In this document: in pieces, positions 1-64,000 of the stretch
Layout of the letters: every line of letters starts with the position of its first letter
How positions within the stretch are numbered: the first letter of the stretch is position 1
IMG/VR virus record: IMGVR_UViG_3300015249_000001
Coordinates: 1 to 64,000 of that record
DNA length: 64,000 bases
Reading direction: 5' to 3' (one strand)
DNA from: a virus
Notes under the pieces: model-generated
Seen by the model: only the letters and a program-made list of their open reading frames with translations
What the model was told of the DNA's origin: nothing
Databases searched by the model: none
Program-made: the position numbers and the translations under genes

Positions 1-343
1 GCACGTACGGTTCATAACCAGTATCACTACGGGCATTTGTCGGGGTCGTGAAAGTATTGGTGGCCTTTACAAGGCTACGGGGCACAGCGCAGCTTATCGT
101 GATCTGCTTGCTGTAATCCAGGATGCCGAAGCCGAAGGGCAACCCCCCAGAACCAGACAGCGTGGTCTTCAACTTCTGCCAGTTGGTCTGCTTCAAGGCG
201 CTGCCTTGCATCATCCTTATGACCGAAGCGCCCCCTATCACCTCGTAATTCTGGTTGAACCCAAGGCAGTCAAAAATATTGGCGCGGACCTCGTTTGTGC
301 CATCGCTCAGCTTGAACCACCTAGCGTGGTCTTGGATACCCAT
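1..343 (-). CDS. hypothetical tail-module protein, N-terminal part only (ORF continues past left edge)
   Basis: ATG 343-341 with GGAGG (354-350) 6 nt upstream; my translation MGIQDHARWFKLSDGTNEV... stays open 114 codons to position 2; lies downstream of tape measure on - strand. Confidence 0.5.
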   Translation of the reverse strand, partial: MGIQDHARWFKLSDGTNEVRANIFDCLGFNQNYEVIGGASVIRMMQGSALKQTNWQKLKTTLSGSGGLPFGFGILDYSKQITISCAVPRSLVKATNTFTTPTNARSDTGYEPYV

Positions 344-368
344 CAAAAGCCTCCTATACCCTTAAAAT

Positions 369-794
369 TCAAGCCCCATTACTTGGGATGTCTTCCCTAC
401 TGCTGTCCTGCGGGCTTTCTGGAACATGCTCAGGGGCAGGGGGTGTGGAGGCAATCACGGCATCGACCATTTTTTGCTTGGCTACCCGAGCTTGCTCACC
501 CGATGCCCCTAGCAACTTGCCTTCGTTACGCTGGGCCTCACCATGCTCACGCAGGAAGTCCGTCAAGCGGCTGTTAACGCTGAGGTGCGTCTCTTGGGAT
601 TTCAAATACGCAGCCACCGCCGCAATGGTCGGCAAGGCGGCCTGGGCAATGTTGCCGAGCAAGGCCACGGCATCGATTTGTGGCCTAAGATAAAGCAGCG
701 CCAAGAAAAATACCGCCGAGATCAGGATAATGATAACCGTCGTGTATAAGTACGGGGCTGGGTTAGTGGGCGGGATGGGGGTGTTCTCTGCCAT
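369..794 (-). CDS. small membrane protein downstream of tape measure
   Basis: 141 aa; ATG 794 preceded by AGGTGGAG and a dyad cassette copy (815-826); one TM helix YLYTTVIIILISAVFFLALLYL. Confidence 0.6.
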   Translation of the reverse strand: MAENTPIPPTNPAPYLYTTVIIILISAVFFLALLYLRPQIDAVALLGNIAQAALPTIAAVAAYLKSQETHLSVNSRLTDFLREHGEAQRNEGKLLGASGEQARVAKQKMVDAVIASTPPAPEHVPESPQDSSREDIPSNGA

Positions 795-814
795 TAGTGT
801 TCTCCACCTAAAAT

Positions 815-826
815 TTGTAGTTACAA
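815..826. promoter_or_regulatory. dyad TTGTAGTTACAA (exact TTGTA-NN-TACAA)
   Basis: 20 nt upstream of - strand start 794. Confidence 0.7.
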
Positions 827-833
827 AAAGTAA

Positions 834-3800
834 TCATTTCCTACTGCCTGTCTTCAACCGTTGTAACCTGACCTGGGACTGGAAGCTAGGCACTTGGTCA
901 GGTTCCGCCATCGCGGTCAAGGTTGCCCCGCCCACATCTATGATGACCGGTTGCAGCGTTTGTGTCACTGTCCTGTCGGGCCTAGCCAACCCTGGGCTAG
1001 AGGGCTTGCTGATCCTTTGGGCCACTTCTGGGTCGAGTTGCAACGTACGCAACTTGTCCATGAAGTCCTTACCGTAAAGGTTGACCGCGCTGGCGGGTTG
1101 CATGTACTCACCATCTGAACCCCACAGGGGCACCTTGTCCTCTGTAGGTCCTCCAGGACCCTGGACTAGCCCACCTTGGGCATAGCCTATAAGCGTAGTA
1201 TCCTGTGGTTGTTCATTCTTCTTGCGCAGCTTATCTGCAAGGTCAGAGACTTGGGAGTCGTTAAGCGTAGGGTTATTTTCCTCACCCCCCGATGCCCGGT
1301 CTTGGGCGGTCTCGGCTTTATTAGTCCCACCTGTGGGCGTACCCCCTGGAAAACCATTCGCCAAGGTCTCCTTAAGTTTTTCCAAGGTAGTCGTCAAGTT
1401 ATTCACCGCATCTGTCAACTCTTGTTCGGCATACCTGGAAAATAGCAAGGAACTATTAAGTGAATTTACCTCATCTGTCAGGTTGCTGACAAAATTTGAC
1501 TGTTGGTTGATCTCTTGTGAATTGATAGCCAAGGCTGTATCCCTGGCTTGCTCAGTCAAGGATAGTGCCTCATCCTTGCTTATGCCCCCAGAGGACAACA
1601 AGTCCTTGATGTCGGACACTGCCCCTTTCGCAAGCTCCACCGACCCGGATGCCCCTGCGGCAGTGATCGTGTCCTGGATGTCAGAGACTGTCAGCTTCTC
1701 CCCAGAGATTTCACGCAGGCTCTTGTTGAAAAAATCCTCTAACTCCGCCTGCTTCTCATACAGGCTGGCAAGCTTTTCCCTTGCGGATTGCAAGCGTGAG
1801 GACGCATTCTGCAGGTTATTCTCCAAGGAAAGTGTACGGCTCTTTTGCTCCGTAAGTTTCTTATTGGTGTCCTGCAACTTGCTGTCCAACTCCTTGCGTT
1901 GGGCATTTTCAAGGTCAGCTATACTCTCTTCCCTAAGCGTCTTTTCCTTCCCAACCACCTCAGATAAAGCCTTATATGCGTCCGCCAAATCCTTAGACCC
2001 GGCCAATGCCTGTCTTCCCACATCCCCGGATAGCGCTTTCAATAAGCCTTCTGGACCGACATCTTTGGTATCGAATAGGGCTTCCTTGTCCACCTGTTTG
2101 CGTAAGGCTACGGCCAACAACTCTTTTTCAGAAGCAAGTTGCTTCTTTTGTATTTCATAAATTTCCTGGATAAGCTTGACCTCATCTTCCGTAGAATGCA
2201 CCTTGGTGTTGTGCAAGGTGGCTAGCCTGCCTTTCAGGTTTTTGACTTCAAGTTCCCCGACCAGGGACTGGCGTTGGGCTGCTTCCAGCTTCTGCTCCGT
2301 GGTTTCTTCCTCGACCGCAGAACTTGCCAACAAGTCTTTAGCCCGGACTAACCGCTCCTGGTGGGTTATGAGCTGTTTCTTTAAGTCCTCTAATCGGGCA
2401 TCAGTAACATTTCCATCAGCTACCTCCTTCTGGGTGTACCGGATAAAATCTTGCAGGCTCTTCTGCTCCTGCTCCACTACTTTCTTCTGCCCTTCCTTAA
2501 GCTGAGCTGCATGTTCGTTAGCTTTTTTACGGTCTTCAAGGCTTTTAGCAAAGTCTTGTTCAAAGTTCTCTGCCGTGGGCAGTTTCCTGTTTATGGGCAC
2601 TTCATTCTGGGATAGCGTCAACGCCTTTTGGAACTTTTCCAATCCTAGGTTAGCTTTATTTTTGGCCGCATCTGCCAATATTGAGGGGGAAAACAGCTTA
2701 CCCTCCTTAGTGATACTTAGGATAGCCTCTACCAACTGGGTTTGCCCATCCTCTATAGCTGAGAAGGTTTCTGCTTGCAGCCTTGCATAGCTAGGCCCCT
2801 GGATGCCGAGTGGATCCACTTGGAAAGCCTTGAAAAATTGCTCTATCTCTTTTTTCTTGTCCTCCAGCTTGTCCCCTTTGAGTTCTTTCTGGGACGTTTT
2901 AACAAACTCGGTCAGGGATAATTTACTGCCCTTCAATTCAAGCAACTTGTTAGCTTGCTCAATGTCCTGGGTACGTGTGTAAATAAGGCTGCGTTCTTTA
3001 TCGGTCAGCTTACCGAACGCATCAAGCAGCAGCTTTTCCTGCTCAGAAAGGCTACCTGCCTGCTGGTTTGAGAATGCTTTCTTGAGGTCTCCTAGCAATA
3101 CTTTCCGGACCCCTTCCGCCTCCTGCACAGCCGTATTGTACTTCTGCAAATCGGAAGCCAATTGGTTCCTGTCTACAGCCCCCTTAGCCAGCCCTGCTGA
3201 CTTTTCCAACTCTATGGCGACGTCTTCCAACGCTTGGCTACCGACAGCCACAACCTCATCAGAAGCTACCTTGAACAGCTCAGTAATCTTGTCCTTATTG
3301 GCATCGTTCAAATACACATCCAAGGCAGAATTGGCTTTGGAAATTGTGTCTTTAAAAGATTGGACTTGTTTGGCTTCCTCTTCTGCGGAGGCCTTCAAGG
3401 CGTCGAACGCTTCCTGCGCCTTTTGGTTCTCTATGCCAAGGGCTGCCAACGCCTTGGCCTTTTCCTCCTCGATGCGCTGCTTGTTGCCGAAAATATCCGT
3501 CTTGTCTATGACGTAGTTAATGCCTTCATAAAGACCATAAATAGCCAAAGACCAAGGGGCCAATCGGGTAACTATAAGGGTGCTGGCTACTTTTATGCCC
3601 TCCCATAACTTAGTGGCCGAAGTGGCGTAACCAAGGATAATACCGGCCACCGCCTTGGCCTTGGAGGTGATGCCACCGATCTTATCTTTTGCCAGCTGGG
3701 ACAGGGTGGCCAAGGTGCTGACAGTTTCCTCCGCCAAAATCACTCCATCAGGACCTACAGCCGAGGCAACCTTGCCCGCCCCCTTGGCTTTGGCTACCGC

Positions 3801-6800
3801 TTTAGCCTTGCCTACCAGTATGGAAATCCCCGCTTGGGCAAGCAGGGCGGTGGTGATGACCTCTACAGCCGTGGCAAAGTTCTTTACCGTTTTATTGGTG
3901 GCCCCAAATACAGTGGACACCTCCTGGGCAATACCCACCAGCAGCCCATACACTAAAGCCTTGCCAATAGTGAATTGTTTAAGCAGCAGGGTGAGGGTAG
4001 TGGCTATGCCACTCTGGGTGGCCCCGCCTACACCGGTGTCCCCTGTCCCTGCCCTCAACTCATTAAGGGAGTGCTTGAATTGGTCAAGGAGGGCCGTGGC
4101 GTTCTTGACCACCTTAGTGATCTGCCGGAGCGTACCCTCAAAGGCGCTGAACAAGGTGTTCGTCAGGGTTTCGGTCAAGTTCTGGAAGGAGGCCTGCAAG
4201 GACTCCATCTGTATCTTGGTACCCTCCGCCGCTGTGCCTGTCTCCTTGATAGCCACTGTATTGGCAATATAAGCATCCTTGTTGGCAAGCAGGGTCTTGA
4301 CCACGTTCTCCGCCCGGATGTCCAAGACTCGGGTAAATTGGTTTTCACCAACACCCCCTACGCCGATCTTCTCCAACTCATTAAGGACTGCCAACAAGGG
4401 GTCCTTGGCATTGGCAAAGCCAGCAAACATGGCCCTGATCGTGTCTTGCGATAGGTTTTGCCCTATTGAAGCGTACTGTTTTTGCAAGCCTTCAACCGTC
4501 TTCTTGTCCGGCTTGAATAGCTCCAACAAGCCTTGGCGTAAGCCTGTACCTATAGTGGACGCCTTGATGCCTGCATTACGCAGAGTGGCTGCGGCAGCCG
4601 TGACGCTATCCACCGACAGGTTAAAAGACTCCGATGTCTCCAGGAGGAAGTTGGATATGGTGCGTAAGTCACTGACGCTAAGCTTGGAAATATTGACTGC
4701 ATTGCGTAGCTTGTCTGCCAGCTCGCCTGGGTCGGCGTCCTTGAACACTTCTAGGAAAGTGGTCAAGATGTCGGAAGTTTCCGACATGGATGAGCCAGTG
4801 GACGATGCCAAGTCAGCGGTCGCCCTCAGGACGGTGTTGAAATCCTTGATCTGTACGCCAGCCTGCACCAAGGTCTGGCCGGCCTGTGCAACGTCCAGCA
4901 CACTGAAAGCCGTGGTCTGGGCAACATCTTGCACAGATGCGGTGATGCCTATCATTTCCTGGTTGGTTGCCCCAGCAACCGCCTTGATGGAAATCAGTGC
5001 GGCTTGCAGGTCTATGATAGAGGCGATCGCTGTCCTGATGGAATCAGCCACCTTGTACATGATGGTGTAGAGGACAGCGTAGCGGAAAAACAACTGCAGC
5101 GACCTGCCGCTCTGGACAAAGATGTTATCCAGGTTGGACATTTCACTGGTGAGTGTGGATATGACCGCTTTCTGTTCCTTAAGCAACCGGTTGGTGCCTG
5201 CTGTGCTGACACCCATCTTCTTTTGCTGGCTCTCCAAGGCAATCAATGCCTGGATGTACCTTTCCTCCGCACGCAATAGCTGTTGCTTAGTGCTTAACTG
5301 TTCCTTGAAGGATGAGTTGTATTGCCTCGCAGTGTCTGCCAACTGTCGTGCATTCTCGACCGCATGTTGGGCCTTGGAAACATCTTCCTCCCTGCCCTTC
5401 AAGATGACATCCGGTTGCCTTAAGGCTGCCTGTGCTTCTGCCTTGCGCTTGATACGGTCAGCGTCTGCCTTGGCCTTACGGTTTTCTGCCTCGTCTGCCT
5501 GCCTGTCGGCAGCAGCAGCCCTCTTTTTGGCCGCATCCTCTTGCTTGCGGGCTTCCTCCACCAGTTTTAAAGTTTGTTTCCTGGCCTCTTCCCCAGATTT
5601 GCCGGCCTTTTGGATAAGTTCAGCTTCTAGTTTCTCGGCCTCCTTCCTCCTACGTTCAGCTTCCTTGGCAGGGCCTTCCACATCTTCCTTCCTAGCCCTG
5701 CGTAAGTTGGCCAGTCTTTCGTTCTCCGCCCTTACCAGCTCTTGGTTCCTGAGAATTTGGCGGTCTAGCTGCTTTATCAGCAGGTCACCATCAGCGATCT
5801 GGGTCTTGAAAGTGTCTGTCTTGGCAGTACCGTCTACCTGCTTACGTAGGTCCAACAGTTCCTGGACAGCCGCTCTCTGCTTTTGCAGGGCTTCCACAGC
5901 TTGCTTGGTGCCCTCGTCCCTCTGCCCTGCACGGAAAGTCGTTTCATTGACTTTTAGCTGGGCCTTATTGAGCGCGCCTACTTGTTGGGTGAGGAGTTGA
6001 TACGCCTCTGGTGTACCCTTTAAGGAATCCTTTAAGTTTTGTGAAAGCTTGAACAGCTCAGGGCTGACCCTTTTCAGCTCCTGCCCGAGCTTTGCCAGCT
6101 TCTCCTGTACTTGGTCTTCCGAGATTGCCATTTCCTTGCCGGACTGCTGGGCAAGGCGCAACTGGGCTATCTGGTTTATCAGTGCGGATGTGTAAGTGTT
6201 AAGCGCCTTGATCCTACCGGAATCCCCAACGCTGGCAGCCCCCTCACCCCTGGTAAACTCGAAGGCTTCCCGAGCAACGGCAGTACGGTTGTCCAACCCG
6301 GACAAGGCCAGCTCAGAGGCTTTTATTTGGTCTAAAGTGGCTTTCTTCCTTACATTGACAACATCCCCCACTTGCTTGAGGGTCTGCGCCACCTTGCCGA
6401 CTTTAGACTTGGCTATTGCATCTTCCCCCGCCGCAAGCACTTCCTGTACGGCCTTCTTGTACTCCGCCGCCTCTGCAGTCAGTTGGGTAGTAGCTTGCCT
6501 TAAAGTCTTGCCTTCTAAATCAAGGAAAGCCTTTAGTGGACTTTTGCCCCTAGGCCCTAGCCCAGAGGCATTGCCGGTCTCCTTGGCTACTAGGGTCAGC
6601 AGTTCCCTCAGCTTGGCCCCAACAATCTTGCCGTCCTTATCAAGGACATCGGTAGTTTCCTTAAGCTTCTTCTTGACCGCCAAGGCAAGGTTGTTTTTCG
6701 TCCCTGTTTCCAGGGAGGTGCCCAAGGTTTTAAGCAGGGCATTGACTTCTTTATCAATGATCCCCTTGGCTTTGGCTATTTGTTGGGCAAAGCCTTTTTG

Positions 6801-6971
6801 GTCAAATTGGTAGTCTAAGGGTAGCTTAGTGGAGGACTGTACCTTTTTAAGTAGGCCTTTTAGCTGCTTGTCTATCTCGGCAGCGAGCGCCTTGGCTTCT
6901 ACCTTTCCAGGTTCGAGGTCTAAATCAATCCCAAGCTTGAGGGATGCGGGGGCTTTGTTTGATGATGCCAT
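834..6971 (-). CDS. tail tape measure protein
   Basis: 2,045 aa from ATG 6971 (track ORF starts at upstream TTG 6983); long K/E/A/Q coiled-coil regions plus central hydrophobic core (VAGATNQEMIGITASVQDVAQTT...SSTGSSMSETSDILT) typical of tape measure core domain. Confidence 0.9.
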   Translation of the reverse strand: MASSNKAPASLKLGIDLDLEPGKVEAKALAAEIDKQLKGLLKKVQSSTKLPLDYQFDQKGFAQQIAKAKGIIDKEVNALLKTLGTSLETGTKNNLALAVKKKLKETTDVLDKDGKIVGAKLRELLTLVAKETGNASGLGPRGKSPLKAFLDLEGKTLRQATTQLTAEAAEYKKAVQEVLAAGEDAIAKSKVGKVAQTLKQVGDVVNVRKKATLDQIKASELALSGLDNRTAVAREAFEFTRGEGAASVGDSGRIKALNTYTSALINQIAQLRLAQQSGKEMAISEDQVQEKLAKLGQELKRVSPELFKLSQNLKDSLKGTPEAYQLLTQQVGALNKAQLKVNETTFRAGQRDEGTKQAVEALQKQRAAVQELLDLRKQVDGTAKTDTFKTQIADGDLLIKQLDRQILRNQELVRAENERLANLRRARKEDVEGPAKEAERRRKEAEKLEAELIQKAGKSGEEARKQTLKLVEEARKQEDAAKKRAAAADRQADEAENRKAKADADRIKRKAEAQAALRQPDVILKGREEDVSKAQHAVENARQLADTARQYNSSFKEQLSTKQQLLRAEERYIQALIALESQQKKMGVSTAGTNRLLKEQKAVISTLTSEMSNLDNIFVQSGRSLQLFFRYAVLYTIMYKVADSIRTAIASIIDLQAALISIKAVAGATNQEMIGITASVQDVAQTTAFSVLDVAQAGQTLVQAGVQIKDFNTVLRATADLASSTGSSMSETSDILTTFLEVFKDADPGELADKLRNAVNISKLSVSDLRTISNFLLETSESFNLSVDSVTAAAATLRNAGIKASTIGTGLRQGLLELFKPDKKTVEGLQKQYASIGQNLSQDTIRAMFAGFANAKDPLLAVLNELEKIGVGGVGENQFTRVLDIRAENVVKTLLANKDAYIANTVAIKETGTAAEGTKIQMESLQASFQNLTETLTNTLFSAFEGTLRQITKVVKNATALLDQFKHSLNELRAGTGDTGVGGATQSGIATTLTLLLKQFTIGKALVYGLLVGIAQEVSTVFGATNKTVKNFATAVEVITTALLAQAGISILVGKAKAVAKAKGAGKVASAVGPDGVILAEETVSTLATLSQLAKDKIGGITSKAKAVAGIILGYATSATKLWEGIKVASTLIVTRLAPWSLAIYGLYEGINYVIDKTDIFGNKQRIEEEKAKALAALGIENQKAQEAFDALKASAEEEAKQVQSFKDTISKANSALDVYLNDANKDKITELFKVASDEVVAVGSQALEDVAIELEKSAGLAKGAVDRNQLASDLQKYNTAVQEAEGVRKVLLGDLKKAFSNQQAGSLSEQEKLLLDAFGKLTDKERSLIYTRTQDIEQANKLLELKGSKLSLTEFVKTSQKELKGDKLEDKKKEIEQFFKAFQVDPLGIQGPSYARLQAETFSAIEDGQTQLVEAILSITKEGKLFSPSILADAAKNKANLGLEKFQKALTLSQNEVPINRKLPTAENFEQDFAKSLEDRKKANEHAAQLKEGQKKVVEQEQKSLQDFIRYTQKEVADGNVTDARLEDLKKQLITHQERLVRAKDLLASSAVEEETTEQKLEAAQRQSLVGELEVKNLKGRLATLHNTKVHSTEDEVKLIQEIYEIQKKQLASEKELLAVALRKQVDKEALFDTKDVGPEGLLKALSGDVGRQALAGSKDLADAYKALSEVVGKEKTLREESIADLENAQRKELDSKLQDTNKKLTEQKSRTLSLENNLQNASSRLQSAREKLASLYEKQAELEDFFNKSLREISGEKLTVSDIQDTITAAGASGSVELAKGAVSDIKDLLSSGGISKDEALSLTEQARDTALAINSQEINQQSNFVSNLTDEVNSLNSSLLFSRYAEQELTDAVNNLTTTLEKLKETLANGFPGGTPTGGTNKAETAQDRASGGEENNPTLNDSQVSDLADKLRKKNEQPQDTTLIGYAQGGLVQGPGGPTEDKVPLWGSDGEYMQPASAVNLYGKDFMDKLRTLQLDPEVAQRISKPSSPGLARPDRTVTQTLQPVIIDVGGATLTAMAEPDQVPSFQSQVRLQRLKTGSRK

Positions 6972-7003
6972 TTGGGATTCCAAGTAGCTAGGTTACTCAA
7001 GTC

Positions 7004-7034
7004 CCCACAAGCCCCGTAACCAAAGGCTTGTGGG
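7004..7034 (-). other. 10-bp perfect stem-loop between putative tube gene and tape measure gene
   Basis: CCCACAAGCC (7004-7013) / GGCTTGTGGG (7025-7034), 11-nt loop; no U-tract on the - strand so not a canonical intrinsic terminator. Confidence 0.45.
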
Positions 7035-7051
7035 TTCAACTCCAGTCTTCC

Positions 7052-7888
7052 TTATTGGTCTGCGCCGCCGATACGGGCACCCATAGGGTACAGTTCGATC
7101 AGGCTTGCTACGTTGTTTAGAGACCCACCGACACCTACGTCAGTATTGGACGGTGCAAGGATCTTGTAGTCCATCGCAAGGCTTGCGTAATCCGTAGCGG
7201 AAGTGCCTTGTTCCATAGAGCCTGTGTTTGCTGCCTTCCAGATCAACCAAACAAGAGGGCGGCCAGAGACACTTTTTTGTTGGATAACCGAAGCCGTGAA
7301 GTAGTTGGTCTTGGTCACGTTACCGGCTGCCACGCCATGCGCCTTGAATACGTGGTACTCACGGGTGGAATCGGCCAGGGCTGGATAGGCTACCAGCGTC
7401 CCCATGCCTGTTTTCAGGGTAATGGCATTGACTGCAATAGAAGCAATCTGGCTGACTGTAACATCCTCCGGCTTACCCTCTGGGTAGATTACAATAACGT
7501 CATCAACCGCAAGGCCAGCAGCACTGATTACATCGAAAGTCACTGCGTTGGCCGCCACATCCGCCGTATCTACCAAGGTGGTCTTCACGTCCGTGATTAC
7601 GTCTGTGCTGACCGCATTGCCCAGCATGATGTCAATATTCCTGCGGGAAAACTCCCGCGCTGTAGCCTTGAGCGTGCCGGTCTGCTCCGTAATCTGCGTG
7701 TCCACAATTTGCTGTGGAAACATACCTTTCAAGTCAACAGAGGTATTTGCAAAACCTATGGTGACATTATCCACAAGGCCGACAGAGCGACCTTGTGCCA
7801 GCCTAGCTGCCTCTGTCATAGGCCCTACACGTAGTTCTGCGGTACCAATAGAAAATTCGTTTGTTTGTGGTGAACCTAATCGAGCCAT
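7052..7888 (-). CDS. putative major tail (tube) protein
   Basis: 278 aa; AGGAG 7 nt upstream of ATG 7888; occupies the slot immediately upstream of the tape measure; call is positional only. Confidence 0.5.
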   Translation of the reverse strand: MARLGSPQTNEFSIGTAELRVGPMTEAARLAQGRSVGLVDNVTIGFANTSVDLKGMFPQQIVDTQITEQTGTLKATAREFSRRNIDIMLGNAVSTDVITDVKTTLVDTADVAANAVTFDVISAAGLAVDDVIVIYPEGKPEDVTVSQIASIAVNAITLKTGMGTLVAYPALADSTREYHVFKAHGVAAGNVTKTNYFTASVIQQKSVSGRPLVWLIWKAANTGSMEQGTSATDYASLAMDYKILAPSNTDVGVGGSLNNVASLIELYPMGARIGGADQ

Positions 7889-7999
7889 GTCAGTCTCCTG
7901 CCGGGTGAAAAAATAAGACGAAAGAATCTTAGCACAGTTGCGATAAGCCGTTAAATCTTTTAGTGGTTTTTACCCCTAAACCCATGCTAAATTACCCAA

Positions 8000-8599
8000 A
8001 TGCACTCTATTTTTTTACCCCGCACAGACTTAAGGTTCAAGGTACCCTTGCTGGCCTTGGAATACTACGCCTTGAATATCACCCCTGATACGCCCCAAGA
8101 AGACAAGGCTTGGCATCTTGATTATATCCTACGGGTGCTGTGCTTGATCCGGCCTTGGGTCACCAAGGATGCAGAGTACCTGATCCAGAGGATTAAGGAA
8201 GCCAATGAAAGGCCCACCTCCCAAGCTACCCCTGCAACGGACAGGTTGACGTTTAGCTCCCGGTTCAATAAATGGATGCAAGAGCTGCCCACTGACGCCT
8301 TGCTGGCCGAAATGACCGGCTATGATACCCAGCGTATGCGGCAACTTTACTGCGTGGAGGATTACGTGACTACGCAAAAGCTAATCAAGCATTATGTCGA
8401 AGGTTTGCACCAAAAGAACCTGATGGCTTACGAGTGCGCCTTGTACGGGGCAGGGAACAGTTATAAAGGGGACCAACCCAAGGACCCCAACACCAAGGTT
8501 TGGGATGCCAACACCAAGGAGGGCATGGCGGCTATGGGGCAATTCGGCTTCGGGGCAATCAAGGACCCTTTGGCATTTGGGATCAAGTTGGATATTTAA
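8000..8599 (+). CDS. hypothetical protein
   Basis: 199 aa ORF on + strand inside the - strand morphogenesis block; no clear SD; no motif recognised. Confidence 0.4.
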   Translation: MHSIFLPRTDLRFKVPLLALEYYALNITPDTPQEDKAWHLDYILRVLCLIRPWVTKDAEYLIQRIKEANERPTSQATPATDRLTFSSRFNKWMQELPTDALLAEMTGYDTQRMRQLYCVEDYVTTQKLIKHYVEGLHQKNLMAYECALYGAGNSYKGDQPKDPNTKVWDANTKEGMAAMGQFGFGAIKDPLAFGIKLDI

Positions 8600-8612
8600 A
8601 GGCAGGCCTGAC

Positions 8613-8825
8613 ATGGACCCTACGATTTTCGACATCGACACATGGAGCAAGGCCGGTATTGTGGGCTTGTGCCTGATGGGGGCTTTTACCTGGGTTTTTA
8701 CGGTCACGCGGGCATTCTTACGCTGGGGGGACCTGGCTGCCCGCATCTGCCAGTCGCAGTACCTGCCAAAGGTGCTGCACGAAAACTGTAAACGGCGCCG
8801 GGCCAAAAAACCAGAGCTGCCTTGA
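8613..8825 (+). CDS. holin-like small membrane protein (candidate)
   Basis: 70 aa from internal ATG 8613; single TM (AGIVGLCLMGAFTWVFTV) and basic tail KRRRAKKPELP; upstream of spanin pair. Confidence 0.45.
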   Translation: MDPTIFDIDTWSKAGIVGLCLMGAFTWVFTVTRAFLRWGDLAARICQSQYLPKVLHENCKRRRAKKPELP

Positions 8826-8901
8826 CTGCAATAGGCATAGGGCATAAGATCACCAAGTCTAGTAATGACTTTCAACTTAAATTTTACTTTAGGAAACAAA
8901 G

Positions 8902-9147
8902 ATGGATATAGGTGAAGCTTTTAATGCTGTGCTTTCAGGTGAATACGACTACGCTACCAACCCAAGTTTCGCAGGGTTCAAGTACCGAAAAATAGACCTT
9001 TCTGCAGTCCCGCCAATCCCAGGGTTCACTATCGAATCCTACTGCCTGGGCCGGGTGACCCCACAAAACAAGATTCACATGAACTTTAGCCCTGACCACA
9101 AAGAGATTATCAGCCCTCTGTGGGAAGTGCATAACGACCCTGCATAA
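8902..9147 (+). CDS. hypothetical protein
   Basis: 81 aa; SD-like AGGAAACAAAG directly before ATG 8902. Confidence 0.55.
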   Translation: MDIGEAFNAVLSGEYDYATNPSFAGFKYRKIDLSAVPPIPGFTIESYCLGRVTPQNKIHMNFSPDHKEIISPLWEVHNDPA

Positions 9148-9311
9148 TTGACCAGCAAACCCAAGCTGCATTGGGGGTCGGCCTCCAATGAAGGCCAAGT
9201 CAAAGCCCTGTGTGGGCAGGTCGGCAAACTTATCCAGTATGCGGACACCCTAAGGGCCTTGACTTGCCATGCGTGTTGGAAGAAGCTGAAAAAGGCTAAG
9301 CAGGTTTAGGG

Positions 9312-9791
9312 ATGCCTTACCTAATAGCCGCCCTCCTTGCCTTTTCTTTCGCCGCTGGCTTCGGTACGGCTTACCGGTTCTACTCCACGAAGGCAGAGCT
9401 GCTCCAGCTCTCAATAGATACAGGCAACACGCTTGCGGGCCAGGAACTTAAATCCCTCCAGGTAGCCTTAAGGTCAAGCCAGGAAAAGGCGCTGGCCTTA
9501 AACACCCAGCTGGAGGATGCCCATGAGAGCGATATTCAGACTATCAATTATTACGCTGGCCAGCTTGCTGCTGTCCAGTTGCCAAAGCCAGCCGGTCATC
9601 AAGGTTGTGCAGACGCCTTGCCAAAAACCAAGCATCCCCCTGTCATTGCAGAAGATGCAACCCACCGAACCGACGTTCCAGAAAAACTTGCTGGATTTCT
9701 ACAGGCAGAAACTTACCGGGCAGACCAAGCCGCCCTAGACAAAAACATGCTGCTAAAGTTTGTGTTGGCTAATTGCGGGGTTTCAAACTAG
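9312..9791 (+). CDS. Rz: i-spanin (Rz-like)
   Basis: 159 aa; N-terminal TM MPYLIAALLAFSFAAGFGTAY then coiled-coil-like periplasmic region; contains an embedded lipoprotein ORF in +1 frame. Confidence 0.7.
   Translation: MPYLIAALLAFSFAAGFGTAYRFYSTKAELLQLSIDTGNTLAGQELKSLQVALRSSQEKALALNTQLEDAHESDIQTINYYAGQLAAVQLPKPAGHQGCADALPKTKHPPVIAEDATHRTDVPEKLAGFLQAETYRADQAALDKNMLLKFVLANCGVSN
9517..9738 (+). CDS. Rz1: o-spanin (Rz1-like lipoprotein) embedded in i-spanin gene
   Basis: 73 aa; GGAGG 7 nt upstream; signal + lipobox LLSSC; Pro-rich mature part; fully nested out of frame in 9312-9791. Confidence 0.65.
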   Translation: MPMRAIFRLSIITLASLLLSSCQSQPVIKVVQTPCQKPSIPLSLQKMQPTEPTFQKNLLDFYRQKLTGQTKPP

Positions 9792-10589
9792 CCGGTATTT
9801 CTTTATGCCCCGGCCCCACTTGTCCTCCACCCTGTTCACTAGGATTTGGCGTAGTAGGCGGCCACGGGTGGTCATAAGCCGGGTAATGAAAGGTCTCGAC
9901 CGGCTGTCGTTACCCAGCTCGTTGTAAGCCAAAATCTCCATACCGTGCGTCTTTGTGCTGGCATCCCCCACCAACCCTGACCTGTCCAGTAGGGAAGGCC
10001 CCCCTTCTCCCCCCGTGATGTATGCTGCCCTAAAGATAAGATCCAGGGCTTCTGATTGCCTAATGGGTGGGAAAGTGAACTCTGCTTGATACCTGTAGAC
10101 CCTGCCCCGATATTTGTATCCCCTTGATAATACATGGAAAACTACCTTGGTGCGGGTGGTGGAGGATTTCCTGGCGCCTGCAAACTGCCTGTAAGCCTTG
10201 TACATATTGCCCGTGAACTTCCAGAACAGTTCTTCCGTACCGGGTCTCTGCTTGAATTTCTGCAAGTAATACTTGCGGGTGAAAGGATGGAAGCTGACGG
10301 CCACATTCTCCCCTTGGGCATCTATAGAATCTTGTAGCCGTAGGCCTTGGCGTAAGACATTACCTACAAGGCCAAAAGTCTCCTTATAGTGTTGCTTCGC
10401 CACTAAACCTGCTTCTGGCAAGGTAACCTCCAACAGCTTGTCCACAGCGCCTTCTAGGGCAGTGTCAAAAGACCGGTTAAGGACTTGCCTTTGGTCGGGG
10501 GTGGAGGCAAAGTCAATAAGCACCCTGGCCTTCACCTGCTCGGAAACGAGGTGGGAGAAGTTGGCGGATTTAATTTTTACGCTAGGCAT
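9783..10589 (-). CDS. hypothetical virion-module protein
   Basis: 268 aa ORF, ATG 10589; co-oriented with structural genes; no motif recognised. Confidence 0.55.
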   Translation of the reverse strand: MPSVKIKSANFSHLVSEQVKARVLIDFASTPDQRQVLNRSFDTALEGAVDKLLEVTLPEAGLVAKQHYKETFGLVGNVLRQGLRLQDSIDAQGENVAVSFHPFTRKYYLQKFKQRPGTEELFWKFTGNMYKAYRQFAGARKSSTTRTKVVFHVLSRGYKYRGRVYRYQAEFTFPPIRQSEALDLIFRAAYITGGEGGPSLLDRSGLVGDASTKTHGMEILAYNELGNDSRSRPFITRLMTTRGRLLRQILVNRVEDKWGRGIKKYRLV

Positions 10590-10600
10590 TCAGGTAAGGA

Positions 10601-10798
10601 CTAATCCAGTACAAAATCATCGTCACCCCCACCCCTTCGATGCGCACTCCCTCCCGCTACCTTTGGACAGGCTGAGACTCTATGCTTCTTACTCCCACAG
10701 TAAGCACACCACATGGTGTTTCTGTTGCCCTGCCCTGCCCAGGTCTTGGGGCAATTCACCTGGGTGTGCTGCCTAGACCCGCAGTTACTGCACCACAT
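10601..10798 (-). CDS. double CCHC zinc-knuckle protein
   Basis: 65 aa; two C-X2-C-X4-H-X4-C units (CSNCGSRQHTQVNC, CAYCGSKKHRVSAC) each preceded by MW; start overlaps upstream stop (TGATG). Confidence 0.65.
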   Translation of the reverse strand: MWCSNCGSRQHTQVNCPKTWAGQGNRNTMWCAYCGSKKHRVSACPKVAGGSAHRRGGGDDDFVLD

Positions 10799-11253
10799 CA
10801 GATCAACAACCTCTGTGCCATGAAAGGCACGGCGATCATCCTGAACCCTGACAACGTATCATATGTTTGCTGCACAAGCCCCACTTGCCCAGGGACAAGT
10901 ATACCCACCAAAGGCCCTTGTGTGGCTTCAAACTCTTCGTGTATCAGGATACGCCCTCCCTGGGGGAACATTTCAGACACTGCACCTGCCAGGGCCAGGA
11001 TCTTGTAGTTGGAAGGGTCATCCGATGTCCTGGCACCGATATGGAAGACCCCGGAATACAAAGGGTCCTTGGGGGTTTCCTCCAAAGTGCCATACTCCAG
11101 CACAAGGGCAGGGGTGCTCTCCGACAAGGCTTGTGCCGTGCGCGTTGTGTCGTCCAGGTCTATGTAATCTATAGCCAGTGATGAAGCCAGGTCGAAAGCC
11201 ACCTTGTCCAGGGTGGACTTGAAGGCCAAGGAAAAGGTTGACAGGCCGCTCAT
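10798..11253 (-). CDS. hypothetical head-tail joining-size protein
   Basis: 151 aa from ATG 11253 (GGAGGAAG upstream, ATGA overlap with previous gene); track ORF begins at upstream GTG 11268. Confidence 0.55.
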   Translation of the reverse strand: MSGLSTFSLAFKSTLDKVAFDLASSLAIDYIDLDDTTRTAQALSESTPALVLEYGTLEETPKDPLYSGVFHIGARTSDDPSNYKILALAGAVSEMFPQGGRILIHEEFEATQGPLVGILVPGQVGLVQQTYDTLSGFRMIAVPFMAQRLLI

Positions 11254-11465
11254 TCCTTCTTCCTCCACCTAAGTTCTCCCAAAGTGGAAGCGGGAGAGCA
11301 CGCAGCCGTCTGCCCACAATAATCACATACCCTGTAATCCTTACAAGCGAAGGTCAAGGGGGGATTTTCTGCATACCTGACCGTACATAGCAGGCAAACC
11401 CAAGCGGGGGCTGAATCCAGCTCAGGGACTACAGGTGGAGGTAGTTCGTTGTTTAAAGTGTCCAT
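11250..11465 (-). CDS. small Cys-rich (zinc-ribbon-like) protein
   Basis: 71 aa; CLLC ... CDYC pairs; tightly packed in structural operon. Confidence 0.5.
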   Translation of the reverse strand: MDTLNNELPPPVVPELDSAPAWVCLLCTVRYAENPPLTFACKDYRVCDYCGQTAACSPASTLGELRWRKKE

Positions 11466-11468
11466 GAG

Positions 11469-12071
11469 TTACCTCTGCACTAAGGTTACGTGGTAAAGGG
11501 AGAGTTCGGGGTAGACTTCCTTGATGTCATATTCGTAAGCCCTGCCCTCAGGGCTTGTCCAGCGTAAAATGTGCTCAGGCCTTATCGCGGAGTAAGTTGG
11601 GATATACCCGTTCAGCTTGCTTTGGGTAACGTCCCTGGTGTATGTCCCGGCGACGCCAGCATACCTGTCGGTTGCGAAGGGGAACAACCCTAGGGAAGCT
11701 TCCACTTTCTCCCCAGAGACCCCTGAGGCCTTGATTTGGGGCACCAGGTTGAATAATTCTGCATAACCCACCTCAACACTCAGCAAGGTGTACTCATAAG
11801 CGTAACCCTTATCCGCTTCAATGTTAGGCTGCATACCATAAATCAAGTACTGCTCGGGGCTGGAGGTGAACCGGATAACTTGTGCCCCTGTGGGCAGCAA
11901 GGAAGGCGACAATAAGAACCTGCGGGCGAAGAAGCTTTCCGTCCTGCCTATCCAACGTCCGCTCGTAGGCAACTGTACCCTAAAGCCTAGGGGCACCCAA
12001 AGCTGCGTGGTGCTGTCAAACACCTCTGCCGTGTTGCGGCTCAGCTTGCCAAAGGCCTGTTGGAACCACAC
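11469..12071 (-). CDS. hypothetical virion-module protein
   Basis: 200 aa; GTG start abutting upstream stop. Confidence 0.55.
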   Translation of the reverse strand: MWFQQAFGKLSRNTAEVFDSTTQLWVPLGFRVQLPTSGRWIGRTESFFARRFLLSPSLLPTGAQVIRFTSSPEQYLIYGMQPNIEADKGYAYEYTLLSVEVGYAELFNLVPQIKASGVSGEKVEASLGLFPFATDRYAGVAGTYTRDVTQSKLNGYIPTYSAIRPEHILRWTSPEGRAYEYDIKEVYPELSLYHVTLVQR

Positions 12072-12527
12072 TCAGCCACCCCCGGCAACACCTGTCACAG
12101 GGTCGTATTCTGGTTCAGCCTTGCTCACCAAGGTGAACATGCCTGTGGGGTAGATTGCCCCTACTGCAGGGTTAAGTTCCTTTTCCAAGGCACCTATCCG
12201 GCGTTTCAGGTTTTCTACAAGGGCTAGGAAATCTATGTCAAACCTCTCCATAGTGTCTTGGTTTGCCGCATACTTCTTGGCTACGGCCAACTGTCCTGTC
12301 CCAATGAACATCAAGGCCCCGTAAAGCTGCGCCCAGACCGTCAACCTGAGTTCGCCTTCCTCCGTGTCGAAGACCGCCTCATGGTTTGGGAGGATAGACA
12401 TGAGACGCAACAGCATGAGCTTGTCCAGGCCGGCATTGACCAGCATTGACTCCTCAACGTCATACCCGTCTACCCCGAGGCAACCCCGGATGGCATCCGT
12501 CGTAGTGTACAATATTTTTGTAGCCAC
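12072..12527 (-). CDS. hypothetical connector/adaptor-size protein
   Basis: 151 aa; GTG 12527 with GGGGG SD 5 nt upstream. Confidence 0.55.
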   Translation of the reverse strand: MATKILYTTTDAIRGCLGVDGYDVEESMLVNAGLDKLMLLRLMSILPNHEAVFDTEEGELRLTVWAQLYGALMFIGTGQLAVAKKYAANQDTMERFDIDFLALVENLKRRIGALEKELNPAVGAIYPTGMFTLVSKAEPEYDPVTGVAGGG

Positions 12528-12536
12528 AAAACCCCC

Positions 12537-14288
12537 TTAGGCGCGTGCCTTATTGTAGCCTTCTATCGACCCGCAAGCCAGCCGGTAGAGGATGCCTATG
12601 TCGGACGCCGTGGTCCCTGAGTTAGAACAGACTATGCCATTGCCGAAGTTGTTGGCGGCGGCATTGGGGATATTGGTGGTTATTGTCTGGTCGTAAACAG
12701 CGGTGGTGCTCGTACCTGCGTAAATCCTAAAACGTACAGAAGTACCTGCGGCATTGGCTTCCACGTCAAAGGTGTAGGCGGTGTCCAAGGACGCTGAGTA
12801 AGTGGTGCCGTGCGTCGTCCCCGTACTGGCTTTTGCAGTCTTGGCACTGATGACGCCGCTGCCGTCGCATTCAAACCATGCCCCGTTGGCCACCGCCGTC
12901 GTATTGGCTATGGCGTCGGAAAACCCTATCCTGACAGTGTTGTTAGTGAACGCGGTACGCCATAGGAATTGACACTGGAACTTTCGGCTGATAACCCCAA
13001 AGTAGTCCGCCCCTGCTATGGACATATACCGGTAACCGCCGTCCGCTATAGTGGAGCTACGGATCAGCACACCCCCTGAGTTGTACCCAAACTGTGCCGC
13101 CGAGGGTAACCCGGTATTGTTGTTACCCGAGCTGAGCGCAGCCCCCAACCAAAATTGCCCATTGGCATTGGTTGTATAAATCCTGGACTCCATCCAAAAG
13201 TCCCATAACCCCAGGACGGATGGCACTGCATAATCCGTACCTGCAGTAGCGATGCTAGCAACCCCGCTACCATCCACCTTGACCAACCCAGTGGTACCTG
13301 TAAAGTCAGACGCAACCTTGTTGGCCCCTGCACTCACTTTGAGCTTGCCAGATGCTGCACTGTTGCTTGCTTGGGTTACCATGTCGGCAACTGTTGCGCT
13401 GACCCCGGAAGGTGTGGCATAGTCCGTATCTGCGACTGCAGCCCCGATCTTGCTGTCAGCGCCTACCTTAAGGATATGGCTAGTGCCCGCGTAGGTTTTC
13501 AGGAGGTGGCTGGGGCCTGCGCTAAGCTTGATAAGGTCTGCTGTCGCTGGGGTGCCAAACTCATAAGCTATGAACTCACTCTCAAGCCTGGTAGGTGGCC
13601 TATTGACGCACAAGGCCACCCAATTGACCCTGACTACGCTGTCCAGGCTGTTGGCGTCCCCCAGCAAGGTTATTTGCAGCGCCGTCAAGCTGCCTGCTAT
13701 CCAGTCGCTAGGCACAGTGGAAGCCCGCATGTCAAAGTCCAATACCCACTCGTCCCCTACCTTCAAGAAATCTGGGGTGACCACACTTTTCTGGAAGCTG
13801 CCTGAAAAACCATGCGCACCTGACCCGCCCGCGCTGGTGGAATACTGGCAAATCACATTTTCTGACAACGCCCTGGTGCTGGCCCCCAGGCTAACCACCG
13901 TGATGCTCAGTTTGACGCGGGAGTACGTTACCCCGGAAGGCCCTATGTTAAAGCTAGGGGTTATGAGCCTCGTCTGCCCGCTCACCCCATCGTTGGCCAC
14001 CTGTATCCCGGTCTCAAAGACGGAATCAAAGGTCACCTCGTTGCCTATAGGGCCTGATGTGAACCCTTCCTCGTCAGAACGGAAGGTCCATATAAGGAGG
14101 TAGTCTGTGCCTACGCTATCCTGTTGCCCTTTGACAATACCCAAATCCACAACATTGCTACTGGAATCCTTTTGGCACAAATGCCCAGTAATCGCATCCA
14201 CGAACAGCCTGACCTTGCCGGACGGGGCTGCAGCAATGTCCGCAGCCGCAGCTACGGGGAGGTCTATCTTGCCTTCTTCAAACAGCAT
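12537..14288 (-). CDS. fibre-like protein
   Basis: 583 aa; G/S/T/A-rich; shares a ~55-aa segment (QASNSAASGKLKVSAGANK...AGTDYAVPS) with the neighbouring 361-aa fibre protein. Confidence 0.65.
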   Translation of the reverse strand: MLFEEGKIDLPVAAAADIAAAPSGKVRLFVDAITGHLCQKDSSSNVVDLGIVKGQQDSVGTDYLLIWTFRSDEEGFTSGPIGNEVTFDSVFETGIQVANDGVSGQTRLITPSFNIGPSGVTYSRVKLSITVVSLGASTRALSENVICQYSTSAGGSGAHGFSGSFQKSVVTPDFLKVGDEWVLDFDMRASTVPSDWIAGSLTALQITLLGDANSLDSVVRVNWVALCVNRPPTRLESEFIAYEFGTPATADLIKLSAGPSHLLKTYAGTSHILKVGADSKIGAAVADTDYATPSGVSATVADMVTQASNSAASGKLKVSAGANKVASDFTGTTGLVKVDGSGVASIATAGTDYAVPSVLGLWDFWMESRIYTTNANGQFWLGAALSSGNNNTGLPSAAQFGYNSGGVLIRSSTIADGGYRYMSIAGADYFGVISRKFQCQFLWRTAFTNNTVRIGFSDAIANTTAVANGAWFECDGSGVISAKTAKASTGTTHGTTYSASLDTAYTFDVEANAAGTSVRFRIYAGTSTTAVYDQTITTNIPNAAANNFGNGIVCSNSGTTASDIGILYRLACGSIEGYNKARA

Positions 14289-14291
14289 GGC

Positions 14292-15377
14292 TTAGCCTAT
14301 AACGGTTGCAATCCTGGAGTCTGTCGTAGGGGCGACAAGGTAAGGCCCCACGGTGACCGTGTTGACCGTTGCCGCCACTATCCTGGGATACACCACCTCA
14401 TCGGTCGAGGCGTCCCTGACCGTCACGGACACAGCCTTGGTGCCCAGGTTATGGGTCAAGGTGTAAGTGGTCGTCGTGCCGTCCCCGAAAGTAAAGGTCT
14501 TGGACTGGGTGAAGCCGACCAGGGCGGAAGGCACCACTGCCTTGGTGGTGTTGCTCTTGGCAAGGGCTTCGGCATTGGTTGCCAAGGCTACAAGGCCCAA
14601 TACGGACTCCGTGGCCTGGTCAACATTCGTTTGCACCACTGTCCAGTTAGCCCCTACAGCAGCCTGTGTTCCGGCAGCAGAGGTGACAAAACAGAAAATC
14701 TCATCCCCCACCTGGACAGGAAGGCCGGAAGCTCCCCCGATCAAACCTGCCACGGTGATCCTGTAATACTCCCCGGCATTGGCTGCAGGGTAGTTCGGGT
14801 TGGTGGAGGCGTCAATGCCACCCATTGGCTTTGCCAGCCCAGTGATCGCAGACGCAATTGCCTGGGACACCGCTAAGGCAGAAGGTAATTGCGTACCTGT
14901 AGCCCCCGACAAGGTGGAGGAGGTGTTGAGTACCCCTGACGCCAGGTCAGCAGTTTCCAGGTTACTGATGCTGTTACCTGTGCCGTTGGCATCAAAGGTC
15001 TTGTTTGTGAAGGTGTTGGTTGAACCCGCCGTGACGTAATCAGTGCCCGCCGAGGCGGTGGACGCCACCCCGGATGCCGTCTTTATCAGCCCGTCTGAGC
15101 CAGCATAGTCCGTGATCGACTTGTCTGCACCTGCAGATACCTTAAGCTTCCCAGAAGCAGAGGAGTTGGATGCCTGTGTGACATCCCCCGTCCCTGCACC
15201 TGCCCCTGCCTCGTCCCAGGTAGTCCCGTTGTACGTACGCATCCTATTGGATACCGTATTAAAATAAGTACGGCCTACGAACAGGTTGGTAACAGGGTCA
15301 GCCGCGAGCTTTTCAAACCCCCACCCCCTAATCTCATAGCCCCCGTCAGCGGCCTTTAAATGGTCTTCAATTATCAT
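14292..15377 (-). CDS. tail-fibre-like protein
   Basis: 361 aa; GGAG SD; contains VLGLVALATNAEALAKSNTTKAVVPSAL, a motif I associate with phage tail-fibre repeats, plus AGTDY repeat units. Confidence 0.7.
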   Translation of the reverse strand: MIIEDHLKAADGGYEIRGWGFEKLAADPVTNLFVGRTYFNTVSNRMRTYNGTTWDEAGAGAGTGDVTQASNSSASGKLKVSAGADKSITDYAGSDGLIKTASGVASTASAGTDYVTAGSTNTFTNKTFDANGTGNSISNLETADLASGVLNTSSTLSGATGTQLPSALAVSQAIASAITGLAKPMGGIDASTNPNYPAANAGEYYRITVAGLIGGASGLPVQVGDEIFCFVTSAAGTQAAVGANWTVVQTNVDQATESVLGLVALATNAEALAKSNTTKAVVPSALVGFTQSKTFTFGDGTTTTYTLTHNLGTKAVSVTVRDASTDEVVYPRIVAATVNTVTVGPYLVAPTTDSRIATVIG

Positions 15378-15386
15378 GATAAGCTC

Positions 15387-15725
15387 CTAACTTAAAATTA
15401 ATGTGCCGCTGAACAAATTGGTAAAGCTGACTGTGACGTTGTTCAGGTCAACGTAGTTGATTGTGCCGCCAAACCACTCGGTACCCCCATTATCCAGCAC
15501 CCTGATGGCAGGTTTCTTTTGCATGTTGTGGGTGCAGGAAATGTTGGTGGAGTCGTTAAAGTCGAAGGTGAAGGACAGGTTGGGCTTGCCCAGTATGGTG
15601 TTCCAGTCCCCGGTACCCGGCCCTGGCGGGCCTTGGCTGCCCGTGGTGACAATAGACACCTGCGTGCTGGGGGCATTGACCACCTGCTTTTGGGTTTGAA
15701 GGACAACAGCGACTTGTTCACTCAT
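15387..15725 (-). CDS. small fibre-associated protein with short collagen-like tract
   Basis: 112 aa; GSQGPPGPGTG tract; ATGA overlap with upstream gene. Confidence 0.55.
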   Translation of the reverse strand: MSEQVAVVLQTQKQVVNAPSTQVSIVTTGSQGPPGPGTGDWNTILGKPNLSFTFDFNDSTNISCTHNMQKKPAIRVLDNGGTEWFGGTINYVDLNNVTVSFTNLFSGTLILS

Positions 15726-16342
15726 ACGGCAGTGGTGACCTCATCACAAAAAGTAGCAACGCCTGAGATCAAGGGGTCCACAATACCTGCAGCCGTGACC
15801 AGTTCAAGGTCATAGACACCGGTATCCTGGGTTATGGCTGACAGCGTGTCAGCATCCACTGACAAGACCACCTTCTTGTTGGTGGTATCCAAGGTGACCC
15901 TGCCATTGGCAGTGGTGAGCAGCAATATTTCGGTGCCCCCCACGGCAGTCTTGACCTGCATACGGGCGGAGGTGTAAGCCGACAAGTCCACGGGAGAGAG
16001 GTACACCAAGTACCCCGTGGATGCCGTGTGTGCAGGGTCCTCGAGGGTTATCTTGGCATTGAACTCTATAGTGTCGGCATCTATTACGGTCGCCTCCCTA
16101 AAGTCCTTGTTCTTTGGGGGAATGTTCAGGCTGTTCAAGCTGGTCAGCCCCTGGGCGCTGAGCACGGCAACCCTCCATTTATCTGGTAGGCCATGCGCAG
16201 GGCATACAATCCTGGCAGGGGCGGAGTTCTGTATAGTGGTTATGGGCTTGTAGATGTAAGGCATAGCCTCATACCTTAGCTCCCTGTAGAAGGAAGCCCC
16301 CCGGCAAAATTCAAGGTCAAGCTGGCCTGCACAACAGCTCAC
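15722..16342 (-). CDS. hypothetical virion-module protein
   Basis: 206 aa; GTG start with AGGAG 6-7 nt upstream. Confidence 0.55.
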   Translation of the reverse strand: MSCCAGQLDLEFCRGASFYRELRYEAMPYIYKPITTIQNSAPARIVCPAHGLPDKWRVAVLSAQGLTSLNSLNIPPKNKDFREATVIDADTIEFNAKITLEDPAHTASTGYLVYLSPVDLSAYTSARMQVKTAVGGTEILLLTTANGRVTLDTTNKKVVLSVDADTLSAITQDTGVYDLELVTAAGIVDPLISGVATFCDEVTTAV

Positions 16343-16345
16343 GGC

Positions 16346-16651
16346 TTACTCCTGGGTAGGTGGCACCACTACCCTCAAGACGCCTGCACGCACCTGCCTC
16401 TTCAACCAAGAGTTCTTTGGGTCATCAAGGTCGGCCACTTCAAGGTAGTTACGGTCGGTTATCAGGATGCCTGAAACGTGGTCCCGCAAGGGGTACGGGC
16501 CTGTGCATTGCAAGTGGACGGGGCCTTTCAGTACCTCGGTTTCTTGCTTGGTTGCGGCTTCCTCGATGGTGCTTTTTTGGGTGCTTTCATTGTCAGGCTC
16601 CGTAGGAGGTAACTTCTCAGGTTCATTTGTGTGTATTTTTGGGTTTGCCAT
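16346..16651 (-). CDS. hypothetical protein
   Basis: 101 aa; ATG 16651; first - strand gene after the HNH insertion. Confidence 0.5.
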   Translation of the reverse strand: MANPKIHTNEPEKLPPTEPDNESTQKSTIEEAATKQETEVLKGPVHLQCTGPYPLRDHVSGILITDRNYLEVADLDDPKNSWLKRQVRAGVLRVVVPPTQE

Positions 16652-16789
16652 TGGGGGTTAGCTCCTTTGTGTTAACTTTTTGAATTACAGGGTGTATAGT
16701 ACAAACACCTGGATAGCTTTGCAAGGCGATAAGCGGTTCGTCACCGTTTCCAGGAATCCTCGACTAAACCTATAACGTAAGGTGTCTAT

Positions 16790-17446
16790 ATGAGTAAAAA
16801 ACCAACAGGTGCCCCGCGCCGCATACAGCTTAACAAAGGTGACCGGTTTGGTAAATTGGTTGTCATCAAGGAAGCTGAAAAATATTCCCTGCCTTGTGGC
16901 ACTTCCCAAAGAAGGTTCCTTTGCAAGTGTGACTGCGGGAATAAGTCCGAGGTGTTCCTGAGTTTGTTGAGGAGTGGGACTACCCAGTCTTGTGGGTGTG
17001 CGGGCAAGCATGGGCATAGCAGGACGCCGGAGTATGACGCCTGGGACGCAATGGTACAAAGGTGTACAAACCCTAAGAACCCATCTTATCCAAGGTACGG
17101 TGGCAGAGGTATTACTATAGACCCCCTGTTTTTGGATTTCCCTGCTTTCCTTCTTCATATTGGAAAAAGACCCTCGAAACTGTACAGTTTAGACAGGGAA
17201 GATAACGAAAAAGGTTACATCCCCGGCAACATTAGGTGGGTTCTTAGAAGGACCCAAAATTTAAACCGCTGCAACACTAAGCTCTATGAATACCAGGGAC
17301 TATCCTTGGCCCTGTGCGAATGGGCTGAGCGCACCGGCATTCAAGAGAAAAGCTTATGGAGTAGGTTAAACGTCCTGGGGTGGTCTATAGAAAAAGCCTT
17401 GACCACTCCCGTCAACAGTGCTAAATTAAATATACCAGCCCCATAA
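16790..17446 (+). CDS. HNH/homing-endonuclease-like protein
   Basis: 218 aa; GDRFGKLVV..CKCDCG..SCGC then HGHSRTPEYDAWDAMVQRC..YGGRGI..LDREDNEKGYIPGNIRW, a pattern seen in free-standing phage endonuclease-like genes; opposite strand to flanking capsid genes. Confidence 0.65.
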   Translation: MSKKPTGAPRRIQLNKGDRFGKLVVIKEAEKYSLPCGTSQRRFLCKCDCGNKSEVFLSLLRSGTTQSCGCAGKHGHSRTPEYDAWDAMVQRCTNPKNPSYPRYGGRGITIDPLFLDFPAFLLHIGKRPSKLYSLDREDNEKGYIPGNIRWVLRRTQNLNRCNTKLYEYQGLSLALCEWAERTGIQEKSLWSRLNVLGWSIEKALTTPVNSAKLNIPAP

Positions 17447-17467
17447 GCTTACTTAGTACGCTTAGCC

Positions 17468-18697
17468 TTAAGCCCCTATAACCAAACCAGTAAAGGCTTC
17501 TGGGTAAAGCTTAAAAATGGCGGTCCCGTAATCAAAACGAAGGCCCTGCCCCCTTCTCATCACGAAAGTCTCAACCGCACTGTAGCTCGCACTGATGTTT
17601 GTCACTTGCCTTAAGGCATACCGACGGTCAAAGCCCACTACCCGGTCTGCACCCACAACAGCCGTAGGCACCAACAACAGCTTAGGCAAGGGCATCCCCA
17701 TGTTCTCGATAGAGTAATCCGCAGGGAACCGGTTAGCCTGTGAGCTAGTGTCGGTAAGCACGGTGGGTTTACCTGACCTGGCCTCGATAGCCAAGGCTGA
17801 GTCGATGTCCGTAACTACGTCAGTGACGGACATTGTTTGGTATTTTTCACGCAGCCATTTTACCCAAGCCAGTTGGGTGATAGGGTTGGCAGCATTGATG
17901 GTTGCCACCGTGTCGTAGGTGGAGGCATTCGCAAAAGTCACTGCAGCACTGCCAGTGTCCACGTCACCATTGATGATGCCAGCCATGTCAGATTCAATAC
18001 GGCGGATACGCTCACCACGGGCCTGCGAAGCCAACATCACAGCCACAAGGTCAATTGAAGTAGCTTTCAGTGCCTCATCCGCCACCATCAAGCCAATGCT
18101 CTTGGTAGGGATAGTGTAAGAACGCTGGCTCAGGGTAATGCTCACCATGACCGCAGGCTCTGCCAATTGTCCAATAGGTTGGGCTGCAGAAGCTTCTGGC
18201 CCGGTCACGTTAATCAAAGGCTGGTCAGCGCGTGGGCCAATAATGTTGTCCTTGACGGCAATCGCGTTTTCCCAGGGGATGAGATAATCATCCTTATCCT
18301 CCATAAGCACCGCATTAATCATCTGCATCATGATTTCCTGGAACAGGATGCGGCCTGAAATATTGTCTGCCCCAACACCTTGCGGACGCACCAGCGCCCC
18401 TGCCGACAAGTCGGTTACGCCGTGCATGATTTCCGCCATCGTGGTTGCACGGATACCCCTTGCAGGGTCAGGACGTACGCGGATACCCGCACAAGCGGCA
18501 AACTGCTCTAAAGGGGTGCCGTCTGGGTAAACTACCCGGTCCCCCTCCAAGACCTGCTTGACAGGGTACTTTTGTGCATAATACTGGGCCAACGACAGCT
18601 TGCTCTCTGACGCTGCCCTGTAGTCCGAGACATCCAAGGTAACTTCTGCCCTGTTGTCGTTCCTGTCGATAAAGCTTACTACGTCTTGTGCTGACAT
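17468..18697 (-). CDS. major capsid protein
   Basis: 409 aa; GGAG SD; position after protease/scaffold and decoration-like gene as in lambda-type head modules; size typical. Confidence 0.7.
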   Translation of the reverse strand: MSAQDVVSFIDRNDNRAEVTLDVSDYRAASESKLSLAQYYAQKYPVKQVLEGDRVVYPDGTPLEQFAACAGIRVRPDPARGIRATTMAEIMHGVTDLSAGALVRPQGVGADNISGRILFQEIMMQMINAVLMEDKDDYLIPWENAIAVKDNIIGPRADQPLINVTGPEASAAQPIGQLAEPAVMVSITLSQRSYTIPTKSIGLMVADEALKATSIDLVAVMLASQARGERIRRIESDMAGIINGDVDTGSAAVTFANASTYDTVATINAANPITQLAWVKWLREKYQTMSVTDVVTDIDSALAIEARSGKPTVLTDTSSQANRFPADYSIENMGMPLPKLLLVPTAVVGADRVVGFDRRYALRQVTNISASYSAVETFVMRRGQGLRFDYGTAIFKLYPEAFTGLVIGA

Positions 18698-18739
18698 TAC
18701 GGTCTCCGATAAATTAATTGAATTGTATAACCGTAACGG

Positions 18740-19183
18740 TTAAACCCTTTCCATTAGGATAGTGTCACCCACCGCACCGGTACCGGTAACGATGCTGAGA
18801 ACCTCCCAGACGAACTTTGCAGGCGAGCCTTTCTTGACAATAGGCAGGGCGTCTGCAGTGCCGAGGGCTGATTGTGCCCCAGCAACCAAGCCGTCACCCA
18901 CCACCACTGCAAGAGTGCCCCCTACTTTAGCCAGTTTGCGCTTATTTTTCTGGACGGAGCCAAAACTAAAGCCTTGGTTAACAGTGGCAGTTTCCATTGC
19001 GATGACGAAGCCCTCAATTTCATCGCCATCCGCAGCAAGCACGTAATTGTTGGCAGTGCCCTTCTTTACCAGCTTGCCCTTGTCGGCATCGACGAACTTG
19101 CCTGAGGAGTTTGCACCCAAGGCAGCACTTACAATGTCCGCCATAGGTGAATTTACTAATTCGGTGAATGCAAAAGTGGTCAT
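18740..19183 (-). CDS. head decoration-like protein (candidate)
   Basis: 147 aa; G/A/V-rich; sits between protease/scaffold and capsid gene (lambda D slot). Confidence 0.5.
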   Translation of the reverse strand: MTTFAFTELVNSPMADIVSAALGANSSGKFVDADKGKLVKKGTANNYVLAADGDEIEGFVIAMETATVNQGFSFGSVQKNKRKLAKVGGTLAVVVGDGLVAGAQSALGTADALPIVKKGSPAKFVWEVLSIVTGTGAVGDTILMERV

Positions 19184-19227
19184 ATCAAATACCTTCTAAT
19201 CAGTGTTAAGGGGAAATTTCTAAAGGC

Positions 19228-20766
19228 TTAATGCCGGCCAATACGGGACAGTGGCAGTAAAACTGCACGCTCCAACTCTGCCGCCGCTTTATCAGTTTGG
19301 GCATCAGCCTCTTCATCCCCTCCCGTGGCGGCGTGCTGCCCACCTTTACCAAACTTCTTGGCCAACAAGGCCTTGGCATCAGTATGCTGCTTGACCAGCA
19401 GGGAAGGTGAAAGGGCCAGCAGTGCATCCCCTGAGGGGGCTTGCCCTCCTGCGGCCACAAACGACCACTGGATTGCCTCGACCGCAATAGCCTTGAGGCC
19501 AGCCTCGCTGGCTTCTGCTAGGGACATTTGGGATTTTAAGGTTTCATGGGCCAACTTCAAGGTGGCCAATTCGGTGCTGGCTGCCACCAACTGGGCTGTC
19601 AACGTTGTAACGGAAGAGGCCAACACCCCTAGGTCTGCCTGGTCTGCCTGGGCTTTCACCTCGGAAGGTGCAGGGGTTTCGGGTTCAGCCGGTTCGTTTT
19701 CCACCGGGTCTGTTGCCGGTTCACCCTCCCCACCAGCCTGGAGTTGTGCAGAAGCTGCCGCCAATGCAGCAGCCGTTTCAGCGTTCAAATGTAGTTTAGC
19801 CATGTCCGAGGTCTCCGGTAAGTCATGTGAAGCAGCAAGTTTTAGTTGCTGTGTAAAGGGTGTCTGGGCTTGTCGCTGACTATTCTGCGACACTTTCTTT
19901 TGCAAATCAATAACTAGCTGGTCAAGAGTGATATTTTTATTGACAAGCTTCTTGGCTAGGGCAACATCCCCATACCAAACTTCCCCGGTAGCCAGTGTGG
20001 ACTGGACATAAGCCAAGTCCAGGGGCATCGACGTGGCTATGTGCTGGTTGAACCTGGAGCCTGCCTGGGTGACTTCAACGTCCAGCATGTCCGACCCTAG
20101 GGAGGACAGTTTCTCGTAAGGGTTGCCTGCCCCCTTGCCTGGGTTGGATTTAAACACACGGCGCTTGACGCCATCCATCTTATCCATTTCAGTAATTTCG
20201 TAAACCATCTTGATAACCCCTATGCTGCCTAGCAAGGCGTGCTGCGAGGCATAGAAGTTGCCACTGGTGACGGCTGCCCAAACCCCTGCGGAGCAGCACA
20301 GTGTGTCCGTGTAACCATACACGGGCACGAGCTTGGCCACAGTGCCCTTCAAGAAGTCCGTGAAAGCCCCAATGCCCGTGACCATGCCACCAGATGTGTT
20401 GTAAACAATCACGATCACCTTGCACCCCGCGTTAAGGGCCGCAATGCAGGCATTCCTTATGTCTTCGTAGCCACACATGCCTCCCCAACGCATTTCCCAC
20501 CAACCACAACAACCTTCGATCAAGCTCCCCTTGACGTAGACCATGCCTACGTCGCCCACCTTCTTTAGCAGGGGGTGCTCAATTTCCATGTCTTCCTGCT
20601 CCTCCTCCCACTCATCGGCCATCGCAAGGATGTCAGGGGAAGCGTGCAGCACCATCTTGTCCAGCTTGGCCAGGGAAGAAAGGTAGGTGTCGAACCCCTG
20701 GGCAGTGCCCGCCCAGGGGATGACATGGAGACCCCCACCTACTGTAGCCTTAGTTATGTCGCTCAT
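19228..20766 (-). CDS. S49 (SppA/ClpP-type) prohead protease fused to Ala/Glu-rich scaffold-like C-terminus
   Basis: 512 aa; VIVIVYNTSGGMVTG, CCSAGVWAA and LLGSIGVI motifs of S49 peptidases; C-terminal half A/E/L-rich. Confidence 0.85.
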   Translation of the reverse strand: MSDITKATVGGGLHVIPWAGTAQGFDTYLSSLAKLDKMVLHASPDILAMADEWEEEQEDMEIEHPLLKKVGDVGMVYVKGSLIEGCCGWWEMRWGGMCGYEDIRNACIAALNAGCKVIVIVYNTSGGMVTGIGAFTDFLKGTVAKLVPVYGYTDTLCCSAGVWAAVTSGNFYASQHALLGSIGVIKMVYEITEMDKMDGVKRRVFKSNPGKGAGNPYEKLSSLGSDMLDVEVTQAGSRFNQHIATSMPLDLAYVQSTLATGEVWYGDVALAKKLVNKNITLDQLVIDLQKKVSQNSQRQAQTPFTQQLKLAASHDLPETSDMAKLHLNAETAAALAAASAQLQAGGEGEPATDPVENEPAEPETPAPSEVKAQADQADLGVLASSVTTLTAQLVAASTELATLKLAHETLKSQMSLAEASEAGLKAIAVEAIQWSFVAAGGQAPSGDALLALSPSLLVKQHTDAKALLAKKFGKGGQHAATGGDEEADAQTDKAAAELERAVLLPLSRIGRH

Positions 20767-20769
20767 CTG

Positions 20770-22269
20770 TCAATTGCTCCCGGTCTTCTTGCTAGGTAAG
20801 GACTTGCCCCCAGGCTGGCTGGTCGGGCTGCCCTGGCTTGTGCCTTCGTTTAGGTTACGGGCTTGCCCGTCCGAATTTAATTGCATGTCCGTGGGCACTG
20901 TCTGCTGCTGGGGGTTAAGGAACATGCTGCCCGACAGCACCGGGGCAGTTGGCGACCGTGCCCCCGCCCTGACCACATGGGCGAACTCGTCATCTGTATA
21001 CAGGCCAAGGCTGAGCTTCTGCAGGTGCTGCTGGAACATGACGCTGTTGTGTGCAGACAACTCACTGGCAGGCCTTATGTTGATGTCGTCGAAGGCAAAC
21101 TTACAGTAACTGTCTGTGCCCGCCTTTAGGCGCACGGCAAGGGTGACCGCCCTGGACAGCACGGTCTCGACCGGCACCTGGATGGACCGCACCATCTTCA
21201 AGTACACCAAGGCCTCCGTAGTGGCCAGGTTCTGTGAACCCGTGCCCAAGCCCAACACGGACGACATGGACTTCAAGGAGGACGCCATCATGGAACCCAG
21301 GATCTCCAGCAAGGAAGAGTAATCCGCCTTGTCCCCCTTCCCCGACAACACGTCAGCGTCCGCCGTATCATACATCACCAGGGCATCCTCAGGTTCCAGG
21401 CCGCGCAGCAAAGCCGTGACTTCTTCCCTGACTGAATTGAAATACTTGGCCATTTCAACAGGGTCTGACTGGACTTCCAGGCTTGCCGACTGCTTGACGC
21501 TTTCCTGCACCAGCTTCACGATCAGCCTGGAATGGCCTGACCTGCGCAACACGCGGGACAAGTCCTCCAGGAACTCCGTAAACACGAAGATCATCTGCAG
21601 GGCAGCTTCCAGTGGGCTTCTTGGGTGTATTGAAGAGGATTGCTGGTGGGTGGCGGCGTAGAAGAAGGTGGGGATGTCCAGGGAAATCGGCTTGGCTTCC
21701 CCTTGGGCCACCTGCTCTGGGAATATAGACCCATCCCCCCGAGGCTTCCAACGCAAGGAGGGCACTGGCACGGGTATCATTTTTTCCGGCAGGATAAAAG
21801 GGTTGAGCACCAACTCCAAGGCACAAGCCCCAGTCTGCATGACTTCCTTTAACAAGGATTCCAGCAAGCCTTTTGTTGACATCTTGTCCCCATAGCCCAC
21901 CGAGTAGTCATAGAGCGTGTCGGCAGATGCCAGCACCTCCTTTGCCACCCTGGTGGCCACTGGGTCGAACTCTTCCGTGCCCGCCTTGTAGGCTGTGACA
22001 AGGTACCCGCTCATGGCTAGTTGTATATAAGAATGGACTGCCGCCGAGAAAATCCCGTTGAACCTGGTCAACGCCCGGATCGCGTCCACCGTGGACAACT
22101 GCCTAAACTGCTGGATAGACGTATTGAGCAGCGACTGTTCCAGGTCGGCAATGGCCGTGCCCGTGGACTTGGAGAACCCTGGGTCCGTCACCCTGGCCTT
22201 GCTGGCAACCACACTGCGGGGCACTATGACCGTGGCGCCCGCCTTGCCCTTAACCTTGGACTCTGCCAT
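20770..22269 (-). CDS. portal protein
   Basis: 499 aa from ATG 22269 (GGGGG SD; track ORF starts at TTG 22281); directly upstream of S49 protease, size and position of lambda-type portal. Confidence 0.8.
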   Translation of the reverse strand: MAESKVKGKAGATVIVPRSVVASKARVTDPGFSKSTGTAIADLEQSLLNTSIQQFRQLSTVDAIRALTRFNGIFSAAVHSYIQLAMSGYLVTAYKAGTEEFDPVATRVAKEVLASADTLYDYSVGYGDKMSTKGLLESLLKEVMQTGACALELVLNPFILPEKMIPVPVPSLRWKPRGDGSIFPEQVAQGEAKPISLDIPTFFYAATHQQSSSIHPRSPLEAALQMIFVFTEFLEDLSRVLRRSGHSRLIVKLVQESVKQSASLEVQSDPVEMAKYFNSVREEVTALLRGLEPEDALVMYDTADADVLSGKGDKADYSSLLEILGSMMASSLKSMSSVLGLGTGSQNLATTEALVYLKMVRSIQVPVETVLSRAVTLAVRLKAGTDSYCKFAFDDINIRPASELSAHNSVMFQQHLQKLSLGLYTDDEFAHVVRAGARSPTAPVLSGSMFLNPQQQTVPTDMQLNSDGQARNLNEGTSQGSPTSQPGGKSLPSKKTGSN

Positions 22270-22357
22270 ATAAACCCCCAAACCCTTGTAATGTGTGGAA
22301 TATTAAACCCTTTTAGGATAAATTAGTAAACATTATCTATTGAGGGGGCGTAAAGAC

Positions 22358-23473
22358 ATGGCAGGATCAGCAAATTTCAAGCAGTGTTGGCTGAGGCTGA
22401 AGCTGGACGGGCCTATAGGAGGCAGGGACATTGTGGACTCTTCCATGTACAACCGGAAGATCCTGCCCTCCGGCACGGAGTTTTCCCTGATAGGCCACAG
22501 CACCTCACAGACCAAGTTCTTTTCCTCCAGCCTGTTCATGGACTCGCAGTACCTACAGTACGTTATGCCGGGCACACAGCCTTGGTGCTGCCCAGTCAAC
22601 AGCTTCACCGTACAGTTTTGGGTGTACCCCACGAACGCAGGTGGGGCCACGGCCAAGGGGCTGTTGGCCTTTTCTTGCCGAGCGGGGAACTTCCAGGTCA
22701 AGGAGACCAGTTCCAACCGGCTGGGCATGGTGTATATCCGCAACGGGGTCACGGTCGGTTCCAACTCCACCACCACCGGTCTAACCAACAATGCCTGGAA
22801 CCATATTGCCATCACCTGGGACGGGGCCACCGTCCGGCTCTACAAGGACGGCACTTCCATTGCCAGCGTGGCGGCCACTGCAGCGACCTCCAATTTCAGC
22901 ATCTGCGACCAGCCCGACGGCAACCACATACTAGGTTATGATGGCGTCAGCACCAGCCCCACTGCAGGCTATTACTCCGACATCGAAGTATACAATGACC
23001 TGGCCCTGTACAGCGGTACTTCCTTCACCGTGCCGACGGCAGCCTCAGTGGACTACTACCGGGTCATCAACGGGACAATCTCCGAGGCGGAAGCCATCGT
23101 AAAGTGGAGGATATGTGCGCATGACTGGCATACGGGGCAGTTGGTCGGGGCCACCTACTCCACCGGGACCACCTACAAGGTAAAAGTTGCCACCGACCAG
23201 TTGTGCTATGTGGTCATGGCCCCGGCAAACCACCTCATTGAGTCCGACTCCGCCAACCAGATGTCTGTAGGGGACCTCCTGATGCCTAAAGCAGCCCCCA
23301 CGAACCCACACCTATGGTCACTCTCAAGCGGCACGGGGTACTATGTCGAGAACCCAGGGCTGACCATGACCGCCCCAAACGACTTCGTAGACACAAACAG
23401 CAACACATGGGGCTACCTGGGCAGGCTCGTGCAACCTGTCTGCCAAGGCCCCTTACTACCCGTGGATGAATAA
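22358..23473 (+). CDS. LamG/concanavalin-like domain protein
   Basis: 371 aa from ATG 22358 (GAGGGGG upstream); NAWNHIAITWDGATVRLYKDGTSIASV is a typical LamG-type strand motif. Confidence 0.6.
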   Translation: MAGSANFKQCWLRLKLDGPIGGRDIVDSSMYNRKILPSGTEFSLIGHSTSQTKFFSSSLFMDSQYLQYVMPGTQPWCCPVNSFTVQFWVYPTNAGGATAKGLLAFSCRAGNFQVKETSSNRLGMVYIRNGVTVGSNSTTTGLTNNAWNHIAITWDGATVRLYKDGTSIASVAATAATSNFSICDQPDGNHILGYDGVSTSPTAGYYSDIEVYNDLALYSGTSFTVPTAASVDYYRVINGTISEAEAIVKWRICAHDWHTGQLVGATYSTGTTYKVKVATDQLCYVVMAPANHLIESDSANQMSVGDLLMPKAAPTNPHLWSLSSGTGYYVENPGLTMTAPNDFVDTNSNTWGYLGRLVQPVCQGPLLPVDE

Positions 23474-24072
23474 TGCCAAGCCCAAAAGTACGCATGGACC
23501 CCTTGTACGGCCAAGTGCCCCACACCCCCAACACCGCCCTGGAGGTCGAGCTGGCCCGGCAGAACAACGAGCTGCTGGCAAGGCTTGCCCAAGCCACCGC
23601 CATGCCCAGGCCGGACTTGTCAGCCTATGAGAAGCAGGCCACCAAGGAAGCCATCCAAGAACTGATTGCCGACCTGCAGGACTTGGCCCCGGCCATCACC
23701 GACGCCCAGAAGGCCACCATCTTCGACATCTTGGGGCCGCTCTATGACACCCATGACGAACTGCCTGGGACAGGGCAGGTGGACATCGACGCCGTGACCG
23801 AGCAGTACATGCTGGTCAAGAGCATCAAGCGCAAGGTCATGGACCCGCACGGCACCCTGCATTACCATGCCTCCGCCCGTGAACTGACTTCCCTGGTGAA
23901 CGCCATCAACAGCGTCATTTCCCTGTTCATCCGCCACCAGGACAGGATGGACACGCTTGCCCAGGTGCAGGAACTCAAGAGGGCGATCAATGCCGCCCTA
24001 GAGGATTCCCCCGAGGAAGTCAAGCGCAAGTTCCTGCAAGCGCTTGAAGGGCGGTTGGCTGAAAAAGGCTAA
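23473..24072 (+). CDS. possible small terminase subunit
   Basis: 199 aa, TAATG overlap with previous gene, immediately upstream of large terminase; positional call only. Confidence 0.35.
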   Translation: MPSPKVRMDPLYGQVPHTPNTALEVELARQNNELLARLAQATAMPRPDLSAYEKQATKEAIQELIADLQDLAPAITDAQKATIFDILGPLYDTHDELPGTGQVDIDAVTEQYMLVKSIKRKVMDPHGTLHYHASARELTSLVNAINSVISLFIRHQDRMDTLAQVQELKRAINAALEDSPEEVKRKFLQALEGRLAEKG

Positions 24073-24120
24073 GAACCCTGCTGCACTGGCAGCGCACCCC
24101 CACCAACCCAAGGCGCCCCT

Positions 24121-25902
24121 ATGTCGAACCCACTCCTTATAGACCTGATAGACAATGTGCGGTCGTCCATAGACCGCACTTCCGTGGACTACGCCACCTG
24201 GCTGTGCAACAACTTCCAGAACCCCAAGAGGCCTCAGGAACCCTGGTCGTTCAAGGACCATGAGTTCCAGGTGGAGATTGCCTCCGCAGGGGACGACGTG
24301 CATACGCTTGACGCCCAGAAGTGCGCCCAGGTCGGCCTCTCCACCATAGAGATACTATCCCTGCTGGCGTTCGCCGCCCTGCACGACTCCCTCAAGGCCG
24401 CCTATGTCCTGCCCACCGCCAAGTTCGCCCAGGATTTTGTGCAGTTGCGGTTCGACCCTATCATCCGGCAGTCCCCAAGGATCTCATCCTTATTATCAAA
24501 CGCCAATGATAATAAGTCGATGAAGCAGGTCGGCACCTGCCACCTTGTGTTCAAGGGCACTTCCGGGGAGTCCCAGGCCATTTCCGTGGACTTGGACATG
24601 CTGATGGTGGACGAGGTCAACTTCTGCAACGCCAAGGTGCTGTCCAGCTTCTCTTCCCGCCTACAACACTCGGACTTGCGCCTGTTCCGCCGGTTCTCCA
24701 CGCCCACCCTCCCAGGTTTCGGCATTTCCCTGCTGGCCAAGGAAGGCAGCATGGGGCGCTACCTTGTCAAATGCCTGCACTGCGGGCACTGGTGCGCCCC
24801 CAGCTTCTTCCGTGACCTGCGTGGCCGCAACCTGCAAGCGTTCCTGGCAAGGTTCGAGAAGTCCGCCACCGACATCCGCCCAGCCGACATTTCCCACCTG
24901 CAGGACTGGTTCAGGGAAGCCCCAGGGGGCAATGACGCCCACCTGGTGTGCGAGCACTGCCAGCGCAACCTTGAAGCCTCCCTCAGGGACGCCTCCCGGC
25001 GGCAGTGGGTGCATGAGTCCCCCACCAAGTTCAAGGAAGGCCACCGCAGCTACTACGTGAAGCCCTTCGACCTGCCGAAGTACAACGCCACCCCCGAGGT
25101 GCTGCTGTCCATGAAGGACTACACCTATGGGGATTTTGTCAACTTCCGGCTCGGGGAGGAACACGAGTCCGCCGAGAACTCCTTCCTGGTCAACCTCATC
25201 AAGTCCTACTGCACCGTGCCCCCCACCCCCATCGGCAACATCCTGGCAGGCGCTTCCGGCCACGCCCCCGGCACGCTCTACATCGGCTCCGACCTTGGCA
25301 AGACCAACCATGTCGCCATCGGCAGGGAAGGCGCTTCTGGGCAACTGGAGGTCATCTGCTTCTGTACGGTGGACGTGGCGCAGCTCCGTGAAATGTTCGG
25401 CGAGGCCAACTTCGGCAAGTGGCTGGCCAAGGTGTTCCTTGGGGGCAAGGCAAGGCGGATGGTGCTGGACTCCGCCCCTTCCTACGAGCCTGCGCTTTTC
25501 TGTTACGGCCAGCTCCCCCTGGACTGCTCCTTCGGCGCCTACTACGTCCAGCGCGGCGTCGGCAAACCGGACATCTATGACTTCAAGTCCGGGCAAGGGG
25601 TGGTCAACATCTGCCGCACGGAGGCCTTCGACGAGCTGGCAGCCGCGCTCAACTCCGGGGGCCTCCTGCTGCCCTCGGACTCGGAGAAGCTGGGCGTCCT
25701 CGACCACCTCGGCAACTTCAAGAAGGTCAAGACAATGGACAGCAAGGGGGGCACAAGGGAGAGCTGGCAGGATGTCGGCGGCCCCGACCACTACGCCCAC
25801 GCACTGCTGTACCTGTGGGCAGCCTACACGTCGATGGTCAACCGGCGCAAGGCATCGAATGTCCTGGCCTTCCCTTCCGTGGGCAAGGCCAAGATGAAGT
25901 AA
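24121..25902 (+). CDS. terL: large terminase subunit (GpA-like)
   Basis: 593 aa; Walker-B-like LDMLMVDEVNF, CLHCGHW...CEHCQ zinc module, overall architecture as in lambda GpA-family terminases. Confidence 0.85.
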   Translation: MSNPLLIDLIDNVRSSIDRTSVDYATWLCNNFQNPKRPQEPWSFKDHEFQVEIASAGDDVHTLDAQKCAQVGLSTIEILSLLAFAALHDSLKAAYVLPTAKFAQDFVQLRFDPIIRQSPRISSLLSNANDNKSMKQVGTCHLVFKGTSGESQAISVDLDMLMVDEVNFCNAKVLSSFSSRLQHSDLRLFRRFSTPTLPGFGISLLAKEGSMGRYLVKCLHCGHWCAPSFFRDLRGRNLQAFLARFEKSATDIRPADISHLQDWFREAPGGNDAHLVCEHCQRNLEASLRDASRRQWVHESPTKFKEGHRSYYVKPFDLPKYNATPEVLLSMKDYTYGDFVNFRLGEEHESAENSFLVNLIKSYCTVPPTPIGNILAGASGHAPGTLYIGSDLGKTNHVAIGREGASGQLEVICFCTVDVAQLREMFGEANFGKWLAKVFLGGKARRMVLDSAPSYEPALFCYGQLPLDCSFGAYYVQRGVGKPDIYDFKSGQGVVNICRTEAFDELAAALNSGGLLLPSDSEKLGVLDHLGNFKKVKTMDSKGGTRESWQDVGGPDHYAHALLYLWAAYTSMVNRRKASNVLAFPSVGKAKMK

Positions 25903-25930
25903 GTTTTAATCCAACCTTTAAGGACCATTT

Positions 25931-26947
25931 ATGAAAAAAGTATATATGTACTTGATTTTGCTAAGCTTATCCGTAACACTCCAAGCAGCCCCCCAAAACC
26001 CCAACGCCCTCTACAACATCTACCTGTCAGAGACCACCGACCAGCCCAAGGACATCGGCGACCCCAAGTTCCGCAACCGCTGCGAAATCGTCAAGGACGC
26101 CAACGGGGTGGTGGTGTCCAACCACACTGACTGGATCGTGTTCCCTGGGGTTGCCAACGGCTCCATGCACCGGCACGTCTATGCGGGCGTCACCGACACC
26201 GACGAGAACACCACGATGGCGGACTTGCCTGGGTTGCCGACGACCTGCTGGGGCGGCTTCATCAAGGACGCCATCTGGACGGTCGGCCTCCAGCACGCAG
26301 GCGACCTGTCCGATACCAACCCCGACCACTTCACGATCTACTACGCCCAAGGCTCGGGCGGCGTGAACTGGCCCTCGATGGCGTCCCTGATGGTCAATCC
26401 CCTGCCGAACGGCATGGTGCTGATTGCAGGCAAGGCCTCCGACCCTGCCTACGCGCAGTGGATGGTGACCAAGAAGAAGCTGCTGCTGGGCTGTGTCAGT
26501 GCCTCCGGGGGCACGTACAACAACGCGACCACCACCGACATCCCTGAGTGCCTCCCCGGCGACGAGCTGCAAGTGAAGTTCGTGTTCCCTTCCTGCTTCC
26601 GTGGCACGTCAGCCCTCCTGCTAGACAAGGACTCCCCCAACCATATGGACCACGCCGCCTACCCGCAGACAGGCGACTACCTGACGGCAGGCAACAAGAC
26701 CACCTCGCAATGCCCTTCCACACACCCTTACAGGTCAGCCACCATCATTGGCCTATGGCACTACAAGGGGGTTGGGAAAGTCATCACCGACGCCGGTGCA
26801 CAACTGCACATGGACTACGGGAAGCAGATCAACGACTACCTGTTCGACGCCCCCTTCAAGGACTGCGTGGTGGGCGGGCTTGACTGCGGCGTGGGCCTGC
26901 TCGGCAAGTCCGGCCTCAGGTCCGAGTTCCCTGGGTTCACCAACTAG
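25931..26947 (+). CDS. secreted DUF1996-like protein
   Basis: 338 aa; signal peptide MKKVYMYLILLSLSVTLQAAP; DWIVFPGVANGSMHRHVYAG resembles the DPIVxPGxxSxHxHxFxG core I recall for DUF1996. Confidence 0.55.
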   Translation: MKKVYMYLILLSLSVTLQAAPQNPNALYNIYLSETTDQPKDIGDPKFRNRCEIVKDANGVVVSNHTDWIVFPGVANGSMHRHVYAGVTDTDENTTMADLPGLPTTCWGGFIKDAIWTVGLQHAGDLSDTNPDHFTIYYAQGSGGVNWPSMASLMVNPLPNGMVLIAGKASDPAYAQWMVTKKKLLLGCVSASGGTYNNATTTDIPECLPGDELQVKFVFPSCFRGTSALLLDKDSPNHMDHAAYPQTGDYLTAGNKTTSQCPSTHPYRSATIIGLWHYKGVGKVITDAGAQLHMDYGKQINDYLFDAPFKDCVVGGLDCGVGLLGKSGLRSEFPGFTN

Positions 26948-27192
26948 GCCAGGGGTGCCCTGGCCAGCTTATAAGCCCCTATTCCAGGGAACGCCGTGGA
27001 ATCCACCCTAGAGTGCCCCACGGCAATTGGCTGGTTCCCCGCATTGTAAAAGGGCAGTTGCGCAGCTTCCCTACACCACGGGATTTCAATGCTGCAGTCG
27101 GTGCAGGCCTTCTTGTTGAGGGTCTGCATCAACAGCAACTGGGTGTTGCCACAAAGGGGGCAAGACTTGGTTGATTGCTTTTCTTCTTTCAT
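26944..27192 (-). CDS. small zinc-ribbon-like protein (weak)
   Basis: 82 aa; CPLCG...CTDC; no SD; 3' end overlaps convergent gene by 4 nt. Confidence 0.35.
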   Translation of the reverse strand: MKEEKQSTKSCPLCGNTQLLLMQTLNKKACTDCSIEIPWCREAAQLPFYNAGNQPIAVGHSRVDSTAFPGIGAYKLARAPLA

Positions 27193-27217
27193 GGGCCAAT
27201 TTTAATTTTTACTAAAG

Positions 27218-27916
27218 TCAAGGGCTTGGCCAGGCGGTGGCCCACCCTGGGATAGCCTGCCTCGCCCAGCCTGGGTGGCTTGAACTCAACCGTGTATGGA
27301 CTTCCTCCCACCCGTCCCTTGCAAAGTCCGTGGGGTTGCCTTGGTGGTTGCTTATGGCAAGGTCAGGCATTTCCACTGGCAGCCCTTGCTCGGAGGGGTG
27401 GGTGTCCTGTTGGCTGCCCTGTGGGCTTATATGCCCTACCCGGTTTATATGCACTACAAGTAGCGCCCTACCCGAGTGGGCGGCGTAGGCTTCCAGGGCA
27501 AGGCGCTCTTGGGGGAACCTGAGGTCGTCGATGATTACAAGGGGGTGCAGGGGCAGCCGGGCCACCAGGATTTCAGACCACAAGGCGGGGCTTATGGTGT
27601 TGTGCGCCCATTCGGTCCCAAGGGTCTGCATGAGGCGCCTGCAGGTGATGTTGAGGAAGGGGATGGTTTCTTCCTTGTGGGTGAGGTAATGGCTTGGGGG
27701 GTGGGGCAAGGGGACTTGCCGGAGGAAGGCTGTTATTGTTGCTTTCAGGGGGGCGGCAAAGGAGAGGATGGGGGGTTGTGGGGCAGGACGGGGCAGGGAT
27801 TGGGTGGGGGAAGTGCCCGATGGGTGGGCAAGGAGGGTGGAAAGTTCCTCCTGTATGTGGCGGGCTAAGGTTGACTTGCCGGATTGCTTTGGGGCGGAGA
27901 GGGCGATTATGGTCAT
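27218..27916 (-). CDS. dNMP-kinase-like P-loop protein
   Basis: 232 aa from ATG 27916 (MTIIALSAPKQSGKST P-loop); MQTLGTEW, VIIDDLRFPQE and HPSE motifs as in phage dNMP kinases; track ORF adds 86 Pro-rich codons from the C-rich leader. Confidence 0.6.
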   Translation of the reverse strand: MTIIALSAPKQSGKSTLARHIQEELSTLLAHPSGTSPTQSLPRPAPQPPILSFAAPLKATITAFLRQVPLPHPPSHYLTHKEETIPFLNITCRRLMQTLGTEWAHNTISPALWSEILVARLPLHPLVIIDDLRFPQERLALEAYAAHSGRALLVVHINRVGHISPQGSQQDTHPSEQGLPVEMPDLAISNHQGNPTDFARDGWEEVHTRLSSSHPGWARQAIPGWATAWPSP

Positions 27917-28100
27917 GGGTCGGGTTCCTTTTCTTTTCAGGGGTTGGGGTGGGTTACTTTTCTTTTTCAGGTGTAAAGGGGTAGTATAAGGTATGGCAGG
28001 GTGTAAGGTAAAAGGTTTGGAGGGGGGTTTGGGGGGGGAGGGGGTACAGTCATGGTGTGGCCCCCGGCCACCGGCCAATAAATCCCCCCTGGGCCACACA
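27917..28100 (-). other. C-rich/G-poor 5' leader tract (G-rich on + strand)
   Basis: + strand runs G6 (28022-27), G8 (28031-38), G5 (28040-44); on the sense (-) strand nearly G-free; contains AACCCCCCTCCA (complement of 28018-28029) shared with tract at 31402-31413. Confidence 0.6.
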
Positions 28101-28103
28101 ATT

Positions 28104-28115
28104 TTGTAGTTACAA
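28104..28115. promoter_or_regulatory. dyad TTGTAGTTACAA (exact)
   Basis: in divergent region between kinase gene and early + genes. Confidence 0.7.
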
Positions 28116-28136
28116 AACCCATCTTGAAAATAATGC

Positions 28137-28166
28137 TTGACATCTTGCCAATCATTATGGTAAGCT
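28137..28166 (+). promoter_or_regulatory. sigma70-like promoter candidate (extended -10)
   Basis: TTGACA (28137-42), 18-nt spacer ending TGg, TAAGCT (28161-66); faces first + strand early gene. Confidence 0.4.
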
Positions 28167-28215
28167 GTACCCACGTTGCAAGGTTTACCGGCCTTGCCCC
28201 CGCAACCATCACTTT

Positions 28216-28227
28216 TTGTGATTACAA
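28216..28227. promoter_or_regulatory. dyad TTGTGATTACAA (1 mismatch)
   Basis: 13 nt before ATG 28241. Confidence 0.6.
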
Positions 28228-28240
28228 AAGGAATAAGACA

Positions 28241-28405
28241 ATGCTTACTGAATTTTTAATGTCAATGCTGGCGCATGGTGCCAGCCTGGATGACACAAGA
28301 CTATTCTTATCCGTGGCCGGCATGGCCCCGGATGAGATAGACGCGGCCCTAAGGGCCATGCTTGATGCGTTAGTTCAAGCAAACAATCAACTTAAACTTA
28401 ACTAA
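28241..28405 (+). CDS. hypothetical small protein
   Basis: 54 aa from ATG 28241, which is preceded by dyad 28216-28227 and AGGAATAAGACA; track ORF 28124 runs through the regulatory region. Confidence 0.45.
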   Translation: MLTEFLMSMLAHGASLDDTRLFLSVAGMAPDEIDAALRAMLDALVQANNQLKLN

Positions 28406-28419
28406 ATAGGAAAAGGACA

Positions 28420-29322
28420 ATGGAAAATCAAATGACAATAAAACTAACCTTCTCAAACCTACCAGCGGGGATCACCTTACCTGAATCCCCAACCTACGAG
28501 GATGTGGCCGAGCAGGCCCGCCTCTTTGGGCTTACTGGCAAGGTGCAAGCCAGCAAGTTATTCTTTGACGCCTTGGCATCACAAGACGTTAACAGTTTTG
28601 TATTTTTTGCAAACGCGGCCAAGGTGGCGGGGGCCGATGACGTTTTCGGGCCAATGCGTAATTACGCTACAAACTACCTTATCGGCAAGGATAATAAAAT
28701 TCTGCCTGTTGGGGTGACAATTGGCAAAACCAGGGACGGCCTCATGCGCCTGACACATCAAACACCCAGCATGATTGAGAAGCTGGCCGTCCTGGACAAA
28801 ATCGGCCCTATGCTTAAAAAGGTTACGGATGAAAGCATCCGGGCCGAATTGGCCGCCATGTCAGAAAGTAGCCTCAAAGCAGCCCAATACAAACTTGACT
28901 CTGTGGCCCTTGCCCTTGCAGACCAACAAGAGTTGGCAACCATGCAAGCTGAATTAGCCAAGCTAAAGGCTAACCGCACAGAAGAACAACTCGTGCACCT
29001 TGCCAAGCTGGCAAGGATTGAAGACCAAATCGATTGCTGCCTTGAGTGGGCAGAGGCTGAGGCGGCGGCGAAAGCCGAAGCCGAAGCCGAAGCCGAAGCC
29101 GAAAAAGAAATGGCCCCCGCCGCTGACAAGGGCGCCATTACGGCCCCCCGCGAGAAAGACAGCGGCAAGGTCAGCCCAGCCGCCACTATAAGCCCAGACG
29201 CACGCAAACGGGCTAAAGACCTGCTGTACTGGCTACTAGAGCAAGGGCCCAGCACGGCTGAATTGCTGGCTTTGGAAACACTCTTGCACGATTACGTGCA
29301 GGAACACGTAATCGCGGCATAA
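28420..29322 (+). CDS. hypothetical protein with (AE)n tract
   Basis: 300 aa; GGAAAAGGACA before ATG; coiled-coil-like middle, AEAEAEAEAE tract. Confidence 0.6.
   Translation: MENQMTIKLTFSNLPAGITLPESPTYEDVAEQARLFGLTGKVQASKLFFDALASQDVNSFVFFANAAKVAGADDVFGPMRNYATNYLIGKDNKILPVGVTIGKTRDGLMRLTHQTPSMIEKLAVLDKIGPMLKKVTDESIRAELAAMSESSLKAAQYKLDSVALALADQQELATMQAELAKLKANRTEEQLVHLAKLARIEDQIDCCLEWAEAEAAAKAEAEAEAEAEKEMAPAADKGAITAPREKDSGKVSPAATISPDARKRAKDLLYWLLEQGPSTAELLALETLLHDYVQEHVIAA
29074..29103 (+). repeat. hexanucleotide tandem repeat GCCGAA x5
   Basis: read directly; encodes (AE)5 within 28420-29322. Confidence 0.9.
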
Positions 29323-29328
29323 CCCTAA

Positions 29329-29352
29329 GGCCCGCCGCAAACGCGGCGGGCC
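29329..29352 (+). other. perfect 10-bp GC hairpin without U-tract
   Basis: GGCCCGCCGC-AAAC-GCGGCGGGCC between two co-oriented genes. Confidence 0.6.
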
Positions 29353-29378
29353 ACTTATAACCTAAAGAGGGAAAGACA

Positions 29379-29612
29379 ATGAAACTTTACTCACCACAAA
29401 AGGCCCTTGCCACTGCAAGGGATTTAAAAACTAAGCCAAGGTACGCCCACTGTTACCAAAAAGTGACAGCGGCCCAACTGGCATTCCTGATAAGGAATGC
29501 CGTCACAGTCATGGACCGGCCCCGCTACCCGTTCGGGTACCGCCGCTGGGTTTATGCCATCGAGAAAAATTGCTTCCGCACGTTCTACGGGCGTGACATG
29601 GGGGCCTTATGA
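29379..29612 (+). CDS. hypothetical protein
   Basis: 77 aa; AGGGAAAGACA before ATG (cassette-type initiation region). Confidence 0.55.
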   Translation: MKLYSPQKALATARDLKTKPRYAHCYQKVTAAQLAFLIRNAVTVMDRPRYPFGYRRWVYAIEKNCFRTFYGRDMGAL

Positions 29613-29878
29613 AAACCTTAAATCCAGTAAACCTGGAACACAAGAGGCACGGCCTAAAAAGGCACGTTTTCGGTGGTGCCTACCACCAACATGGGGCGGT
29701 TATAAGCAACATACGGGCCTTGTTGCATGGGCTAGGTTACGACTGTAGCCTTCTCATGGATGCGGAAATTTTGGCCTTTTGGCCCATCGTACAAGACGTG
29801 GAAAGTGGCGATGAAGACACGTCGGCCCTGTTGGAAGTGTTGGACTTCAATTCAACAGGGGGCAAGGCATCAAAATAG
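29609..29878 (+). CDS. hypothetical protein
   Basis: 89 aa; ATGA overlap with previous gene. Confidence 0.5.
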   Translation: MKTLNPVNLEHKRHGLKRHVFGGAYHQHGAVISNIRALLHGLGYDCSLLMDAEILAFWPIVQDVESGDEDTSALLEVLDFNSTGGKASK

Positions 29879-30022
29879 AAATTAAGCAGAAACATGGGTT
29901 ATTTTTCCTGGCCCGGACATATCGCCGGGGCCTTTATCGAATTGGCGGTTGAAAATTACAGGGAAAATCTAGGTATCACACCTAACTTATAAAGTCAATC
30001 ATTCCCACTATACCTAGTATGC

Positions 30023-30050
30023 AAAAAAGGGGCGAAAAGCCCCTTTTTTT
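30023..30050. terminator. bidirectional rho-independent terminator
   Basis: AAAAAA-GGGGC-GAAAA-GCCCC-TTTTTTT. Confidence 0.75.
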
Positions 30051-30135
30051 CGTTTAATTTTCGTGCCAAAAATAATACCAAGTATATAGAAGTCCTTACC
30101 TTGCCCCCCCGCAAATTCCATGCCATAATAAAAAA

Positions 30136-30165
30136 TTGCAATCACAAAAAGTGACTGTCTATATA
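30136..30165 (+). promoter_or_regulatory. promoter-like element with dyad in spacer
   Basis: TTGCAA, 18-nt spacer containing TCACAAAAAGTGA, TATATA. Confidence 0.3.
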
Positions 30166-30222
30166 GGGTAAGGCGTTACACGTGCTTTTTCCCCAGAATC
30201 GCAGCAATTCAACAATCACTTT

Positions 30223-30234
30223 TTGTAATTACAA
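30223..30234. promoter_or_regulatory. dyad TTGTAATTACAA (exact)
   Basis: within 22-nt long form AATCACTTTTTGTAATTACAAA (30214-30235); no gene follows. Confidence 0.7.
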
Positions 30235-30240
30235 AACGAG

Positions 30241-30256
30241 AGTCAAATATTTGACT
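30241..30256. repeat. 16-bp perfect palindrome AGTCAAATATTTGACT
   Basis: read directly in AT-rich non-coding region. Confidence 0.85.
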
Positions 30257-30512
30257 AACTTAAAAGATATGCTGACTAGGCTCAAAAATCAATCAACTGC
30301 TTGAAAAACAAAATCTTTTAAAAAGTCAATAGGCGCGTGAAAAGGGCCTGAAATGGTCGGTTTTTACTTTCTGACATTAACGCTTTTCTGGTTTTTGAGA
30401 AAGCGGGCAGAAAAGTGTCATTGTCTAATAGAGCTTAATTTCAATAACTTATCGAAAAAGTTCACCCAACATAGACGTAGGTATCCTTACAGCTTGTAAG
30501 GCAAGTCTTGGC

Positions 30513-30540
30513 AAATTGTAAGTTACATAACTTACAATTT
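30513..30540. repeat. 28-bp inverted repeat (13-bp arms, 2-nt spacer)
   Basis: AAATTGTAAGTTA-CA-TAACTTACAATTT; arms contain TTGTAA half-sites related to the genome-wide dyad. Confidence 0.9.
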
Positions 30541-31011
30541 GTAAATTATTAGCTGGCACAGTAATTGCATACAAACCCCTGAAACGCACGTCGTTCTAAC
30601 ATATTCGACTAAAAAAATCAGTTGACGATTTACAAGGCACTGATATACAACAACAAATAGTTTAAAAAGCCACTGAGCTTTTTTGTGGTCAAAAACGTAA
30701 TGTGTGATGAACCGTGCATTACAGACCAAAAAAATCGGTTTTTTCTTATCAAACGCCGGAAGTCCGCCGGTTTTTGGCCGTTTTTAGCCGAAAATCGGGC
30801 AGGTGCTTGGCAAGGGGCATCGTATAAATACCCCTTTATTAGTACTTATTAGAGCTATATACCATTGACGAAAAAAAAAGTACTTCTTTACAGTGTAAAG
30901 TATGTGCCTGACTATTGACGCTTTTTTGGTCAAGGGGCTGTAAGTTATTGATTTTATTTTGAAGGCTCTACAAGGTAGATGTTAGCTTTTCTTCGATAAT
31001 AGCTAACCGCT

Positions 31012-31025
31012 ATTTGTATACAAAT
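31012..31025. repeat. 14-bp perfect palindrome ATTTGTATACAAAT
   Basis: zero-spacer variant of the TTGTA/TACAA dyad. Confidence 0.85.
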
Positions 31026-31112
31026 TGCCATGTACCTGCCAGCTATCTCAGAATTGCCCAGTTGGCAAAATGTAAGGTACGATAACTTTTTGAAATTGAA
31101 AGAAAAATATTT

Positions 31113-31124
31113 TTGTAATCACAA
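31113..31124. promoter_or_regulatory. dyad TTGTAATCACAA (1 mismatch), long form in reverse orientation
   Basis: 31112-31133 is the reverse complement of AATCACTTTTTGTGATTACAAA. Confidence 0.6.
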
Positions 31125-31149
31125 AAAGTGATTAATTGCCTTGAAAATA

Positions 31150-31158
31150 GGGGGGGGG
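31150..31158. repeat. G9 homopolymer
   Basis: counted from sequence (31150 g plus eight g at 31151-31158), intergenic. Confidence 0.8.
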
Positions 31159-31379
31159 TCAAAATTTTTTCTAATATTAGGAGGCCAAAAAGTATCAAAC
31201 CGTCGGAGATTTATACAATCTGCCCTCTCCTACGCATCGACATTTTTTGGCCTTCAAAATTTATATTTTTTTTCTCCATACTGCCACAACCTAGCCGTTA
31301 GACCCTTTAAAACTTTATTTTCACTACCCGCAAAACCGCATTCTACCTACAACCTCACCAAAACTACGCGGAAGTGGTA

Positions 31380-31700
31380 CACCAAGCTCCTGCCCCTTGT
31401 CAACCCCCCTCCAGCCGGCCCAAAAAATCCAGTCCCCCCAGCCCCCTCCCTAGAAAAACCCCCCAAAAAACCCAACCCTCCCATACCATTCCCCTTTTTC
31501 TGCAAATTGGTTGAAATGAACCAATTTTTGAAATTTCAAAAAAACAACGTTCAATTAACCTCTCCTTACCATTCCCCTTTCCTTGCCCATTTTCCTCCGA
31601 CCATTCCCCCTGTACTGCCCCCTTTTCCCAAAACCTCCAAAAACTACCCGGAAGCATTTGTCAAGTTTATCGTATATCCCCTTCCCTTAAACCTCCACAG
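31380..31700 (+). other. C-rich/G-poor tract on + strand
   Basis: runs of C5-C7 separated by A-runs; very few G; contains AACCCCCCTCCA at 31402-31413; upstream of gene 31976. Confidence 0.6.
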
Positions 31701-31748
31701 GAAGTGTTAATGGACTATACTTTATTTTTTGCCAAAATCTTCTGACGG

Positions 31749-31777
31749 TTGACAAAAGTAATACCCAAGGGTACTAT
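31749..31777 (+). promoter_or_regulatory. sigma70-like promoter
   Basis: TTGACA (31749-54), 17-nt spacer, TACTAT (31772-77). Confidence 0.55.
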
Positions 31778-31975
31778 GCCCAGCAAGCCTAGTCTGACGG
31801 ATACCCCAAACGGTATTACAGTATATTTTACATATGTATTTGTAAGCTTTTGATTATTATAGAAAGTGCTAGTGACCATTTTTGTTCAATCCGTCGAACT
31901 TGCTTTACTCCGTGCCAATACTTTCCAAAATCCGGCACAACCGACCAAACTATTATCAACCAACAGGAAACAATA

Positions 31976-33742
31976 ATGACCACAGAACCTGAAATTCACC
32001 CTAAAGAACCAATGCAGAACTTAAAGCCAAGGTATGCCAACCTCCCGGAAGCATCCTATCCGGGAGGCTACCAGCCAACCTTGTACATAGCGCCAAGGCC
32101 AGCCTTGTACGACCACAGGGCGGAATCCACCACCCCCCTCCCCCATGTGCCGTCGCCCCCTCCCAACCCCTTGTGGGGACCCGTGTTCGACTGGGTGCAG
32201 CGGCAGGCGCCCTTCAACTACACGCCTGCCCACACCCACGCCTTCGGGGCGTCGGGGCCGGAAGCGCCAAGGCTGCTGGGGAGGGCGTCCAGCCTGCCGC
32301 ACGGCTACGACCACGCAGGGGCGCTGCCGTGCGGGGCGTTGAAGTTCTTTGATGTCCTTGCCTTCTTGGGGCAAACCGGGATGCCGCACGCACAGGCCAG
32401 GGTGCGCACGACGGGCATTGAGTTCGGCATGGCGGTGGCGGAATTGCCGGTGGCTTCAAGACTGACAGAAAACTTCAGTGGCAAGGCGCACAAGTGTGCG
32501 AAGCCGCCACGGAAGCGGGTGCTGAAAGTGTGCAGGTACACCTTGACGTGCGAAAGGTTCCTGCGCTTCTTGTGGGCGAAGCCGCCAAGGGACTGGGAAG
32601 GCAACGCCAAGCCGTTGGGGAGGCCGGCCAGCACGATGTCCTTGCAAGAACTTTCGGAAGCGTACCGGAAGCCGTTGCAGCGCCTGCCGGAAGGCCATTC
32701 CGCAAGGTATGTCCCACTTGACGAGCTGTCCTTGCCGGAAGAGGTGCGGCAATATGCCTGGGAGGCCCATGCCTGGATGGCGTCCGAAGGCATGGAAATC
32801 GAGGGTTCCCCGGAAGAGGACAGGTTGAAGCGCGGCGTGGACGTGCAGCCCGACCTTGTGGATTGCCGTGGCGGCAACCTGCGCCTTGCCGGGAAGCTGT
32901 TCCTGAACCCCCTGCCCTACCCCGCCAGCATGGCCTACACGTCATGGGAGGCGATGGCGGAATACAATTCCCTTGTCCCGGTGCTGTTCAAGGCGGCAGG
33001 GCACCACACGGGGATCTGGGAGGCCCACAGGACGGCATGGTCAGAAACCCACTTGGGTTACAAGGCAGTGTTGAATGGCGGCAGCGGCAACCTGCCGGAA
33101 GAGTGGAGGGCCAGGAGGTTCTCCAGCCGCAGCCCCTTCCGGGATGACCCTAAGTTTGTGGCCCAGGTCAACCAAAACCTCACCCTCTCCACGGGCACCC
33201 TTGTCGGTGCGGGCTTCTGGCACAAGGGGCCTTGGAAACTTGGCTTCGGGCAAGGCAGGCTGTATTGGAAGCCGGGGCATGTCAACAAGGTGGTCAGGAA
33301 AATCATGGAAAACTTCGGGCTGCCCCAATATGAAAAGCGCATTTCGTCCCTGCCGATGTCAGTGGAAGACCCTGCCGCGTACCTTGCGCATGGCTGGGCG
33401 GAAGACCCGTTCAGGCGGGACGCCACGGGCAAGGCGGCCAAGGCGTACCACTACCTCAAGGACGGCTGCGTGAGCCTGTCGCAGAGGCCGTCATGCAAGG
33501 GGCACCGGGAGAAGCTGCCTGCCGTGCACCCCATCGTGTACGCGCTCCTGTTCGGCCACAGCAGCCGGAAGCAGGAAGTGCTGACCTACCTGCTGCTGCC
33601 CACGGAAGAAGGCCACAGGGCGCTGGGCTTGCCCCCCTCGGACTATTACGACTTCTCTTGCATAGGGGCGCTTTACAAGGCGTCCCTTGGGTGGGCCGGC
33701 GAGGTGGAGGAAGGCGAGGTGCGCTGGGTTGAGCAGCAGTAA
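31976..33742 (+). CDS. large orphan protein
   Basis: 588 aa from ATG 31976 (AGGAAACAATA upstream); GC-rich; no motif recognised. Confidence 0.6.
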   Translation: MTTEPEIHPKEPMQNLKPRYANLPEASYPGGYQPTLYIAPRPALYDHRAESTTPLPHVPSPPPNPLWGPVFDWVQRQAPFNYTPAHTHAFGASGPEAPRLLGRASSLPHGYDHAGALPCGALKFFDVLAFLGQTGMPHAQARVRTTGIEFGMAVAELPVASRLTENFSGKAHKCAKPPRKRVLKVCRYTLTCERFLRFLWAKPPRDWEGNAKPLGRPASTMSLQELSEAYRKPLQRLPEGHSARYVPLDELSLPEEVRQYAWEAHAWMASEGMEIEGSPEEDRLKRGVDVQPDLVDCRGGNLRLAGKLFLNPLPYPASMAYTSWEAMAEYNSLVPVLFKAAGHHTGIWEAHRTAWSETHLGYKAVLNGGSGNLPEEWRARRFSSRSPFRDDPKFVAQVNQNLTLSTGTLVGAGFWHKGPWKLGFGQGRLYWKPGHVNKVVRKIMENFGLPQYEKRISSLPMSVEDPAAYLAHGWAEDPFRRDATGKAAKAYHYLKDGCVSLSQRPSCKGHREKLPAVHPIVYALLFGHSSRKQEVLTYLLLPTEEGHRALGLPPSDYYDFSCIGALYKASLGWAGEVEEGEVRWVEQQ

Positions 33743-33749
33743 TCACTTT

Positions 33750-33761
33750 TTGTCATTACAA
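33750..33761. promoter_or_regulatory. dyad TTGTCATTACAA (1 mismatch)
   Basis: long form 33741-33762, starts at the stop codon of 31976-33742 and precedes promoter 33772. Confidence 0.6.
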
Positions 33762-33771
33762 AAACTGTGCC

Positions 33772-33800
33772 TTGACGGCAACACTGTCAAGGTGTAAAGT
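33772..33800 (+). promoter_or_regulatory. sigma70-like promoter
   Basis: TTGACG, 17-nt spacer (contains CCTTGAC..GTCAAGG dyad), TAAAGT. Confidence 0.5.
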
Positions 33801-33806
33801 ATGGCT

Positions 33807-33929
33807 GTGCCCCCATCCAGGGGGCACTTACAGGGGCTATCGGTATGCCGGTGCGGGCGAAATACCGATAGCCCCAAGGTTATCGCTCCCCCTTGTGGCG
33901 GCCCCGCACAGCCGCCCCTGGGGGTTTTT
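33807..33929 (+). ncRNA. candidate structured leader / short RNA (three hairpins, last is a terminator)
   Basis: GTGCCCCC-5nt-GGGGGCAC (33807-27); 14-bp perfect stem 33833-46/33862-75; GC hairpin + TTTTT (33888-33929). Confidence 0.4.
33888..33929 (+). terminator. intrinsic terminator-like hairpin
   Basis: CCCCC..GGCGGC-8nt-GCCGCC..GGGGG followed by TTTTT, ending 1 nt before ATG 33930. Confidence 0.55.
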
Positions 33930-34331
33930 ATGGGGGATAAGATGGGTAATTTTTGTAACTTTATGTTGGGGGTGTCCATTGCCGCCGTGCTGGCTGCCCT
34001 TGGGTCCCTGGTGCGGGTCTTGGCGACCAGGGACCCAAAATTCAGGCGCGTCCCTGAGGCCCAGGACGCGCCCAAGTCTGTCCTTGCCCAGTGCAAGGAA
34101 GGCTACTCCCCCGCCCCGTACGACCCAGTCAGGTTCGTGGACATGGAAACGGTGGAGAAGGCGGAGAAGCCGCCATACCCTTATGACGGGTATGTCAAGC
34201 AGGTGGTGGGGTACAAGGTCGACAAGGGCCAACCCTTGGTGGACGTGGCCTTAAGGGAAAGTTTGCGGCAGCCCGGTGAGTTCCGCAGGAGGATGTGCGG
34301 CATGGCACATTGGGATGGCGGCGGCGAGTGA
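33930..34331 (+). CDS. small membrane protein
   Basis: 133 aa from ATG 33930 (MGDKMGNFCNFMLGVSIAAVLAALGSLVRVL, one TM); upstream 43 codons of track ORF coincide with RNA hairpins. Confidence 0.5.
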   Translation: MGDKMGNFCNFMLGVSIAAVLAALGSLVRVLATRDPKFRRVPEAQDAPKSVLAQCKEGYSPAPYDPVRFVDMETVEKAEKPPYPYDGYVKQVVGYKVDKGQPLVDVALRESLRQPGEFRRRMCGMAHWDGGGE

Positions 34332-34591
34332 CGGTCAAGTACGTCCTTTGCCCTTCCACGCAGGTGGATGCGCGCACGCTCGCTTCCTTATATGGGGTGG
34401 ACAGCAAGGAATGTATCGTCCTGCCCAACCTGAACGCCTGCTGGTTCAAGCGCTGGAAGCCGCCGCCCAAGGCGGTCTTGTTGGTGCCTGACCCTACCGG
34501 GCAGTATAAGCTGCCGGACAAGTCGCCTTGCACGGTGTATGATCTGAGGAAACAACAACTTGAAAGTGGAGGCCAAGATGAAAAAACGTAA
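34328..34591 (+). CDS. hypothetical protein
   Basis: 87 aa from GTG 34328 (GTGA overlap with previous stop); alternative ATG 34295. Confidence 0.4.
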   Translation: MTVKYVLCPSTQVDARTLASLYGVDSKECIVLPNLNACWFKRWKPPPKAVLLVPDPTGQYKLPDKSPCTVYDLRKQQLESGGQDEKT

Positions 34592-34703
34592 GAAATGCCA
34601 CACGTGTGGCAAGAGGGCAGTGCCCGTCGGCCTTGACCTGCTGGGCAGGGCCTTTTGTTCACGAGCCTGCCACGGCAAGCACTGCAAAAGTAAGGGGTTT
34701 TGA
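34578..34703 (+). CDS. 41-aa Cys/His-rich basic peptide (not in ORF track)
   Basis: GGAGG 6 nt upstream of ATG 34578; my translation MKKRKKCHTCGKRAVPVGLDLLGRAFCSRACHGKHCKSKGF. Confidence 0.45.
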   Translation: MKKRKKCHTCGKRAVPVGLDLLGRAFCSRACHGKHCKSKGF

Positions 34704-34704
34704 C

Positions 34705-34947
34705 ATGGGTGAAATATTCCTTAATGTGGAGGGCGAACCCTCCAAGGTCTATGCAGGCACCCGCATGAAAGATGGCAAGGTCAGCGGGCCTCACAGGCAG
34801 GAGGTGACAATGCAGGTATTGGGTGCTGTTGTGTCCCTTTTGCAAGGGGGCGGGAACATAGACCTTTACAGCGAAGAAGGAACTAACCCGTCCTGCCGGA
34901 TCACGGTGGAAAGCTTGCCTGCCAAGGGGCTTCCAGAAAGGGGCTGA
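34705..34947 (+). CDS. hypothetical protein
   Basis: 80 aa from ATG 34705 (AAGGGG upstream). Confidence 0.5.
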   Translation: MGEIFLNVEGEPSKVYAGTRMKDGKVSGPHRQEVTMQVLGAVVSLLQGGGNIDLYSEEGTNPSCRITVESLPAKGLPERG

Positions 34948-34948
34948 T

Positions 34949-35143
34949 ATGTTTGGATTCAAAGATGAACCCTTGTTTGAGGTTGATAGGTCTAGGTGTC
35001 CGCCGTCATGTTTACCAACCAGCCTGGATAAAACAAGTTTAGTAGACATAACGGCTGTTGGTGATACCTGGAGAAAATACATGGATAAAGAAACAGGGAA
35101 GGTTCACGATGGGGCTGAATATTATAGGCAGGCGGTTAAATGA
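34949..35143 (+). CDS. hypothetical protein
   Basis: 64 aa; AAAGGGG upstream; abuts previous stop. Confidence 0.45.
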   Translation: MFGFKDEPLFEVDRSRCPPSCLPTSLDKTSLVDITAVGDTWRKYMDKETGKVHDGAEYYRQAVK

Positions 35144-35152
35144 GGGTTACAC

Positions 35153-35398
35153 ATGCAAATACAAACTAAATTCGGCCTTGGCGAAATAGTTGCCAAAGAA
35201 ATCTATAAAGGCAATGAGCTTTTAGGCGATGAGCTGATGGAAGTCGTTGCAATAAGCGTTTCAAAAACCGGAACAGCTTATTTATGCAGGATGCCTAAAA
35301 CAATGCACCTGATACAATTCGAGGAACATGAATTGATTGGGGACCCTGATTATTGTCAGGAAACGGCTAGCTACCCTAAGGAGGAAGACGGTGCGTAA
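35153..35398 (+). CDS. hypothetical protein
   Basis: 81 aa; GAGGG SD. Confidence 0.55.
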   Translation: MQIQTKFGLGEIVAKEIYKGNELLGDELMEVVAISVSKTGTAYLCRMPKTMHLIQFEEHELIGDPDYCQETASYPKEEDGA

Positions 35399-35431
35399 AA
35401 CAAGCTATTTAACCTACTTTGAGGAATTAAA

Positions 35432-35983
35432 ATGAAGACTTACCTGATAATCCTTGCAACGGCATTGCTTTCCCAGGTCCCGGAAGCGGGGGCGTCTTCG
35501 GCAGCCCTATCCTGGGACCCGTCCCCTGGGGCCACCGGATACAAGGTGTACTACGGCATCGCCCCCAGGGAGTACACCAATTCCACGGATGTGGGCAACA
35601 CTTTGTCCACCCTGGTCACTGGCCTGGAACCAAGCAAGGGGTACTACTTTGCCGCCAAGTCCTACAACACGCAGTGGCAAAGCGGCTACTCCAACGAGCA
35701 GCACGCCACCACCCCGCCGGCGCCCATGCCGGTAGGCCCCGTCACCGTGTCCGCCCCTGTCGCCGGGACAGTGTACAAGGTGGTGGCCACCCCTGCCCCT
35801 GACCCGGCAGTCACCAAGTGGGCATGGAAGTTCCCCGGCGCGGTCAACCCACTGCAATCCAAGGGCAGGCCGCTGCCGGTCACGGTGTACTTCCTTGCCC
35901 CTGGGGCGTACCGAGGGGTGCTCGTGAAGTATGTCGGCACGGCGGTCAAGGAGACAGTTACGTTCGACGTGCCGATACCATGA
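35432..35983 (+). CDS. secreted fibronectin-type-III domain protein
   Basis: 183 aa; signal peptide MKTYLIILATALLSQVPEAGA; LSWDPSPGATGYKVYYG...LEPSKGYYFAAKSYN is an FN3 pattern. Confidence 0.65.
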   Translation: MKTYLIILATALLSQVPEAGASSAALSWDPSPGATGYKVYYGIAPREYTNSTDVGNTLSTLVTGLEPSKGYYFAAKSYNTQWQSGYSNEQHATTPPAPMPVGPVTVSAPVAGTVYKVVATPAPDPAVTKWAWKFPGAVNPLQSKGRPLPVTVYFLAPGAYRGVLVKYVGTAVKETVTFDVPIP

Positions 35984-36198
35984 AAGTGACTTACCACGGT
36001 ATCCCAGGCCGGAGGATCCATGAGGAGATCGTTGGGATGACCTTTGAAATGCCGGATGACACGAAGGTCAGCTTCGGCACCACCCTGCGCCATGAAGGGG
36101 TGTCCTACAGCGTGACTTGGTGTGAGTGCAGCGTGGAGTACGACGACCCTAGATTAAACGAAATGTACCGGGTTATACCCAAGGAGAAAAAAGCATGA
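35980..36198 (+). CDS. hypothetical protein
   Basis: 72 aa from ATG 35980 (ATGA overlap). Confidence 0.5.
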   Translation: MKVTYHGIPGRRIHEEIVGMTFEMPDDTKVSFGTTLRHEGVSYSVTWCECSVEYDDPRLNEMYRVIPKEKKA

Positions 36199-36644
36199 CA
36201 ATGGTGCTGAAAGACAAGGTGTACAGTTGGATGGAAGTGCGTGTGGACGGGGAGGTCAAGTGGGCTGGAGAGGCCAGGTTGGAGTTGTCGGCCACCCATG
36301 TCCCTGGGTTTTCAAGGGTCGCTGAGGTTTGTTTCTTGTTCGACCAGGGGGAGGTTGAAATGAGATACCCCAAGGTAAGCCCTGGGCAAGCCTTGCGCGT
36401 CCTTGTGTTGCCTGGGACAGGGCAAGGGCCTATCAAGTTTGAAAACTCCTTGATAGCTAACCTGGCCGACTTGAGGGCAAAAGGGGATTCCTTGCTGTTT
36501 GTGGTGCAGGCTCAGCACGGCCCCAAGGTCTACGGGGTGCCAAGCTCCCTGCAATTCGACCCCCTGACCAGGGGGCAGGCCCAGGGGGCTGCTGCAAGCC
36601 TGACGGGCACCTCAATTACATGCTGCCTTGGGGGGAGCCTGTAA
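36195..36644 (+). CDS. hypothetical protein
   Basis: 149 aa; AAGGAG SD; ATGA overlap. Confidence 0.55.
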   Translation: MTMVLKDKVYSWMEVRVDGEVKWAGEARLELSATHVPGFSRVAEVCFLFDQGEVEMRYPKVSPGQALRVLVLPGTGQGPIKFENSLIANLADLRAKGDSLLFVVQAQHGPKVYGVPSSLQFDPLTRGQAQGAAASLTGTSITCCLGGSL

Positions 36645-36892
36645 GGCTGGGAAGGTACCTCTCGGAGGACGGTGCGCACCTTGTTGACTTGCAAGAGGTT
36701 GCCGACCTGCTCTCTCTGCCCTTGGAAATTGTGTTCCCCGATGTAAGGAAATTGCTGGGTGTGGTCGTATCTGGGGTAATTCGGGAAATGGCCGGTGGCA
36801 AGAAGTACCTGGAATCCGGTGCATTCTATAAGTCCGTGTTCCAGTGGTTCGCCAAGGTCTACCACGACAGCCACTACGTCAAGAAGGCTTGA
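36620..36892 (+). CDS. hypothetical protein
   Basis: 90 aa; overlaps previous gene by 25 nt; possible HTH-like DLQEVADLLSLPLEIV. Confidence 0.4.
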   Translation: MLPWGEPVRLGRYLSEDGAHLVDLQEVADLLSLPLEIVFPDVRKLLGVVVSGVIREMAGGKKYLESGAFYKSVFQWFAKVYHDSHYVKKA

Positions 36893-36946
36893 AAAACACG
36901 CATAACCTGTTAAGCTTAAAGGGATTTTGGCTTGCAGGGGAACGTT

Positions 36947-37216
36947 ATGACTACACCTTTGGATGTGCTTTGTGACCTTGGATGGGTATTGGCCGCAGGG
37001 GGGTTTGGGGCTGCGGCCTGGGCGGTGCCGAAGTACCTTTGGTACCGGGCGGAGATACAGTTCTTTGCCGAGCAGTACCAAGAAGCCTTTGTCGAGCTGC
37101 AAGCATTAAGGGACAAGCTGGGCATGTCCAGGATTGCCCATGCCCTGGACGACCTTAAGTCAGGGCGCAAGCAATGCGTCCACTACTTCGACTACCTTTG
37201 GAAGGGGCCTAAGTGA
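36947..37216 (+). CDS. small membrane protein
   Basis: 89 aa from ATG 36947; TM LGWVLAAGGFGAAAWAV. Confidence 0.5.
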   Translation: MTTPLDVLCDLGWVLAAGGFGAAAWAVPKYLWYRAEIQFFAEQYQEAFVELQALRDKLGMSRIAHALDDLKSGRKQCVHYFDYLWKGPK

Positions 37217-37539
37217 TGGTGCCCATGAACCCGATCACCATCCCGGTGCCCACCATCGTCGAGTGGGCGCAGTACGGCATCACCCCAGGGGTCATGATGT
37301 TCATGATGGTCGCTGGCTGGCTTTTCACCGTGGCCATCGTGTGCAGGATGTTCATCCTGTTCGTCAAATGGCACACCTCGGAAATGGGCAAGGTGGGGGC
37401 GGCACATGCGGTCGAGCGGGACAACTTCTACAACAAGCTTGACGCCTTGCGGGACTCCCATGACAGGGAAATATCCAGGCTGTACGACCTGATCGGGGAG
37501 CTTTCTGACAGGGTGGCACGGGCCTTGGATAATGCTTGA
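37213..37539 (+). CDS. membrane protein with C-terminal coiled coil
   Basis: 108 aa; ATGA overlap; TM GVMMFMMVAGWLFTVAIVCRMFILF. Confidence 0.55.
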   Translation: MMVPMNPITIPVPTIVEWAQYGITPGVMMFMMVAGWLFTVAIVCRMFILFVKWHTSEMGKVGAAHAVERDNFYNKLDALRDSHDREISRLYDLIGELSDRVARALDNA

Positions 37540-37565
37540 CATATTGTAATTACAAAAGTTAATAT
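37536..37565 (+). promoter_or_regulatory. sigma70-like promoter with dyad in the spacer
   Basis: TTGACA (overlaps stop codon), 18-nt spacer containing TTGTAATTACAA (37544-55), TAATAT. Confidence 0.55.
37544..37555. promoter_or_regulatory. dyad TTGTAATTACAA (exact)
   Basis: inside the 18-nt spacer of promoter 37536-37565. Confidence 0.7.
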
Positions 37566-37571
37566 TGATCT

Positions 37572-37671
37572 GCCAGCGGAAAGCAGTGGGGGCTTTCCGC
37601 TGGCGATTTCAAATCACCACCAACCCCGGAGATGCAAGGCGCCCCTCGTAGGCCTTGCACCGGGGTTTTTT
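37572..37671 (+). ncRNA. candidate structured leader / short RNA (two hairpins, second is a terminator)
   Basis: 13-bp perfect stem 37572-84/37592-604; CCCCGG..TGCAAGGC-11nt-GCCTTGCA..CCGGGG + T6 (37624-37671). Confidence 0.4.
37624..37671 (+). terminator. intrinsic terminator
   Basis: two-tier GC stem followed by TTTTTT ending at the base before ATG 37672. Confidence 0.6.
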
Positions 37672-37866
37672 ATGGGGAAAATTATGGGGCCTACTTTTTG
37701 GAATTTCTTCTGGCAGGCACACCTTCCGGGTGTGCTGGGGCTGTGTGGTATCTTCAATGTGCTGTTTTTTAAAGGCAGCCCGATAGGGTTGGGTTTTTCC
37801 TTGCTAGGCTTCTACTTGTCCGTCCTGGAACTCAAGTCCTTGATGGGCAAGTGCAGGCAGGGGTAG
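37672..37866 (+). CDS. small two-TM membrane protein
   Basis: 64 aa; MGKIMGPTFWNFFW... N-terminus resembles that of 33930 gene; no SD (starts right after terminator T-run). Confidence 0.4.
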   Translation: MGKIMGPTFWNFFWQAHLPGVLGLCGIFNVLFFKGSPIGLGFSLLGFYLSVLELKSLMGKCRQG

Positions 37867-37869
37867 GCC

Positions 37870-38238
37870 ATGCCCTGCGTGTGTGATTACACTGCTCCCC
37901 AGGTTTACCTGGCTAAGCAAGTCAAGGCCAGGAAAAGCCATGTTTGTGAGGAGTGCCGCAACACGATAAGGGCCGGGGACGCTTACGAGAGAGTTTCAGG
38001 CCTATGGGAGGGGCAATGGGAAACTTTCAGGACTTGCCTTGGGTGCGTGTCCTTGAGACAGTACACCGAAGGGTACGTGCCTTGCGTCTGTTGGCAACAT
38101 GGCAACATGGTGGAGGACTGCCTGGAAACGCTGCAAGAGTATGCCCATGAGTTACCAGGGATGTTGTTCGGGGCTTATAGGTTGATAGTCAAAAATAAAC
38201 TTAATAGGAGAAACACATGCAAGACCAAGAATACATAG
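37870..38238 (+). CDS. Cys-rich hypothetical protein
   Basis: 122 aa; several CxxC (CEEC, CLGC). Confidence 0.5.
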   Translation: MPCVCDYTAPQVYLAKQVKARKSHVCEECRNTIRAGDAYERVSGLWEGQWETFRTCLGCVSLRQYTEGYVPCVCWQHGNMVEDCLETLQEYAHELPGMLFGAYRLIVKNKLNRRNTCKTKNT

Positions 38239-38612
38239 ACAACGTACTGCGCACGGAATCCCCGGTAAACCCGGAAATGTTGGCCCGCATGGCCAACCCG
38301 GAGACCTTGAGGTTGCTCCATGCAGTGATAGGCATGGTCACGGAGGCCGGTGAACTGGCGGACGCCCTCAAGAAGCATATCTTTTATGGCAAGCCCCTCG
38401 ACCGCATTAACGTCCTGGAAGAAGTGGGGGACAGCCAATGGTACGCCGCCCTTGCCGTGGACATCTTGAAGTCCACGATGGCAGAAGTCAGGCAGGTCAA
38501 CATTGCAAAACTAAGGGCCAGGTTCCCTGACAAGTTCAACGCAAAGGATGCGCAAGACAGGGACTTGGCTAACGAAAGGGCGGTCTTGGAGCAAGGGCAT
38601 GGACAAGGCTGA
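38217..38612 (+). CDS. mazG: MazG-like nucleotide pyrophosphohydrolase
   Basis: 131 aa; VTEAGELADALKK...EEVGDSQWY pattern of phage MazG; AGGAGAAACAC before ATG. Confidence 0.75.
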   Translation: MQDQEYIDNVLRTESPVNPEMLARMANPETLRLLHAVIGMVTEAGELADALKKHIFYGKPLDRINVLEEVGDSQWYAALAVDILKSTMAEVRQVNIAKLRARFPDKFNAKDAQDRDLANERAVLEQGHGQG

Positions 38613-38880
38613 ACTATTTTCCTTCCTCCTGTCAGGTATGGTGTCTGGCATCTGGGTCGGTTGGTTGCTCTGGGGGCGGGGCTGTTCCCGCTACCAATGG
38701 CTGCGCCAGCAAAGGTGTGTGGACGGCACGCTGGTGGTTGTCAAGGCAGGCACGTACATGCCCTTCCAGGATGCAGTCAGCCTACCTACCAAGGCCCTGG
38801 TGCGCCTTAGGGACTTGGACGACGCCATTGACTGTCACTTGGACTGGCATGAACCCGAGGAACCTGACGATGCTGACTAA
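38599..38880 (+). CDS. small membrane protein
   Basis: 93 aa from ATG 38599; TM LFSFLLSGMVSGIWVGWLLW; acidic tail. Confidence 0.45.
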   Translation: MDKAELFSFLLSGMVSGIWVGWLLWGRGCSRYQWLRQQRCVDGTLVVVKAGTYMPFQDAVSLPTKALVRLRDLDDAIDCHLDWHEPEEPDDAD

Positions 38881-39220
38881 AGAACAACTGGATAACCTGT
38901 ATAAGCTAGCCCGGACGAAGCCGGTGGTGGCCGCTGCAATGGCTAGCTACTCCAGGGCCAATTCCGGCGTCTCAGAGACGGAAATGCTATACGGCCTTGT
39001 GGTTGCCTTGCAGTCCCAGGTGGACACCCTGGAAGAGGCCTTGTTGAAGCAAACGAAAACCCAAGTGCCACAGTTCTTGCTGAAAGGGGTTGATCCCGGA
39101 CTGTTGCAAGGCAGTTCTCCCGTGCCTTATGAAGTGCCCCGTTGCTCTTGTTGTGGCGCTACAAGGGACGAGGGAGTTAGGTTGCAGAATGGGCCTTACA
39201 GATGCAGCAATTGTTTATAG
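38870..39220 (+). CDS. hypothetical protein with C-terminal CxxC pairs
   Basis: 116 aa from ATG 38870 (overlaps previous stop); CSCCG...CSNC. Confidence 0.5.
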   Translation: MLTKEQLDNLYKLARTKPVVAAAMASYSRANSGVSETEMLYGLVVALQSQVDTLEEALLKQTKTQVPQFLLKGVDPGLLQGSSPVPYEVPRCSCCGATRDEGVRLQNGPYRCSNCL

Positions 39221-39229
39221 CGGGTTACT

Positions 39230-39514
39230 ATGCCAAAGGTTTTGAACAAATTTAAGGAGGGCGTGCCCCAAGGGTCTGTTTACATAGGCCGCCCTAGCAA
39301 GTGGGGCAACCCCTATGTTATCGGTAAGGATGGGTGCAGGGACGAGGTTATCCACAAGTACAAGGTTTGGCTGACTGCACAACCTTCCAAGGTGGCGGAA
39401 GCCCAAAGGGAGTTGGCAGGCAAGGACTTGGTTTGCTTCTGTGCCCCCTTGGCTTGTCACGGTGACGTGCTCTTGGAGGTTGCCAATAGGGGCATAACTG
39501 TTGGGGACACCTAG
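39230..39514 (+). CDS. DUF4326-like protein
   Basis: 94 aa; IGRPSKWGNPY...KYKVWL...LAGKDLVCFCAPLACHGDVL matches the DUF4326 pattern as I recall it. Confidence 0.65.
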   Translation: MPKVLNKFKEGVPQGSVYIGRPSKWGNPYVIGKDGCRDEVIHKYKVWLTAQPSKVAEAQRELAGKDLVCFCAPLACHGDVLLEVANRGITVGDT

Positions 39515-39542
39515 TGCCTTTTCAGGAAACGGAGGAGTTAAA

Positions 39543-39806
39543 ATGAAAGTTTTAAAATGGCAATTGGAAGTCAAGGACTACCAAACCTTGCTGCTGCCCA
39601 AAGGCGCAAAGGTATTGGATATACAGCCCAAGGGGGAGTCCGTTTATTTGTGGGCATTGTGCGATTTGGAAGCAGACAAGGAGCCTAGGAAGTTTGCAAT
39701 CTATGGCACGGGATACCCGGTGCCGGAGGAACCTGGGCAGTACCAGGCAACCGTGCAGCTATATGAAGGTTCCTTTGTGGGCCATATATTTGAGGTGGAG
39801 CAATGA
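39543..39806 (+). CDS. hypothetical protein, paralog family member 1
   Basis: 87 aa from ATG 39543 (GGAGG SD); similar to 51709-52011 and 52067-52365 (..LLLPKGAKVLD..VYLWAL..HIFEVE). Confidence 0.6.
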   Translation: MKVLKWQLEVKDYQTLLLPKGAKVLDIQPKGESVYLWALCDLEADKEPRKFAIYGTGYPVPEEPGQYQATVQLYEGSFVGHIFEVEQ

Positions 39807-40324
39807 CAGACCTTATCAGCCCGGGGGACAGGGAAGGCCACCGGTTTTACCACGCAGAGGACTACGCCGCCCTGCTGGGAGTGGATATGCACCATTTCAA
39901 GGGGGTGCTGATGCAGTTCCCCTGGTACGGGAAGGTCGGCCCAGGCTTGCCTTGGGTGTCGGAAGCAGACCATAAAGAATACCTAAGCCCCTTGCTGTCC
40001 TGGTGGGTGTGGGATGACACGTGGGTGTGGATTAAGTTGCTGTCCGCCAAGTTGGAGGAACTCAAAGCCATCCAAGACAGTTGTAAGTTCATGGGCAGTG
40101 AAGACCTTGTGGATTGCGGGGCGGCTGACGCCCTGCACCAAGTGGGCCTGGAGCTGAGGGGGTTGGCTACCCCTCCCTGGATACCTGTGGGCGTGCAGTT
40201 GCCTAAAAAGCGGGGGTATTATGCAGTGCAGTCGAAGGACTCCCGCAAAGGCATGTGGTTCCGGTACAAGTTTGTCCCCGGCAAGGGGTTCCCCGACTTT
40301 ATCACCTGTTGGAAAGAGTTATGA
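39803..40324 (+). CDS. hypothetical protein
   Basis: 173 aa; ATGA overlap. Confidence 0.55.
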   Translation: MTDLISPGDREGHRFYHAEDYAALLGVDMHHFKGVLMQFPWYGKVGPGLPWVSEADHKEYLSPLLSWWVWDDTWVWIKLLSAKLEELKAIQDSCKFMGSEDLVDCGAADALHQVGLELRGLATPPWIPVGVQLPKKRGYYAVQSKDSRKGMWFRYKFVPGKGFPDFITCWKEL

Positions 40325-40785
40325 AAGTTATAATCATAACTATCCTCTGGGCACTCCCAGGATTAATGGTCACAGGGCTTCTAGTGTCCCTGGCGTTCCG
40401 TAAGCACAGGCTTAAGGCAAGCCCTACCCCAAAGCCGGGTAGTATGCTGGTAAGGCATATACCCACGGACAACTTGGGATACTGGGGGTATCCTTTGAAG
40501 GGTTATGGCAAGGCTGATGCAACCTGCCCTGTAAACCAAGAAATCCCCCTTACCGGTAGGGCGTTTATGGTGGTGGCCTATACGGACGAGTATGGCCCGC
40601 TGATCTTGTCCAGCCATATAGGGCTGACCAGGCGGGCCGTGCAAGACTCAGTGATGGCAAGGGCCAGGCAGGAAGGTTTCAGTGGTAGCCTGGAAGAGCG
40701 CTTAGAAGAGCTAGGCTGGGAAATTTGTGAATTTGATCTAGTCCAGGTGCCGGCTGACCCGGTAAGTACAATTCAAGGGGAGTAA
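40321..40785 (+). CDS. membrane-anchored hypothetical protein
   Basis: 154 aa from ATG 40321 (ATGA overlap); N-terminal TM IIITILWALPGLMVTGLLVSLAF. Confidence 0.55.
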   Translation: MKVIIITILWALPGLMVTGLLVSLAFRKHRLKASPTPKPGSMLVRHIPTDNLGYWGYPLKGYGKADATCPVNQEIPLTGRAFMVVAYTDEYGPLILSSHIGLTRRAVQDSVMARARQEGFSGSLEERLEELGWEICEFDLVQVPADPVSTIQGE

Positions 40786-40788
40786 ACT

Positions 40789-41028
40789 ATGAATAATATA
40801 CAAGAAGACCATAGCGCTGTGCATTGGTTTTGCTTTTCATACACTGGGAAGTGCAGCGAGACAGGGGGGCCTGCTACGGCGAGCGCATATGTGGGCTACC
40901 TTGGGAGGGTGGTGACAAGACCCATGATAGAGAGCAATAAAGCGGTTGCTGGAGTAACCGAGGACTCAGCCTTGATAGCGGTGTCCTACCTGGGAGAAAT
41001 GACAAGGGAAGAATTTTTGGGTCACTAA
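40789..41028 (+). CDS. hypothetical protein
   Basis: 79 aa; AAGGGGAG SD. Confidence 0.55.
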   Translation: MNNIQEDHSAVHWFCFSYTGKCSETGGPATASAYVGYLGRVVTRPMIESNKAVAGVTEDSALIAVSYLGEMTREEFLGH

Positions 41029-41052
41029 CAGAGAAAATTACGAGTGGGACTA

Positions 41053-41094
41053 GGGGCGGCTGTGCAGTTTTGTGGGTGCTGCACCCGCCCCTTT
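41053..41094 (+). terminator. terminator-like GC hairpin
   Basis: GGGGCGG..TGCAG-loop-CTGCA..CCGCCCC then TTTG; follows gene 40789-41028. Confidence 0.45.
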
Positions 41095-41125
41095 GAAAAC
41101 CCGCGTAGGACGGTGGAATCAGTAC

Positions 41126-41155
41126 TTGACAAGATGTAAAGAATGATGCTATACT
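41126..41155 (+). promoter_or_regulatory. sigma70-like promoter
   Basis: TTGACA, 18-nt spacer, TATACT. Confidence 0.6.
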
Positions 41156-41161
41156 ATTATC

Positions 41162-41218
41162 TCAAGTTGGGTTGTTGACTTGTCCTCCTACTGACCTGCC
41201 CTAAGGCGGGTCTTTTTT
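41162..41218 (+). ncRNA. candidate ~55-nt attenuated transcript
   Basis: region between promoter 41126-55 and terminator 41193-41218. Confidence 0.3.
41193..41218 (+). terminator. intrinsic terminator
   Basis: GACCTGCC-CTAA-GGCGGGTC (one G-U) followed by TTTTTT. Confidence 0.6.
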
Positions 41219-41239
41219 GGGTAGGTGAATAATCACTTT

Positions 41240-41251
41240 TTGTAATTACAA
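41240..41251. promoter_or_regulatory. dyad TTGTAATTACAA (exact)
   Basis: long form 41231-41252; 16 nt before ATG 41268. Confidence 0.7.
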
Positions 41252-41267
41252 AACTTAGGAGAAGGCA

Positions 41268-41534
41268 ATGGCCTACTGTGCATACAATGGGGTCAACCAC
41301 CTGTACTACCGGGCGGACAACCTGGTTGACTTGGTGAAGTTGTTCACCAAGTTCCACATAGACGGAAAGACTGGCAAGACTGTGGTTAAAGTGGCAGGCT
41401 ATGCAGCCTGTCCCGGCACACGCTACAACATGAAGGAATGGACAGTGGGCGAGGTAGAAATCGACCTTGTTAAGCTTGTCCTTAGGGATATTAAGCGGGG
41501 GGATTACAAGATCACCCTATACAAGCAACTTTAA
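41268..41534 (+). CDS. hypothetical protein
   Basis: 88 aa; full cassette (dyad 41240-51, AGGAGAAGGCA) before ATG. Confidence 0.65.
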   Translation: MAYCAYNGVNHLYYRADNLVDLVKLFTKFHIDGKTGKTVVKVAGYAACPGTRYNMKEWTVGEVEIDLVKLVLRDIKRGDYKITLYKQL

Positions 41535-41546
41535 CGGGAGAAGACA

Positions 41547-42020
41547 ATGGAAAGAATATTGAACCATATAGAAGAGGGGGGTGTAGAACTTACCCTCTGG
41601 GCGTACGAAAACCCACCCCAGTGGTGGTACATCTTAAAACATGAAGTTGGCGGGGAGTTGATAAGCAAGTGCCGTTATACTGACCAGTTTGAGGCCAGCG
41701 AGGCATACGAGGCCAAATATAAACAACTGTTCGCACAACTCCGGTTTAAGCCTTGCTGGGACAGCCAGCCCGAAATAGATGGGGATACAGGGGAGTCCCA
41801 AGTGGTGCTGTTGCTGCACACAGAAGCCAAGGAGTACAGGGCAGGTGTGTTCGTGTCCTTTGCGCAGAAACCTACTGTTGAAAATACACAGTTATATTTG
41901 ACAGGGCACGGTGACGGGGCAGTTGACCGGGCAAAGTTCCTTTGGAGCCCCTTGCCGGACGCAACCCTGTACATCGCATCTTGTAACTACAAAAAAGGAA
42001 AAGACAATGGAAAAATATGA
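41547..42020 (+). CDS. hypothetical protein
   Basis: 157 aa; GGGAGAAGACA before ATG; C-terminus CNYKKGKDNGKI is encoded by the next gene's cassette. Confidence 0.65.
   Translation: MERILNHIEEGGVELTLWAYENPPQWWYILKHEVGGELISKCRYTDQFEASEAYEAKYKQLFAQLRFKPCWDSQPEIDGDTGESQVVLLLHTEAKEYRAGVFVSFAQKPTVENTQLYLTGHGDGAVDRAKFLWSPLPDATLYIASCNYKKGKDNGKI
41981..41992. promoter_or_regulatory. dyad TTGTAACTACAA (exact)
   Basis: 14 nt before ATG 42007; inside last codons of upstream gene. Confidence 0.7.
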
Positions 42021-42393
42021 GACAAGCGGGGGCTTTGACATTCAAGATGACCCTAAACAGTACCAGACTGAAATAGAGTTTTATAAGGATAAGATAACCC
42101 TGGCACGTACGCTGTTGGACGACGTAGTGTCGGCAATGGTGACTTTCTTCAACCCAGGGGAACCCGATGGGGCTGGCTTCCTTGGAGGCCTGATGTGGCA
42201 GCGTGGGAATTATGTCAATGACCCTGGACGGGTTTCCAAGGGGCATGAACTTTATGCCCGGTGGGACGGGCCGCACCTGAGGGTGTATAAGGATTTTTCC
42301 CAACTATATTGGACAACCCCCGAAACAGGGGATGAGCTTTGGGTGGACATGCCATTTTGTAATGACAAAAAAGGAGAAGGAAATGGGGATTAA
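42007..42393 (+). CDS. hypothetical protein
   Basis: 128 aa from ATG 42007 (dyad 41981-92 + AGGAAAAGACA); C-terminus FCNDKKGEGNGD again encoded by next cassette. Confidence 0.65.
   Translation: MEKYETSGGFDIQDDPKQYQTEIEFYKDKITLARTLLDDVVSAMVTFFNPGEPDGAGFLGGLMWQRGNYVNDPGRVSKGHELYARWDGPHLRVYKDFSQLYWTTPETGDELWVDMPFCNDKKGEGNGD
42357..42368. promoter_or_regulatory. dyad TTGTAATGACAA (1 mismatch)
   Basis: 14 nt before ATG 42383; inside last codons of upstream gene. Confidence 0.6.
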
Positions 42394-43852
42394 AAAGTTG
42401 CAAGCGCTCACCCCAGAACAAGAGGCCGCAATGCCGGGGTGGGCTGAGAAGTGGATAAACATAGGGCTTTGCACCGATGAGGCGGATTGGGAGGTGTCAA
42501 AGCAGGCCATAGCTGAGTGTTATGCCCTTGCTGGGCTGGAACCCCCTAAAAAGTACATCAAGGTGCAATCCCCCTTGGTGCTGGCGTTGGCCGCCCCAAC
42601 TGCTGATTTCATCTTGGGGTCCCTGCCCCAGGTCAGCCCTGTGGCCTTGGCAAGGGTTGGCGCTGTCAAAGAAGCCGTCAGCGGTGCCGTCAGCGCCGGC
42701 GTCAGGGATGCAGTCAACAACGCCGTCAGCGGTGCCGTCAGCGGCACCGTCAGGGATGCCGTCAGCGGTGCCGTCAGCGGTGCCGTCTTGTATGCCGTCA
42801 GCGGTGCCGTCAGCGGTGCCGTCTTGTATGCCGTCAGCGGTGCCGTCAGGGATGCCGTCAGGGATGCCGTCAGGGATGCCATCGTGGGTGCCGTCAGCGG
42901 TGCCGTCAGGGGTACCGTCATGGGTGCCGTCAGGGATGCCGTCAGGGGTGCCGTCAGCGGTGCCGTCAGGGATGCCGTCAGGGATGCCGTCAGGGATGCC
43001 GTGAGGGGTGCCGTCAGGGATGCCGTTAGCGGTGCCGTTGAGGGTGCCGTTTGGGATGCCACCGCTGATACCGTCAACGGTGCCGTGGGGGATGCCGTCA
43101 GGGATGCCGTTTGGGTTGCCGTCAACGGTGCCGTGGAGGGTGCCGTCTGGGATGCCGTTTTGGGCACCACCAAGGAGGGTGGGGTTAAAAACCCACTGGG
43201 CAAGCATATACAGGGAAATTGGGCCTATTACCTTGGTGGGCAGTCTTGGGCGGGCTGGAACTCCTTTGAATCCTTCTTCTTGGAAGTATGCCACTTAGGG
43301 ATACCGGATGAAATGAAGGCAAGGGCGGAGGCCTACAGGAAAGCCCAGTCTTCCTCTTTTTGGTGGTGGCCCCACAAGGATTTTGTGATGGTGTGCAACC
43401 GCCCCGTCAAGGTTAAACTAGAGGAAGGGCGCCTGCATTGTGCCGATGGTTTGGCCTTGCAGTGGCCAGATGGTTGGGGGATAGCTTCTTGGAAGGGCAC
43501 AGTCATACCTAACCAGTGGGTGTTGGGAGAAAAGCCCACAGCAGCAGAGTTGTTGCATTGGGAAAATGTTGAGCAAAGGCGGGCAGGGTTTGAATTGGTC
43601 GGGTGGGACAAGCTGTTATCCGAGCTGGACTACACCTTGGTTGATTCACACCCTAACCCGGAAATAGGAGATCTGATTGAGATAGATTTGCCGGACAGCG
43701 GCAAGGAACGTTTTATCAAGGTGATGTGCGGTACGGGAAGGCAGTTCGTCTTGCCCGTACCGCAGGAAATCCGCACCGTCATAGAGGCACAGGCATGGTC
43801 TTATGGGTTTGACCACCCACAAGATTTTTTATTACCAGAAGTGAGGACTTAA
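42383..43852 (+). CDS. A-V-x-x tetrapeptide-repeat protein
   Basis: 489 aa from ATG 42383 (dyad 42357-68 + AGGAGAAGGAA); 42 consecutive 4-residue units; globular Trp-rich C-terminal domain. Confidence 0.7.
   Translation: MGIKKLQALTPEQEAAMPGWAEKWINIGLCTDEADWEVSKQAIAECYALAGLEPPKKYIKVQSPLVLALAAPTADFILGSLPQVSPVALARVGAVKEAVSGAVSAGVRDAVNNAVSGAVSGTVRDAVSGAVSGAVLYAVSGAVSGAVLYAVSGAVRDAVRDAVRDAIVGAVSGAVRGTVMGAVRDAVRGAVSGAVRDAVRDAVRDAVRGAVRDAVSGAVEGAVWDATADTVNGAVGDAVRDAVWVAVNGAVEGAVWDAVLGTTKEGGVKNPLGKHIQGNWAYYLGGQSWAGWNSFESFFLEVCHLGIPDEMKARAEAYRKAQSSSFWWWPHKDFVMVCNRPVKVKLEEGRLHCADGLALQWPDGWGIASWKGTVIPNQWVLGEKPTAAELLHWENVEQRRAGFELVGWDKLLSELDYTLVDSHPNPEIGDLIEIDLPDSGKERFIKVMCGTGRQFVLPVPQEIRTVIEAQAWSYGFDHPQDFLLPEVRT
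42662..43165 (+). repeat. 42 tandem 12-nt units (consensus GCCGTCAGCGGT / GCCGTCAGGGAT)
   Basis: counted codon by codon: AVKE AVSG AVSA GVRD ... AVWD AVLG; in frame within 42383-43852. Confidence 0.9.
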
Positions 43853-43854
43853 AG

Positions 43855-44211
43855 ATGGAAAACGAAACAACATTTGTAAATGCAGCAGCCCAAGGGGACT
43901 TGTACCTGCAAAGGGTGGATGCTGTGCCCGAGGGCTTTGTAGCTACAAAGCCTGTAGAAAACAGATATGTAGTGGCTCACAGTGAGACCGGCCACCACCA
44001 TGTTGTGGAAGCAGAACCCGAAGTCAACTACTACACCGATCCGGGGGAACCTATGGTGGCCTACCTTGAAGTTAAAAAGATCGTTGGTGCTGCCCTGGAG
44101 CATTGCCGTGGCTTCGACACCCACAAGACACTGCGTATTCCCCAAGGCATTTTTAAGTTGTCCCGGCAACGGGAGTACACCCCCCAAGGCTGGAGAAGGG
44201 TACAGGACTGA
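43855..44211 (+). CDS. hypothetical protein
   Basis: 118 aa; GAGGA SD; GDLYLQRVDAVPEG...AHSETGHHHVV pattern seen in other phage orphans. Confidence 0.6.
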   Translation: MENETTFVNAAAQGDLYLQRVDAVPEGFVATKPVENRYVVAHSETGHHHVVEAEPEVNYYTDPGEPMVAYLEVKKIVGAALEHCRGFDTHKTLRIPQGIFKLSRQREYTPQGWRRVQD

Positions 44212-44238
44212 CCCCTTCGGGGGTTTCCGTTAAAGGTT

Positions 44239-44250
44239 TTGTAATTACAA
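44239..44250. promoter_or_regulatory. dyad TTGTAATTACAA (exact)
   Basis: 14 nt before ATG 44265 (ardC). Confidence 0.7.
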
Positions 44251-44264
44251 AGTGGAGAAAGACA

Positions 44265-45188
44265 ATGGCAAAGAAGACAACAACAACAAAGAAGGTTGAC
44301 CTCTACCAAGAGGTCACTGACAAATTGGTGGCTGAACTGGAAAAGGGCGTACGCCCTTGGATGAAGCCTTGGGACAATAGCATCGAAGGTGTGGGTGTGC
44401 TGCCCTTAAGGGCTAACGGTACACCTTACAAGGGCATGAATGTGCTGCTGTTGTGGGGGACGGCCTGTGCAATGGGCTACGACAACCCGACTTGGATGAC
44501 TTACAAGCAGGCCTCTGAGTTGAAAGGCCAAGTTAGGAAGGGAGAAAAAGGCACCCCTATCGTGTTCGCATCGACGTTCAGCAAAGAAGTCGAAGGCGTG
44601 GACAAGCCCCAGAAAATACCTTTCCTGCGGTCGTACACTGTGTTCAATATTGCACAGATTGACGGGCTGCCTGAGAAGTACCATACACCCAAGATGCCGG
44701 TGCAAAAACCTGTCATGGAAAGGTTTGATGCCTATGACAAGTTCATAGGCAATACATTTGCCCATGTCAAGGAAGGCGGCAACAGGGCTTACTACAGCCC
44801 TGTTACCGACCATATCCAACTGCCCCCGATTGCAGCCTTCAAGTCCCCCTTGGGGTATGCCGCTACTGGCCTGCATGAGTTGACCCATTGGACTAAGCAC
44901 CCAGCAAGGCTCGACCGGGATTACGGCAAGAAGAACTGGGGGGATGAAGGCTACGCAATGGAAGAGTTGGTGGCTGAAATCGGTTCAGCTTTCCTTTGCG
45001 CCAGTATTGGCCTTGCGCCGGAGGTGCAGGAGAACCATGCGGCGTACCTGAAAAGTTGGTTGCGGGCACTCAAGGATGACAAGAAGTTCATCTTCTCGGC
45101 TGCCAGCGCAGCCCAAAAGGCGGCTGATTTCCTGTGGGAAATGCAGCCGGGGTATGTAAAACCAGTGGAAGAAAAGGAGGCTGCGTGA
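44265..45188 (+). CDS. ardC: ArdC-like antirestriction protein (ssDNA-binding N-domain + zincin metalloprotease)
   Basis: 307 aa; PWMKPW, PYKGMNVLLLW, WMTYKQASELKGQVRKGEKG (DUF1738-type) and HELTHWT, EELVAEIGSAFL metalloprotease part; exact cassette upstream. Confidence 0.85.
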   Translation: MAKKTTTTKKVDLYQEVTDKLVAELEKGVRPWMKPWDNSIEGVGVLPLRANGTPYKGMNVLLLWGTACAMGYDNPTWMTYKQASELKGQVRKGEKGTPIVFASTFSKEVEGVDKPQKIPFLRSYTVFNIAQIDGLPEKYHTPKMPVQKPVMERFDAYDKFIGNTFAHVKEGGNRAYYSPVTDHIQLPPIAAFKSPLGYAATGLHELTHWTKHPARLDRDYGKKNWGDEGYAMEELVAEIGSAFLCASIGLAPEVQENHAAYLKSWLRALKDDKKFIFSAASAAQKAADFLWEMQPGYVKPVEEKEAA

Positions 45189-45427
45189 GTGTCCTAGCTG
45201 ACCTTGACGATGACGAGTTGGGGGACTTGTCCAGTATCACCGGCAACTACATTAACGGAAACCTTGCCACGGCCAAGCAGCAAGTGGCAAGGGGGGACTT
45301 TACACGACCTCAAGTAAGGGAGTATTTCCAAGAGGTCGCCGGGTACTCCTTTAAAAAGTCCACCTATACAGTGGACTGGCTATTTGGGGATGTGCAAAGC
45401 AGGCAGCCAGCCTTGGATTGCGATTAA
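45185..45427 (+). CDS. hypothetical protein
   Basis: 80 aa from GTG 45185 (GTGA overlap with ardC stop). Confidence 0.45.
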   Translation: MSVLADLDDDELGDLSSITGNYINGNLATAKQQVARGDFTRPQVREYFQEVAGYSFKKSTYTVDWLFGDVQSRQPALDCD

Positions 45428-45431
45428 TTTT

Positions 45432-45443
45432 TTGTAAGGACAA
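45432..45443. promoter_or_regulatory. dyad TTGTAAGGACAA (1 mismatch)
   Basis: 12 nt before ATG 45456. Confidence 0.55.
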
Positions 45444-45455
45444 AAGGAGAAAGAC

Positions 45456-45797
45456 ATGGTGTACGAACTTAAAATGAACGAGGGACGGTTGCAAATGGTG
45501 GAGACACTGCCGGTGGTGGTGGTGGATGTGCCTGTGGACGTATTTTGCAGGAAGCTGGATGCCAGGAGCTATGACTCCAACCCTAACCTTTACCTGGGCA
45601 GGAGGATACACCTGCAAGACTGCTTGAAGCTGGTGCTTAAGGCCAACCCAGAGTTGTTGCCTAAGCCTTTCAAGTTGCGGTGTACGGGCTATGGTCAAGT
45701 GGCTTTTGTGGAGTCCCAAGGTAAGCCTGTGGACTTGGATGCCTTCTTCCACAAGTTGAGGGCTTGTTTAAAATCAATGAATAAGGAGCAAGGATGA
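45456..45797 (+). CDS. hypothetical protein
   Basis: 113 aa; dyad 45432-43 + GGAGAAAGACATGG. Confidence 0.6.
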   Translation: MVYELKMNEGRLQMVETLPVVVVDVPVDVFCRKLDARSYDSNPNLYLGRRIHLQDCLKLVLKANPELLPKPFKLRCTGYGQVAFVESQGKPVDLDAFFHKLRACLKSMNKEQG

Positions 45798-46234
45798 ACA
45801 CGCAAGCACTCCTAGACAGGATGGCTTCTGAGTCCGCTGAGTTTGACAGCGCGCTTAAAGCTTTGGGCGTCAAAGCCCTTGAAGAAGACAAGAACCCTAT
45901 ATTCTTACGTTCTTTGACTGTCTGTATGTCAGCAGTCATATGTACCATGCAGGATAGAGTCAAAGCCAAAGATACGGTAGTGGCCTTTCTGGAAAACTTT
46001 TTTGAAGACCCTATAGGTGGGTTGGGGCTGGCCAAGGTGGGTTCCAAGGCCAAGTACGGTGCCCTGCAGGGTGGGATTTTCCACAAGGCCAGGGAAAGCC
46101 AGGAACCTGATCTGCCTTGGCAGGCCTTACCTGCCGTCTTAGCCACCGCATTGGTGCTTGAAGGTAAAGGGGTGGCGGAATTGGAAGGGTTGGTAGACGC
46201 TACCAACAAATATTTGCAACTATTGGAGGAGTGA
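45794..46234 (+). CDS. hypothetical protein
   Basis: 146 aa; AAGGAG SD; ATGA overlap. Confidence 0.6.
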   Translation: MNTQALLDRMASESAEFDSALKALGVKALEEDKNPIFLRSLTVCMSAVICTMQDRVKAKDTVVAFLENFFEDPIGGLGLAKVGSKAKYGALQGGIFHKARESQEPDLPWQALPAVLATALVLEGKGVAELEGLVDATNKYLQLLEE

Positions 46235-46767
46235 TGGCAACCCAGACAAAACAAAAGCTAATCTGTCCTGACGGCAAGGTCAGGACGTGCGTAGTCACAG
46301 ATACATATGCCAGGGTGCAGGTAAAAGGCCTGTGTGTGTCCGGTTCGGTGGAGGAGGGTAAGTTTGTGCCTTGGGAGCACACCCCAAACCGGGGTGTGTT
46401 CTCTGCCCTCTATGTCACTAGGCGGGGTTACTTGTCAGGTGAAAAGAAATACCTACTGGACCCAACCCAACCTGAAAACAAGCCTGTGGAGGTGTTGACC
46501 TTAAAGGACGTGCAGGATTCCGAGGGGGAGATAATGCTCGTGCCCCTGGAGGTGGGGGCAGTAGCTAAGGCATTGCACCTTTACTCCAGTGCAGTCGATA
46601 CCCCCTTCAACTTGAACAAGGTCAGGCTCGGCTTGTGCAAGCTGCATAAGTTGAAGCCTTGTAGTGCGTTTTCCAGGGTGAGGGTGCGCCCTTGCCTGTC
46701 CTTGGACATGGAGGGGGACTGGTTGGGCGCCTTGGAAGAAATCATTGTACAGTTACAGAAGCCCTAG
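46231..46767 (+). CDS. hypothetical protein
   Basis: 178 aa; GGAGGAG SD; ATGA-type overlap. Confidence 0.6.
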   Translation: MMATQTKQKLICPDGKVRTCVVTDTYARVQVKGLCVSGSVEEGKFVPWEHTPNRGVFSALYVTRRGYLSGEKKYLLDPTQPENKPVEVLTLKDVQDSEGEIMLVPLEVGAVAKALHLYSSAVDTPFNLNKVRLGLCKLHKLKPCSAFSRVRVRPCLSLDMEGDWLGALEEIIVQLQKP

Positions 46768-46778
46768 GGGGTAAAGTT

Positions 46779-47045
46779 ATGTTTTATTATGCAGTTGAGT
46801 ATAAGTCAGGCAAGAGGACTACTTGGGGTATGCCCAATAAACACACGGGAAGGTTGTCCATAGCTTGTGACTTGAAACGTTTCCCTAGCAGGTCTAGTAG
46901 GGAGTCTTGGGTATTGAAGGGAAAGGTCACTGCGGATATGGCAGGGTCTTGTCGAGAGCCTGTTACTTTGGCGGAAGCTAAGAGGTTACACCGTGGGCTT
47001 GCGGGTGCTGAGTTTACTGAGTTTTTAAGGTCTCTGGTTACATAA
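46779..47045 (+). CDS. hypothetical protein
   Basis: 88 aa from ATG 46779. Confidence 0.5.
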   Translation: MFYYAVEYKSGKRTTWGMPNKHTGRLSIACDLKRFPSRSSRESWVLKGKVTADMAGSCREPVTLAEAKRLHRGLAGAEFTEFLRSLVT

Positions 47046-47051
47046 GTCTAA

Positions 47052-47081
47052 TTGACAAACTGTACAGTACTGTGCTACAAT
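47052..47081 (+). promoter_or_regulatory. sigma70-like promoter
   Basis: TTGACA, 18-nt spacer, TACAAT. Confidence 0.6.
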
Positions 47082-47087
47082 ATTAAC

Positions 47088-47127
47088 TGGTAAAAATTTG
47101 GGCCCGTCCATCGGACGGGTTATTTTT
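47088..47127 (+). ncRNA. candidate ~40-nt attenuated transcript
   Basis: region between promoter 47052-81 and terminator 47103-27. Confidence 0.3.
47103..47127 (+). terminator. intrinsic terminator
   Basis: CCCGTCC-ATC-GGACGGG followed by TTATTTTT. Confidence 0.65.
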
Positions 47128-47148
47128 GCCGGAATAAATAATCACTTT

Positions 47149-47160
47149 TTGTAATTACAA
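47149..47160. promoter_or_regulatory. dyad TTGTAATTACAA (exact)
   Basis: long form 47140-47161; 15 nt before ATG 47176 (GHKL ATPase). Confidence 0.7.
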
Positions 47161-47175
47161 ATTTGGAGAAAGACA

Positions 47176-48867
47176 ATGGCATTACCCGCAAACACAGGAA
47201 ATTTGGTGAAGTATTTGGAAAAAAGCTTCACCAACAAGACCACCTTCTTGACAGAAATGATGCAGAACGCAAGGAGGGCAAAGGCAACCTATGTTGCATT
47301 TAACCTCGATGAAGAAAATAACAAGCTAGTGGTCACGGACGACGGTGTAGGGATCACTGAGAAATCCCTGCTGTTCACCATCGCGGAGTCTGGCTGGGGC
47401 AACATGGAGGAGACGGCGGACGTGGTAAAAAACGAAGACCCGTTCGGTGTCGGCTTCCTGTCTGTATTGTTCGCTTGTAAAACTATCCTTGTGGAATCCC
47501 CAGGGTTCTCCCTGTTCGGCGAGACTAGCAGGATACTTGGTGAAAATGTGTTCCATAGGGAGGACTCCAGCGATGTGGGGGCAGGCACAAGGATAGAACT
47601 GCGTGGGTTGAAGGCGGACAAGTCCACTTTCCTCAAAGTGGTCAAGGAAGCCAGTAGGGGTTTCCCTATTGAAGTCCTTTTTGATGGCGTCCCAATGGAG
47701 CGCCCTTACGCCCTTGATATTGGCAAGTTTGAGGAGTGCCCAATGGGGCAGTGGTGGTGGAGGGAGAAGGACTACTCAAGATACCCACAGGTAGGATACT
47801 TTATCCAGGGGTTGCCAGTAGGGGTCAACACCTACAGCGCTACATCCCATCCACAGATAGTCGTCCACCTGGATTGTAAGCAGTATTCAGCCAGGGTACC
47901 CGACCGGGCGGTGCTGAATGATGCAGAGGCGGCTGCTAAAGCTGTACTTTCCTTCTATGAGCAACAAGTCAAGGAGCTGTTCATTAGGATGCTCGAAAAT
48001 AGCCCCTTAGAACTTTTACGGCATAGGGATACCCTCTATAGACACGGTTTGCTGCACCTGCTAAACACGGTACAGGCTTTGCCCAAAGACTTGTTGTGTT
48101 CTGTGCAAGACTTGCCTTATATGACAGAGGATTCCTGTGACCGAGATTGGCTAGTAACCAAAAAAGAGAGCTTTACCAGAGAAGACATCGCGTCAGGGCG
48201 AGTCAAGGTGTTCCACTTTAGCGATGACTATGAAATGGACGGCAGGCAGGACACAGCAGCCCGCTTGGCCTGGATAAGGCAAGCCCATGACACGGACAGC
48301 TCCTGTGACTATTTAGTCTATGACGGTGGCCTGGACTCAGGGCATTGGCTATACGACTACCTATTGGATGAGGACAGGATGGAAATGTCTGTGCTAGTGG
48401 GTAGTCAGACTTTCAAAGGCAAGTACCGCGGGGATACCTTGGGCACTTATGACTTGGTTATCTGTAAGTCCTACACCTTGCGTATGGAGTACGATTGGGA
48501 AGATGACCCCCGCAAGGAAGGGTTCCTTATGGATGTGCGGATTGATGATGAACCTTTGTTCTTGGCCAGTGAAGGGAATCTCTATACCCCTGGGAGAACC
48601 CACAGGCAAGACCTGTACAGCCTAATTAGGCAGATGGACAAGTTTTACAGCCAGGGTGACCAGCCCTTTGATGATGACCTAGTGTCCAAGGAGCTGACAA
48701 AGCTTAGCCAGTACATTTCCTTAAATTCTATGCAAGACCCTGCCCAAGCGTTGCTGTCTTTGATAGGCGGCCTGGACTTGTCCTTGTACCCAGGACTATT
48801 TGGCAAAGAGTTCAAGGTGGGGTTAAGTGGGGAAGGGCGACCTGTAGTCAGTGTGTTGAACACATAA
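47176..48867 (+). CDS. GHKL-family (Hsp90/MutL/MORC-type) ATPase
   Basis: 563 aa; Bergerat-fold motifs EMMQNARRA (motif I Asn), TDDGVGI (DxGxG), DPFGVGFLS (G-loop); exact cassette upstream. Confidence 0.7.
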   Translation: MALPANTGNLVKYLEKSFTNKTTFLTEMMQNARRAKATYVAFNLDEENNKLVVTDDGVGITEKSLLFTIAESGWGNMEETADVVKNEDPFGVGFLSVLFACKTILVESPGFSLFGETSRILGENVFHREDSSDVGAGTRIELRGLKADKSTFLKVVKEASRGFPIEVLFDGVPMERPYALDIGKFEECPMGQWWWREKDYSRYPQVGYFIQGLPVGVNTYSATSHPQIVVHLDCKQYSARVPDRAVLNDAEAAAKAVLSFYEQQVKELFIRMLENSPLELLRHRDTLYRHGLLHLLNTVQALPKDLLCSVQDLPYMTEDSCDRDWLVTKKESFTREDIASGRVKVFHFSDDYEMDGRQDTAARLAWIRQAHDTDSSCDYLVYDGGLDSGHWLYDYLLDEDRMEMSVLVGSQTFKGKYRGDTLGTYDLVICKSYTLRMEYDWEDDPRKEGFLMDVRIDDEPLFLASEGNLYTPGRTHRQDLYSLIRQMDKFYSQGDQPFDDDLVSKELTKLSQYISLNSMQDPAQALLSLIGGLDLSLYPGLFGKEFKVGLSGEGRPVVSVLNT

Positions 48868-48875
48868 CATAATTT

Positions 48876-48887
48876 TTGTAACAACAA
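48876..48887. promoter_or_regulatory. dyad TTGTAACAACAA (1 mismatch)
   Basis: 14 nt before ATG 48902. Confidence 0.55.
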
Positions 48888-48901
48888 ATAGGGAGAACAA
48901 G

Positions 48902-49744
48902 ATGGCAAATGAACAATGTGTAATTTTTAAAGGAGTCCGGGAGGATGGTTTAACCTACAGGACTAAGGTGTCCTGGAAGGACGGGTATTTTGCAATAAGT
49001 GACCACGGTAAGGCACTTAACTGGAGAGGGTTTCCCTGGGGCAAGCTGCAATTGGTGGATATATTCAAGACTCAATTGCCGATGCACTTTTGGGCTAACT
49101 CAAAGTACTTTTGGGGCAATAAAAACTTTAAAGCCTTGTCCAGCCTTATACCAGACATGACTGAGGCGCAAGTGGAAGCCTACTACAATACCAGCCCCAG
49201 GGGCAAGCCGGAAGATGAGGTCTATATAGAACTTATGGAACCGGCTGCCAAGAAATGGCTTTCTCTAGTGCAGGAGGCTTTCACTGCCTTGAAAGCCCAT
49301 GAAGGCCAAGAGGTTTGGTTGACTGAGCAGCCCAGCTTTACCGAGGGGGAGTGGATCGACATAGAAGGCTATGGCAAGCAACCTTGCGAGGTGCTTGGTG
49401 AAGACCCCATGTGGGTCCAAGTCGGGGACTGTGAGTTCAACTTGTTCCACAGCAAGGGAGAGGCTGGCAGGGCGGCCCGCCAGTATTGGGAGGACATGGC
49501 CAATAACGACCCAAAGGAGTTTGCGTTCATGATGGGGGAAGAGACCTTGGTGGCTTGGGGGATGAACGCATTGGCTGGCCCAGGAACGTCGAAGGTGCAC
49601 GGCCTGGAGGAGTGGCTGGACTTGTGGCTTGACACTCCCCATGAGCACTTTGCCAGCTATGACGGTGAGGAGTGCCAAGTCTTGGCTCACTCTCAGGGCT
49701 TGTCGGACATCGACCCTTTTACGGTTGCTTACAGGACTAATTGA
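48902..49744 (+). CDS. hypothetical protein
   Basis: 280 aa; dyad 48876-87 + GGGAGAACAAG before ATG. Confidence 0.6.
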   Translation: MANEQCVIFKGVREDGLTYRTKVSWKDGYFAISDHGKALNWRGFPWGKLQLVDIFKTQLPMHFWANSKYFWGNKNFKALSSLIPDMTEAQVEAYYNTSPRGKPEDEVYIELMEPAAKKWLSLVQEAFTALKAHEGQEVWLTEQPSFTEGEWIDIEGYGKQPCEVLGEDPMWVQVGDCEFNLFHSKGEAGRAARQYWEDMANNDPKEFAFMMGEETLVAWGMNALAGPGTSKVHGLEEWLDLWLDTPHEHFASYDGEECQVLAHSQGLSDIDPFTVAYRTN

Positions 49745-49745
49745 C

Positions 49746-49922
49746 ATGGGAAACTTTATTTTAGTCCTGCTTATTTGGCTTCCCTTGTCAGCCTTGGCCT
49801 GTACGGGTTTAATAAAGCCCTCCAACAACAATAAGGAAAGCCGCAATATTTATTGGTTGGGGGTGGCTGTGGGGATCTTGTGGCCACTGCTGATAGCCGT
49901 AATCATAGTTTACATTATGTAA
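49746..49922 (+). CDS. small two-TM membrane protein
   Basis: 58 aa from ATG 49746; MGNFILVLLIWLPLSALAC...GILWPLLIAVIIVYIM. Confidence 0.45.
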   Translation: MGNFILVLLIWLPLSALACTGLIKPSNNNKESRNIYWLGVAVGILWPLLIAVIIVYIM

Positions 49923-49938
49923 TGTACAATAGTATAAT
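49909..49938 (+). promoter_or_regulatory. sigma70-like promoter
   Basis: TTTACA, 18-nt spacer, TATAAT; overlaps end of previous small ORF. Confidence 0.5.
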
Positions 49939-49971
49939 GTACCTTCCCCCAAACATAACCCGGAGGTGTAA

Positions 49972-50268
49972 ATGTCACTGGATATAGTCCCAAAGATCCA
50001 GGAGCAGTTGTTGTTCATTGAAGAAAATGTGCGCCTATATGACGTAGGCCGTACAGATTGCATCGACCGGTATACGGCAGTGTTCATGCACAAGGTGGAC
50101 TTCAAGACCAAGAAGTTCACCTGCCTGTGCATGAGTGCCCATCCTTACGCCAACGATGGGGTCATTGTATCTACCCAAGGGCATCCGGGTAGGCATCTTG
50201 GCAAGAGGATAAGTTATGGCGACTTGCCGCAAGACTGCCAAAGGTTGCTGTGTGAAAGGCTTTTTTAA
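49972..50268 (+). CDS. hypothetical protein
   Basis: 98 aa; GGAGGTG SD. Confidence 0.6.
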   Translation: MSLDIVPKIQEQLLFIEENVRLYDVGRTDCIDRYTAVFMHKVDFKTKKFTCLCMSAHPYANDGVIVSTQGHPGRHLGKRISYGDLPQDCQRLLCERLF

Positions 50269-50275
50269 TTAATTT

Positions 50276-50287
50276 TTGTAATTACAA
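50276..50287. promoter_or_regulatory. dyad TTGTAATTACAA (exact)
   Basis: 14 nt before ATG 50302. Confidence 0.7.
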
Positions 50288-50301
50288 AGTGGAGAAAGAC
50301 A

Positions 50302-51243
50302 ATGGAAATAACCGTTTATAAAATTTTGCAAGATAGCGACCCCTTTAACCCAAGGATGGACTGCGACATGCTAGGGGTGATGTACACATGCCACAGGAAT
50401 TATCGGTTCGGGGACCCAAAATGGGACACCTCTGTAAATTCCCCCCCTGACTCAATCGACCAGTTTATCTGGGACTTACAACCAGGGGAGTTGGCAGGCT
50501 TTCCTGGCTATTGGATGGAGGACGGGGAAGTCAGGCGTACCCTGACTAAGGAGGAGCAGGAAGAGTATTGGTACCTTGATGCTCGTCCTGGCTGGGATGA
50601 TGAACGCTTTGAGCAGCTAGACCAAGTATGGCAGGATAACGAACCTTCACAAGAGGAGGCTAAGGCTTTCCTGGAGGCCTTCGAGACTTGGAAGTCTGAA
50701 AATATCTGCATTTTACCGCTGTACCTGTATGACCATTCAGGGATCACGATGCGTACCTCACCCTTCAGTTGCCAGTGGGACAGCGGACAGGTTGGGTTCA
50801 TTTACTGCACCAAAGAAAGGTGCGATGAACTGGGGGCGGACTTTTCCAAGGCTGAGGACTGTTTACGCGCCGAGGTCGAGGAGTATGACCAGTACTTGAC
50901 CGGTGACGTTTATGGCTATGTGTCTTGGGAGTTCAAGCTTGAGGACTTAGAAGATGAAGAGGCCCTCTCCGACTTGGATAGGTTCGACACCTTAGCAGAA
51001 AACGAGCACGCCAAGGTTGTACTCTGGGATGGGTACTCCAACCTTACTGACCTGGAGGATTGGATGGAGTCCTCTGGCGAGGTGGAAGAAGGACATTCAT
51101 GTTGGGGTTTTTATGGTCAGGATTACATCAAGGAAGAGCTTAAGGCCGGGGCTGTCCGCCACTGTAAGTGGGTTGCAGAAAAGGCTGTCAGGGAAGCTTC
51201 TGAACAGGCTGAACGTAGCCGCCGTACTTACTGGTGCATGTGA
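50302..51243 (+). CDS. strongly acidic hypothetical protein
   Basis: 313 aa; exact cassette upstream; DSDPFNPRMDCDMLGVMYTCHRNYRFGD and LYLYDHSGITM..WDSGQVGFIY motifs recur in phage orphans I have seen; many D/E runs. Confidence 0.65.
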   Translation: MEITVYKILQDSDPFNPRMDCDMLGVMYTCHRNYRFGDPKWDTSVNSPPDSIDQFIWDLQPGELAGFPGYWMEDGEVRRTLTKEEQEEYWYLDARPGWDDERFEQLDQVWQDNEPSQEEAKAFLEAFETWKSENICILPLYLYDHSGITMRTSPFSCQWDSGQVGFIYCTKERCDELGADFSKAEDCLRAEVEEYDQYLTGDVYGYVSWEFKLEDLEDEEALSDLDRFDTLAENEHAKVVLWDGYSNLTDLEDWMESSGEVEEGHSCWGFYGQDYIKEELKAGAVRHCKWVAEKAVREASEQAERSRRTYWCM

Positions 51244-51458
51244 TGGCCAGGCATGTAAACAAATGGATATATGGCTGGAAGCTATATGTCCACTACGGCC
51301 AAGGATGGGAATATGAGTGCTTTGAACACACCCGAAAGGGCTACCTTGAAAACAAGAGGGCTTACCTTAGGGACTGTAAGCATCCCCAAAGGTGGTCACG
51401 GGGGAGGGAGCTGAACCCTGAATGGGGCCTGTGCCAGCCCGTGGGGTTGGAAGCATGA
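51243..51458 (+). CDS. hypothetical protein
   Basis: 71 aa from ATG 51243 (TGATG overlap); WKLYVHYGQGWEYE motif. Confidence 0.5.
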   Translation: MARHVNKWIYGWKLYVHYGQGWEYECFEHTRKGYLENKRAYLRDCKHPQRWSRGRELNPEWGLCQPVGLEA

Positions 51459-51712
51459 CTTCCTTCAAGGATATTCCCTTCAACGACTTCCCAATCAAGC
51501 AAGGGGATGAAGTGGAGGTTTCTACCGAAGGCTGTGATAATTTCACATTCACAGTCAAAGCTGTCCGGGGGTTTGTGTTGTTGCCCCTGCACCCTGTCAC
51601 CTTGCAAGATGGTACAGGGCCTTACCCGGCCATACCTATGGTTGACCACGGTTTTGTTGTTACAAAAGTCAATGGCCAACCCTTTAATTATTTTTCTAGG
51701 AGAACAAGATGA
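51455..51712 (+). CDS. hypothetical protein
   Basis: 85 aa from ATG 51455 (ATGA overlap). Confidence 0.5.
   Translation: MTSFKDIPFNDFPIKQGDEVEVSTEGCDNFTFTVKAVRGFVLLPLHPVTLQDGTGPYPAIPMVDHGFVVTKVNGQPFNYFSRRTR
51654..51665. promoter_or_regulatory. dyad TTGTTGTTACAA (1 mismatch)
   Basis: inside 3' end of 51455-51712, 43 nt before ATG 51709. Confidence 0.45.
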
Positions 51713-52011
51713 GCGTAAAGATAGTGACTTACAGGATTATGCCTATTAAACAACAGAATTTTATGCTTCCAACAGGGGCAGAAATACTGTCCGCAACACC
51801 GGAGCCTTCCGGTAAAGTCTGTATCCATACCCTGGACTGGTCGGGTCCGGTTGGAAATAAAGATGCCAGGCGCCAGGTAGTGGCCCTTAAGCCTGGGGAG
51901 TCTTACGACCTTGCCCAAGGAAAAGAGCTGAGGTTAATCGATACCCTTATGTGGGGGAATTTACCGGGGTTGGTAGTGCATGTGTTTGAAGTGGTAAACG
52001 CAGCAGCTTAG
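51709..52011 (+). CDS. hypothetical protein, paralog family member 2
   Basis: 100 aa; AGGAGAACAAG before ATG; aligns with 39543-39806 and 52067-52365. Confidence 0.6.
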   Translation: MSVKIVTYRIMPIKQQNFMLPTGAEILSATPEPSGKVCIHTLDWSGPVGNKDARRQVVALKPGESYDLAQGKELRLIDTLMWGNLPGLVVHVFEVVNAAA

Positions 52012-52066
52012 CACTTGTCCTAACCCAACCAAGCAAAAATTTATTTTAACCAAGCGGAGAAAAATT

Positions 52067-52365
52067 ATGCCCTTAAAAATTAAGTCTTACATATTGTCAA
52101 CAACGCCACATAACACCCTGGAACTGCCTTTGGGCACCCAACTGCTGCCTGGAGTGGAACCCACTGGATCACCTGGGGGCTTCCACTTGCACACGCTGGA
52201 GTGGGAAGGTAATGCCACTGGAACTTTTGAGGTGGTGTGCCTCAACGAGGGGGAGTCTTACGTCCCCCTCCAGGCAAGGCCTTGAGGTTCTTGGGCGTCT
52301 TGTCCTGGAAGGATTACCCTTATGCAACAGCGTATGTGTTCGAGGTGGAAGATGCAGCCGTTTGA
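52067..52365 (+). pseudogene. paralog family member 3, split by a frame change at ~52279 (pseudogene or -1 frameshift)
   Basis: frame 1 ends at TGA 52283-85 (…GESYVPLQARP*); the -1 frame continues ALRFLGVLSWKDYPYATAYVFEVEDAAV* to 52365, aligning with the C-terminus of 51709-52011 (LRLIDTLMWGNLPGLVVHVFEVVNAAA). Confidence 0.5.
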
Positions 52366-52633
52366 AGACCTGCCTTATGAGACCCTCCCTGCCCAAGTGC
52401 AGGGAGGGATCAAAGCCTACGTAATGAACAAGCGCGCCCCTGGTCATTTCCTGTCTTCCGTGTTAAAGAATGACCTGCTTGGGGCATTCTCCTATGCGGA
52501 CTTATCTAACAGGCAGGACTTACACCTGATAGTGAAGTGGCTGTACAACGAAGCCCCCTCCACTTGCTGGGGAAGTAAAGAAGCTTTTGACAAATGGGTC
52601 ACACAACCGGAGAAAGACAATGGAACAAAGTAA
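52352..52633 (+). CDS. hypothetical protein
   Basis: 93 aa from ATG 52352 (GAGGTGGAAG upstream). Confidence 0.5.
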   Translation: MQPFEDLPYETLPAQVQGGIKAYVMNKRAPGHFLSSVLKNDLLGAFSYADLSNRQDLHLIVKWLYNEAPSTCWGSKEAFDKWVTQPEKDNGTK

Positions 52634-53360
52634 ACAAACAGCAACTTTTGTAATGACAAATGAGGGCCACTCAAGGTTGACCACGCTGCAAAGGACGGTC
52701 TTGGGGCTTTGGGGGTTCACCGCGTATAAACACCAGAACCCTAGCGTGGTGTACACCGCCACGGACTTGAAGCAAGACCCGCCCAAGTTACCGGAGCTGC
52801 GCGAGGAATTGTCCCCCTTGGGCTACCCTGAGCTATATGCCAGTAGCAGGGAGTTTTTTCAGTGGAGGCTTTTCAAGCCAGGGGACTTTGTACCTTTTTC
52901 ATGGGTCCAGGTGCTGGAGGAGTGGTCAAGCACCACAGGCCTTGATGTCTTGGCCCAAGGGGTGACCCACGGGGACATGGACAATGCCTTACACTTCTTT
53001 GTTTTCCAGATTACACCTGAGGGCACAAGGTTTGCAGATGTCCATGACATCCTGAATTACGTTACCGAATGGTTGCCTAGGAAGGAAGGGAAAAAGTTTC
53101 CAGACCTGGATCTTAGTGGGTGCCAAGCACCAAGAGAGGATTCTGTATCCCAGGAGTGGAGACCCTTCGACTATCTCAGGGCGCAGCCTTGCCTGAAACC
53201 CCCCCGGCATGTGGTAATGGCTGAAAGCCTGGGGGATAGGGATGTTTTGGATGCCATACCTTTATGCCCCCAATGCTTTAAACATTATAAGCAGTCTTTC
53301 GATGACCGGGAGAATAGTTTAAACCTGAGCGTCTACAACTTAGCCCCGAGGGAGGGTTAA
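52620..53360 (+). CDS. hypothetical protein
   Basis: 246 aa from ATG 52620 preceded by exact GGAGAAAGACA; dyad 52648-59 lies inside codons 10-13. Confidence 0.6.
   Translation: MEQSKQTATFVMTNEGHSRLTTLQRTVLGLWGFTAYKHQNPSVVYTATDLKQDPPKLPELREELSPLGYPELYASSREFFQWRLFKPGDFVPFSWVQVLEEWSSTTGLDVLAQGVTHGDMDNALHFFVFQITPEGTRFADVHDILNYVTEWLPRKEGKKFPDLDLSGCQAPREDSVSQEWRPFDYLRAQPCLKPPRHVVMAESLGDRDVLDAIPLCPQCFKHYKQSFDDRENSLNLSVYNLAPREG
52648..52659. promoter_or_regulatory. dyad TTGTAATGACAA (1 mismatch)
   Basis: downstream of ATG 52620 (order SD-ATG-dyad inverted relative to other cassettes). Confidence 0.5.
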
Positions 53361-53665
53361 TGAACACGGTAAAGGACAGCAGCATCGCCAACACCATGTT
53401 CCAGCTAGAGTTCCAGACAACCTTGCAGTTGTCTGACATCCTGGTCTGGACTGCAGAGTGTCCTCACTTGGAACTCAAAAGCATATTTTCAAAAGGGCAG
53501 ATCGAATACTTTGTGGAAGTCACTGATGCTTTGCAGGGTTATATCCCTGAAAATAGTCCGGAGCTGCTTGAGAATATGCCTACTAAAGAAGCCCTAGGTG
53601 CTCTCAATAACCGAAAGGATTTTAAAACAGACCTTAAAGAATTTTTGGAGGGCGAGGATGAGTGA
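53360..53665 (+). CDS. hypothetical protein
   Basis: 101 aa; GGAGGG SD; TAATG overlap. Confidence 0.55.
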   Translation: MNTVKDSSIANTMFQLEFQTTLQLSDILVWTAECPHLELKSIFSKGQIEYFVEVTDALQGYIPENSPELLENMPTKEALGALNNRKDFKTDLKEFLEGEDE

Positions 53666-53837
53666 AACTTTTTTAATCACCTGAGGTGCCCCCTGCCAAT
53701 TGCTTGCCCGGACAATGGGGCGGGCGTACAGTTGGTGGGGGCTTGGGAAAAGGTGCAAAAAGGGCGTGGAGTTCCCAGGTTGCAAGGCTATAGTAGGTCT
53801 CACCCTGGGTTTATGTCAACTTAATTTTGGAGTACGT

Positions 53838-54497
53838 ATGTCTAAAGATTACCTAACTAAATACCAAGAGCTGCTCGGCCTCAAGGCTGACGGCGTTATC
53901 GGGCCTATCACGGCCAAGGCAATCATGGATGACATAGGCATCAAGGACAGGGTGTTGTTCTCCCACCTGTTCGGCCAGATGCGGCTGGAGTCTGGGGGGT
54001 TCTCCAAGTTCAGGGAGAACATGAACTACTCTGCCAAGGGCTTAATGTCCACATTTGAGAGGTATTACAAAGGGAAACCGGAATTGGCCGAGGCCCATGC
54101 CCATAGGCCCACCACGATAGCCAACTATGTTTATGCCAACCGCAACGGGAACAAGGGGGTGGAATCCGGGGATGGCTATTTTTACCGGGGGGCTTTCGGG
54201 TTGCAGACCACGGGAAGGGCAAATTTCCTTGCCTTGTTCCGAGAGCTTGGCCTGCCAGCAGACACTGACCCTGACAGCTTGGAAGAGGATGTGCGCACCT
54301 ATTTCCGTGCCGGATTGTTTTATTTTAACCATAATAATGTGGATACCTTATGTACAGGGACCTCTGCTTCGTGCATCCTTTCCGTAGGCCGCAAGATTAA
54401 CCTAGGGACTTACAGGACAGAAACCATGCCCATCCATGCGGAACTCAGGCAGGAGTACACCAAAGCTTTATTCCGTTCCACCGGCCTGTCAACCTAA
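53838..54497 (+). CDS. endolysin: peptidoglycan-binding repeat + GH19 (chitinase-like) muramidase
   Basis: 219 aa from ATG 53838 (GGAG SD); LGLKADGVIGPITAKAI (PG_binding_1-like) and GQMRLESGGFSKFRENMNYS...YRGAFGLQTTGRANF (GH19 catalytic pattern). Confidence 0.8.
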   Translation: MSKDYLTKYQELLGLKADGVIGPITAKAIMDDIGIKDRVLFSHLFGQMRLESGGFSKFRENMNYSAKGLMSTFERYYKGKPELAEAHAHRPTTIANYVYANRNGNKGVESGDGYFYRGAFGLQTTGRANFLALFRELGLPADTDPDSLEEDVRTYFRAGLFYFNHNNVDTLCTGTSASCILSVGRKINLGTYRTETMPIHAELRQEYTKALFRSTGLST

Positions 54498-54504
54498 CCG
54501 TTTA

Positions 54505-54534
54505 CCTGACAATTTGTATTTACAAATTGTCAGG
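54505..54534. repeat. 30-bp inverted repeat (14-bp arms, 2-nt spacer) built around the dyad
   Basis: CCTGACAATTTGTA-TT-TACAAATTGTCAGG, 8 nt after endolysin stop. Confidence 0.9.
54514..54525. promoter_or_regulatory. dyad TTGTATTTACAA (exact)
   Basis: core of the 30-bp inverted repeat 54505-54534. Confidence 0.7.
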
Positions 54535-54546
54535 GAGGGAGTTAAA

Positions 54547-54570
54547 ATGACCCTCCTTTACCAAACCTAG
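54547..54570 (+). other. 7-codon mini-ORF with strong SD ahead of an SD-less gene
   Basis: GGGAGGGAG-N6-ATG ACC CTC CTT TAC CAA ACC TAG; stop is 8 nt before ATG 54579. Confidence 0.4.
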
Positions 54571-54578
54571 ACTACAAA

Positions 54579-55115
54579 ATGAACACTTATCAACTTACAA
54601 AAGACAATTTTTTTCCCTATGAGGGGAAAGATATTGACCTTTCCGACATCTTTGCGCCAGGGGACATGCTTTTGGCCTTGCCTAGCATGGTGGAAGGCCT
54701 GGAGCAGCACTACGACCTTAAGAAATACCCTGCAAAGGCGCTTAACCTGTCCGGGGCCGTGGATCTCGAAGACGCTTGTACCGACCTTTACAGGGTCAAA
54801 GTGCTCGGGATTTCAGACACCCCGGAGGGCAAGTGGTCTTTCCGCCCCCGCAAAGTCCTGTCAAGGTTGCCTTTTTACAACACAGTCTTTGTGACGTCGG
54901 GCAAGGACACGAACCGTATCACCTTGAAAGGTTACGCTGCTGCCATGCCGAAACCCAAGGCCGGCCCCGCCCAAGGGCAACCTTACAAGCACCACATAGG
55001 CAGTTGCGCGGTATACGAGGAAGACCTAGGGTTCTATTTTGCCTTCGCCTTGTTCACTTACCCTGTAGGGACAACCATAAAAGATGCCAGAGGGTTAAAA
55101 CGTGACGCAGCTTAG
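54579..55115 (+). CDS. hypothetical protein
   Basis: 178 aa; no own SD (see mini-ORF). Confidence 0.5.
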   Translation: MNTYQLTKDNFFPYEGKDIDLSDIFAPGDMLLALPSMVEGLEQHYDLKKYPAKALNLSGAVDLEDACTDLYRVKVLGISDTPEGKWSFRPRKVLSRLPFYNTVFVTSGKDTNRITLKGYAAAMPKPKAGPAQGQPYKHHIGSCAVYEEDLGFYFAFALFTYPVGTTIKDARGLKRDAA

Positions 55116-55332
55116 CCAACAAGAGCCTATAGACCCAGAACTGTTTATCCCAGAGAAGTACGTCACCCAAAGGGAAATCCTGATCCACCTGCCCGGTTAC
55201 GGGTATGGGATCAGGATACCCGCCAAGGACTTAGGCAGGGCAATCCTAGATAAGCGCATACACCCAAACATCATAGTTAACAGGGAGTTTACCGCGATCA
55301 TCCATGAGACAGCGATGCCTAAGGACTTCTGA
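55102..55332 (+). CDS. hypothetical small protein
   Basis: 76 aa; GTG start with GAGGG SD. Confidence 0.45.
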   Translation: MTQLSQQEPIDPELFIPEKYVTQREILIHLPGYGYGIRIPAKDLGRAILDKRIHPNIIVNREFTAIIHETAMPKDF

Positions 55333-55356
55333 CGCAGTACAAAACCTAAATATAAT
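55329..55356 (+). promoter_or_regulatory. weak promoter candidate
   Basis: CTGACG, 16-nt spacer, TATAAT upstream of primase gene. Confidence 0.3.
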
Positions 55357-55376
55357 AAACAACAACCAGGTGTGCG

Positions 55377-58247
55377 ATGTACAGATACTACCAAGCAAGC
55401 GAGTGGAGCGACTGGGTTATTGTAAATGACGAACACCCAGAAGATCCCTGGTACACTGCAAGACAACTCAAAGCCGCAAGGGTTACTGTCCTGTCCCTGT
55501 CCGGGGACCCCCTGACACCAACCCAACAAGGGGCGCCTGTAAAGTACCACGGGCCACTCTACTTCGACATAGACAACCAAGGAGACTTACCCGGCGCGTT
55601 AGCATCTTCTGTCGAGTTATGCAACAAATTAAAGAGCCTTGGGGTCCATGAAGACCAGTTGGAGATCCACCTGTCCGGCAGCAAAGGGGTGCATGTTTAC
55701 ATTTCTCCCCAAGTATTCTCTAAGCAAGGGCAATTGCCCCATGCCAACCTGCCTGAGGTGTATGCTACGCTGGCTTGGCAATTGTGGGTGGAGGGCTTGG
55801 ACATGCAGGTTTACTCGGCAGAGAAAGGCAGGATGTTCCGGCCGGCCAATGCAAAGAGGCCAGATGACAAGTATAAGGTCAGGGTCACCTATGAAGAACT
55901 CTGTAACCTCACCGAAGAGGGCTATAGGGAAATGGTGAAAGCCCCAAGGAAGTTTCCCAAGTCTTCCCAAGAACCTACCGGTTTTGCCAAGAAGTTAGGC
56001 ATGTTGTTTGAGTCTGCACTAACTTCCACGGTCTCCAGGCGCAAGGCACAAAGCACTTTCCAGCCTGTACCGGAGCACGCATTTGCAAGCTTCCAAGGGG
56101 GCGCCCCTTCCTGCGTAACCTTGTTGGCTCATGGAAATAGGCGGCAGGTCAAAGGGGACTCCACCACGTCCTTTAATAACCTGTGTATCCAGATGGCCTG
56201 CTGGGCCAAGGCTGGCAGTCCCGATCCGACGATACTGGAAACCATGACCCGCTTGGCCGTGGAGAATAACCCATCCAGCAAGGGGGTGCCCGAGCACGTC
56301 AGGAAGCAGCAGATGTCTGCAACTATGCAGTACGTCAAGGCCCAGCCTAACTACACTTTCTCCTGCGGGGGGATCAAGAAATTGCTCAGCCGCCCCCCTG
56401 AGTGTGAGTCCTGCCATGTCAACAAGGCAGTACAGGAAAGTCCCCAAATGGCCCAGCAGGTCTTGTCCGGGGTGTTCCTGTCCCAAAGGAATGGCAATTA
56501 CTATGCGGACAAGGATGCTTCTGTCTTGGTTGCCCCCATAGGGTTGTCAAGGGACTCTGTAGTGAGGGATGAAGACACCAACACGGTGATTTCCTCAGTC
56601 ATGTTGGTGCATGTCCCCTTGACTGGGCAAACCCACAAGGTATTGGAGTTCTCAGAGGAAGCCTGGTTGACTAAGCTGAACCTAAAAAAAGAGTTGCAGG
56701 GTATAGAGGGTGCCGGCTTTTTCGGCAGTGACAATGATGTGGTCAGGCTGCGCTTGACCATTGCAAGAGACGATCTACTAAGTGGGGCGGAAGTGAAAAC
56801 AGTACACAAGGCAACAAAGCTTGGCATCAATTACCGTAGGCGTACCGGGCCTAGCTCTCCCAGGCATCCAGACCACAAGGGCAGGTTCACATACGTTGAA
56901 CCTGACTTCACGTTGAACGATGTGGGGGTGCCCAATACGCACATCTTTACCGGCTCTTCCCAAGGGGCACCCAGGCTTGGGGGCAGGAACCTGTCCGAAC
57001 CCTTGGTGCAGGCCAACAACGAGGCGTTTAGGCTGCTGCTGAAAAGCAATGCACCCCATGTGCTTTGTTATGTGCTGCCTTGGTTCCTGGCTTCGCACAT
57101 CAAACAGCACATTTACACAATATTCGAGAGGTTTCCCTTGTTGTGCGTGTCAGGCATTGCCGGGACCGGAAAAAACGCCACCGCCAAGTTGATGATGAGG
57201 CTGTGCGGCTTGGAAGGGGAGCAGGCCAAATGGACACTGGAAGCCCCTAACTGCACCAAGTGGCCCTTCCAGGAAGCCCTGAGCAACTCCAGTACAATCC
57301 CAAGGGTCATCAACGAGTTCAACCCTAAATCTATGGATAAGTGGCACTACGGGCACATCACGGAAATGCTTAAGGCGGCTTATGACAGCCAGACAATTAA
57401 CAAAGGGGCACCTGGGAGCCACAATAGGAACACTGGGCCCGTGACAAATACCTGGAGGATAACTGCCCCTGTCATGTCTTTGTCGGAAGAACCCCCAGTA
57501 TCCTCCGCCGTAATCCACCGGGCACTGATGGTGAACTTGGACAGGCAAGGGCTACAGGCAGGAAAACCTTATTACATTGCCCTTGAACCCAGGTCTGACG
57601 ACCTGACAGACATAGGCAGGGTCTTGGTGAAAGGTGCGCTGACGACACCTATTTCCAGGATCATAACCTTGATGGACAAGGACGAGCTGCCGGAAGAGGT
57701 GCGGAACTCTGCGGTCGAGGAAAGGATAAAATACAACTTCCAAGTATTGCTGTGCGCTTACGACTGGGCGTACCTTGTGCTTGAACAAGCTGGGATGTCA
57801 AAGGACAACTTGCAAGGGTTGCTGGATTTACGGGCTACTTTCTGCGCCCACATCACCGACAATGTGGAAAGCATAAGGGCCAAGGGGGGCTTGACGGAGG
57901 TTGACAAGGTGCTGAAAGTTATTATGTTGATGGCTAACCCCCTGGAAACACACTCTGCTTGGAAGCTGGAAGCCGGGGTGCATTACACTATTGAAGGGGA
58001 GTACCTGTACCTGGACACATTGACTTGTTATCCAAAAATCCAACTGTACAACAGCCAGACCCGCACCTCTTTAGGCATCCAGTCCGAGGAGGCGTTCAAC
58101 ACGTTGGTTAGGTCGATGTCTTATTTTGTCAGTGATAACTTACCTTGTAGGGGGTTGAGCACAGGGGGAAGGCCGGTGCTGTGCCTGGATATGCAGGGGT
58201 TGGTGCTGCAAGGGCTGCCTATAGAAATGTTTTTTGGGGGGTCTTAA
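55377..58247 (+). CDS. AEP-type primase-polymerase fused to SF3-like helicase
   Basis: 956 aa; AEP motifs LYFDIDN, LSGSKGVHVYIS, GLDMQVYS..RMFRP; later P-loop CVSGIAGTGKNAT. Confidence 0.8.
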   Translation: MYRYYQASEWSDWVIVNDEHPEDPWYTARQLKAARVTVLSLSGDPLTPTQQGAPVKYHGPLYFDIDNQGDLPGALASSVELCNKLKSLGVHEDQLEIHLSGSKGVHVYISPQVFSKQGQLPHANLPEVYATLAWQLWVEGLDMQVYSAEKGRMFRPANAKRPDDKYKVRVTYEELCNLTEEGYREMVKAPRKFPKSSQEPTGFAKKLGMLFESALTSTVSRRKAQSTFQPVPEHAFASFQGGAPSCVTLLAHGNRRQVKGDSTTSFNNLCIQMACWAKAGSPDPTILETMTRLAVENNPSSKGVPEHVRKQQMSATMQYVKAQPNYTFSCGGIKKLLSRPPECESCHVNKAVQESPQMAQQVLSGVFLSQRNGNYYADKDASVLVAPIGLSRDSVVRDEDTNTVISSVMLVHVPLTGQTHKVLEFSEEAWLTKLNLKKELQGIEGAGFFGSDNDVVRLRLTIARDDLLSGAEVKTVHKATKLGINYRRRTGPSSPRHPDHKGRFTYVEPDFTLNDVGVPNTHIFTGSSQGAPRLGGRNLSEPLVQANNEAFRLLLKSNAPHVLCYVLPWFLASHIKQHIYTIFERFPLLCVSGIAGTGKNATAKLMMRLCGLEGEQAKWTLEAPNCTKWPFQEALSNSSTIPRVINEFNPKSMDKWHYGHITEMLKAAYDSQTINKGAPGSHNRNTGPVTNTWRITAPVMSLSEEPPVSSAVIHRALMVNLDRQGLQAGKPYYIALEPRSDDLTDIGRVLVKGALTTPISRIITLMDKDELPEEVRNSAVEERIKYNFQVLLCAYDWAYLVLEQAGMSKDNLQGLLDLRATFCAHITDNVESIRAKGGLTEVDKVLKVIMLMANPLETHSAWKLEAGVHYTIEGEYLYLDTLTCYPKIQLYNSQTRTSLGIQSEEAFNTLVRSMSYFVSDNLPCRGLSTGGRPVLCLDMQGLVLQGLPIEMFFGGS

Positions 58248-58285
58248 AAAGAAGCGGAGGGCTACCCACCTTCCGCTTACGTAAC

Positions 58286-58297
58286 TTGTAGTTACAA
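58286..58297. promoter_or_regulatory. dyad TTGTAGTTACAA (exact)
   Basis: intergenic, 39 nt before ATG 58337; preceded by hairpin AAGCGGAGG..CCTTCCGCTT. Confidence 0.65.
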
Positions 58298-58336
58298 AAG
58301 ATACACAGGAAAACTAACAAATACCACGGTAAGATT

Positions 58337-59854
58337 ATGCCCGAAAATAAAGATTTGGCAATACCCTTGTCTTCTTATATGCCTTTGCCCTTAGGTCAAG
58401 AGGAACTGTACTTAACCCTGCAACCCAGGGCTGACCAAGTGGAAGACTACCTCACCCTGGTCAGTTGGCAGCGTTGTGCGAACTACAGTGAGGTGGGCAC
58501 CGGTAAAAGCTTTGTTTCATATTTGTTGATAATGAAGTCCCTATTGGAGGGTTTAAGGGTGCTAGTGGTCATGCCCCCACCCTTGATCCCCCAATATATT
58601 TACAACTTCCATAAGATCCTTCCCGGAAACCCTTACACTGTAGTCAGGCTGCACAAGGCCAAGGCCACCAGGGAAAAGGACATGGCAGCCTGGACTTCCC
58701 AAGGCAAGTGGCCTCAGGTGCTTGTGACCTCATACCAGTTGTTTGTCAAGTATCACCGGGAGCTATACGCTAAGGGTTGTTACGGCTTGTTGGTGGCCGA
58801 TGAAGCCCACAACATAGGGCTTGTACAGACCCATGCGTTCCGGGCTTTCTTTTGCTTTGTCTATGGTCGCAGGCCCATCAAGCTGCTATTGATGACGGCC
58901 ACTCCCGCAATGACGGAGATACAGTCCAACTACACCCAAGTGAAGCTCAGGGACCCTAAGGTGTACACCAACCTTGACCAGTTCGACCGGATGCACGTTG
59001 AGTATGAGACCAGGACGATCCAGGTGAACAACAAGAAAGGGCAGGAAATGCCCAAGAAAATCCAGGTCATTTCGGGCTACAAAAACTTGGACACCTTACA
59101 GGTAAACCTGATGCGGGGGGCTGTGCGTAGGAGGGCGGCAGAGGTGCTGTCCTTGGAAGCACCGACAATAATAGACCATTTAGTTATTTTAGAACCTAAA
59201 CACGAAGCACTATACCAGACCCTGCTGCAAGAAAGGATTCTGGAATTAGGGGAAGAAATAAGGGTGGCCAAGAACGCTTCTGCCTTGCGCCAGATGGCCT
59301 TGCAGATTATCACCAACCCCAACCTCTACATGCCCCCGGAAAGCCCCTTACCCGGTAGTGACATCAGCCCCTTGGAGGTTTTAAAGTCATTGCTAGGGGT
59401 GATGCCCTTGAAGGAGTCCAAGGTGTTGGTGTTTTGCCACTTCCAGAACACGGTAAAGATGCTTGAGAAGGAGCTGTCAGAATACAACCCTGCCCTGGTC
59501 TATGGGGGTTCCAACACCGACACCAACGTCAAGAAGCTGCTTGAGGATGGGACGTGCAGGATAGGTATCCTGAACTTCGCTTCCGGGGGTGCCGGGTTTA
59601 ACCTGCAAGGGGTTAGCCACCATGTCATTGTCTATGAGGCTATAGGGTCCCCAGGGATGATCCAGCAGGGGTTGGGACGTGTGCATAGGGGTGGGCAACA
59701 AAAGCCCGTGGTGGCCTGGATATTCCGTTATGGCGCCAGCTTGAGTGCAAGGCTATTGAACAAGGCCCTAGAGAGGGCAGGGTCTATCAAGGTTACTGTA
59801 GGGGACGACTTTTGCTTTGCAGATTTTATCATCGAGGGGGTTGACATATTGTAA
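58337..59854 (+). CDS. SNF2-family (SF2) helicase
   Basis: 505 aa; SEVGTGKS (motif I), LLVADEAHNIG (DEAH), QGLGRVHRGGQ (motif VI). Confidence 0.85.
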   Translation: MPENKDLAIPLSSYMPLPLGQEELYLTLQPRADQVEDYLTLVSWQRCANYSEVGTGKSFVSYLLIMKSLLEGLRVLVVMPPPLIPQYIYNFHKILPGNPYTVVRLHKAKATREKDMAAWTSQGKWPQVLVTSYQLFVKYHRELYAKGCYGLLVADEAHNIGLVQTHAFRAFFCFVYGRRPIKLLLMTATPAMTEIQSNYTQVKLRDPKVYTNLDQFDRMHVEYETRTIQVNNKKGQEMPKKIQVISGYKNLDTLQVNLMRGAVRRRAAEVLSLEAPTIIDHLVILEPKHEALYQTLLQERILELGEEIRVAKNASALRQMALQIITNPNLYMPPESPLPGSDISPLEVLKSLLGVMPLKESKVLVFCHFQNTVKMLEKELSEYNPALVYGGSNTDTNVKKLLEDGTCRIGILNFASGGAGFNLQGVSHHVIVYEAIGSPGMIQQGLGRVHRGGQQKPVVAWIFRYGASLSARLLNKALERAGSIKVTVGDDFCFADFIIEGVDIL

Positions 59855-59924
59855 CGGTAAGCTTAATCTAAGAGTCCCTTACAACATGTAAGCCACTAAT
59901 AACCTCTACTAGGACGCAGATACA

Positions 59925-60197
59925 ATGAACCAAAAAGAATTAGTTGATGTAGTTACAAAAACGTCAGGATACCCTAGGACCCAAGTGGAAAGTACCTTGT
60001 ACTCCTTGCTCAAAGCTATTGAAAGGGAAGTGGCCTCCGGAGGTGTAGTACGGCTGGTCAATTTCGGTACTTTCAAGACATTGCAGTATCAAGAGAGGAA
60101 CGCCATAAACCCGGTCACAGGTGCGCCTGTCATAAGGCCTGCAAAGAAAGTACCTAAGTTTTCTGCAGGCAAAAAGTTCAAGGACGCAATGGGCTAG
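59925..60197 (+). CDS. HU/IHF-family DNA-binding protein
   Basis: 90 aa; MNQKELV...VRLVNFGTFKTLQYQERNAINPVTGAPVIRPAKKVPKFSAGKKFKDA is a classic HU fold sequence. Confidence 0.85.
   Translation: MNQKELVDVVTKTSGYPRTQVESTLYSLLKAIEREVASGGVVRLVNFGTFKTLQYQERNAINPVTGAPVIRPAKKVPKFSAGKKFKDAMG
59947..59958. promoter_or_regulatory. dyad-like ATGTAGTTACAA (1 mismatch)
   Basis: inside codons 8-11 of the HU gene; may be coincidental. Confidence 0.35.
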
Positions 60198-60233
60198 GGA
60201 CAGCAATTAACGATAACCTTAAAGAGAAATGAA

Positions 60234-61109
60234 ATGACTAAGATAAAAGATAAAGTAGACGTAACAGAAAAGACAGTGATTGAAGGGGAACTGGCGTCAC
60301 CCCCTGCGACTTTGGCTGAGACCCCGGTGGAGGTCACAGAAGGCGAGCTTCTAAACCCTGATGCCCCTACGGAGCTTGCCCATACCGAAGAACAGTCCGT
60401 GGAACAGTCCGTGGAACAGTCCGTGGAACAGTCCGTGGAACAGTCCGTGGAACAGTCCGTGGAACAGTCCGTGGATGAACCTGGAATTCCCGAACCAACC
60501 ATTGCAGCCCCTGCCACCATTGCAGGCACTGCGGTAGCCACCAACCCTAACAAACCTAACCTGGCAGCACCTTTGCAAGCGTTGGCTGACATGGGTATCG
60601 AAGATGTGGTTATTGATTTCACATCCTTTCCAAAGATCACCTTGGAGAAGGGGATTTTTTCAACCGTCAATGGGCCTATCGGGTCTGAGTTCGAGTTCCA
60701 GTACCTGAGCAAGCACCCAAGCTACCTGCTGTCCTCAATCCCACCTGACAGGGATACCGACAGTGAATTGGTTTACTCGTTGGATGGCAAGGAAGACTAT
60801 GAGGGCAAGTCTTTTACGGACTACATTGCGGAGTGGAAGGCCAAAGGTTGGGATGCCAAGAAGACCAGTTACGACATCGTGTTGGGGGTCTGCTTAAATG
60901 GTGAGTTGGCTGGTGAAATCGTGCAGTTGCAGATTAGCCCTAAGTCACAAGGGGTGTTCGGTGGTTATTTGTTCAACCTTGGATTCAAAAAATTGAACCC
61001 TCTGCAAGTAGTCACCCGTGTGTATGCAGGCAAGATGCAAGGCCAGGGCACCAAGGCGTTTACGCCTTGGGCATTCAAGGTTGAGCGCAAGGTGGAAGCC
61101 GATGCCTAA
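60234..61109 (+). CDS. hypothetical replication-module protein with (EQSV)7 tract
   Basis: 291 aa; acidic repeat-containing N-part, conserved-looking C-part; between HU and SSB genes. Confidence 0.6.
   Translation: MTKIKDKVDVTEKTVIEGELASPPATLAETPVEVTEGELLNPDAPTELAHTEEQSVEQSVEQSVEQSVEQSVEQSVEQSVDEPGIPEPTIAAPATIAGTAVATNPNKPNLAAPLQALADMGIEDVVIDFTSFPKITLEKGIFSTVNGPIGSEFEFQYLSKHPSYLLSSIPPDRDTDSELVYSLDGKEDYEGKSFTDYIAEWKAKGWDAKKTSYDIVLGVCLNGELAGEIVQLQISPKSQGVFGGYLFNLGFKKLNPLQVVTRVYAGKMQGQGTKAFTPWAFKVERKVEADA
60390..60473 (+). repeat. perfect tandem repeat GAACAGTCCGTG x7
   Basis: read directly; encodes (EQSV)7. Confidence 0.95.
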
Positions 61110-61557
61110 CAGTATCACTATCCTTGGTCGCCTTGGACGTGATGCAGAAGTGAGGTACACCCCTTCGGGGGTGGCCCTTGCCGCATTTTCCTTGGCGGAT
61201 ACCATTGGCTTTGGGGACAGGGAGCAAACCAACTGGTATAACTGCTCACACTTCCTGCGGGATAAATCCAAGATGGCCGACCACCTTACGAAGGGCAAGC
61301 TGGTCATGGTGGTTGGGGAGCTTACCCTAAGGGCGTACACAGACAATACTGGGAACAAGAGGGTGTCCCCTGACATCAAGGTTGAGCGGGTGACTTTTGT
61401 AACTACAAATTCTCCAGGTTATCAGGATAAGGACAGGGAGGGTGGCAAGCCTACCAGCACAACCCAAGTACACGAAGCCCCGCCACCCCCTCCACCTGGG
61501 CAAGCTTTTGGGGACACGCCGGACTTTGACGACGAAGCCGATGATATCCCATTTTAA
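61102..61557 (+). CDS. ssb: single-stranded DNA-binding protein
   Basis: 151 aa from ATG 61102 (ATGCCTAA overlap); ILGRLGRDAEVRYTPSG..NWYNC..GKLVMVVGEL OB-fold pattern and acidic tail DDEADDIPF. Confidence 0.9.
   Translation: MPNSITILGRLGRDAEVRYTPSGVALAAFSLADTIGFGDREQTNWYNCSHFLRDKSKMADHLTKGKLVMVVGELTLRAYTDNTGNKRVSPDIKVERVTFVTTNSPGYQDKDREGGKPTSTTQVHEAPPPPPPGQAFGDTPDFDDEADDIPF
61397..61408. promoter_or_regulatory. dyad TTGTAACTACAA (exact)
   Basis: inside ssb coding sequence (..VTFVTTNS..), 177 nt before polA start. Confidence 0.5.
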
Positions 61558-61584
61558 AATCAACAACTTAGATATAAAAAGACA

Positions 61585-64000
61585 ATGGCAACTAACTATA
61601 CACCAATGATATTGGACTTGCGGGGACTTGTCTGGAATGCCTACTATGCAGGCATGTCCAGGGAGCCTTTGCGAGGCGAGATAAAAGACGAGGTGAACAC
61701 TGCGGAGTATGGGTTCGCCACATTCTTAAACAAGTTTTTCAACCCCATGCTTGAGATTGTGGAGTCTCCCCTGCATATGGTGGCGGTAGAGGATGACGGT
61801 CACCTTTACAGACAATCTTTATACTCCGAGTACAAGGCGGACAGGGAGGTGGCAAAAGACCAAAGGGACAAGGTGGAACTTGCGCAAATAGACAAGGCCT
61901 ACAACTACGCAGCCTCTTTCCTGAAAGCGCTGGGTGTGCCCTTGGTTAAGTTGAGGAACCAGGAGGCGGACGACGTTATCGCTTTCCTGGTAGAGAAGCT
62001 GCATACACGGTTCCCCTGCATTGTGTCCTCTATTGACAAGGACATGCTGCAACTCTACCCAAAGGCCAACATCTTCCGTAACGGGGCTATCCAGACAACT
62101 TTTGTTGAAGGTGTACCCTCAAACCTTATAGCCTTGTACCTTTCCATAGTTGGGGACAGCTCTGATGGGTTCCCAGGGGTTGTGGGGCTAGGCCCCAAGG
62201 CTTTTGAAAGCCTATACAACACCTTTGGGGAGGCAGGACTGTTAAAGATCCAGGGATTCCTGGAGACCAAGGACAAAGCCAGCTTTAGGGCTGCCGTAGA
62301 ACCCTCCGGGCACAAGGTCGGCATGAAATTGCTGGCCGAGTGGGACAGGTGGGGTGTGCAGCTACACCTGGCAAAACTGCATCCTGAAATCTGTGACGAC
62401 GTTAAGGCTGTATTGCAGTGGATTAAGCGGTGTCCAAGCCACTCCCGGTTGACCCAAGTTATGGAGTCAGCAGGGGCGTTAGATATGGTTGGGCAATATG
62501 AGAAGTTCTGCTACACCCAAACACTGGTGACAATGGACAACCTGGATGACTGCCTGGAAGAGGTTATAAGGCTGCTTCCTGAAACCCCTTGTGTCCCCTT
62601 CGATTATGAGTCCTATGACCCTTCCCCTGAAACGGAAAAGCTAAAGTTGCTAAAGAAGATGGATTACGTCAATCCCCTTGCGCAAAAGATAACAGGGGCA
62701 TCCTTCTGCCTGGGCAACAACTTGCAGCATGTTTACTACTTTTCCAGTGGGCACAAGGATACGGCCAACCTGCCCTTAAGCTACATTAAGGGGATGCTGT
62801 TGACCGTTGAGGGGCATGGGCTGGATACAGTGGCCCACAACTGTATGTTCGAGGCCACCCTTTCCCGAACCAACTTCAACCATGAACTTAAGTCCTGGCA
62901 GGATGTCCGGTGCTATTCCCACCAAATAAACGAGAATACCCCCAATGATTTAAAGTCGCTGTCACTTGAGTATTTGAATTACAAGCAAACAAGCTATAAC
63001 CAATTAATGACTCAACTCGGTGTGGAAAACATGTCCCAAGTGACAGGGCAAGAGGTGCTGGCCTATGGCTGCGACGACTCCTTGGTGACCGGGCACCTAT
63101 ATTATTTCTTTATCTTGTTGACTTGCCTGGAAGACACCTTCGAGTTTACTAGGGACTATGAATGCAATGCCCTAGCCCTGATGAAGGAACCCCACATCCA
63201 CGGTATCCAGTTCGATCCTGCGGAAATACAGAAACAGCATGAACAAGACCAAGCAACTTGTGACGCCAATTACTCAAAGGTGCTATCCCTATTAGAGCAG
63301 CATTGTTTGGAACCTAACTATGCCGGTGTCCAGATGATCTATGAAGACCAGAAGGCTTATGTGGCTTACAAGGCCCGTAAGGCTTACCGGGATAAGAACC
63401 CAAGCTCCACCTTCGAGGAGCAGGAAGCCCAGGCCAAGGTCGCCCTTGCCAAGTTCAAGGAAAAACTGCTTAAGTCTTGTGTCTACATCATCCCTTACGA
63501 GGCCAGTGTCCAGGAAGCCTTTATACCCACTCCCGTGAAGTTGACCAGGGTTGCGGGTTTCCTTGGCTTCCCTGAGATTACCAAAGTATCCAAGGCAGGC
63601 ATATCGGACTACCTTTCAGACCTTGAAAGACCCCCTGCGCCTAACCTAAAGCAGGATATTTTTTGTGAGTTGCTGGGCCTTGCGGCATCACAATTCAATA
63701 AAAGGGAAGGAGAGTATTACGAAAAGTTCAAGTCCTTTTGCGAACTGGTGCTGTCTGAAAACACCCCGAAGAGAATGGAAGGCACCCTGCTCAGCTTGGA
63801 CTCCCCCACTCAACTGTCCTCTGTATTTTATCTGATGCTGGGCTTGCCCATACGGATCAGGACAGATGTGCAGAAAGGCAGTGTGCGCTCAGAAGCAGGA
63901 CTTCCAGGTAACCCCTCGACCGACGATAGCGCCCTTGACTTTGCCCTTGCCAATGATTGTGGGGGTGACAATGCCTGGAAGGGGGAAGTGCTACGGGCTA
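61585..64000 (+). CDS. polA: DNA polymerase I (family A) with N-terminal 5'-3' exonuclease; 3' end beyond window
   Basis: own translation from ATG 61585 stays open to window end; FEN motifs QEADDVIAFL, SIDKDMLQL, GDSSDGFPGVVGLGPK; 3'-5' exo motifs PFDYESYD, AHNCMFEA, YGCDDSLV. Confidence 0.9.
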   Translation, partial: MATNYTPMILDLRGLVWNAYYAGMSREPLRGEIKDEVNTAEYGFATFLNKFFNPMLEIVESPLHMVAVEDDGHLYRQSLYSEYKADREVAKDQRDKVELAQIDKAYNYAASFLKALGVPLVKLRNQEADDVIAFLVEKLHTRFPCIVSSIDKDMLQLYPKANIFRNGAIQTTFVEGVPSNLIALYLSIVGDSSDGFPGVVGLGPKAFESLYNTFGEAGLLKIQGFLETKDKASFRAAVEPSGHKVGMKLLAEWDRWGVQLHLAKLHPEICDDVKAVLQWIKRCPSHSRLTQVMESAGALDMVGQYEKFCYTQTLVTMDNLDDCLEEVIRLLPETPCVPFDYESYDPSPETEKLKLLKKMDYVNPLAQKITGASFCLGNNLQHVYYFSSGHKDTANLPLSYIKGMLLTVEGHGLDTVAHNCMFEATLSRTNFNHELKSWQDVRCYSHQINENTPNDLKSLSLEYLNYKQTSYNQLMTQLGVENMSQVTGQEVLAYGCDDSLVTGHLYYFFILLTCLEDTFEFTRDYECNALALMKEPHIHGIQFDPAEIQKQHEQDQATCDANYSKVLSLLEQHCLEPNYAGVQMIYEDQKAYVAYKARKAYRDKNPSSTFEEQEAQAKVALAKFKEKLLKSCVYIIPYEASVQEAFIPTPVKLTRVAGFLGFPEITKVSKAGISDYLSDLERPPAPNLKQDIFCELLGLAASQFNKREGEYYEKFKSFCELVLSENTPKRMEGTLLSLDSPTQLSSVFYLMLGLPIRIRTDVQKGSVRSEAGLPGNPSTDDSALDFALANDCGGDNAWKGEVLRA

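Follow-up and report, generated by a model that had tools for sequence, protein, structure and literature searches.

Distribution and architecture of the dyad

What purpose is served by a short inverted repeat, TTGTA-NN-TACAA, that recurs through one half of a viral genome and often stands directly before start codons? The window analysed here, a 64-kb stretch of DNA, belongs to the ~81.6-kb genome of an uncultured, tailed, siphovirus-like metagenomic phage, an assignment borne out by genes for a portal, an S49 protease, a major head protein, a GpA-type terminase and a tape measure protein. With its own PolA, primase and helicases, and with no integrase seen, the phage looks virulent.

A formal scan of the window against shuffled sequence revealed 13 exact matches to TTGTANNTACAA (0.08 expected), 25 matches with at most one mismatch (1.89 expected) and 22 copies of the TTGT-N4-ACAA core (1.23 expected), while tabulation of the distances to start codons showed a positional bias as well (Table 1). 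The 12 exact copies listed in an earlier sequence-only reading were all at their correct coordinates and all nine one-mismatch copies were present, with one further exact copy, at 43937, having been overlooked; its function is doubtful. Extra one-mismatch matches at 12518, 31341 and 43900 lack the flanks and occur in about the number expected by chance. The description of the element as genome-wide proved too broad, as 20 of the 22 core copies lie within 28-62 kb, although the structural arm does hold one good copy (815). This dyad-rich region is the non-structural half (85% coding, 15% non-coding), yet 14 of its 20 copies are intergenic; no exact copy was found in ~16 kb of additional genome outside the window (L125, L222).

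The window consensus is longer than the 12 bp first described, and oriented: aATCACtTTTTGT[A/G]ATTACAAAA. Its core is tTTGTA-NNN-ACAAa, in this phage mostly TTGTA-NN-TACAA, with TTGT and ACAA invariant and mismatches gathered at the two innermost positions, and flanking runs of T and A lengthen the dyad to a 16-bp palindrome. Judged by copy 815 and the AATCAC flank, the element lies on the gene strand. A second dyad, AATCAC-N5-GTGATT, overlaps the first with a trade-off at one base (A or G), an arrangement that looks like the sites of two competing DNA binders.

Table 1. Dyad copies and associated elements in the window.
Feature	Position	Strand	Context
Dyad GATTACTTTTTGTAACTACAAA	815..826	-	only good structural-arm copy; oriented with minus-strand genes
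Dyad	28104..28115		divergent intergenic region; 25 nt upstream of minus-strand dNMP-kinase start (TTG at 28078)
Second dyad cATCAC-N5-GTGATT, near-perfect	28207-28223		overlaps dyad 28216..28227
Dyad TTGTGATTACAA	28216..28227	+	13 nt to ATG 28241
Degenerate 23-bp element AGTCACTTTTTGTGATTGCAA	30136..30158	-	divergent pair with 30214-30236, 53 nt apart
Full 23-bp element AATCACTTTTTGTAATTACAAAA	30214..30236	+	~2-kb non-coding region; no following gene
Full 23-bp element AATCACTTTTTGTGATTACAAAA	31111..31133	-	includes perfect AATCAC-N5-GTGATT
Dyad TTGTCATTACAA	33750..33761	+	abuts stop codon of 630-aa gene; AATCAC flank; hairpin next; 39 nt to ATG 33801
Dyad	37544..37555	+	fills spacer of strong sigma70-type promoter TTGACA-18-TAATAT (37536-37565)
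Promoter-terminator-dyad module, upstream half	41126..41218	+	strong TTGACA-18-TATACT, ~55-nt transcript, intrinsic terminator
Dyad TTGTAATTACAA	41240..41251	+	16 nt to ATG 41268; downstream of promoter 41126-41155, terminator 41193-41218
Dyad	41981..41992	+	14 nt to ATG 42007; within final codons of gene 41547-42020
Dyad TTGTAATGACAA	42357..42368	+	14 nt to ATG 42383; within 3' end of gene 42007-42393
Exact copy	43937..43948		inside gene 43855-44211; no T/A flanks
Dyad	44239..44250	+	14 nt to ATG 44265 of ArdC-like gene
Conserved translation-initiation block GGAGAAAGACAATG	44254..44267	+	part of cassette behind dyad
Dyad TTGTAAGGACAA	45432..45443	+	12 nt to ATG 45456
Second promoter-terminator-dyad module	47052..47127	+	strong TTGACA-18-TACAAT, ~45-nt transcript, intrinsic terminator
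Dyad	47149..47160	+	15 nt to ATG 47176 of HATPase_c_3 gene; downstream of promoter 47052-47081, terminator 47101-47127
Dyad TTGTAACAACAA	48876..48887	+	14 nt to ATG 48902
Dyad	50276..50287	+	14 nt to ATG 50302
Dyad TTGTTGTTACAA	51654..51665	+	within coding sequence; 43 nt to ATG 51709
Core copy	52648..52659	+	28 nt into gene 52620-53360
Dyad at tip of 14-bp-arm palindrome (CCTGACAATTTGTA TT TACAAATTGTCAGG)	54514..54525	+	
Dyad	58286..58297	+	intergenic gap, behind hairpin; 39 nt to SNF2-helicase ATG 58337
Exact copy	61397..61408		inside SSB gene (61102-61557); not close to a start codon

Position before start codons and conservation in relatives

For the nine copies said in that reading to stand close to a start codon, the gap of 12-16 nt between dyad and ATG was confirmed, a clustering with a binomial tail of 1.7e-14. 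The Shine-Dalgarno sequence (GGAG) of these locked copies is 2-5 nt away from the dyad, and about half of the ~20 copies directly precede ribosome-binding sites. Copy 815, which had been assigned an equivalent position, does lie near a minus-strand ATG (794), but at 20 nt upstream it falls outside the 12-16 nt class. Dyad and ribosome site form a 35-40-bp cassette that is repeated almost verbatim at several unrelated genes; within it, GGAGAAAGACAATG has further exact copies at 47165, 50291 and 52609 and close matches at 28230, 28409, 29368 and 45446.

A search of related phages found the dyad kept at orthologous genes in four distant relatives, whose proteins are only ~36-37% identical. At orthologues of the HATPase_c_3 gene, L138 and L140 show hardly any change from the dyad through to the ATG, and the dyad with GGAGAAAGA is also retained in L226 and L227; conservation begins exactly at the dyad and extends through the Shine-Dalgarno sequence to the ATG, and the sequence upstream is unconserved. 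The dyad occupies the same position upstream of ArdC in L138 (3183) and L140 (432), in both cases with an intrinsic terminator upstream of it. Conjugation-related genes are a trait of this phage group, with ArdC in the present phage and a type IV secretion cluster in its relative L123. Furthermore, the element is directional in the relatives: the A at position 5 is retained and its symmetric partner is not, and asymmetric copies in L138 number 11 on the gene strand versus one on the opposite strand. At one gene of L138 and L140, the dyad precedes the ATG by only 3-5 nt, without a Shine-Dalgarno sequence.

Such a pattern could arise if the transcribed dyad, UUUGUA-NNN-ACAAA, were an RNA-level 5'-UTR element, a reading that we consider somewhat unlikely. 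It might be a translational operator bound by a global RNA-binding repressor, as in the T4 RegA system; it might also serve as an A/U-rich enhancer or landing pad for S1, or as an endonuclease processing site whose cleavage would release individual cistrons, each then starting close to its own ribosome site. The very tight start distance at nine genes, the orientation with the gene strand here and in L138, the conserved block from dyad to ATG with nothing upstream, and the gene family that carries the dyad without a Shine-Dalgarno sequence all speak for this role, whereas about half of the copies adjoin no ribosome site at all (promoter spacer, gene-free region on both strands, coding sequence). 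Hairpins often lie 5' of the dyad, as at processing sites, yet the hairpin of the dyad itself is marginal and equals shuffled sequence, its stems are invariant and do not covary, and only 4 base pairs can form in L138. For the analogous SAS/ESAS repeats, a function in translation initiation has been proposed (PMC3203893). The invariant G and C would be superfluous in a simple S1 enhancer, and profile searches of the 28-62 kb ORFs detected no RNA-binding protein family.

Two structural candidates were rejected. The hairpins, whose minimum free energies range from -1.5 to -6.3 kcal/mol with z near 0 (+0.6 to -1.1), are no more stable than those of shuffled sequence and their stems never covary, which rejects a stable RNA hairpin; as there is no U-tract either, the earlier exclusion of a terminator holds. 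Only copy 54514 has a stable fold (-25.9 kcal/mol, z = -4.9).

Promoters, terminators and possible re-initiation

The copy at 37544 had been placed in a sigma70-like promoter, and it indeed lies inside the 18-nt spacer. This promoter is followed by a ~100-nt structured leader, a terminator (37625-37671) and a dyad-free operon reaching to 41028. NTGTA occurs in the same spacer register in 5 of 14 strong plus-strand promoters (p~1e-9). The suggestion that the dyad is itself a promoter element is not supported in its canonical form: the locked copies have no sigma70 promoter in front of them, the mean score there being 2.4, whereas the strong promoters of the phage itself reach 12.8-16.0.

A non-canonical middle-gene promoter or initiator, used by a host RNA polymerase that an unrecognised phage factor modifies or redirects, is in our estimate unlikely. 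Transcription would start in or just past the dyad and give each cassette a very short leader or a nearly leaderless mRNA. Locked copies often stand behind intrinsic terminators (41193-41218 and 47101-47127; upstream of ArdC in L138 and L140), so that the downstream genes seem to need re-initiation, and no sigma70 promoter is available upstream. However, as the Shine-Dalgarno sequence begins only 1-5 nt past the dyad, the start site would have to lie inside it, leaving too few bases for a sigma70-type -10 plus discriminator. The directionality of the element, the onset of conservation exactly at the dyad and the SD-less L138/L140 gene, which would fit a near-leaderless start, agree with such an initiator, as does the divergent pair in the non-coding region, which resembles two promoters pointing apart, with a terminator ~90 nt ahead of one of them. 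On the other hand, palindromic promoters are rare, the copy flanked by the -35 and -10 elements of an ordinary promoter is in an operator position, copies inside coding sequence have no downstream gene start, and the 28-62 kb ORFs yielded no match to a phage RNA polymerase or a sigma factor.

We regard as very improbable that the dyad is a single-stranded non-template mini-hairpin acting on elongating polymerase, like ops, a 12-nt element that recruits RfaH, or a recombination joint of a mobile dyad and ribosome-site cassette that shuffles genes. Its 12-nt length, strand orientation and transcribed-leader position would match the logic of ops by analogy, but terminators precede the dyads instead of following them, and no NusG/RfaH-like (NGN/KOW) protein was detected in the 28-62 kb ORFs. 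The nearly verbatim cassette at unrelated genes and the conjugation-related genes of the group would suit a recombination joint, although orthologous positions kept across diverged phages point to selection on function, beyond copy-paste.

A shared DNA operator as the favoured reading

Among the three roles originally offered without a choice, an operator gains the most support, while the canonical promoter is weakened. We favour, tentatively and with rather less than even confidence, a dyad that serves a whole regulon as operator or roadblock and is bound by a small dimeric protein. This reading is based on enrichment, position, orientation and conservation, on the absence of a stable RNA fold, a terminator or a promoter, and on the biochemical precedent for the 12-mer as a dimer site. 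The ~20 sites in the early/middle (non-structural) half would constitute one shared DNA-level operator, at which a single small dimeric protein, phage-encoded and unrecognised or, less likely, host-encoded, may recognise the two abutting TTGTA/TACAA hexads and presumably repress. As the dyad occupies the spacer of promoter 37536, the protein would obstruct RNA polymerase there directly, and in the non-coding control region (30.1-31.1 kb), with its cluster of three copies on both strands, it would occupy the site cluster. At about ten cistron boundaries, protein bound to DNA just upstream of the Shine-Dalgarno sequence would form a 'stoperator'-like transcription roadblock, and these roadblocks together would switch off all gene cassettes. 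The fixed spacing to the ribosome site may reflect placement in an untranslated gap, where no trailing ribosome would push the polymerase through.

In favour of such an operator, the 16-bp palindrome with its invariant TTGT/ACAA provides symmetry, the overlapping AATCAC dyad hints at competing DNA binders, and the exact 12-mer is a proven dimer site, the right half of relO. A full dyad fills a strong promoter spacer, and NTGTA recurs in this spacer register among the strong promoters; three full-length copies stand in a control region devoid of genes that they could serve, no sigma70 promoter precedes the locked copies, the RNA hairpin is no better than shuffled and shows no covariation, and to these are added the intergenic share and the orthologous conservation in four relatives. 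Conversely, the 12-16 nt lock is tighter than a DNA roadblock requires and fits an RNA or transcription-start role better, a symmetric homodimer does not predict the directional site of the relatives, the SD-less L138/L140 gene suggests a role in initiation and not blockage, and the sites are single, whereas those of relO are paired. The phage is apparently virulent and so has no obvious immunity repressor, and no candidate binder was found: Pfam and PHROGs searches of all 28-62 kb ORFs gave no match to RHH, HTH, Cro/CI, sigma or NusG-like families, tblastn with six RHH proteins found no match, and the fold that AlphaFold predicted for the most basic of the early proteins had no counterpart in the PDB. 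Neither these profile searches nor the RHH tblastn found a RelB/RelE homologue.

Comparison with known regulatory systems

A comparable layout is known from the global regulons of IncP plasmids (KorA/KorB operators) and from the translational regulon of T4 RegA, where many operons or cistrons are each preceded by a copy of the same short operator, and a single small protein co-regulates the backbone. KorB operators differ in acting at promoters or at a distance from them, and RegA sites in being non-palindromic RNA sites that overlap the AUG; homologues of KorA/KorB and RegA were not found in the phage.

The element had not been recognised as a described one, but E. coli relO, the relBE operator of the Qin prophage, has exactly the 12-mer TTGTAATTACAA as its right half (PMC2812701). 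There, one RelB ribbon-helix-helix dimer binds each 12-bp hexad pair (hexad core [A/T]TGT[A/C]A), the left half, TTGTAATGACAT, resembles the phage variant TTGTAATGACAA, and 12 nt separate the end of the site from the relB ATG, with the Shine-Dalgarno sequence directly next (PMC2812701). In contrast, relO is one paired site over the -10/+1 of its own promoter, autoregulating a toxin-antitoxin operon, whereas the phage has ~20 single, mostly promoterless sites.

The >30 copies of a 17-bp dyad (TGTTCGG-N3-CCGAACA) in Cluster O mycobacteriophages likewise occur in a non-temperate siphovirus, many of them intergenic, most off promoters and with predicted binding of a dimeric protein (PMC4351075), although they have no link to translation starts and no strand orientation.

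The closest analogues of the phage dyad are the stoperators and the SAS/ESAS repeats of mycobacteriophages, which it parallels closely. Stoperators (Cluster A; L5 gp71) are dozens of ~13-bp sites, mostly in short intergenic gaps and oriented with transcription, and are thought to halt elongating polymerase and so silence many genes at once (PMC4351075, PMC9283540). The phage dyad shares the many short sites, their mostly intergenic position and their orientation; however, stoperators are asymmetric, spread over the whole genome, not locked to ribosome sites and bound by the monomeric immunity repressor of a temperate phage, whereas the present element has dyad symmetry and keeps to the non-structural half of an apparently virulent phage. 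The SAS/ESAS repeats (Cluster K) differ in their unrelated sequence (GGGATAGGAGCCC plus 17-bp repeats with a variable spacer), their actinobacterial host and the lack of a reported link to promoter spacers or promoter-terminator modules. Like the dyad, they are found only in the non-structural half, immediately upstream of start codons, as an inverted repeat directly 5' of a conserved block containing the Shine-Dalgarno sequence; arm-to-arm RNA pairing is unsupported, and the same gene families carry the repeats in diverged relatives (PMC3203893).

Genomic context of the dyad

The window forms part of a metagenomic phage genome of ~81.6 kb, which has also been assembled as ENA ERZ27267776 k141_128248 and in Logan SRR6823971, and in which PolA, a C5 methylase and an intein-bearing helicase are encoded just past the window. 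Searches of cultured phages revealed no close relative, and single-protein searches of viral and genome collections with the capsid and terminase proteins likewise returned no relatives. The nucleotide and DNA genes of the phage may, judged by gene content, hint at modified DNA. A relative, L123 (Logan SRR32020624_114, 97.6 kb), has a head module syntenic with that of the window phage and a terminase 53% identical to its counterpart there, and carries a full type IV secretion/conjugation cluster directly adjoining its terminase, which together with the ArdC-like anti-restriction gene of the window phage hints at a phage-plasmid or conjugation connection. The window differs from the ENA assembly by four additional copies (48 nt) of the tandem repeat GAACAGTCCGTG, the sole difference across the 14 kb compared. 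The gene-free region of ~2 kb, A/T-rich on its left and C-rich on its right, could be an origin or control hub.

Features of the window phage and its relatives (coordinates refer to the sequence named in the second column)
Feature	Sequence	Position	Strand	Content
Structural arm	window	0.8-23 kb	minus	portal, S49 protease, major head protein, 2,049-aa tape measure protein
GpA-type large terminase	window	24121-25902		
Early and replication arm	window	28-62 kb	plus	ArdC-like, HATPase_c_3, primase, SNF2 helicase, HU-like, SSB
Nucleotide/DNA gene set	window	27218-28078 (-), 38217-38612, 59925-60197; plus L125, L222 (same genome, outside window)		dNMP kinase, MazG-like pyrophosphatase, ThyX, C5 DNA methylase, HU-like, helicase with LAGLIDADG intein
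ArdC-like anti-restriction gene	window	44265-45188		
Conjugation cluster	L123	11780-21779		VirB4, VirB8, TrbI, CagX, TrbL, TraG-like
Tandem 12-nt repeat	window	60390-60475		GAACAGTCCGTG, 7.2 copies, within 291-aa gene
Degenerate 12-nt coding repeat	window	42674-43158		GCCGTCAGGGGT, ~40 copies, in 489-aa glycine-zipper/DUF6745 protein gene
Gene-free region	window	29900-31850		left part with several palindromes
Palindrome	window	30512-30541		perfect, 14-bp arms
Palindrome	window	31013-31024		TTTGTATACAAA
Direct repeats	window	31400-31700		ACCATTCCCC..., right part of gene-free region
Promoter-terminator-dyad module	window	41126-41268		
Promoter-terminator-dyad module	window	47052-47178		
Promoter-terminator-dyad module	L138	3084-3216		
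Promoter-terminator-dyad module	L140	340-461		
Promoter and terminator	window	41126-41218		
Promoter and terminator	window	47052-47127		
Promoter and terminator	window	37536-37671		
Promoter and terminator	L138	3084-3150		
Promoter and terminator	L140	340-400		

Enrichment and placement in the window

A search of the window for the 12-bp palindrome TTGTA-NN-TACAA revealed 13 exact matches to TTGTANNTACAA compared with 0.08 expected, 25 matches with at most one mismatch (1.89 expected), and 22 copies of the core TTGT-N4-ACAA (1.23 expected); shuffled sequences ruled out chance or base composition as their source. All dyad coordinates of the sequence-only reading were correct, with a single exact copy, at 43937, overlooked. 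Alignment of the sites extended the dyad to a longer, oriented element, aATCACtTTTTGT[A/G]ATTACAAAA, usually followed directly by a conserved initiation block, GGAGAAAGACAATG. Near-identical initiation regions were also present at genes that have no dyad (28409-28422, 29368-29381, 41533-41549 and 52609-52622), and the GGAGAAAGACAATG-like 14-mer is a general high-use ribosome site of the phage that is separable from the dyad.

The region from 28 to 62 kb holds 20 of the 22 cores, 14 of them intergenic in a region that is 85% coding and 15% non-coding. The proposed locking of the dyad upstream of start codons held up, with nine copies ending 12-16 nt before an ATG (binomial, 1.7e-14), and these nine locked copies end 2-5 nt before GGAG. 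Across the window, 13 cores are symmetric, six are of a forward and three of a reverse type, and the AATCAC flank is oriented. The structural arm contains one good copy (815), located 20 nt before a minus-strand ATG, and no exact dyad was detected in the ~16 kb of the genome outside the window.

Conservation in related phages

The HATPase protein encoded behind one locked copy (47176) has homologues in other phage contigs. In contig L138 (36% identity in the HATPase protein, 47% G+C), 14 plus-strand TTGTA-N3-ACAA copies were found within 20 kb compared with 0.33 expected, contig L140 (37% identity) contains four copies in 7.4 kb, and L226 and L227 each carry one copy 5' of the HATPase gene. 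The placement of the dyads is orthologous, being retained before ArdC in three phages and before the HATPase gene in five lineages. A three-way alignment revealed an invariant TTTGTA-NNN-ACAAA-N-TTGGAGAAAGACAATG block, with the sequence 5' of the dyad unconserved. The A at position 5 is invariant in the relatives and its symmetric partner varies, which makes the element directional, and the asymmetric copies of L138 lie on the gene strand in 11 cases versus one on the opposite strand.

Beyond these contigs, the motif was absent from 78 loci with more distant HATPase homologues (≤34% identity), which showed no substitute regulatory repeat either. When viral and genome collections were searched with 16-mer and 20-mer patterns, the only matches were single chance ones in A/T-rich genomes; the cassette pattern had no match in IMG/VR, and a blastn search of cultured phages yielded nothing meaningful. 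We conclude that the dyad element is real, selected and lineage-specific.

Promoter, terminator and RNA readings

Several conventional roles were rejected. No -35/-10 pair with a 16-18 nt spacer was found in or upstream of the locked dyads, the dyad itself lacks TAnnnT in the correct register, and immediately 5' of the locked copies the highest promoter score is 2.4 on average, compared with a random mean of 0.4 and with 12.8-16.0 for strong phage promoters. For the locked copies, these low scores rule out an arrangement like that of relBE, in which the dyad would lie at +1 of a canonical sigma70 promoter. An activator site at -41.5 is excluded by geometry because the dyad centre lies only ~20 nt from the start codon. 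An intrinsic terminator, already dismissed in the sequence-only reading, is likewise rejected, as the dyads, with 54514 as the single exception, are rich in A/T, contain just one G-C pair, fold at -1.5 to -6.3 kcal/mol and have no U-tract. The AATCAC flank is three mismatches away from an IHF site (WATCAANNNNTTR), and self-pairing of a small RNA via the palindrome fails for the non-palindromic versions in L138.

Our leading, if tentative, reading is that the dyad serves a small dimeric protein as an operator or roadblock on the DNA across a whole regulon. Two rival readings, an RNA-level element in the 5'-UTR, which we regard as somewhat unlikely, and a non-canonical promoter or initiator, to which we give a smaller though still real chance, share three points in their favor: a roadblock accounts less well than a 5'-UTR element or a transcription start for the very tight ribosome-site spacing, for the strand orientation and for a conservation that sets in precisely at the dyad. 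Two further observations speak against the roadblock, namely the DUF7352 gene of L138 and L140, where the dyad lies 3-5 nt before the ATG with no Shine-Dalgarno sequence, and the hairpins or true terminators that often precede the locked dyads. As to an RNA structure, fold z-scores of the dyads range from +0.6 to -1.1, the stems are invariant and show no covariation, and the sole stably folding copy (54514) is embedded in a palindrome with 14-bp arms. Comparison with Rfam gave no match at the gathering threshold, and no known RNA family or tRNA was found.

The strongest sigma70-type promoters each have an intrinsic terminator within 30-100 nt downstream, and would therefore yield only tiny RNAs unless termination is overridden. 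This arrangement is kept in three phages, always before a dyad-gated gene or a long operon. In four instances from three phages it is part of a module with the order near-consensus sigma70 promoter, 30-60-nt transcript, intrinsic terminator, dyad, Shine-Dalgarno sequence and ATG, and the distance from the -35 element to the dyad is 92-114 nt in all of them. Other readings, for example ops-like recruitment or a joint between cassettes, appear very improbable.

Evidence for a DNA-level site and its possible reader

Several sites point to the preferred operator reading. One full dyad (37544), the only one within a promoter, takes up the spacer of a strong promoter (37536-37565), and NTGTA occurs in the same spacer register in five of the 14 strongest plus-strand promoters (p~1e-9). 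The gene-free region (29.9-31.9 kb) contains three full 23-bp copies on both strands, among them a divergent pair separated by 53 nt. At 28207-28223, 30140-30156 and 31117-31133 the main dyad overlaps with a second one, AATCAC-N5-GTGATT, and a single A/G base determines which of the two is perfect.

A literature search on the 12-mer identified TTGTAATTACAA as the right half of the E. coli relBE operator relO, where one ribbon-helix-helix (RHH) dimer of RelB binds each 12-bp pair of hexads with the core [A/T]TGT[A/C]A (PMC2812701). The phage dyad similarly consists of two abutting inverted hexads of this form, and six of the 13 exact copies match the right half-site of relO base for base. The E. 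coli genome continues after the right half with GAGGTGTAAGACATG, so that the relO site ends 12 nt before the relB start, the same site-to-start layout as in the phage. However, the phage sites are single, and the 12 bp upstream of the dyad (aATCACttt) do not fit the hexad, whereas relO comprises two adjacent, unspaced 12-bp units bound cooperatively. In addition, relO overlaps the -10/+1 region of its own sigma70 promoter, while the locked phage copies have none.

Pfam and PHROGs scans of all ORFs at 28-62 kb revealed no RHH, HTH, sigma, polymerase, NusG-like or CsrA-like protein, and in this respect showed only the HU-like protein and SSB. A tblastn search with RelB, Arc, Mnt, CopG, ParD and omega gave no match, and no RHH protein, a short and divergent type, emerged from Pfam, PHROGs, tblastn and a pattern scan combined, with ~5 kb of the genome lying beyond the sequence read. 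PDB sequence searches with three small proteins and a pooled homology search for a regulator were uninformative. The most basic early protein (29379-29612, 77 aa) was modeled by AlphaFold as four helices (pLDDT 72) with no fold match. The 71-aa basic, Trp-rich protein at 51243-51458 is the best-conserved small protein shared with L138 (67% identity) and elsewhere forms the N-terminal domain of larger proteins of 242-257 aa (P0216, P0217); it matched no family or structure, and its AlphaFold model (pLDDT 54) was unusable. The HU-like protein (59925-60197) is a weak candidate for the dyad binder.

A more specific proposal, which we consider quite unlikely, is that the dyad is recognized by a new small phage factor gating each cassette at the transcription-translation junction. 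Such a factor might act by stoperator-type silencing through a RelB-like dimer site, the phage being virulent and its host Gram-negative-like. Alternatively, the dyad could work in the manner of ops, being read on the polymerase during elongation, and together with the conserved promoter-terminator-dyad-ribosome-site module would decide whether polymerase enters the gene. If a single small protein does control about ten cistrons along with several strong promoters through the dyad, it would constitute a compact, portable regulon switch and a testable model for all 'start-associated' phage repeats. The motif also marks the boundaries of transcription/translation units and could improve the annotation of this phage group.

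Comparison with known phage repeats

By analogy, the dyad comes closest to the L5 stoperators, the SAS/ESAS repeats of Cluster K and the Cluster O dyads, all from actinobacteriophages, with SAS/ESAS and Cluster O dyads being of unknown function. Like Cluster A stoperators, the dyad is a short site present in many copies in short intergenic gaps (14 of 20). Stoperators are asymmetric and share one orientation relative to transcription, while the window core is mostly symmetric and the asymmetric L138 copies follow the gene strand 11:1. Stoperators also serve a temperate phage's immunity repressor as binding sites, whereas no repressor was found for the window phage; integrase and partition genes were likewise not found among the genes of the genome read, and the replication gene set is of the virulent-phage type.

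Similar to SAS/ESAS, the dyad belongs to the non-structural half of the genome, lies a few nt from the ribosome site or start codon, and is kept at the same gene families (HATPase, ArdC) in diverged relatives. Its sequence and geometry are nevertheless unlike the SAS/ESAS consensus GGGATAGGAGCCC with 17-bp imperfect inverted repeats (PMC3203893). Gene-start repeats of these kinds (stoperators and Cluster O dyads: PMC4351075; stoperators also PMC9283540) have been catalogued for more than 10 years, mostly without a mechanism. The dyad adds a clean new case from an uncultured phage lineage unrelated to these, its useful features being an unusually sharp 12-16 nt rule, conservation in four diverged relatives, a biochemical precedent for the 12-mer as a dimer site and a link to the conserved promoter-terminator-dyad module, and either version of the gating factor, if true, would supply a mechanism for the long-unexplained SAS/ESAS-type repeats elsewhere.

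Follow-up and report, generated by a model that had tools for sequence, protein, structure and literature searches.

Results

A non-coding region between the packaging and early genes

The DNA analyzed here is a 64,000-nt stretch (hereafter the window) of the reconstructed 81.6-kb genome of an uncultured tailed phage, whose lineage has no close relatives and none cultured nearby. A non-coding stretch of ~2 kb (~29993-31975) separates its packaging genes from its early genes. It lies ~4 kb downstream of TerL and is followed on the right by a rightward array of early and replication genes of more than 40 kb, the replication genes themselves being 24-40 kb distant. The region was joined to both flanks with 0 mismatches in two assemblies; being contiguous and identical in both, it is not an assembly chimera, although a collapsed terminal repeat would look alike. 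The flanking proteins (300, 77, 89, and 588 aa) received no family assignment and no homologues of them were found, and the structure model of the 588-aa neighbor was unusable (pLDDT 34). No recognizable initiator gene adjoins the region, both flanking proteins being orphans.

A preliminary description had presented the whole interval from the stop at 29878 to the ATG at 31976 as AT-rich DNA with no credible ORF. The sequence elements that it listed could be read from the sequence where it had placed them or at most 1 nt away, and the region was upheld as cis-acting non-coding DNA, not genes, for ~29993-31975. With a codon model trained on the phage's genes, under which its real small genes score 0.17-0.39 bit/codon, all ORFs in the region scored at most ~0.1 bit/codon except two very short ones. 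The absence of a credible ORF therefore held from ~29993 to 31975 but not at 29894-29992, where a 32-codon + strand ORF, located between the stop at 29878 and a terminator, shows a gene-like codon log-odds of 0.18 per codon. This ORF may be the small gene that ends the upstream + strand operon and lies outside the non-coding region, which thus probably begins at ~29993, just before the terminator.

A 189-aa ORF (31141-31710) was predicted by the gene caller in both assemblies, and an open frame of ~150 codons would, by a rough estimate, be only a few per cent probable even in G-poor sequence; a 43-codon ORF (30014-30145) also scores 0.19 per codon. Nevertheless, we consider it extremely improbable that the region is protein coding after all, through this proline-rich 189-aa ORF and/or several small ORFs. 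The 189-aa ORF scores -0.12 bit/codon, a non-coding usage, begins with TTG without an SD before it, and contains an SD-like AGGAGG that is not followed by a start codon. Furthermore, its sole match among 1.84 billion representative proteins was itself, the ACCATTCCCC repeats that it contains are read in three different frames, and nearly all remaining ORFs stay at or below 0.1 per codon. A gene-caller "protein" in such a region can be an artefact of G-poor sequence.

Composition, duplex stability, and repeats

GC content was 0.34-0.40 across 29900-31300 (200-nt windows) versus ~0.52 for the whole window. The description of the region as AT-rich is too simple for its right third, a tract rich in C and poor in G. 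All four of the 500-nt bins with the lowest GC in the genome fall inside the region, and in a nearest-neighbor stability scan the three least stable 100-nt duplex windows genome-wide start at 31081, 30819, and 30226. The region is also the most dyad-rich 2-kb bin of the genome, with 12 perfect inverted repeats (arm ≥7, loop ≤12) versus 2.5 ± 1.7 expected from 200 composition-matched simulations, none of which reached 12. The word TTGAC occurs 13 times, compared to ~3.8 estimated from base composition. Two direct near-repeats (30371-92 and CTGACTATTGACGCTTTTTTGGT at 30908-30933, + strand) are 87% alike over 23 nt, the second overlapping an inverted repeat TTGAC-N9-GTCAA (30915-33). Two similarly spaced repeat pairs hinted at an ancient tandem duplication of ~545 nt, for which self-alignment gave no support. 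GATC is absent from the region, which is not significant given its genome-wide under-representation. Three of the four IHF-consensus matches in the window lie inside the region, and the phage encodes an HU-family protein.

Organization of the region from left to right

The left boundary is marked by T1 (30023-30050), a strong bidirectional intrinsic terminator, AAAAAAGGGGCGAAAAGCCCCTTTTTT, with an 11-bp stem, a 5-nt loop, an A-run before it, and a T-run after it; windows that contain it fold at z = -4.0 (+ strand) and -3.7 (- strand). T1 is predicted to close the TerL-containing + strand operon and may also stop leftward transcripts. A C7 tract (30104-10) follows within a weak sigma-70-like + strand promoter, TTGCCC-17-CATAAT with TG (30101-30129, 9/12 matches), whose predicted start falls on box B1, sites of this 9/12 quality being at chance level in the region. 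B1 (30136-30154, - strand), which reads TCACTTTTTGTGATTGCAA on that strand, differs by 1 mismatch from TTGTAATCACAAAAAGTGA and is the first of three long-form copies of a box found throughout the genome. The second, B2 (TCACTTTTTGTAATTACAA, + strand), extends to a 26-nt near-palindrome (30216-30241) with a perfect 16-nt palindrome, TTTTGTAATTACAAAA, inside it (30221-36). B1 and B2 form a 23-nt inverted pair, and the window holding both folds at z = -5.5 (- strand). Downstream of B2 come an SD-like GAGAG and a questionable 17-codon ORF that starts with TTG. The third least stable duplex window (30226-30325) adjoins B2 and is a candidate unwinding element; a further perfect 16-nt palindrome, AGTCAAATATTTGACT, occupies 30241-30256.

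Half-sites of the box (hexads TTGTAA/TTACAA and variants) cluster at 30485-30545, where CCTTACAGCTTGTAAGG and TTACAATTTGTAA accompany a 30-nt palindrome, CAAATTGTAAGTTA-CA-TAACTTACAATTTG (30512-41). Nine hexads occur in the region versus ~2 expected, the top count of any 2-kb bin of the genome. A GC-richer island with a terminator-like hairpin (30755-30790, + strand) carries T5/T5/A4 tracts phased by 10-11 nt, GCCGGTTTTTG GCCGTTTTTA GCCGAAAATCG (period 10, 2.4 copies), which likely represent bent DNA. Within the second least stable window (30819-30918) lie a weak promoter-like TTGACG-18-TACAGT (30865-94) and the dyad CTTTACAGTGTAAAG, i.e., CTTTACA-G-TGTAAAG (30886-900), and a perfect palindrome, ATTTGTATACAAAT, is found at 31012-31025. 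The least stable window of the whole genome (31081-31180) holds both box B3 and a G9 homopolymer (31150-31158, + strand). B3 (31113-31134, - strand) appears on the + strand as TTGTAATCACAAAAAGTGA with 0 mismatches; it includes the inverted repeat TAATCAC-N5-GTGATTA, with dyads at 31110-27 and 31116-34.

Further right, a long imperfect + strand hairpin (31180-31255) has a 14-bp outer stem, GGAGGCCAAAAAGU/ACAUUUUUUGGCCUUC, and a T8 run 11 nt further on. It folds at -29.2 kcal/mol (z = -5.5, with 0 of 200 shuffles as stable; z = -6.1 in a sliding scan) and gave no Rfam match. The C-rich, G-poor tract (31311-31700, + strand) comprises 38% C and 9% G over 390 nt and contains short direct repeats (ACCATTCCCC three times, CCCAAAAAA and AAAACTACSCGGAAG twice each). 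It is interrupted by an AT island with two dyads (31504-31542), AAATTGGTTGAAATGAACCAATTT and the 18-nt palindrome TTTTTGAAATTTCAAAAA, the latter a symmetric variant of the box. The tract shows the strongest C>G asymmetry of the genome (+0.64 versus a mean of -0.02, sd 0.12). Its + strand RNA is nearly unstructured (-3 to -12 kcal/mol per 120 nt), providing the ≥80 nt of C-rich, G-poor, little-structured RNA by which Rho-utilization sites are recognized. A mirrored C-rich tract is present on the other strand at 27630-28069; the two have only short words in common, and homology between them was dismissed.

A single strong promoter and no known RNA

The cluster of early promoters envisaged in the preliminary description did not materialize, as sigma-70-like sites number 5 in the region versus 4.5 ± 1.9 in shuffles and only one reaches 10/12 matches. 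This site, TTGACA-17-TACTAT (31749-31777, + strand), follows the C-rich tract, is the only strong host-type promoter of the region, and heads the early/replication array with a leader of ~190 nt up to the ATG at 31976. It is among only 11 such 10/12 sites on the + strand of the genome. No phage RNA polymerase or sigma factor was found. The suggested non-coding RNAs did not correspond to known ones either, with no Rfam hit at the gathering score (best E-values of 0.6-4 and 17-21 bits against thresholds of 50-80) and no tRNA or tmRNA in the region according to ARAGORN. Intrinsic terminators lie close behind strong promoters at 41.1 and 47.05 kb, giving predicted transcripts of 40-60 nt, from which we infer that the phage makes short leader RNAs.

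The long-form dyads are copies of a genome-wide box

The two "long-form dyads" reported earlier are real and proved to be copies of a genome-wide box, TCACTTTTTGTAATTACAA, of which the region holds three long-form copies instead of two. The palindromic core of the box, TTGTAATTACAA, occurs at 25 sites versus ~0.4 expected, 24 of them between 28 and 71 kb, and the long form has 11 matches where 0.01 are expected. The box is present at ~20 gene starts, the core ending 12-16 nt ahead of the start codon in nine genes; outside the region, it is found between the promoter and the ribosome-binding site, or in the promoter spacer, of early/middle genes. Strong sigma-70-type promoters sit 35-100 nt upstream of the boxes or enclose them, ruling out the box itself as a promoter and pointing to an operator or 5'-UTR element. 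B2 shows the same geometry (box, SD-like sequence, start codon) as real genes. The repeats of the region are mostly inverted, comprising the hexad cluster and the three long boxes, and no classical direct-repeat iterons are present.

[quoted passage not shown] Searches of 37 small phage proteins against Pfam and PHROGs revealed no member of the RHH, Arc, MetJ, or ParD families, although divergent RHH proteins can escape such scans.

GC skew turns at the region

Cumulative GC skew was a check proposed in the preliminary description. The skew changed sign at the region and, gene by gene, followed position, not gene orientation. The global minimum lies at 32.5 kb, at the right edge of the region, and the maximum at 76 kb, a distance of ~44 kb or 53% of the circle. 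In a per-gene regression, skew depended on position (replichore) by +0.068 (CI 0.021 to 0.093) and on gene orientation by -0.001 (CI -0.027 to 0.045), an estimate carried by ~11 discordant genes; for the majority of the genome, orientation and position are confounded. At 22.3-27 kb, + strand genes have a negative skew like their - strand neighbors, which a recent inversion does not explain since gene order there is conserved in relatives. The skew turns over a broad zone (26.5-32.5 kb), within which the C-rich tract itself fixes the exact minimum. Here, GC skew cannot separate an internal origin from replication starting at physical ends. None of the five DnaA boxes (TTWTNCACA) of the window falls in the region.

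Two relatives appear to keep a gene-free gap at the same place

Neither the region nor the surrounding 20 kb matched anything in the phage collection by blastn, and the region likewise had no match in the plasmid and E. coli collections. The exact 19-mer box had one chance match among viral contigs, in a giant-virus MAG, and the 588-aa and 300-aa flanking proteins offered no homologues by which relatives could be traced. Many relatives were found via TerL. Two of them (54-60% TerL identity), represented by a 9.9-kb contig of JGI 3300075153 and a 15-kb contig of ERR12035938, have the same gene order on either side of the gap; a gene trio of matching size is followed by a stretch without genes, of 1.09 kb in one and at least 0.68 kb in the other. 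At the other loci examined, a comparable gap was not reached or the relatives were too distant. Gene order in JWF differs from that of the phage. Locus L037 was rejected as a counterpart, its two long perfect palindromes right after TerL lying in a "gap" that small genes mostly fill.

Discussion

We tentatively favor the view that the region is a non-coding control region, insulated by a terminator and studded with operators, with a bidirectional origin of replication or an end at which replication starts. This origin reading draws on the non-coding nature of the region, its lowest GC, least stable windows, and dyad excess, and on a skew turn independent of gene orientation. The enrichment of boxes and hexads, the position of boxes downstream of promoters, and the RelB precedent (PMC2812701) also argue for it, as do the IHF-consensus matches concentrated in the region, together with a phage-encoded HU-family protein, and the gene-free gaps of two relatives. 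Counted against it are the lack of DnaA boxes, classical direct iterons, and a recognizable adjoining initiator gene, together with the distance to the replication genes. The origin proposed among other options in the preliminary description gains support from stability, GC, and skew minimum. T1 would insulate the region from the TerL operon, and the promoter at 31749-31777 would start the early array. A phage-encoded dimeric DNA-binding protein may occupy the boxes, and its binding, together with transcription entering from flanking promoters, would melt the segments next to B2 and B3. Synthesis would then be started both ways by the primase, helicases, and DNA polymerase A of the phage. Transcripts that originate in the non-coding DNA or read across it could be kept out of the early operon by the C-rich tract, which might, for instance, load Rho.

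It is possible but doubtful that the region controls transcription alone, giving rise to non-coding RNAs or tiny peptides, with the boxes serving as operators on weak promoters. It could produce a ~105-nt leftward transcript from B1 to the terminator and a rightward one from B2 towards the terminator-like element at 30755-90. Regulation of the early operon would fall to RNA elements (leader, sponge, Rho site) formed by the hairpin (31180-31255) and the C-rich tract. At all its other places in the genome the box is indeed tied to gene expression, short leader RNAs are probably made at 41.1 and 47.05 kb, B2 shares the layout of real genes, the hairpin is unusually stable, and the C-rich RNA is unstructured and resembles a C-rich leader after a box upstream of the DNMK gene. 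However, this account must do with one strong promoter in 2 kb and promoter-like sites at chance level, visual inspection revealing no sigma-70-like promoter ahead of B1 or B3 in the orientation of either box. The candidate RNA from B1 to T1 is not unusually structured (z = -0.7), no Rfam family matched, and neither the GC-skew turn nor the extreme duplex instability is predicted. A further reading, which we hold to be improbable, joins the region and the mirrored tract at 27630-28069 into a symmetric module whose operator-controlled transcription yields long C-rich, G-poor, unstructured RNAs outward or G-rich RNAs inward. Such RNAs would either form stable R-loops on the C-rich template and thereby prime replication, or have a regulatory role and carry several CCUCC (anti-Shine-Dalgarno-like) motifs. 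If true, the module would be an undescribed phage origin/regulatory design under a RelB-like operator used genome-wide.

It is unlikely that the region marks the physical end of the packaged genome, namely a pac or cos site or the edge of a direct terminal repeat, which assembly collapsed into a circle. Injection would then begin with the early genes on its right, as in T5 or SPO1-type phages, and the dyads would serve terminase recognition or injection control. A position that directly precedes the early array and follows TerL by 4 kb fits such an end, the assemblies are circular permutations of one another, and replication starting from ends in this place would lead one to expect the same skew pattern. 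TerL belongs to the gpA family, with cultured-phage tblastn matches mostly in Staphylococcus, Bacillus, Enterococcus, and Listeria phages, many of which have long terminal repeats; nothing was found in the literature on the termini of the distant cultured relatives. A precedent exists in the T5 terminal repeat, which contains a large non-coding, repeat- and palindrome-rich segment (the injection-stop region). On the other hand, the sequence bears no end mark, the region is contiguous and identical in two assemblies, and its distance downstream of TerL is unlike a lambda-type cos, which lies just upstream of the small terminase gene. Tandem repeats elsewhere account for the contig breaks in the assemblies, and contig ends were discarded as a terminus clue, the shared break at ~42.8 kb being a 12-nt tandem repeat array. 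Even less probable, to the point of being very unlikely, is the reading that the DNA has no function or is decaying, left over from an acquired AT-rich element or from eroded genes and retained only as a spacer. The composition is sharply unlike both flanks, no DNA match was obtained in the phage, plasmid, and E. coli collections and no meaningful one for the box pattern in viral contigs, and the longest ORF resembles a chance ORF in G-poor sequence. Yet one would not expect decaying DNA to hold such an excess of dyads, exact copies of a genome-wide box, a hexad cluster, and a terminator, and relatives appear to have kept a gap in this position.

In uncultured phages, annotation almost never covers origins, ends, or control regions, on which replication and switching-on of the genome depend; the region described here is a concrete, testable candidate origin in a lineage without a cultured close relative. 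Likewise, a single palindromic box at ~25 sites is a signal of the type by which phage-wide regulatory switches are defined. In relO, the E. coli relBE operator, the right half-site is perfect and identical to the phage core TTGTAATTACAA, and the left half-site is one base from the phage variant TTGTAATGACAA (PMC2812701). As with the phage box, relO is located at or just downstream of the transcription start, near the ribosome-binding site (PMC2812701). In contrast, relO is one bipartite 24-bp site at one promoter, whereas the phage has single 12-mers at ~25 places; the identity with the relO half-site may be a coincidence. The protein that binds the box, if found, would explain the timing of early and middle genes.

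Rho-utilization (rut) regions, such as that of lambda tR1, are comparable to the C-rich tract in being long, C-rich, and G-poor, with an RNA unstructured in the direction of transcription. Known rut sites are far shorter than 390 nt, and, unlike at lambda tR1, no upstream promoter of proven activity feeds the phage tract, a putative Rho site. SPO1-type phages carry early genes in a terminal redundancy packed with early promoters. Like them and T5, our phage has its own replication genes and a kilobase-scale, non-coding, dyad-rich block heading its earliest genes, but its sequence gives no sign of a physical end or terminal repeat and no similarity to theirs, and in contrast to SPO1 its region has one strong host promoter. 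The T7 primary origin consists of promoters 1.1A and 1.1B followed by an AT-rich segment, T4 oriF and oriG combine a promoter with a downstream unwinding element, and lambda ori needs nearby transcription. Unlike in these origins, the repeated box is not a promoter here and no promoter of proven strength is aimed into the unstable segments; compared with lambda ori, the region has neither direct iterons nor a recognizable initiator gene and is a candidate origin only. It nonetheless resembles all three in being gene-free, AT-rich, easily melted, and flanked by expression signals, in a lytic phage with its own primase, helicase, and polymerase, and here the skew also turns at the site.

Genome setting and gene layout

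The phage genome is about 81.6 kb long and circular in assembly, and the window covers part of it. The same sequence occurs as an 81,574-bp ENA contig and in several Logan contigs, circularly permuted relative to the window or overlapping it, and joining the window to its flanking sequence gave a near-complete genome in which about 400 nt are missing. Minus-strand structural genes, including those for the tape measure (2045 aa), capsid, S49 protease and portal, run from about 76 kb across the window origin to 22.3 kb. They are followed by a short plus-strand block encoding a lectin-like protein, a putative small terminase, a gpA-type large terminase (TerL, 24121-25902) and a DUF1996 protein, then by a minus-strand dNMP kinase gene and plus-strand genes up to 29878. 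Beyond the AT-rich region under study, an unbroken plus-strand array extends from 31976 to about 76 kb, with many small genes first and later those for ArdC-like protein, primase, SNF2 helicase, HU, SSB, PolA, methylase, an intein-containing helicase, ThyX and SbcCD. No nucleotide match was found in the phage collection; the nearest TerL proteins are at most 61% identical and come from short metagenomic contigs, and those of cultured relatives share only 26-35% identity.

The first gene of the array (31976-33742) encodes a 588-aa orphan with a proline-rich N-terminus, for which no family or homologue was found and the structure model was unusable; at 63% GC (up to 71% in 200-nt windows), it adjoins DNA of 36% GC in a very sharp compositional step. 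The ArdC-like antirestriction protein (44265-45188) carries a zincin peptidase domain, and a UvrD-like helicase outside the window (locus L032, 15139-17637) is split by an intein with a LAGLIDADG endonuclease. Within a 506-aa glycine-zipper/DUF6745 gene, a 12-nt unit (GCCGTCAGCGGT variants) is repeated in tandem at 42700-42960, and both the ENA and Logan contigs break there. The gene at 60234-61109 encodes SVEQ tandem repeats; in the window it exceeds the ENA copy by 48 nt (16 aa), so repeat number differs among assemblies.

A non-coding region rich in dyads

All elements listed in the preliminary description were recovered, at most 1 nt from where it had placed them. GC content is 0.34-0.40 over 29900-31300, and the four lowest-GC 500-nt bins of the genome all fall within the region. 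Twelve perfect dyads (arm of at least 7, loop of at most 12) were counted, against 2.5 +/- 1.7 in composition-matched simulations, none of which reached 12 in 200 runs, and no other 2-kb bin of the genome equals this number.

Coding potential was scored with a codon model built from the long genes of this phage, on which real small genes reach 0.17-0.39 bit per codon. Between 29993 and 31975, almost every ORF scores at most 0.1 bit per codon, the majority negatively. The 189-aa ORF annotated by the gene caller at 31141-31710 scores -0.12, and a search of 1.84 billion representative proteins gave no relative other than itself. The DNA repeat ACCATTCCCC occurs in it three times, each copy read in a different frame. 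The best explanation is that the frame stays open by chance, in a sequence of 9% G that is poor in stop codons. The earlier claim that 29879-31975 holds no credible ORF stands from about 29993 onwards but not for a 32-codon ORF at 29894-29992, whose gene-like codon usage moves the probable start of the non-coding part to about 29993, shortly ahead of the terminator. We conclude that this stretch is a genuine control region, non-coding and cis-acting.

A genome-wide palindromic box and the anatomy of the region

The long-form dyads reported in the preliminary description exist, and they proved in addition to be copies of a box found throughout the genome. The box, TTGTAATCACAAAAAGTGA (other strand TCACTTTTTGTAATTACAA), has 11 matches in the window at up to 3 mismatches, against 0.01 expected. 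Its palindromic core of 12 bp, TTGTAnnTACAA, was found at 25 positions in the genome where about 0.4 would be expected; apart from one, these fall between 28 and 71 kb, in the non-structural half. Nine genes carry the core with its end 12-16 nt ahead of the start codon, immediately 5' of a conserved GGAGAAAGACA-ATG ribosome-binding block, and two others carry it with its end 20-21 nt ahead. An extended TCACTTT arm is present at seven sites, of which three lie in the region (B1, 30136-54, minus strand; B2, 30216-34, plus strand; B3, 31113-31, minus strand) and two within 2 kb of it (28209 and 33743). Near the long box at 28209, a sigma-70-like TTGACA occurs at 28137, and the gene called at 28133-28405 (90 aa) has a likelier start at ATG 28241, 13 nt after the long box and an SD. 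The half-sites TTGTAA/TTACAA are also enriched in the region (9 against about 2 expected), with a dense cluster at 30485-30545 that includes a 30-nt palindrome.

Read from left to right, the region opens with a strong bidirectional terminator (30023-50) and a weak promoter-like site with its predicted start on B1. The divergent pair B1/B2, spaced 61 nt apart, and a 16-nt palindrome precede the half-site cluster, a GC-richer island (30755-90) that combines a hairpin resembling a terminator with T/A tracts in 10-11 nt phase, and further dyads. B3 then lies in the genome's least stable DNA, followed by the G9 run, a 76-nt hairpin (31180-31255, z = -5.5) and a 390-nt C-rich tract (31311-31700; 38% C, 9% G). 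This tract shows the strongest C>G asymmetry of the genome, more than 5 sd from the mean, is almost unstructured as plus-strand RNA, and is divided by an AT island with two dyads, one of them a symmetric box variant. A promoter, TTGACA-17-TACTAT (31749-77), with a leader of about 190 nt to ATG 31976, completes the region.

The opposite strand has a comparable C-rich tract at 27630-28069; over 27651-28050 the plus strand is 46% G and 11% C. This tract, downstream of another box, makes up the leader of the dNMP kinase gene together with its N-terminal coding part, and shares only short words with 31311-31700. The kinase gene probably starts at 27916 (MTIIALSAPKQSGKST, minus strand) rather than at 28078 or 28174; this ATG is separated from the box at 28104-15 by about 175 nt of C-rich leader, which mirrors the tract in the region.

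Relatives

Comparative evidence is sparse. Two contigs with TerL proteins 60% and 54% identical share a gene order downstream of TerL. The first encodes proteins of 288, 70 and 84 aa, followed by a 1.09-kb gene-free gap and a 612-aa protein; the second encodes 296, 85 and 82 aa, followed by at least 0.68 kb without genes up to the contig end. The matching order here is 300, 77 and 89 aa, the gap, and 588 aa; the flanking genes are taken to be homologous solely on their size and order. The other relatives whose DNA was compared are too distant or end too early.

On an IMG/VR contig with a 47% identical TerL (L037, 9074-9240), two long perfect palindromes lie directly 3' of TerL: TATTTCTTTACAAACGTATACGTTTGTAAAGAAATA, with the same TTACAA/TTGTAA hexads as the box, 10 nt apart, and a dyad with arms of about 20 nt. 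In a relative on a 97.6-kb Logan contig (SRR32020624; L005, 11780-21779; TerL 53% identical), the terminase and head genes directly adjoin a complete set of type IV secretion genes (VirB4, TrbL, VirB8, CagX/VirB9, TrbI/VirB10, VirB11-like ATPase, VirD4/TraG-like coupling protein, SLT); this relative could be a phage-conjugative element hybrid.

A proposed replication origin and alternative readings

An origin was among the options first proposed, with GC skew as a check. On the near-complete genome, cumulative skew reaches its global minimum at 32.5 kb, beside the region, and peaks at 76 kb, 53% of the circle away; the turn extends over a broad zone from 26.5 to 32.5 kb, with a minimum that is sharpened by the C-rich tract. 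Since genes lie mostly on the minus strand to the left of the region and on the plus strand to the right, per-gene skew was regressed on orientation and position. Orientation had no effect (-0.001, CI -0.027 to 0.045) and position did (+0.068, CI 0.021 to 0.093). Plus-strand genes at 22.3-27 kb show negative skew like their minus-strand neighbours, of which a recent inversion is not the cause, as the portal(-)/TerL(+) arrangement is kept in relatives. Of all 100-nt duplex windows in the genome, the three least stable (31081, 30819 and 30226) adjoin B3 and B2, three of the four IHF consensus matches in the window lie in the region, and the phage encodes an HU-family protein; no DnaA box was found in the region. 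The fourth least stable window, at about 76.3 kb (outside the window; locus L009), where the gene arms converge, coincides with the skew maximum and is a candidate terminus region.

We tentatively favor an origin of bidirectional replication within the region as the best-supported single reading. It would be embedded in operator-studded DNA, bounded by the bidirectional terminator to its left and the first early promoter to its right, and the C-rich tract would form a barrier to transcripts entering the early operon, plausibly as a Rho-loading site. A purely transcriptional or non-coding RNA region is somewhat unlikely: the sequence does not bear out a cluster of early promoters and known non-coding RNAs, with 5 promoter-like sites against 4.5 expected and no Rfam or tRNA match in the region, and novel transcripts are possible. 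Replication starting from physical ends located here would give the same skew pattern, and a genome end or terminal-repeat boundary is a rather unlikely reading. Decayed DNA, in a stretch with such an excess of dyads, is improbable, and real coding sequence, given the codon scores, highly improbable. The origin and these alternatives are not all mutually exclusive.

The box as a putative operator

The box, often located 3' of terminators, was initially considered a phage-specific promoter, an idea that fails as it lies downstream of or within host-type promoters. Only 11 sigma-70-type sites with at least 10/12 matches occur on the genome plus strand, and three of them sit just 5' of boxes or enclose one. 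At 41126-41270 (TTGACA-18-TATACT at 41126) and 47052-47178 (TTGACA-18-TACAAT at 47052), a strong, near-consensus promoter is followed after only 40-60 nt by an intrinsic terminator, a long box, an SD and an ATG. These cassettes look like promoter-proximal termination needing antitermination, or very short leader RNAs; the leader at 41 kb contains UCCUCCU. In the segment 37536-37672, the promoter TTGACA-18-TAATAT (at 37536) has a core box in its spacer; the leader, about 100 nt long, forms two hairpins, of which the second is a terminator (CCCCGG...CCGGGGTTTTTT) placed shortly ahead of the following gene.

Being palindromic and placed downstream of or within host-type promoters, the box is best read, from its sequence and position, as a putative operator of a dimeric DNA-binding protein, a 5'-UTR element being less likely. 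Among 37 small proteins scanned against Pfam and PHROGs, no ribbon-helix-helix, sigma factor or RNA polymerase gene was found. The type of element that the region represents is well known. The most useful by-products of this analysis are the putative genome-wide RelB-like operator and the promoter-terminator-box cassettes. The exact 12-mer core is identical to the perfect right half-site in the operator of E. coli relBE, to which the ribbon-helix-helix repressor RelB binds at -10 to +17 (PMC2812701), a match that offers a precedent for the type of protein that may bind the box and is no evidence of kinship.

Follow-up and report, generated by a model that had tools for sequence, protein, structure and literature searches.

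The locus under study, module 1 (M1), lies on the plus strand of an uncultivated, lytic-type phage of ~82 kb (81.6 kb), within a window of 64 kb. It is bordered by the end of a gene for a 588-aa ORFan and by an open reading frame (ORF) of 133 aa, and it comprises a promoter candidate (P1), two hairpins (H1 and H2) and the hairpin of an intrinsic terminator (T1), with a copy of a 16-bp palindrome on the upstream side. These features are collected in Table 1, along with those of three further modules (M2-M4). The positions assigned in the earlier note to the promoter-like site, the 8-bp and 14-bp hairpins, the GC-rich hairpin with its T5 and ATG 33930 were all exact. The genes downstream of the modules (small ORFans, MazG, DUF4326 and similar) are early ORFans and genes of nucleotide metabolism. 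The structural genes are on the opposite strand, at 0.4-22 kb, and the endolysin gene is at 53.7 kb, 16-20 kb from M1 and M2. Neither tRNA nor tmRNA genes were found.

Table 1. Features of module 1 and of the three related modules, in window coordinates.
Feature	Position	Strand	Description
588-aa ORFan upstream of M1	stop codon 33740-42	+	no homologue found in the homologue search
Palindrome copy with 5' flank (TAATCACT-TTTTGTCATTACAAAA)	33741..33764	+	overlaps stop of 588-aa ORFan; ends 8 bp before -35
P1, sigma-70-type promoter candidate	33772-33800	+	TTGACG (33772-77), 17 nt, TAAAGT (33795-800); predicted start near 33807
H1 hairpin	33807-27	+	arms GTGCCCCC/GGGGGCAC, perfect 8 bp, 5-nt loop, dG -16.7
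H2 hairpin	33833-46/33862-75 (33833..33875)	+	14 perfect bp plus 3-bp distal helix, dG -30.5
T1 intrinsic-terminator hairpin	33888-33924, T5 at 33925-29	+	CCCCC..GGCGGC-loop-GCCGCC..GGGGG, dG -23.5
ORF, 133 aa (129 aa from ATG 33942)	33930..34331	+	one N-terminal TM helix, ORFan
Module 2	37536..37671	+	P2 TTGACA-18-TAATAT; 5' hairpin arms 37572-84/37592-604, perfect 13 bp; T2 37624-65 plus T6
Possible ORF after T2, 64 aa (60 aa from ATG 37684)	37672..37866	+	two-TM; weak coding signal
Module 3	41126..41270	+	strong promoter TTGACA-18-(TG)TATACT (11/12); 5' hairpin 41163-82; single-stranded UCCUCCUACU; terminator 41193-212 plus T6
Module 4	47052..47178	+	TTGACA-18-TACAAT (11/12); terminator 47101-21 plus T5

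P1 matches the promoter consensus at nine of 12 positions, which taken alone is at chance level (12 such sites in the region against 7.6 +/- 3 expected). Its spacer carries a 7-bp inverted repeat, CCTTGAC/GTCAAGG (33770-76 and 33786-92), and the 12-mer GTGTAAAGTATG, which covers the -10, occurs again at 30888-30899. H1 starts exactly 7 nt past the -10 hexamer; the spacing is the same in M2 and M3, and in all three modules the predicted +1 coincides with the start of a hairpin. H1, which would form the very start of the P1 RNA, is inferred to serve as a 5'-terminal stabilizer. At 135 nt, the leader has a folding energy of -74.9 kcal/mol (z = -3.79), which none of 200 shuffles equaled. A sliding structure scan of 31.8-42 kb placed 33760-33879 (z -6.2) and 37560-37679 (z -6.3) among its top three peaks, the strongest being 34000-34119 (z -6.6), inside the ORF adjoining the M1 leader; two more strong hairpins lie in this ORF, one of perfect 13 bp at 34000-34038 and one at 34042-34075. 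The window has seven perfect hairpins of 11 bp or longer, H2 and the M2 hairpin among them, where 0.3 would be expected. The leader structure reported in the earlier note is thus real, at z values of -3.8 to -6.2, with all stems purely Watson-Crick, to which palindromes at the DNA level are an equally good fit. The coding-signal analysis marked 33801-33929 as non-coding. A 176-aa ORF opening at ATG 33801 was considered and rejected, given a score of -0.25 per codon for the extension and an ATG upstream of the predicted start.

T1 and its counterpart in M2 (T2) are the two strongest plus-strand terminator candidates in the 64 kb. Both show the hallmark of intrinsic terminators, a GC-rich hairpin with a tract of 4-5 or more U directly behind it (U5 in T1, U6 in T2), and T1 is closed by five G-C pairs. 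T1 is the predicted 3' end of a ~120-nt RNA and a predicted gate for all rightward transcription. It leaves no space for a further promoter ahead of the downstream gene and it abuts the coding region, hence expression of that gene would require read-through. This agrees with the earlier proposal that P1 transcripts stop before the gene unless termination is overridden, as any polymerase that reaches the gene must cross the predicted T1. As read from its sequence, M1 either gates the gene by a promoter-proximal terminator or is a unit for a short RNA. Read-through at T1 may be leaky, factor-driven or absent. When the leaders were folded with the 3' arm of the terminator withheld, no competing fold arose in M2-M4 and only a hairpin of ~-10 kcal/mol in M1, against -23.5 for T1. 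Any regulated read-through would therefore have to be factor-driven. The riboswitch-like leader proposed earlier was not borne out, since nothing beyond this weak hairpin suggests an antiterminator fold, and Rfam returned chance-level matches only, whether run over the window at the gathering threshold or over M1 and M2 in E-value mode.

The 133-aa ORF has a coding score of 0.38 per codon, which is the level of known genes, with the onset of coding at ~33921-33945. No homologue of its product was found among 5.8 billion proteins, and the TM helix is the sole confident part of the AF2 model (pLDDT 45.6). The earlier note had the gene lacking a Shine-Dalgarno (SD) sequence. An SD-like GGGGGA is nonetheless present at 33932-37, 4 nt ahead of the in-frame ATG 33942. 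This start and ATG 37684 of M2, which is preceded by GGGGAA, both match the canonical start region of the phage, GGAGAAAGACAATGG, and on this evidence ATG 33942, rather than 33930, is the likelier start in M1, as is ATG 37684 in M2. The product, at 129-133 aa, is too long for the type I toxin that had been suggested (<~60 aa), and a credible antisense unit was not found: the sole antisense promoter-like site at M1 (33978 to 33949, 9/12) lacks the T at position 1 of the -10.

The promoter-to-terminator arrangement recurs. There are four such cassettes in all, M3 (41126-41218) and M4 (47052-47127) being additional to M1 and M2. The second module of equal order, claimed from the first inspection, is confirmed in its promoter, perfect hairpin and terminator; P2 is a 10/12 match, the leader has a z of -4.09 and T2 a dG of -25.0, and a palindrome copy (37542-57) sits within the P2 spacer. 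The similarity of the junction sequences of M1 and M2 holds as well, at 81% identity over 27 nt and reaching ~55 nt. The 64-aa ORF after T2 scores 0.04-0.18 per codon and is absent from the public gene call; its N-terminus resembles that of the M1 ORF, and the two give no BLASTP alignment. M3 and M4 are, by a mean column identity of 76% in their alignment, clear paralogues. On the 3' side of the terminator, M3 has AATAATCAC with the palindrome (41238-53), an SD and ATG 41268, and M4 has AATAATCAC with the palindrome (47147-62), GGAGAAAGACA and ATG 47176. Seven terminators have a promoter-like site 30-200 nt ahead of them, against 2.26 expected (P = 0.006), and in all four modules the terminator is 42-133 nt downstream of the -10. 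The 5' hairpins differ: M1 has one of 8 bp and one of 14 bp, M2 a single one of 13 bp, M3 one of 8 bp with G-U pairs, and M4 none.

The palindrome, TTTTGTAATTACAAAA, is present in 23 copies in the window against 0.37 expected and is tied to all four modules, with ~19 further sites outside them. It is 8 bp upstream of the -35 in M1, between -35 and -10 in M2, and 3' of the terminator in M3 and M4. This difference in placement between M1/M2 and M3/M4 means that no single simple model covers all four. The palindrome is probably an operator for a phage DNA-binding protein. As an RNA hairpin it was rejected, at only -1.3 kcal/mol, and so was the palindrome-plus-SD cassette as a sigma-70 promoter, where the sole -10-like hexamer would overlap the ATG. 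Searches of ~50 ORFs against Pfam and PHROGs, plus the precomputed annotations, showed no protein of the HTH, RHH, Q, N, sigma or RNA polymerase kinds and no palindrome-binding protein or antiterminator, an HU-family protein being the only regulator candidate to emerge. The stoperators of Cluster A mycobacteriophages (PMC9283540, PMC6550527) are similar to the palindrome in their many copies across the genome, in their short intergenic locations near gene starts and in their orientation with transcription. They are, however, asymmetric sites of 13-14 bp for a monomeric immunity repressor of temperate phages, whereas the palindrome here is a perfect 16 bp and neither integrase nor repressor was detected in the phage.

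Comparative evidence is limited by the isolation of this lineage. Phage records gave no DNA match to the window, and IMG/VR held no relatives of its proteins (terminase matches at 26% only) and no copy of the 22-mer. A metagenome scan with a 19-mer returned only single chance-level matches, plus a fragment that differs from the window by one mismatch. The 122-aa protein, used as a route to homologues, led to one distant relative, which is non-syntenic at the modules, and to eight other, unrelated loci. With only 25% identity in the primase, the nearest isolated phages supply no context. The modules are 100% identical across all assemblies of the phage, which leaves no natural variation, and as homologous loci were not found, covariation support is absent for the modules. 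The lineage is without close relatives. The four cassettes probably gate its early genes or give off small RNAs, a kind of phage control already known and newly found there.

We favor, at a probability of about one half, the reading in which M1 belongs to a family of composite cassettes that control the early region of a phage apparently reliant on host RNA polymerase. Profile searches over the genes of ~80 of the 81.6 kb recognized neither an RNA polymerase nor a sigma factor. P1 would initiate an RNA whose first bases fold into the very stable 5'-terminal H1, followed by H2. After ~120 nt the polymerase would encounter T1, whose U-tract is directly continuous with the next gene's ribosome-binding region. 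T1 would halt read-through from the upstream 588-aa gene plus most transcripts from P1, and termination there would release a ~120-nt RNA protected at both ends. The block from 33942 to ~37539, with the one-TM protein first, would be expressed only from polymerases that read through, either as plain leak or with the help of a general, non-sequence-specific phage antiterminator made earlier. The adjoining palindrome would be the DNA operator at which a phage protein modulates the promoter. General phage antiterminators of this description have precedents in gp39 and P7 (PMC3351154, PMC6624301).

One of the closest likenesses is to the premature-termination units that ONT-cappable-seq has mapped in phages, for example in Pseudomonas phage 201phi2-1, with short transcripts ending just past start sites and sRNAs derived from 5'UTRs (PMC11512511). 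These units also have a start and then a terminator before a gene, yield RNAs of <250 nt and occur several to a genome. They were mapped experimentally, whereas the cassettes here are predicted, have no sequence relationship to them, are tied to the palindrome and have a terminator that touches the start region. Since elements of this kind have already been seen in phage transcriptomes, the gain is a well-delimited new example and no new principle. The PeSL cassettes of T4-like phages (PMC2839356, PMC4122927) resemble M1-M4 as repeated, partly conserved composites of strong sigma-70 early promoter, stem-loop terminator, SD and start codon that flank small ORFans, there in an early or hyperplastic region. 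Repetition of that type is evident here in the alignment of M3 with M4, in the palindrome and junction common to M1 and M2, and in the ORFan neighbors. The PeSL stem-loop usually covers the -10 or occupies the spacer between it and the -35, and transcripts that start in the cassette therefore escape it (PMC2839356). In the modules, by contrast, the terminator is downstream of the start and would be met by their own transcripts, the palindrome is an extra component, and the P2 spacer holds a weak palindrome only.

Control of the Q/qut type, raised at the outset, fared less well. M1 does share a sigma-70 promoter of constitutive type (here a candidate), a short terminated RNA (here predicted) and a block led by a small membrane protein with lambda pR'-tR' (6S RNA)/Q and with PalpB-tB/AlpA of P. 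aeruginosa (PMC9371919), and the M2 palindrome between -35 and -10 is at the site of the lambda QBE and the AlpA ABE (PMC9371919). Here, however, the palindrome is also at >20 other, non-promoter positions, the units are four rather than one, and the downstream genes are of early type, not late or lysis genes. A protein of the Q/AlpA family was matched by neither Pfam nor PHROG in the scanned ORFs, nor by the contig's precomputed annotations, though such a protein might have a novel fold. No convincing -10-like pause element was found: inspection of +1 to +10 by eye gave no TAnnnT-like hexamer in M1 or M2 and in M3 the minimal nAnnnT only (CAAGTT). As for lambda N/nut, in which boxA and boxB recur from one nut site to the next, H1 with its pentaloop and a CGCUC stretch are found in M1 only, and M2-M4 have nothing similar.

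M1 could instead be mainly the gene of a trans-acting sRNA of ~120 nt, with its position before a gene incidental and M2-M4 as further sRNA genes. This we consider unlikely, even with a layout of promoter, 5' hairpin, spacer and terminator with U-tail that recurs in M1-M3, a single-stranded 12-nt stretch in M1 (AAGGUUAUCGCU), an anti-SD-like spacer in M3 (UCCUCCUACU) and the precedent of 201phi2-1, most of whose candidate sRNAs arise likewise (PMC11512511). The three short RNAs have no above-chance targets in the phage (the best is a 14-mer, E 0.023, inside another GC-rich hairpin), and they show neither conservation nor an Rfam match. An sRNA gene would also leave unexplained why the terminator abuts the start region in two modules with a common junction sequence.

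An ordinary gene layout is likewise doubtful. T1 would then be the terminator or insulator of the 588-aa gene, H1 and H2 would be 3'-UTR stabilizers, P1 would be a chance match and the downstream genes would be expressed by leak. T1 is indeed ~150 nt past the stop codon, and the 9/12 score of P1 is consistent with chance. The same order nevertheless recurs with much better promoters (10/12 in M2, 11/12 in M3 and M4, of which one has an extended -10). In three modules the predicted +1 is precisely where a hairpin starts. P1, like other promoters, has the palindrome on its flank, and the 12-mer over the -10 is found again at 30888.

It is quite improbable that the four cassettes and the 23-copy palindrome form one undescribed grammar of temporal control for a phage reliant on the host polymerase. 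In such a grammar, strong host-type promoters would be closed by their own terminators, and either a phage protein that binds the palindrome or a 5' hairpin acting in cis would open or replace them. If this were the case, terminator bypass would be promoter-specific or genome-wide, and insulating terminators with private bypass would split the early region into sequentially released blocks.

The hairpins of T1 and T2 could be mainly translational, in the manner of the lambda S sdi, hiding the SD-like G-run and setting the choice between two starts for holin/antiholin-like products; we hold this to be improbable. The sdi, too, is a C-run/G-run hairpin immediately 5' of two in-frame AUGs of a small membrane protein, and lambda S carries tCCCCttatTGGGGGtaagacATGaagATG. 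M1 and M2 both have a G-run, 5-6 nt, AUG, GGG-x-x, AUG and GGG, with a Lys between the Mets and a TM segment next (start pairs ATG 33930/33942 and ATG 37672/37684), and this junction is the sole part conserved between them. T1 and T2, at -23 to -25 kcal/mol, are however far stabler than the lambda hairpin, and their tracts of U5-6 are typical of terminators. Neither module is beside the endolysin gene, the coding signal of the 64-aa ORF is weak, and the 133-aa protein has no PHROG holin match. The first ATG can be taken simply as the place where the U-tract ends, together with the SD of the second.

Cis-acting antitermination of the HK022 put type, which the earlier note had raised, is very improbable here. 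In that reading, the 5' hairpin RNA from P1 modifies the polymerase such that only P1 transcripts pass T1, and read-through from upstream is stopped, which would make T1 an insulator with a bypass private to P1. M1 does resemble put in that stem-loops close to a promoter precede terminators in an early operon, and no antiterminator protein dedicated to it was found. In each of M1-M3, moreover, a hairpin at the very start of the RNA comes shortly before the terminator. The HK022 putL and putR sites have a common two-stem structure, a conserved RNA of ~70 nt, whereas no structure or sequence upstream of the terminator was found to be shared among M1-M4: their hairpins vary in number, size, loop and sequence, M4 has none, and read-through RNA from upstream would carry identical hairpins.

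If the cassettes work as in our preferred reading, with early control by composite units, the phage would need no more than host promoters, terminators that are self-closing and a single palindromic operator to stage its early genes. The cassettes are compact and made of sequence-defined parts, with promoter, 5' stabilizer hairpin and strong terminator within 125 bp. The palindrome beside a conserved ribosome-binding cassette also offers a handle for finding its regulator. Its 12-bp core is the right half-site of E. coli relO, the target of RelB (PMC2812701).

Module 1 consists of a candidate promoter (P1), two hairpins (H1 and H2), a predicted terminator (T1) and an ORF of 133 amino acids, and each element lies where the earlier note had placed it (see table). 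The leader also folds as described there, at -74.9 kcal/mol (z = -3.79), a value equaled by 0/200 shuffles. A sliding structure scan of 31.8-42 kb gave its top peaks in the first part of the ORF (z -6.6), at the second such module, module 2 (z -6.3), and at module 1 (z -6.2). The window has seven perfect hairpins of 11 bp or more, against 0.3 expected, H2 and the module 2 hairpin among them. In an energy-based scan of the 64 kb, the strongest terminators of the plus strand were T1 (-23.5, T5) and T2 of module 2 (-25.0, T6). The feature is real, and we read it, from sequence, as an apparent new orphan example of promoter-proximal termination within a repeated cassette system.

Coordinates of the features in the window and in two further sequences (L048, a distant relative; L065, whose listed stretch lies past the right end of the window)
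Feature	Position	Strand	Remarks
P1, TTGACG-17-TAAAGT	33772-33800	+	
H1, 8 bp	33807-27	+	
H2, 14 perfect bp plus distal 3-bp helix	33833-75	+	
T1, then T5	33888-33924	+	dG -23.5; ATG at 33930
Perfect 13-bp hairpin inside 133-aa ORF	34000-34038		dG -28.7
Second strong hairpin inside 133-aa ORF	34042-34075		dG -20; TTTT follows on minus strand
Module 3 promoter, extended -10	41126-55		11/12 match; 5' hairpin next
Module 3 terminator, T6	41193-212		preceded by single-stranded UCCUCCUACU
Module 4 promoter	47052-81		11/12 match
Module 4 terminator, T5	47101-21		
16-bp palindrome, examples of copies	28102, 28214, 30221, 31111, 33748, 37542, 41238, 44237, 47147, 50274		
Structural genes (tape measure, portal, S49 protease)	0.4-22 kb	-	
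Large terminase	24.1 kb		
AT-rich non-coding region	30.0-31.85 kb		39% GC
Bidirectional terminator	30023-30049		within AT-rich region
Perfect 13-bp palindrome	30512-30541		within AT-rich region
C-rich direct repeats	31419-31625		within AT-rich region
HU/IHF-family DNA-binding protein	59925-60197		PF00216, E 2e-23
Triplicated cassette of L048	1724-1850, about 2800-2907, 3529-3633		
RecD-like helicase gene, split by intein with LAGLIDADG domain	L065 16268-18766		past right end of window

P1 is a 9/12 match, and 12 such sites were found against 7.6 expected; the match by itself is weak evidence of a promoter. Its support is raised by the position of H1, which begins exactly 7 nt past the -10 element, as do the 5' hairpins of modules 2 and 3; by the recurrence at 30888 of the 12-mer GTGTAAAGTATG that spans the -10 of P1; and by an excess of terminators preceded by a promoter-like site at a distance of 30-200 nt (7 vs 2.26 expected, P = 0.006). 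The spacers of P2, P3 and P4, the promoters of modules 2, 3 and 4, carry TGTA(A/C) in identical register after the -35.

A codon-usage log-odds score, trained on 16 confident genes, was -0.25 per codon for 33801-33929 and 0.38-0.39 per codon for 33930-34331, the latter equal to that of real genes, with the onset of the coding signal at about 33921-33945. These scores mark the ORF as real and the leader as non-coding, and a promoter would not fit between T1 and the gene. This bears out the earlier expectation that transcripts from P1 reach the gene only by read-through, and it is the strongest argument that T1 would gate downstream expression regardless of whether P1 fires. The claim that the gene lacks a Shine-Dalgarno sequence (SD) was mistaken, as GGGGGA-TAAG-ATGG, with its ATG at 33942 (a protein of 129 amino acids), fits the canonical start region of the phage. 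This region, GGAGAAAGACAATGG, occurs in four exact copies (0.18 expected at <=2 mismatches), and the module 2 start, GGGGAA-AATT-ATGG (ATG 37684), likewise fits it. The first ATG, at 33930, may merely be the end of the U-tract and the SD of the second start. The 133-aa protein has an N-terminal TM helix, no homologue among 5.8 billion proteins and no family match; AlphaFold modeled it at a pLDDT of 45.6. Unusually, this ORF has two strong hairpins inside it, and they account for the highest structure signal of the region (z -6.6).

The second module was found near 37536 as proposed: TTGACA-18-TAATAT, a 13-bp perfect 5' hairpin, an 18-nt spacer and T2 followed by T6. Its likeness to module 1 holds for a junction some 55 nt long (G-run, U-tract, ATGGGG(G)A..ATGGG..TTTTTG.AA.TT) and for the palindrome treated below; the two modules have nothing else in common. 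The 64-aa ORF of module 2 has a weak coding signal and is absent from public gene calls. Modules 3 (41126-41270) and 4 (47052-47178) are paralogues; alignment A3 gives them a mean column identity of 76%. In both, the terminator lies only 40-57 nt past a strong sigma-70-type promoter, and AATAATCAC with the palindrome, an SD and an ATG come after it. The single-stranded segment of the module 3 short RNA is anti-SD-like. Just 5' of module 3 is a terminator-like hairpin (41052-41093), and 14 nt in the loop and 3' arm of T1 (33906-33919; E 0.023) are complementary to its arm, probably for compositional reasons.

The palindrome, TTTTGTAATTACAAAA, is a perfect 16-bp repeat with 23 copies at <=3 mismatches, against 0.37 expected. 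It is concentrated at 28-62 kb, among rightward early/middle genes, and is nearly absent from the structural genes. Copies frequently have the 5' flank AATCAC(T), oriented along the gene direction, and at least nine lie 0-4 nt 5' of the conserved SD and start region of rightward genes at 28-50 kb. The module 1 copy ends 8 bp ahead of the -35, and the module 2 copy occupies the P2 spacer. As RNA the palindrome would form a hairpin of only -1.3 kcal/mol, and we therefore favor a site on DNA that a dimeric protein would bind; it is probably the operator of a phage regulator. In its central 12 bp it matches exactly the right half-site of E. coli relO, the target of the ribbon-helix-helix repressor RelB (PMC2812701). 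This identity may serve as a lead toward the binder; no RelB-type ribbon-helix-helix protein, nor any other binder, was detected in the phage.

The reading left by the exclusions given below is a promoter-proximal terminator, which would release a short RNA with both ends protected and would gate the next block of genes. The predicted 5' ends of modules 1-4 are at about 33807, 37570, 41162 and 47088, and the predicted 3' ends are in the U-tracts at 33925-29, 37666-71, 41213-18 and 47123-27; the module 1 RNA would be about 120 nt long. Read-through would be either leaky or mediated by a general antiterminator, such as those of the gp39/P7 kind (PMC3351154, PMC6624301), and the short RNA may additionally act in trans. 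Among the rightward early genes, only the 588-aa gene upstream of module 1 is not preceded by a terminator. Mapping in another phage has revealed units in which a terminator immediately follows the start, and sRNAs derived from 5'UTRs (PMC11512511). The cassettes also resemble the PeSLs of T4-like phages (PMC2839356, PMC4122927), except that the terminator here is downstream of the start site. A minor alternative is translational, the hairpin acting like the lambda S sdi structure ahead of dual starts. The more specific families named in the earlier note (put-type, Q/qut-type, riboswitch-like, type I toxin-like) are unsupported. Control of the Q/AlpA type requires a factor-binding element at the promoter, a sigma-dependent pause and a dedicated protein (PMC9371919); only the promoter element has a possible counterpart, in module 2, and that candidate, the palindrome, is also present at about 20 non-promoter sites. 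A put-like RNA, or N/nut recognition of a common RNA, is argued against by the leaders, which vary between modules in hairpin number, size and sequence. Riboswitch and attenuator models are excluded because modules 2-4 have no competing antiterminator fold, module 1 has just one such hairpin of about -10 kcal/mol, and Rfam gave no match for the modules.

No homologous loci for the modules were found, and all assemblies of the phage are identical. The stems are all pure Watson-Crick, except for the module 3 5' hairpin, which has G-U pairs, and may therefore have roles at the DNA level. The sole relative found, L048, has a primase 37% identical and is not syntenic with the window at modules 1 and 2. 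Its triplicated cassette starts with an 18-bp palindrome, TTAGCTTCACGAAGCTAA, followed by some 30 nt of conserved AT-rich sequence and a 15-bp GC-rich hairpin with compensatory changes among the copies; the element after the hairpin is CCCGGAGAAATAAAATG, also given as GGAGAAATAAAATG. This suggests that the succession of palindrome, promoter region, hairpin and SD is a habit of the lineage. Elsewhere in L048 (12396-12491), a promoter, TTGACT-17-TATGAT, has its -10 within a 13-bp palindrome.

The window covers most of the 81.6-kb genome of an uncultivated tailed phage, assembled identically from ENA ERZ27267776, Logan SRR6823971 and a JGI sample. The closest isolated phages have a primase identity of 25%. 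Across about 80 kb of this genome, no gene for an integrase, a repressor, an RNA polymerase or a sigma factor was recognized, and the phage looks lytic-type and reliant on the host polymerase. The AT-rich region, where gene orientation and GC skew both switch, is possibly the origin or an early control region. Besides the features in the table, it contains several promoter-like sites, copies of the palindrome in either orientation and a G10 run. To its right, a rightward array of small ORFans leads to MazG, an anti-restriction protein, primase, helicase and the HU-like protein, the gene for which contains a degenerate palindrome copy (59945-59960) in its 5' end. SSB, PolA, a methylase and the RecD-like helicase lie outside the window; in L065, the first three adjoin the intein-split helicase gene. 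The G-rich run GGAGGGGGGTTTGGGGGGGGAGGGGG at 28020-28045 adjoins a divergent promoter region at 28.1 kb, and internal direct repeats of 80-85% are present at 42686-43007, within a Gly-zipper/DUF6745 gene.
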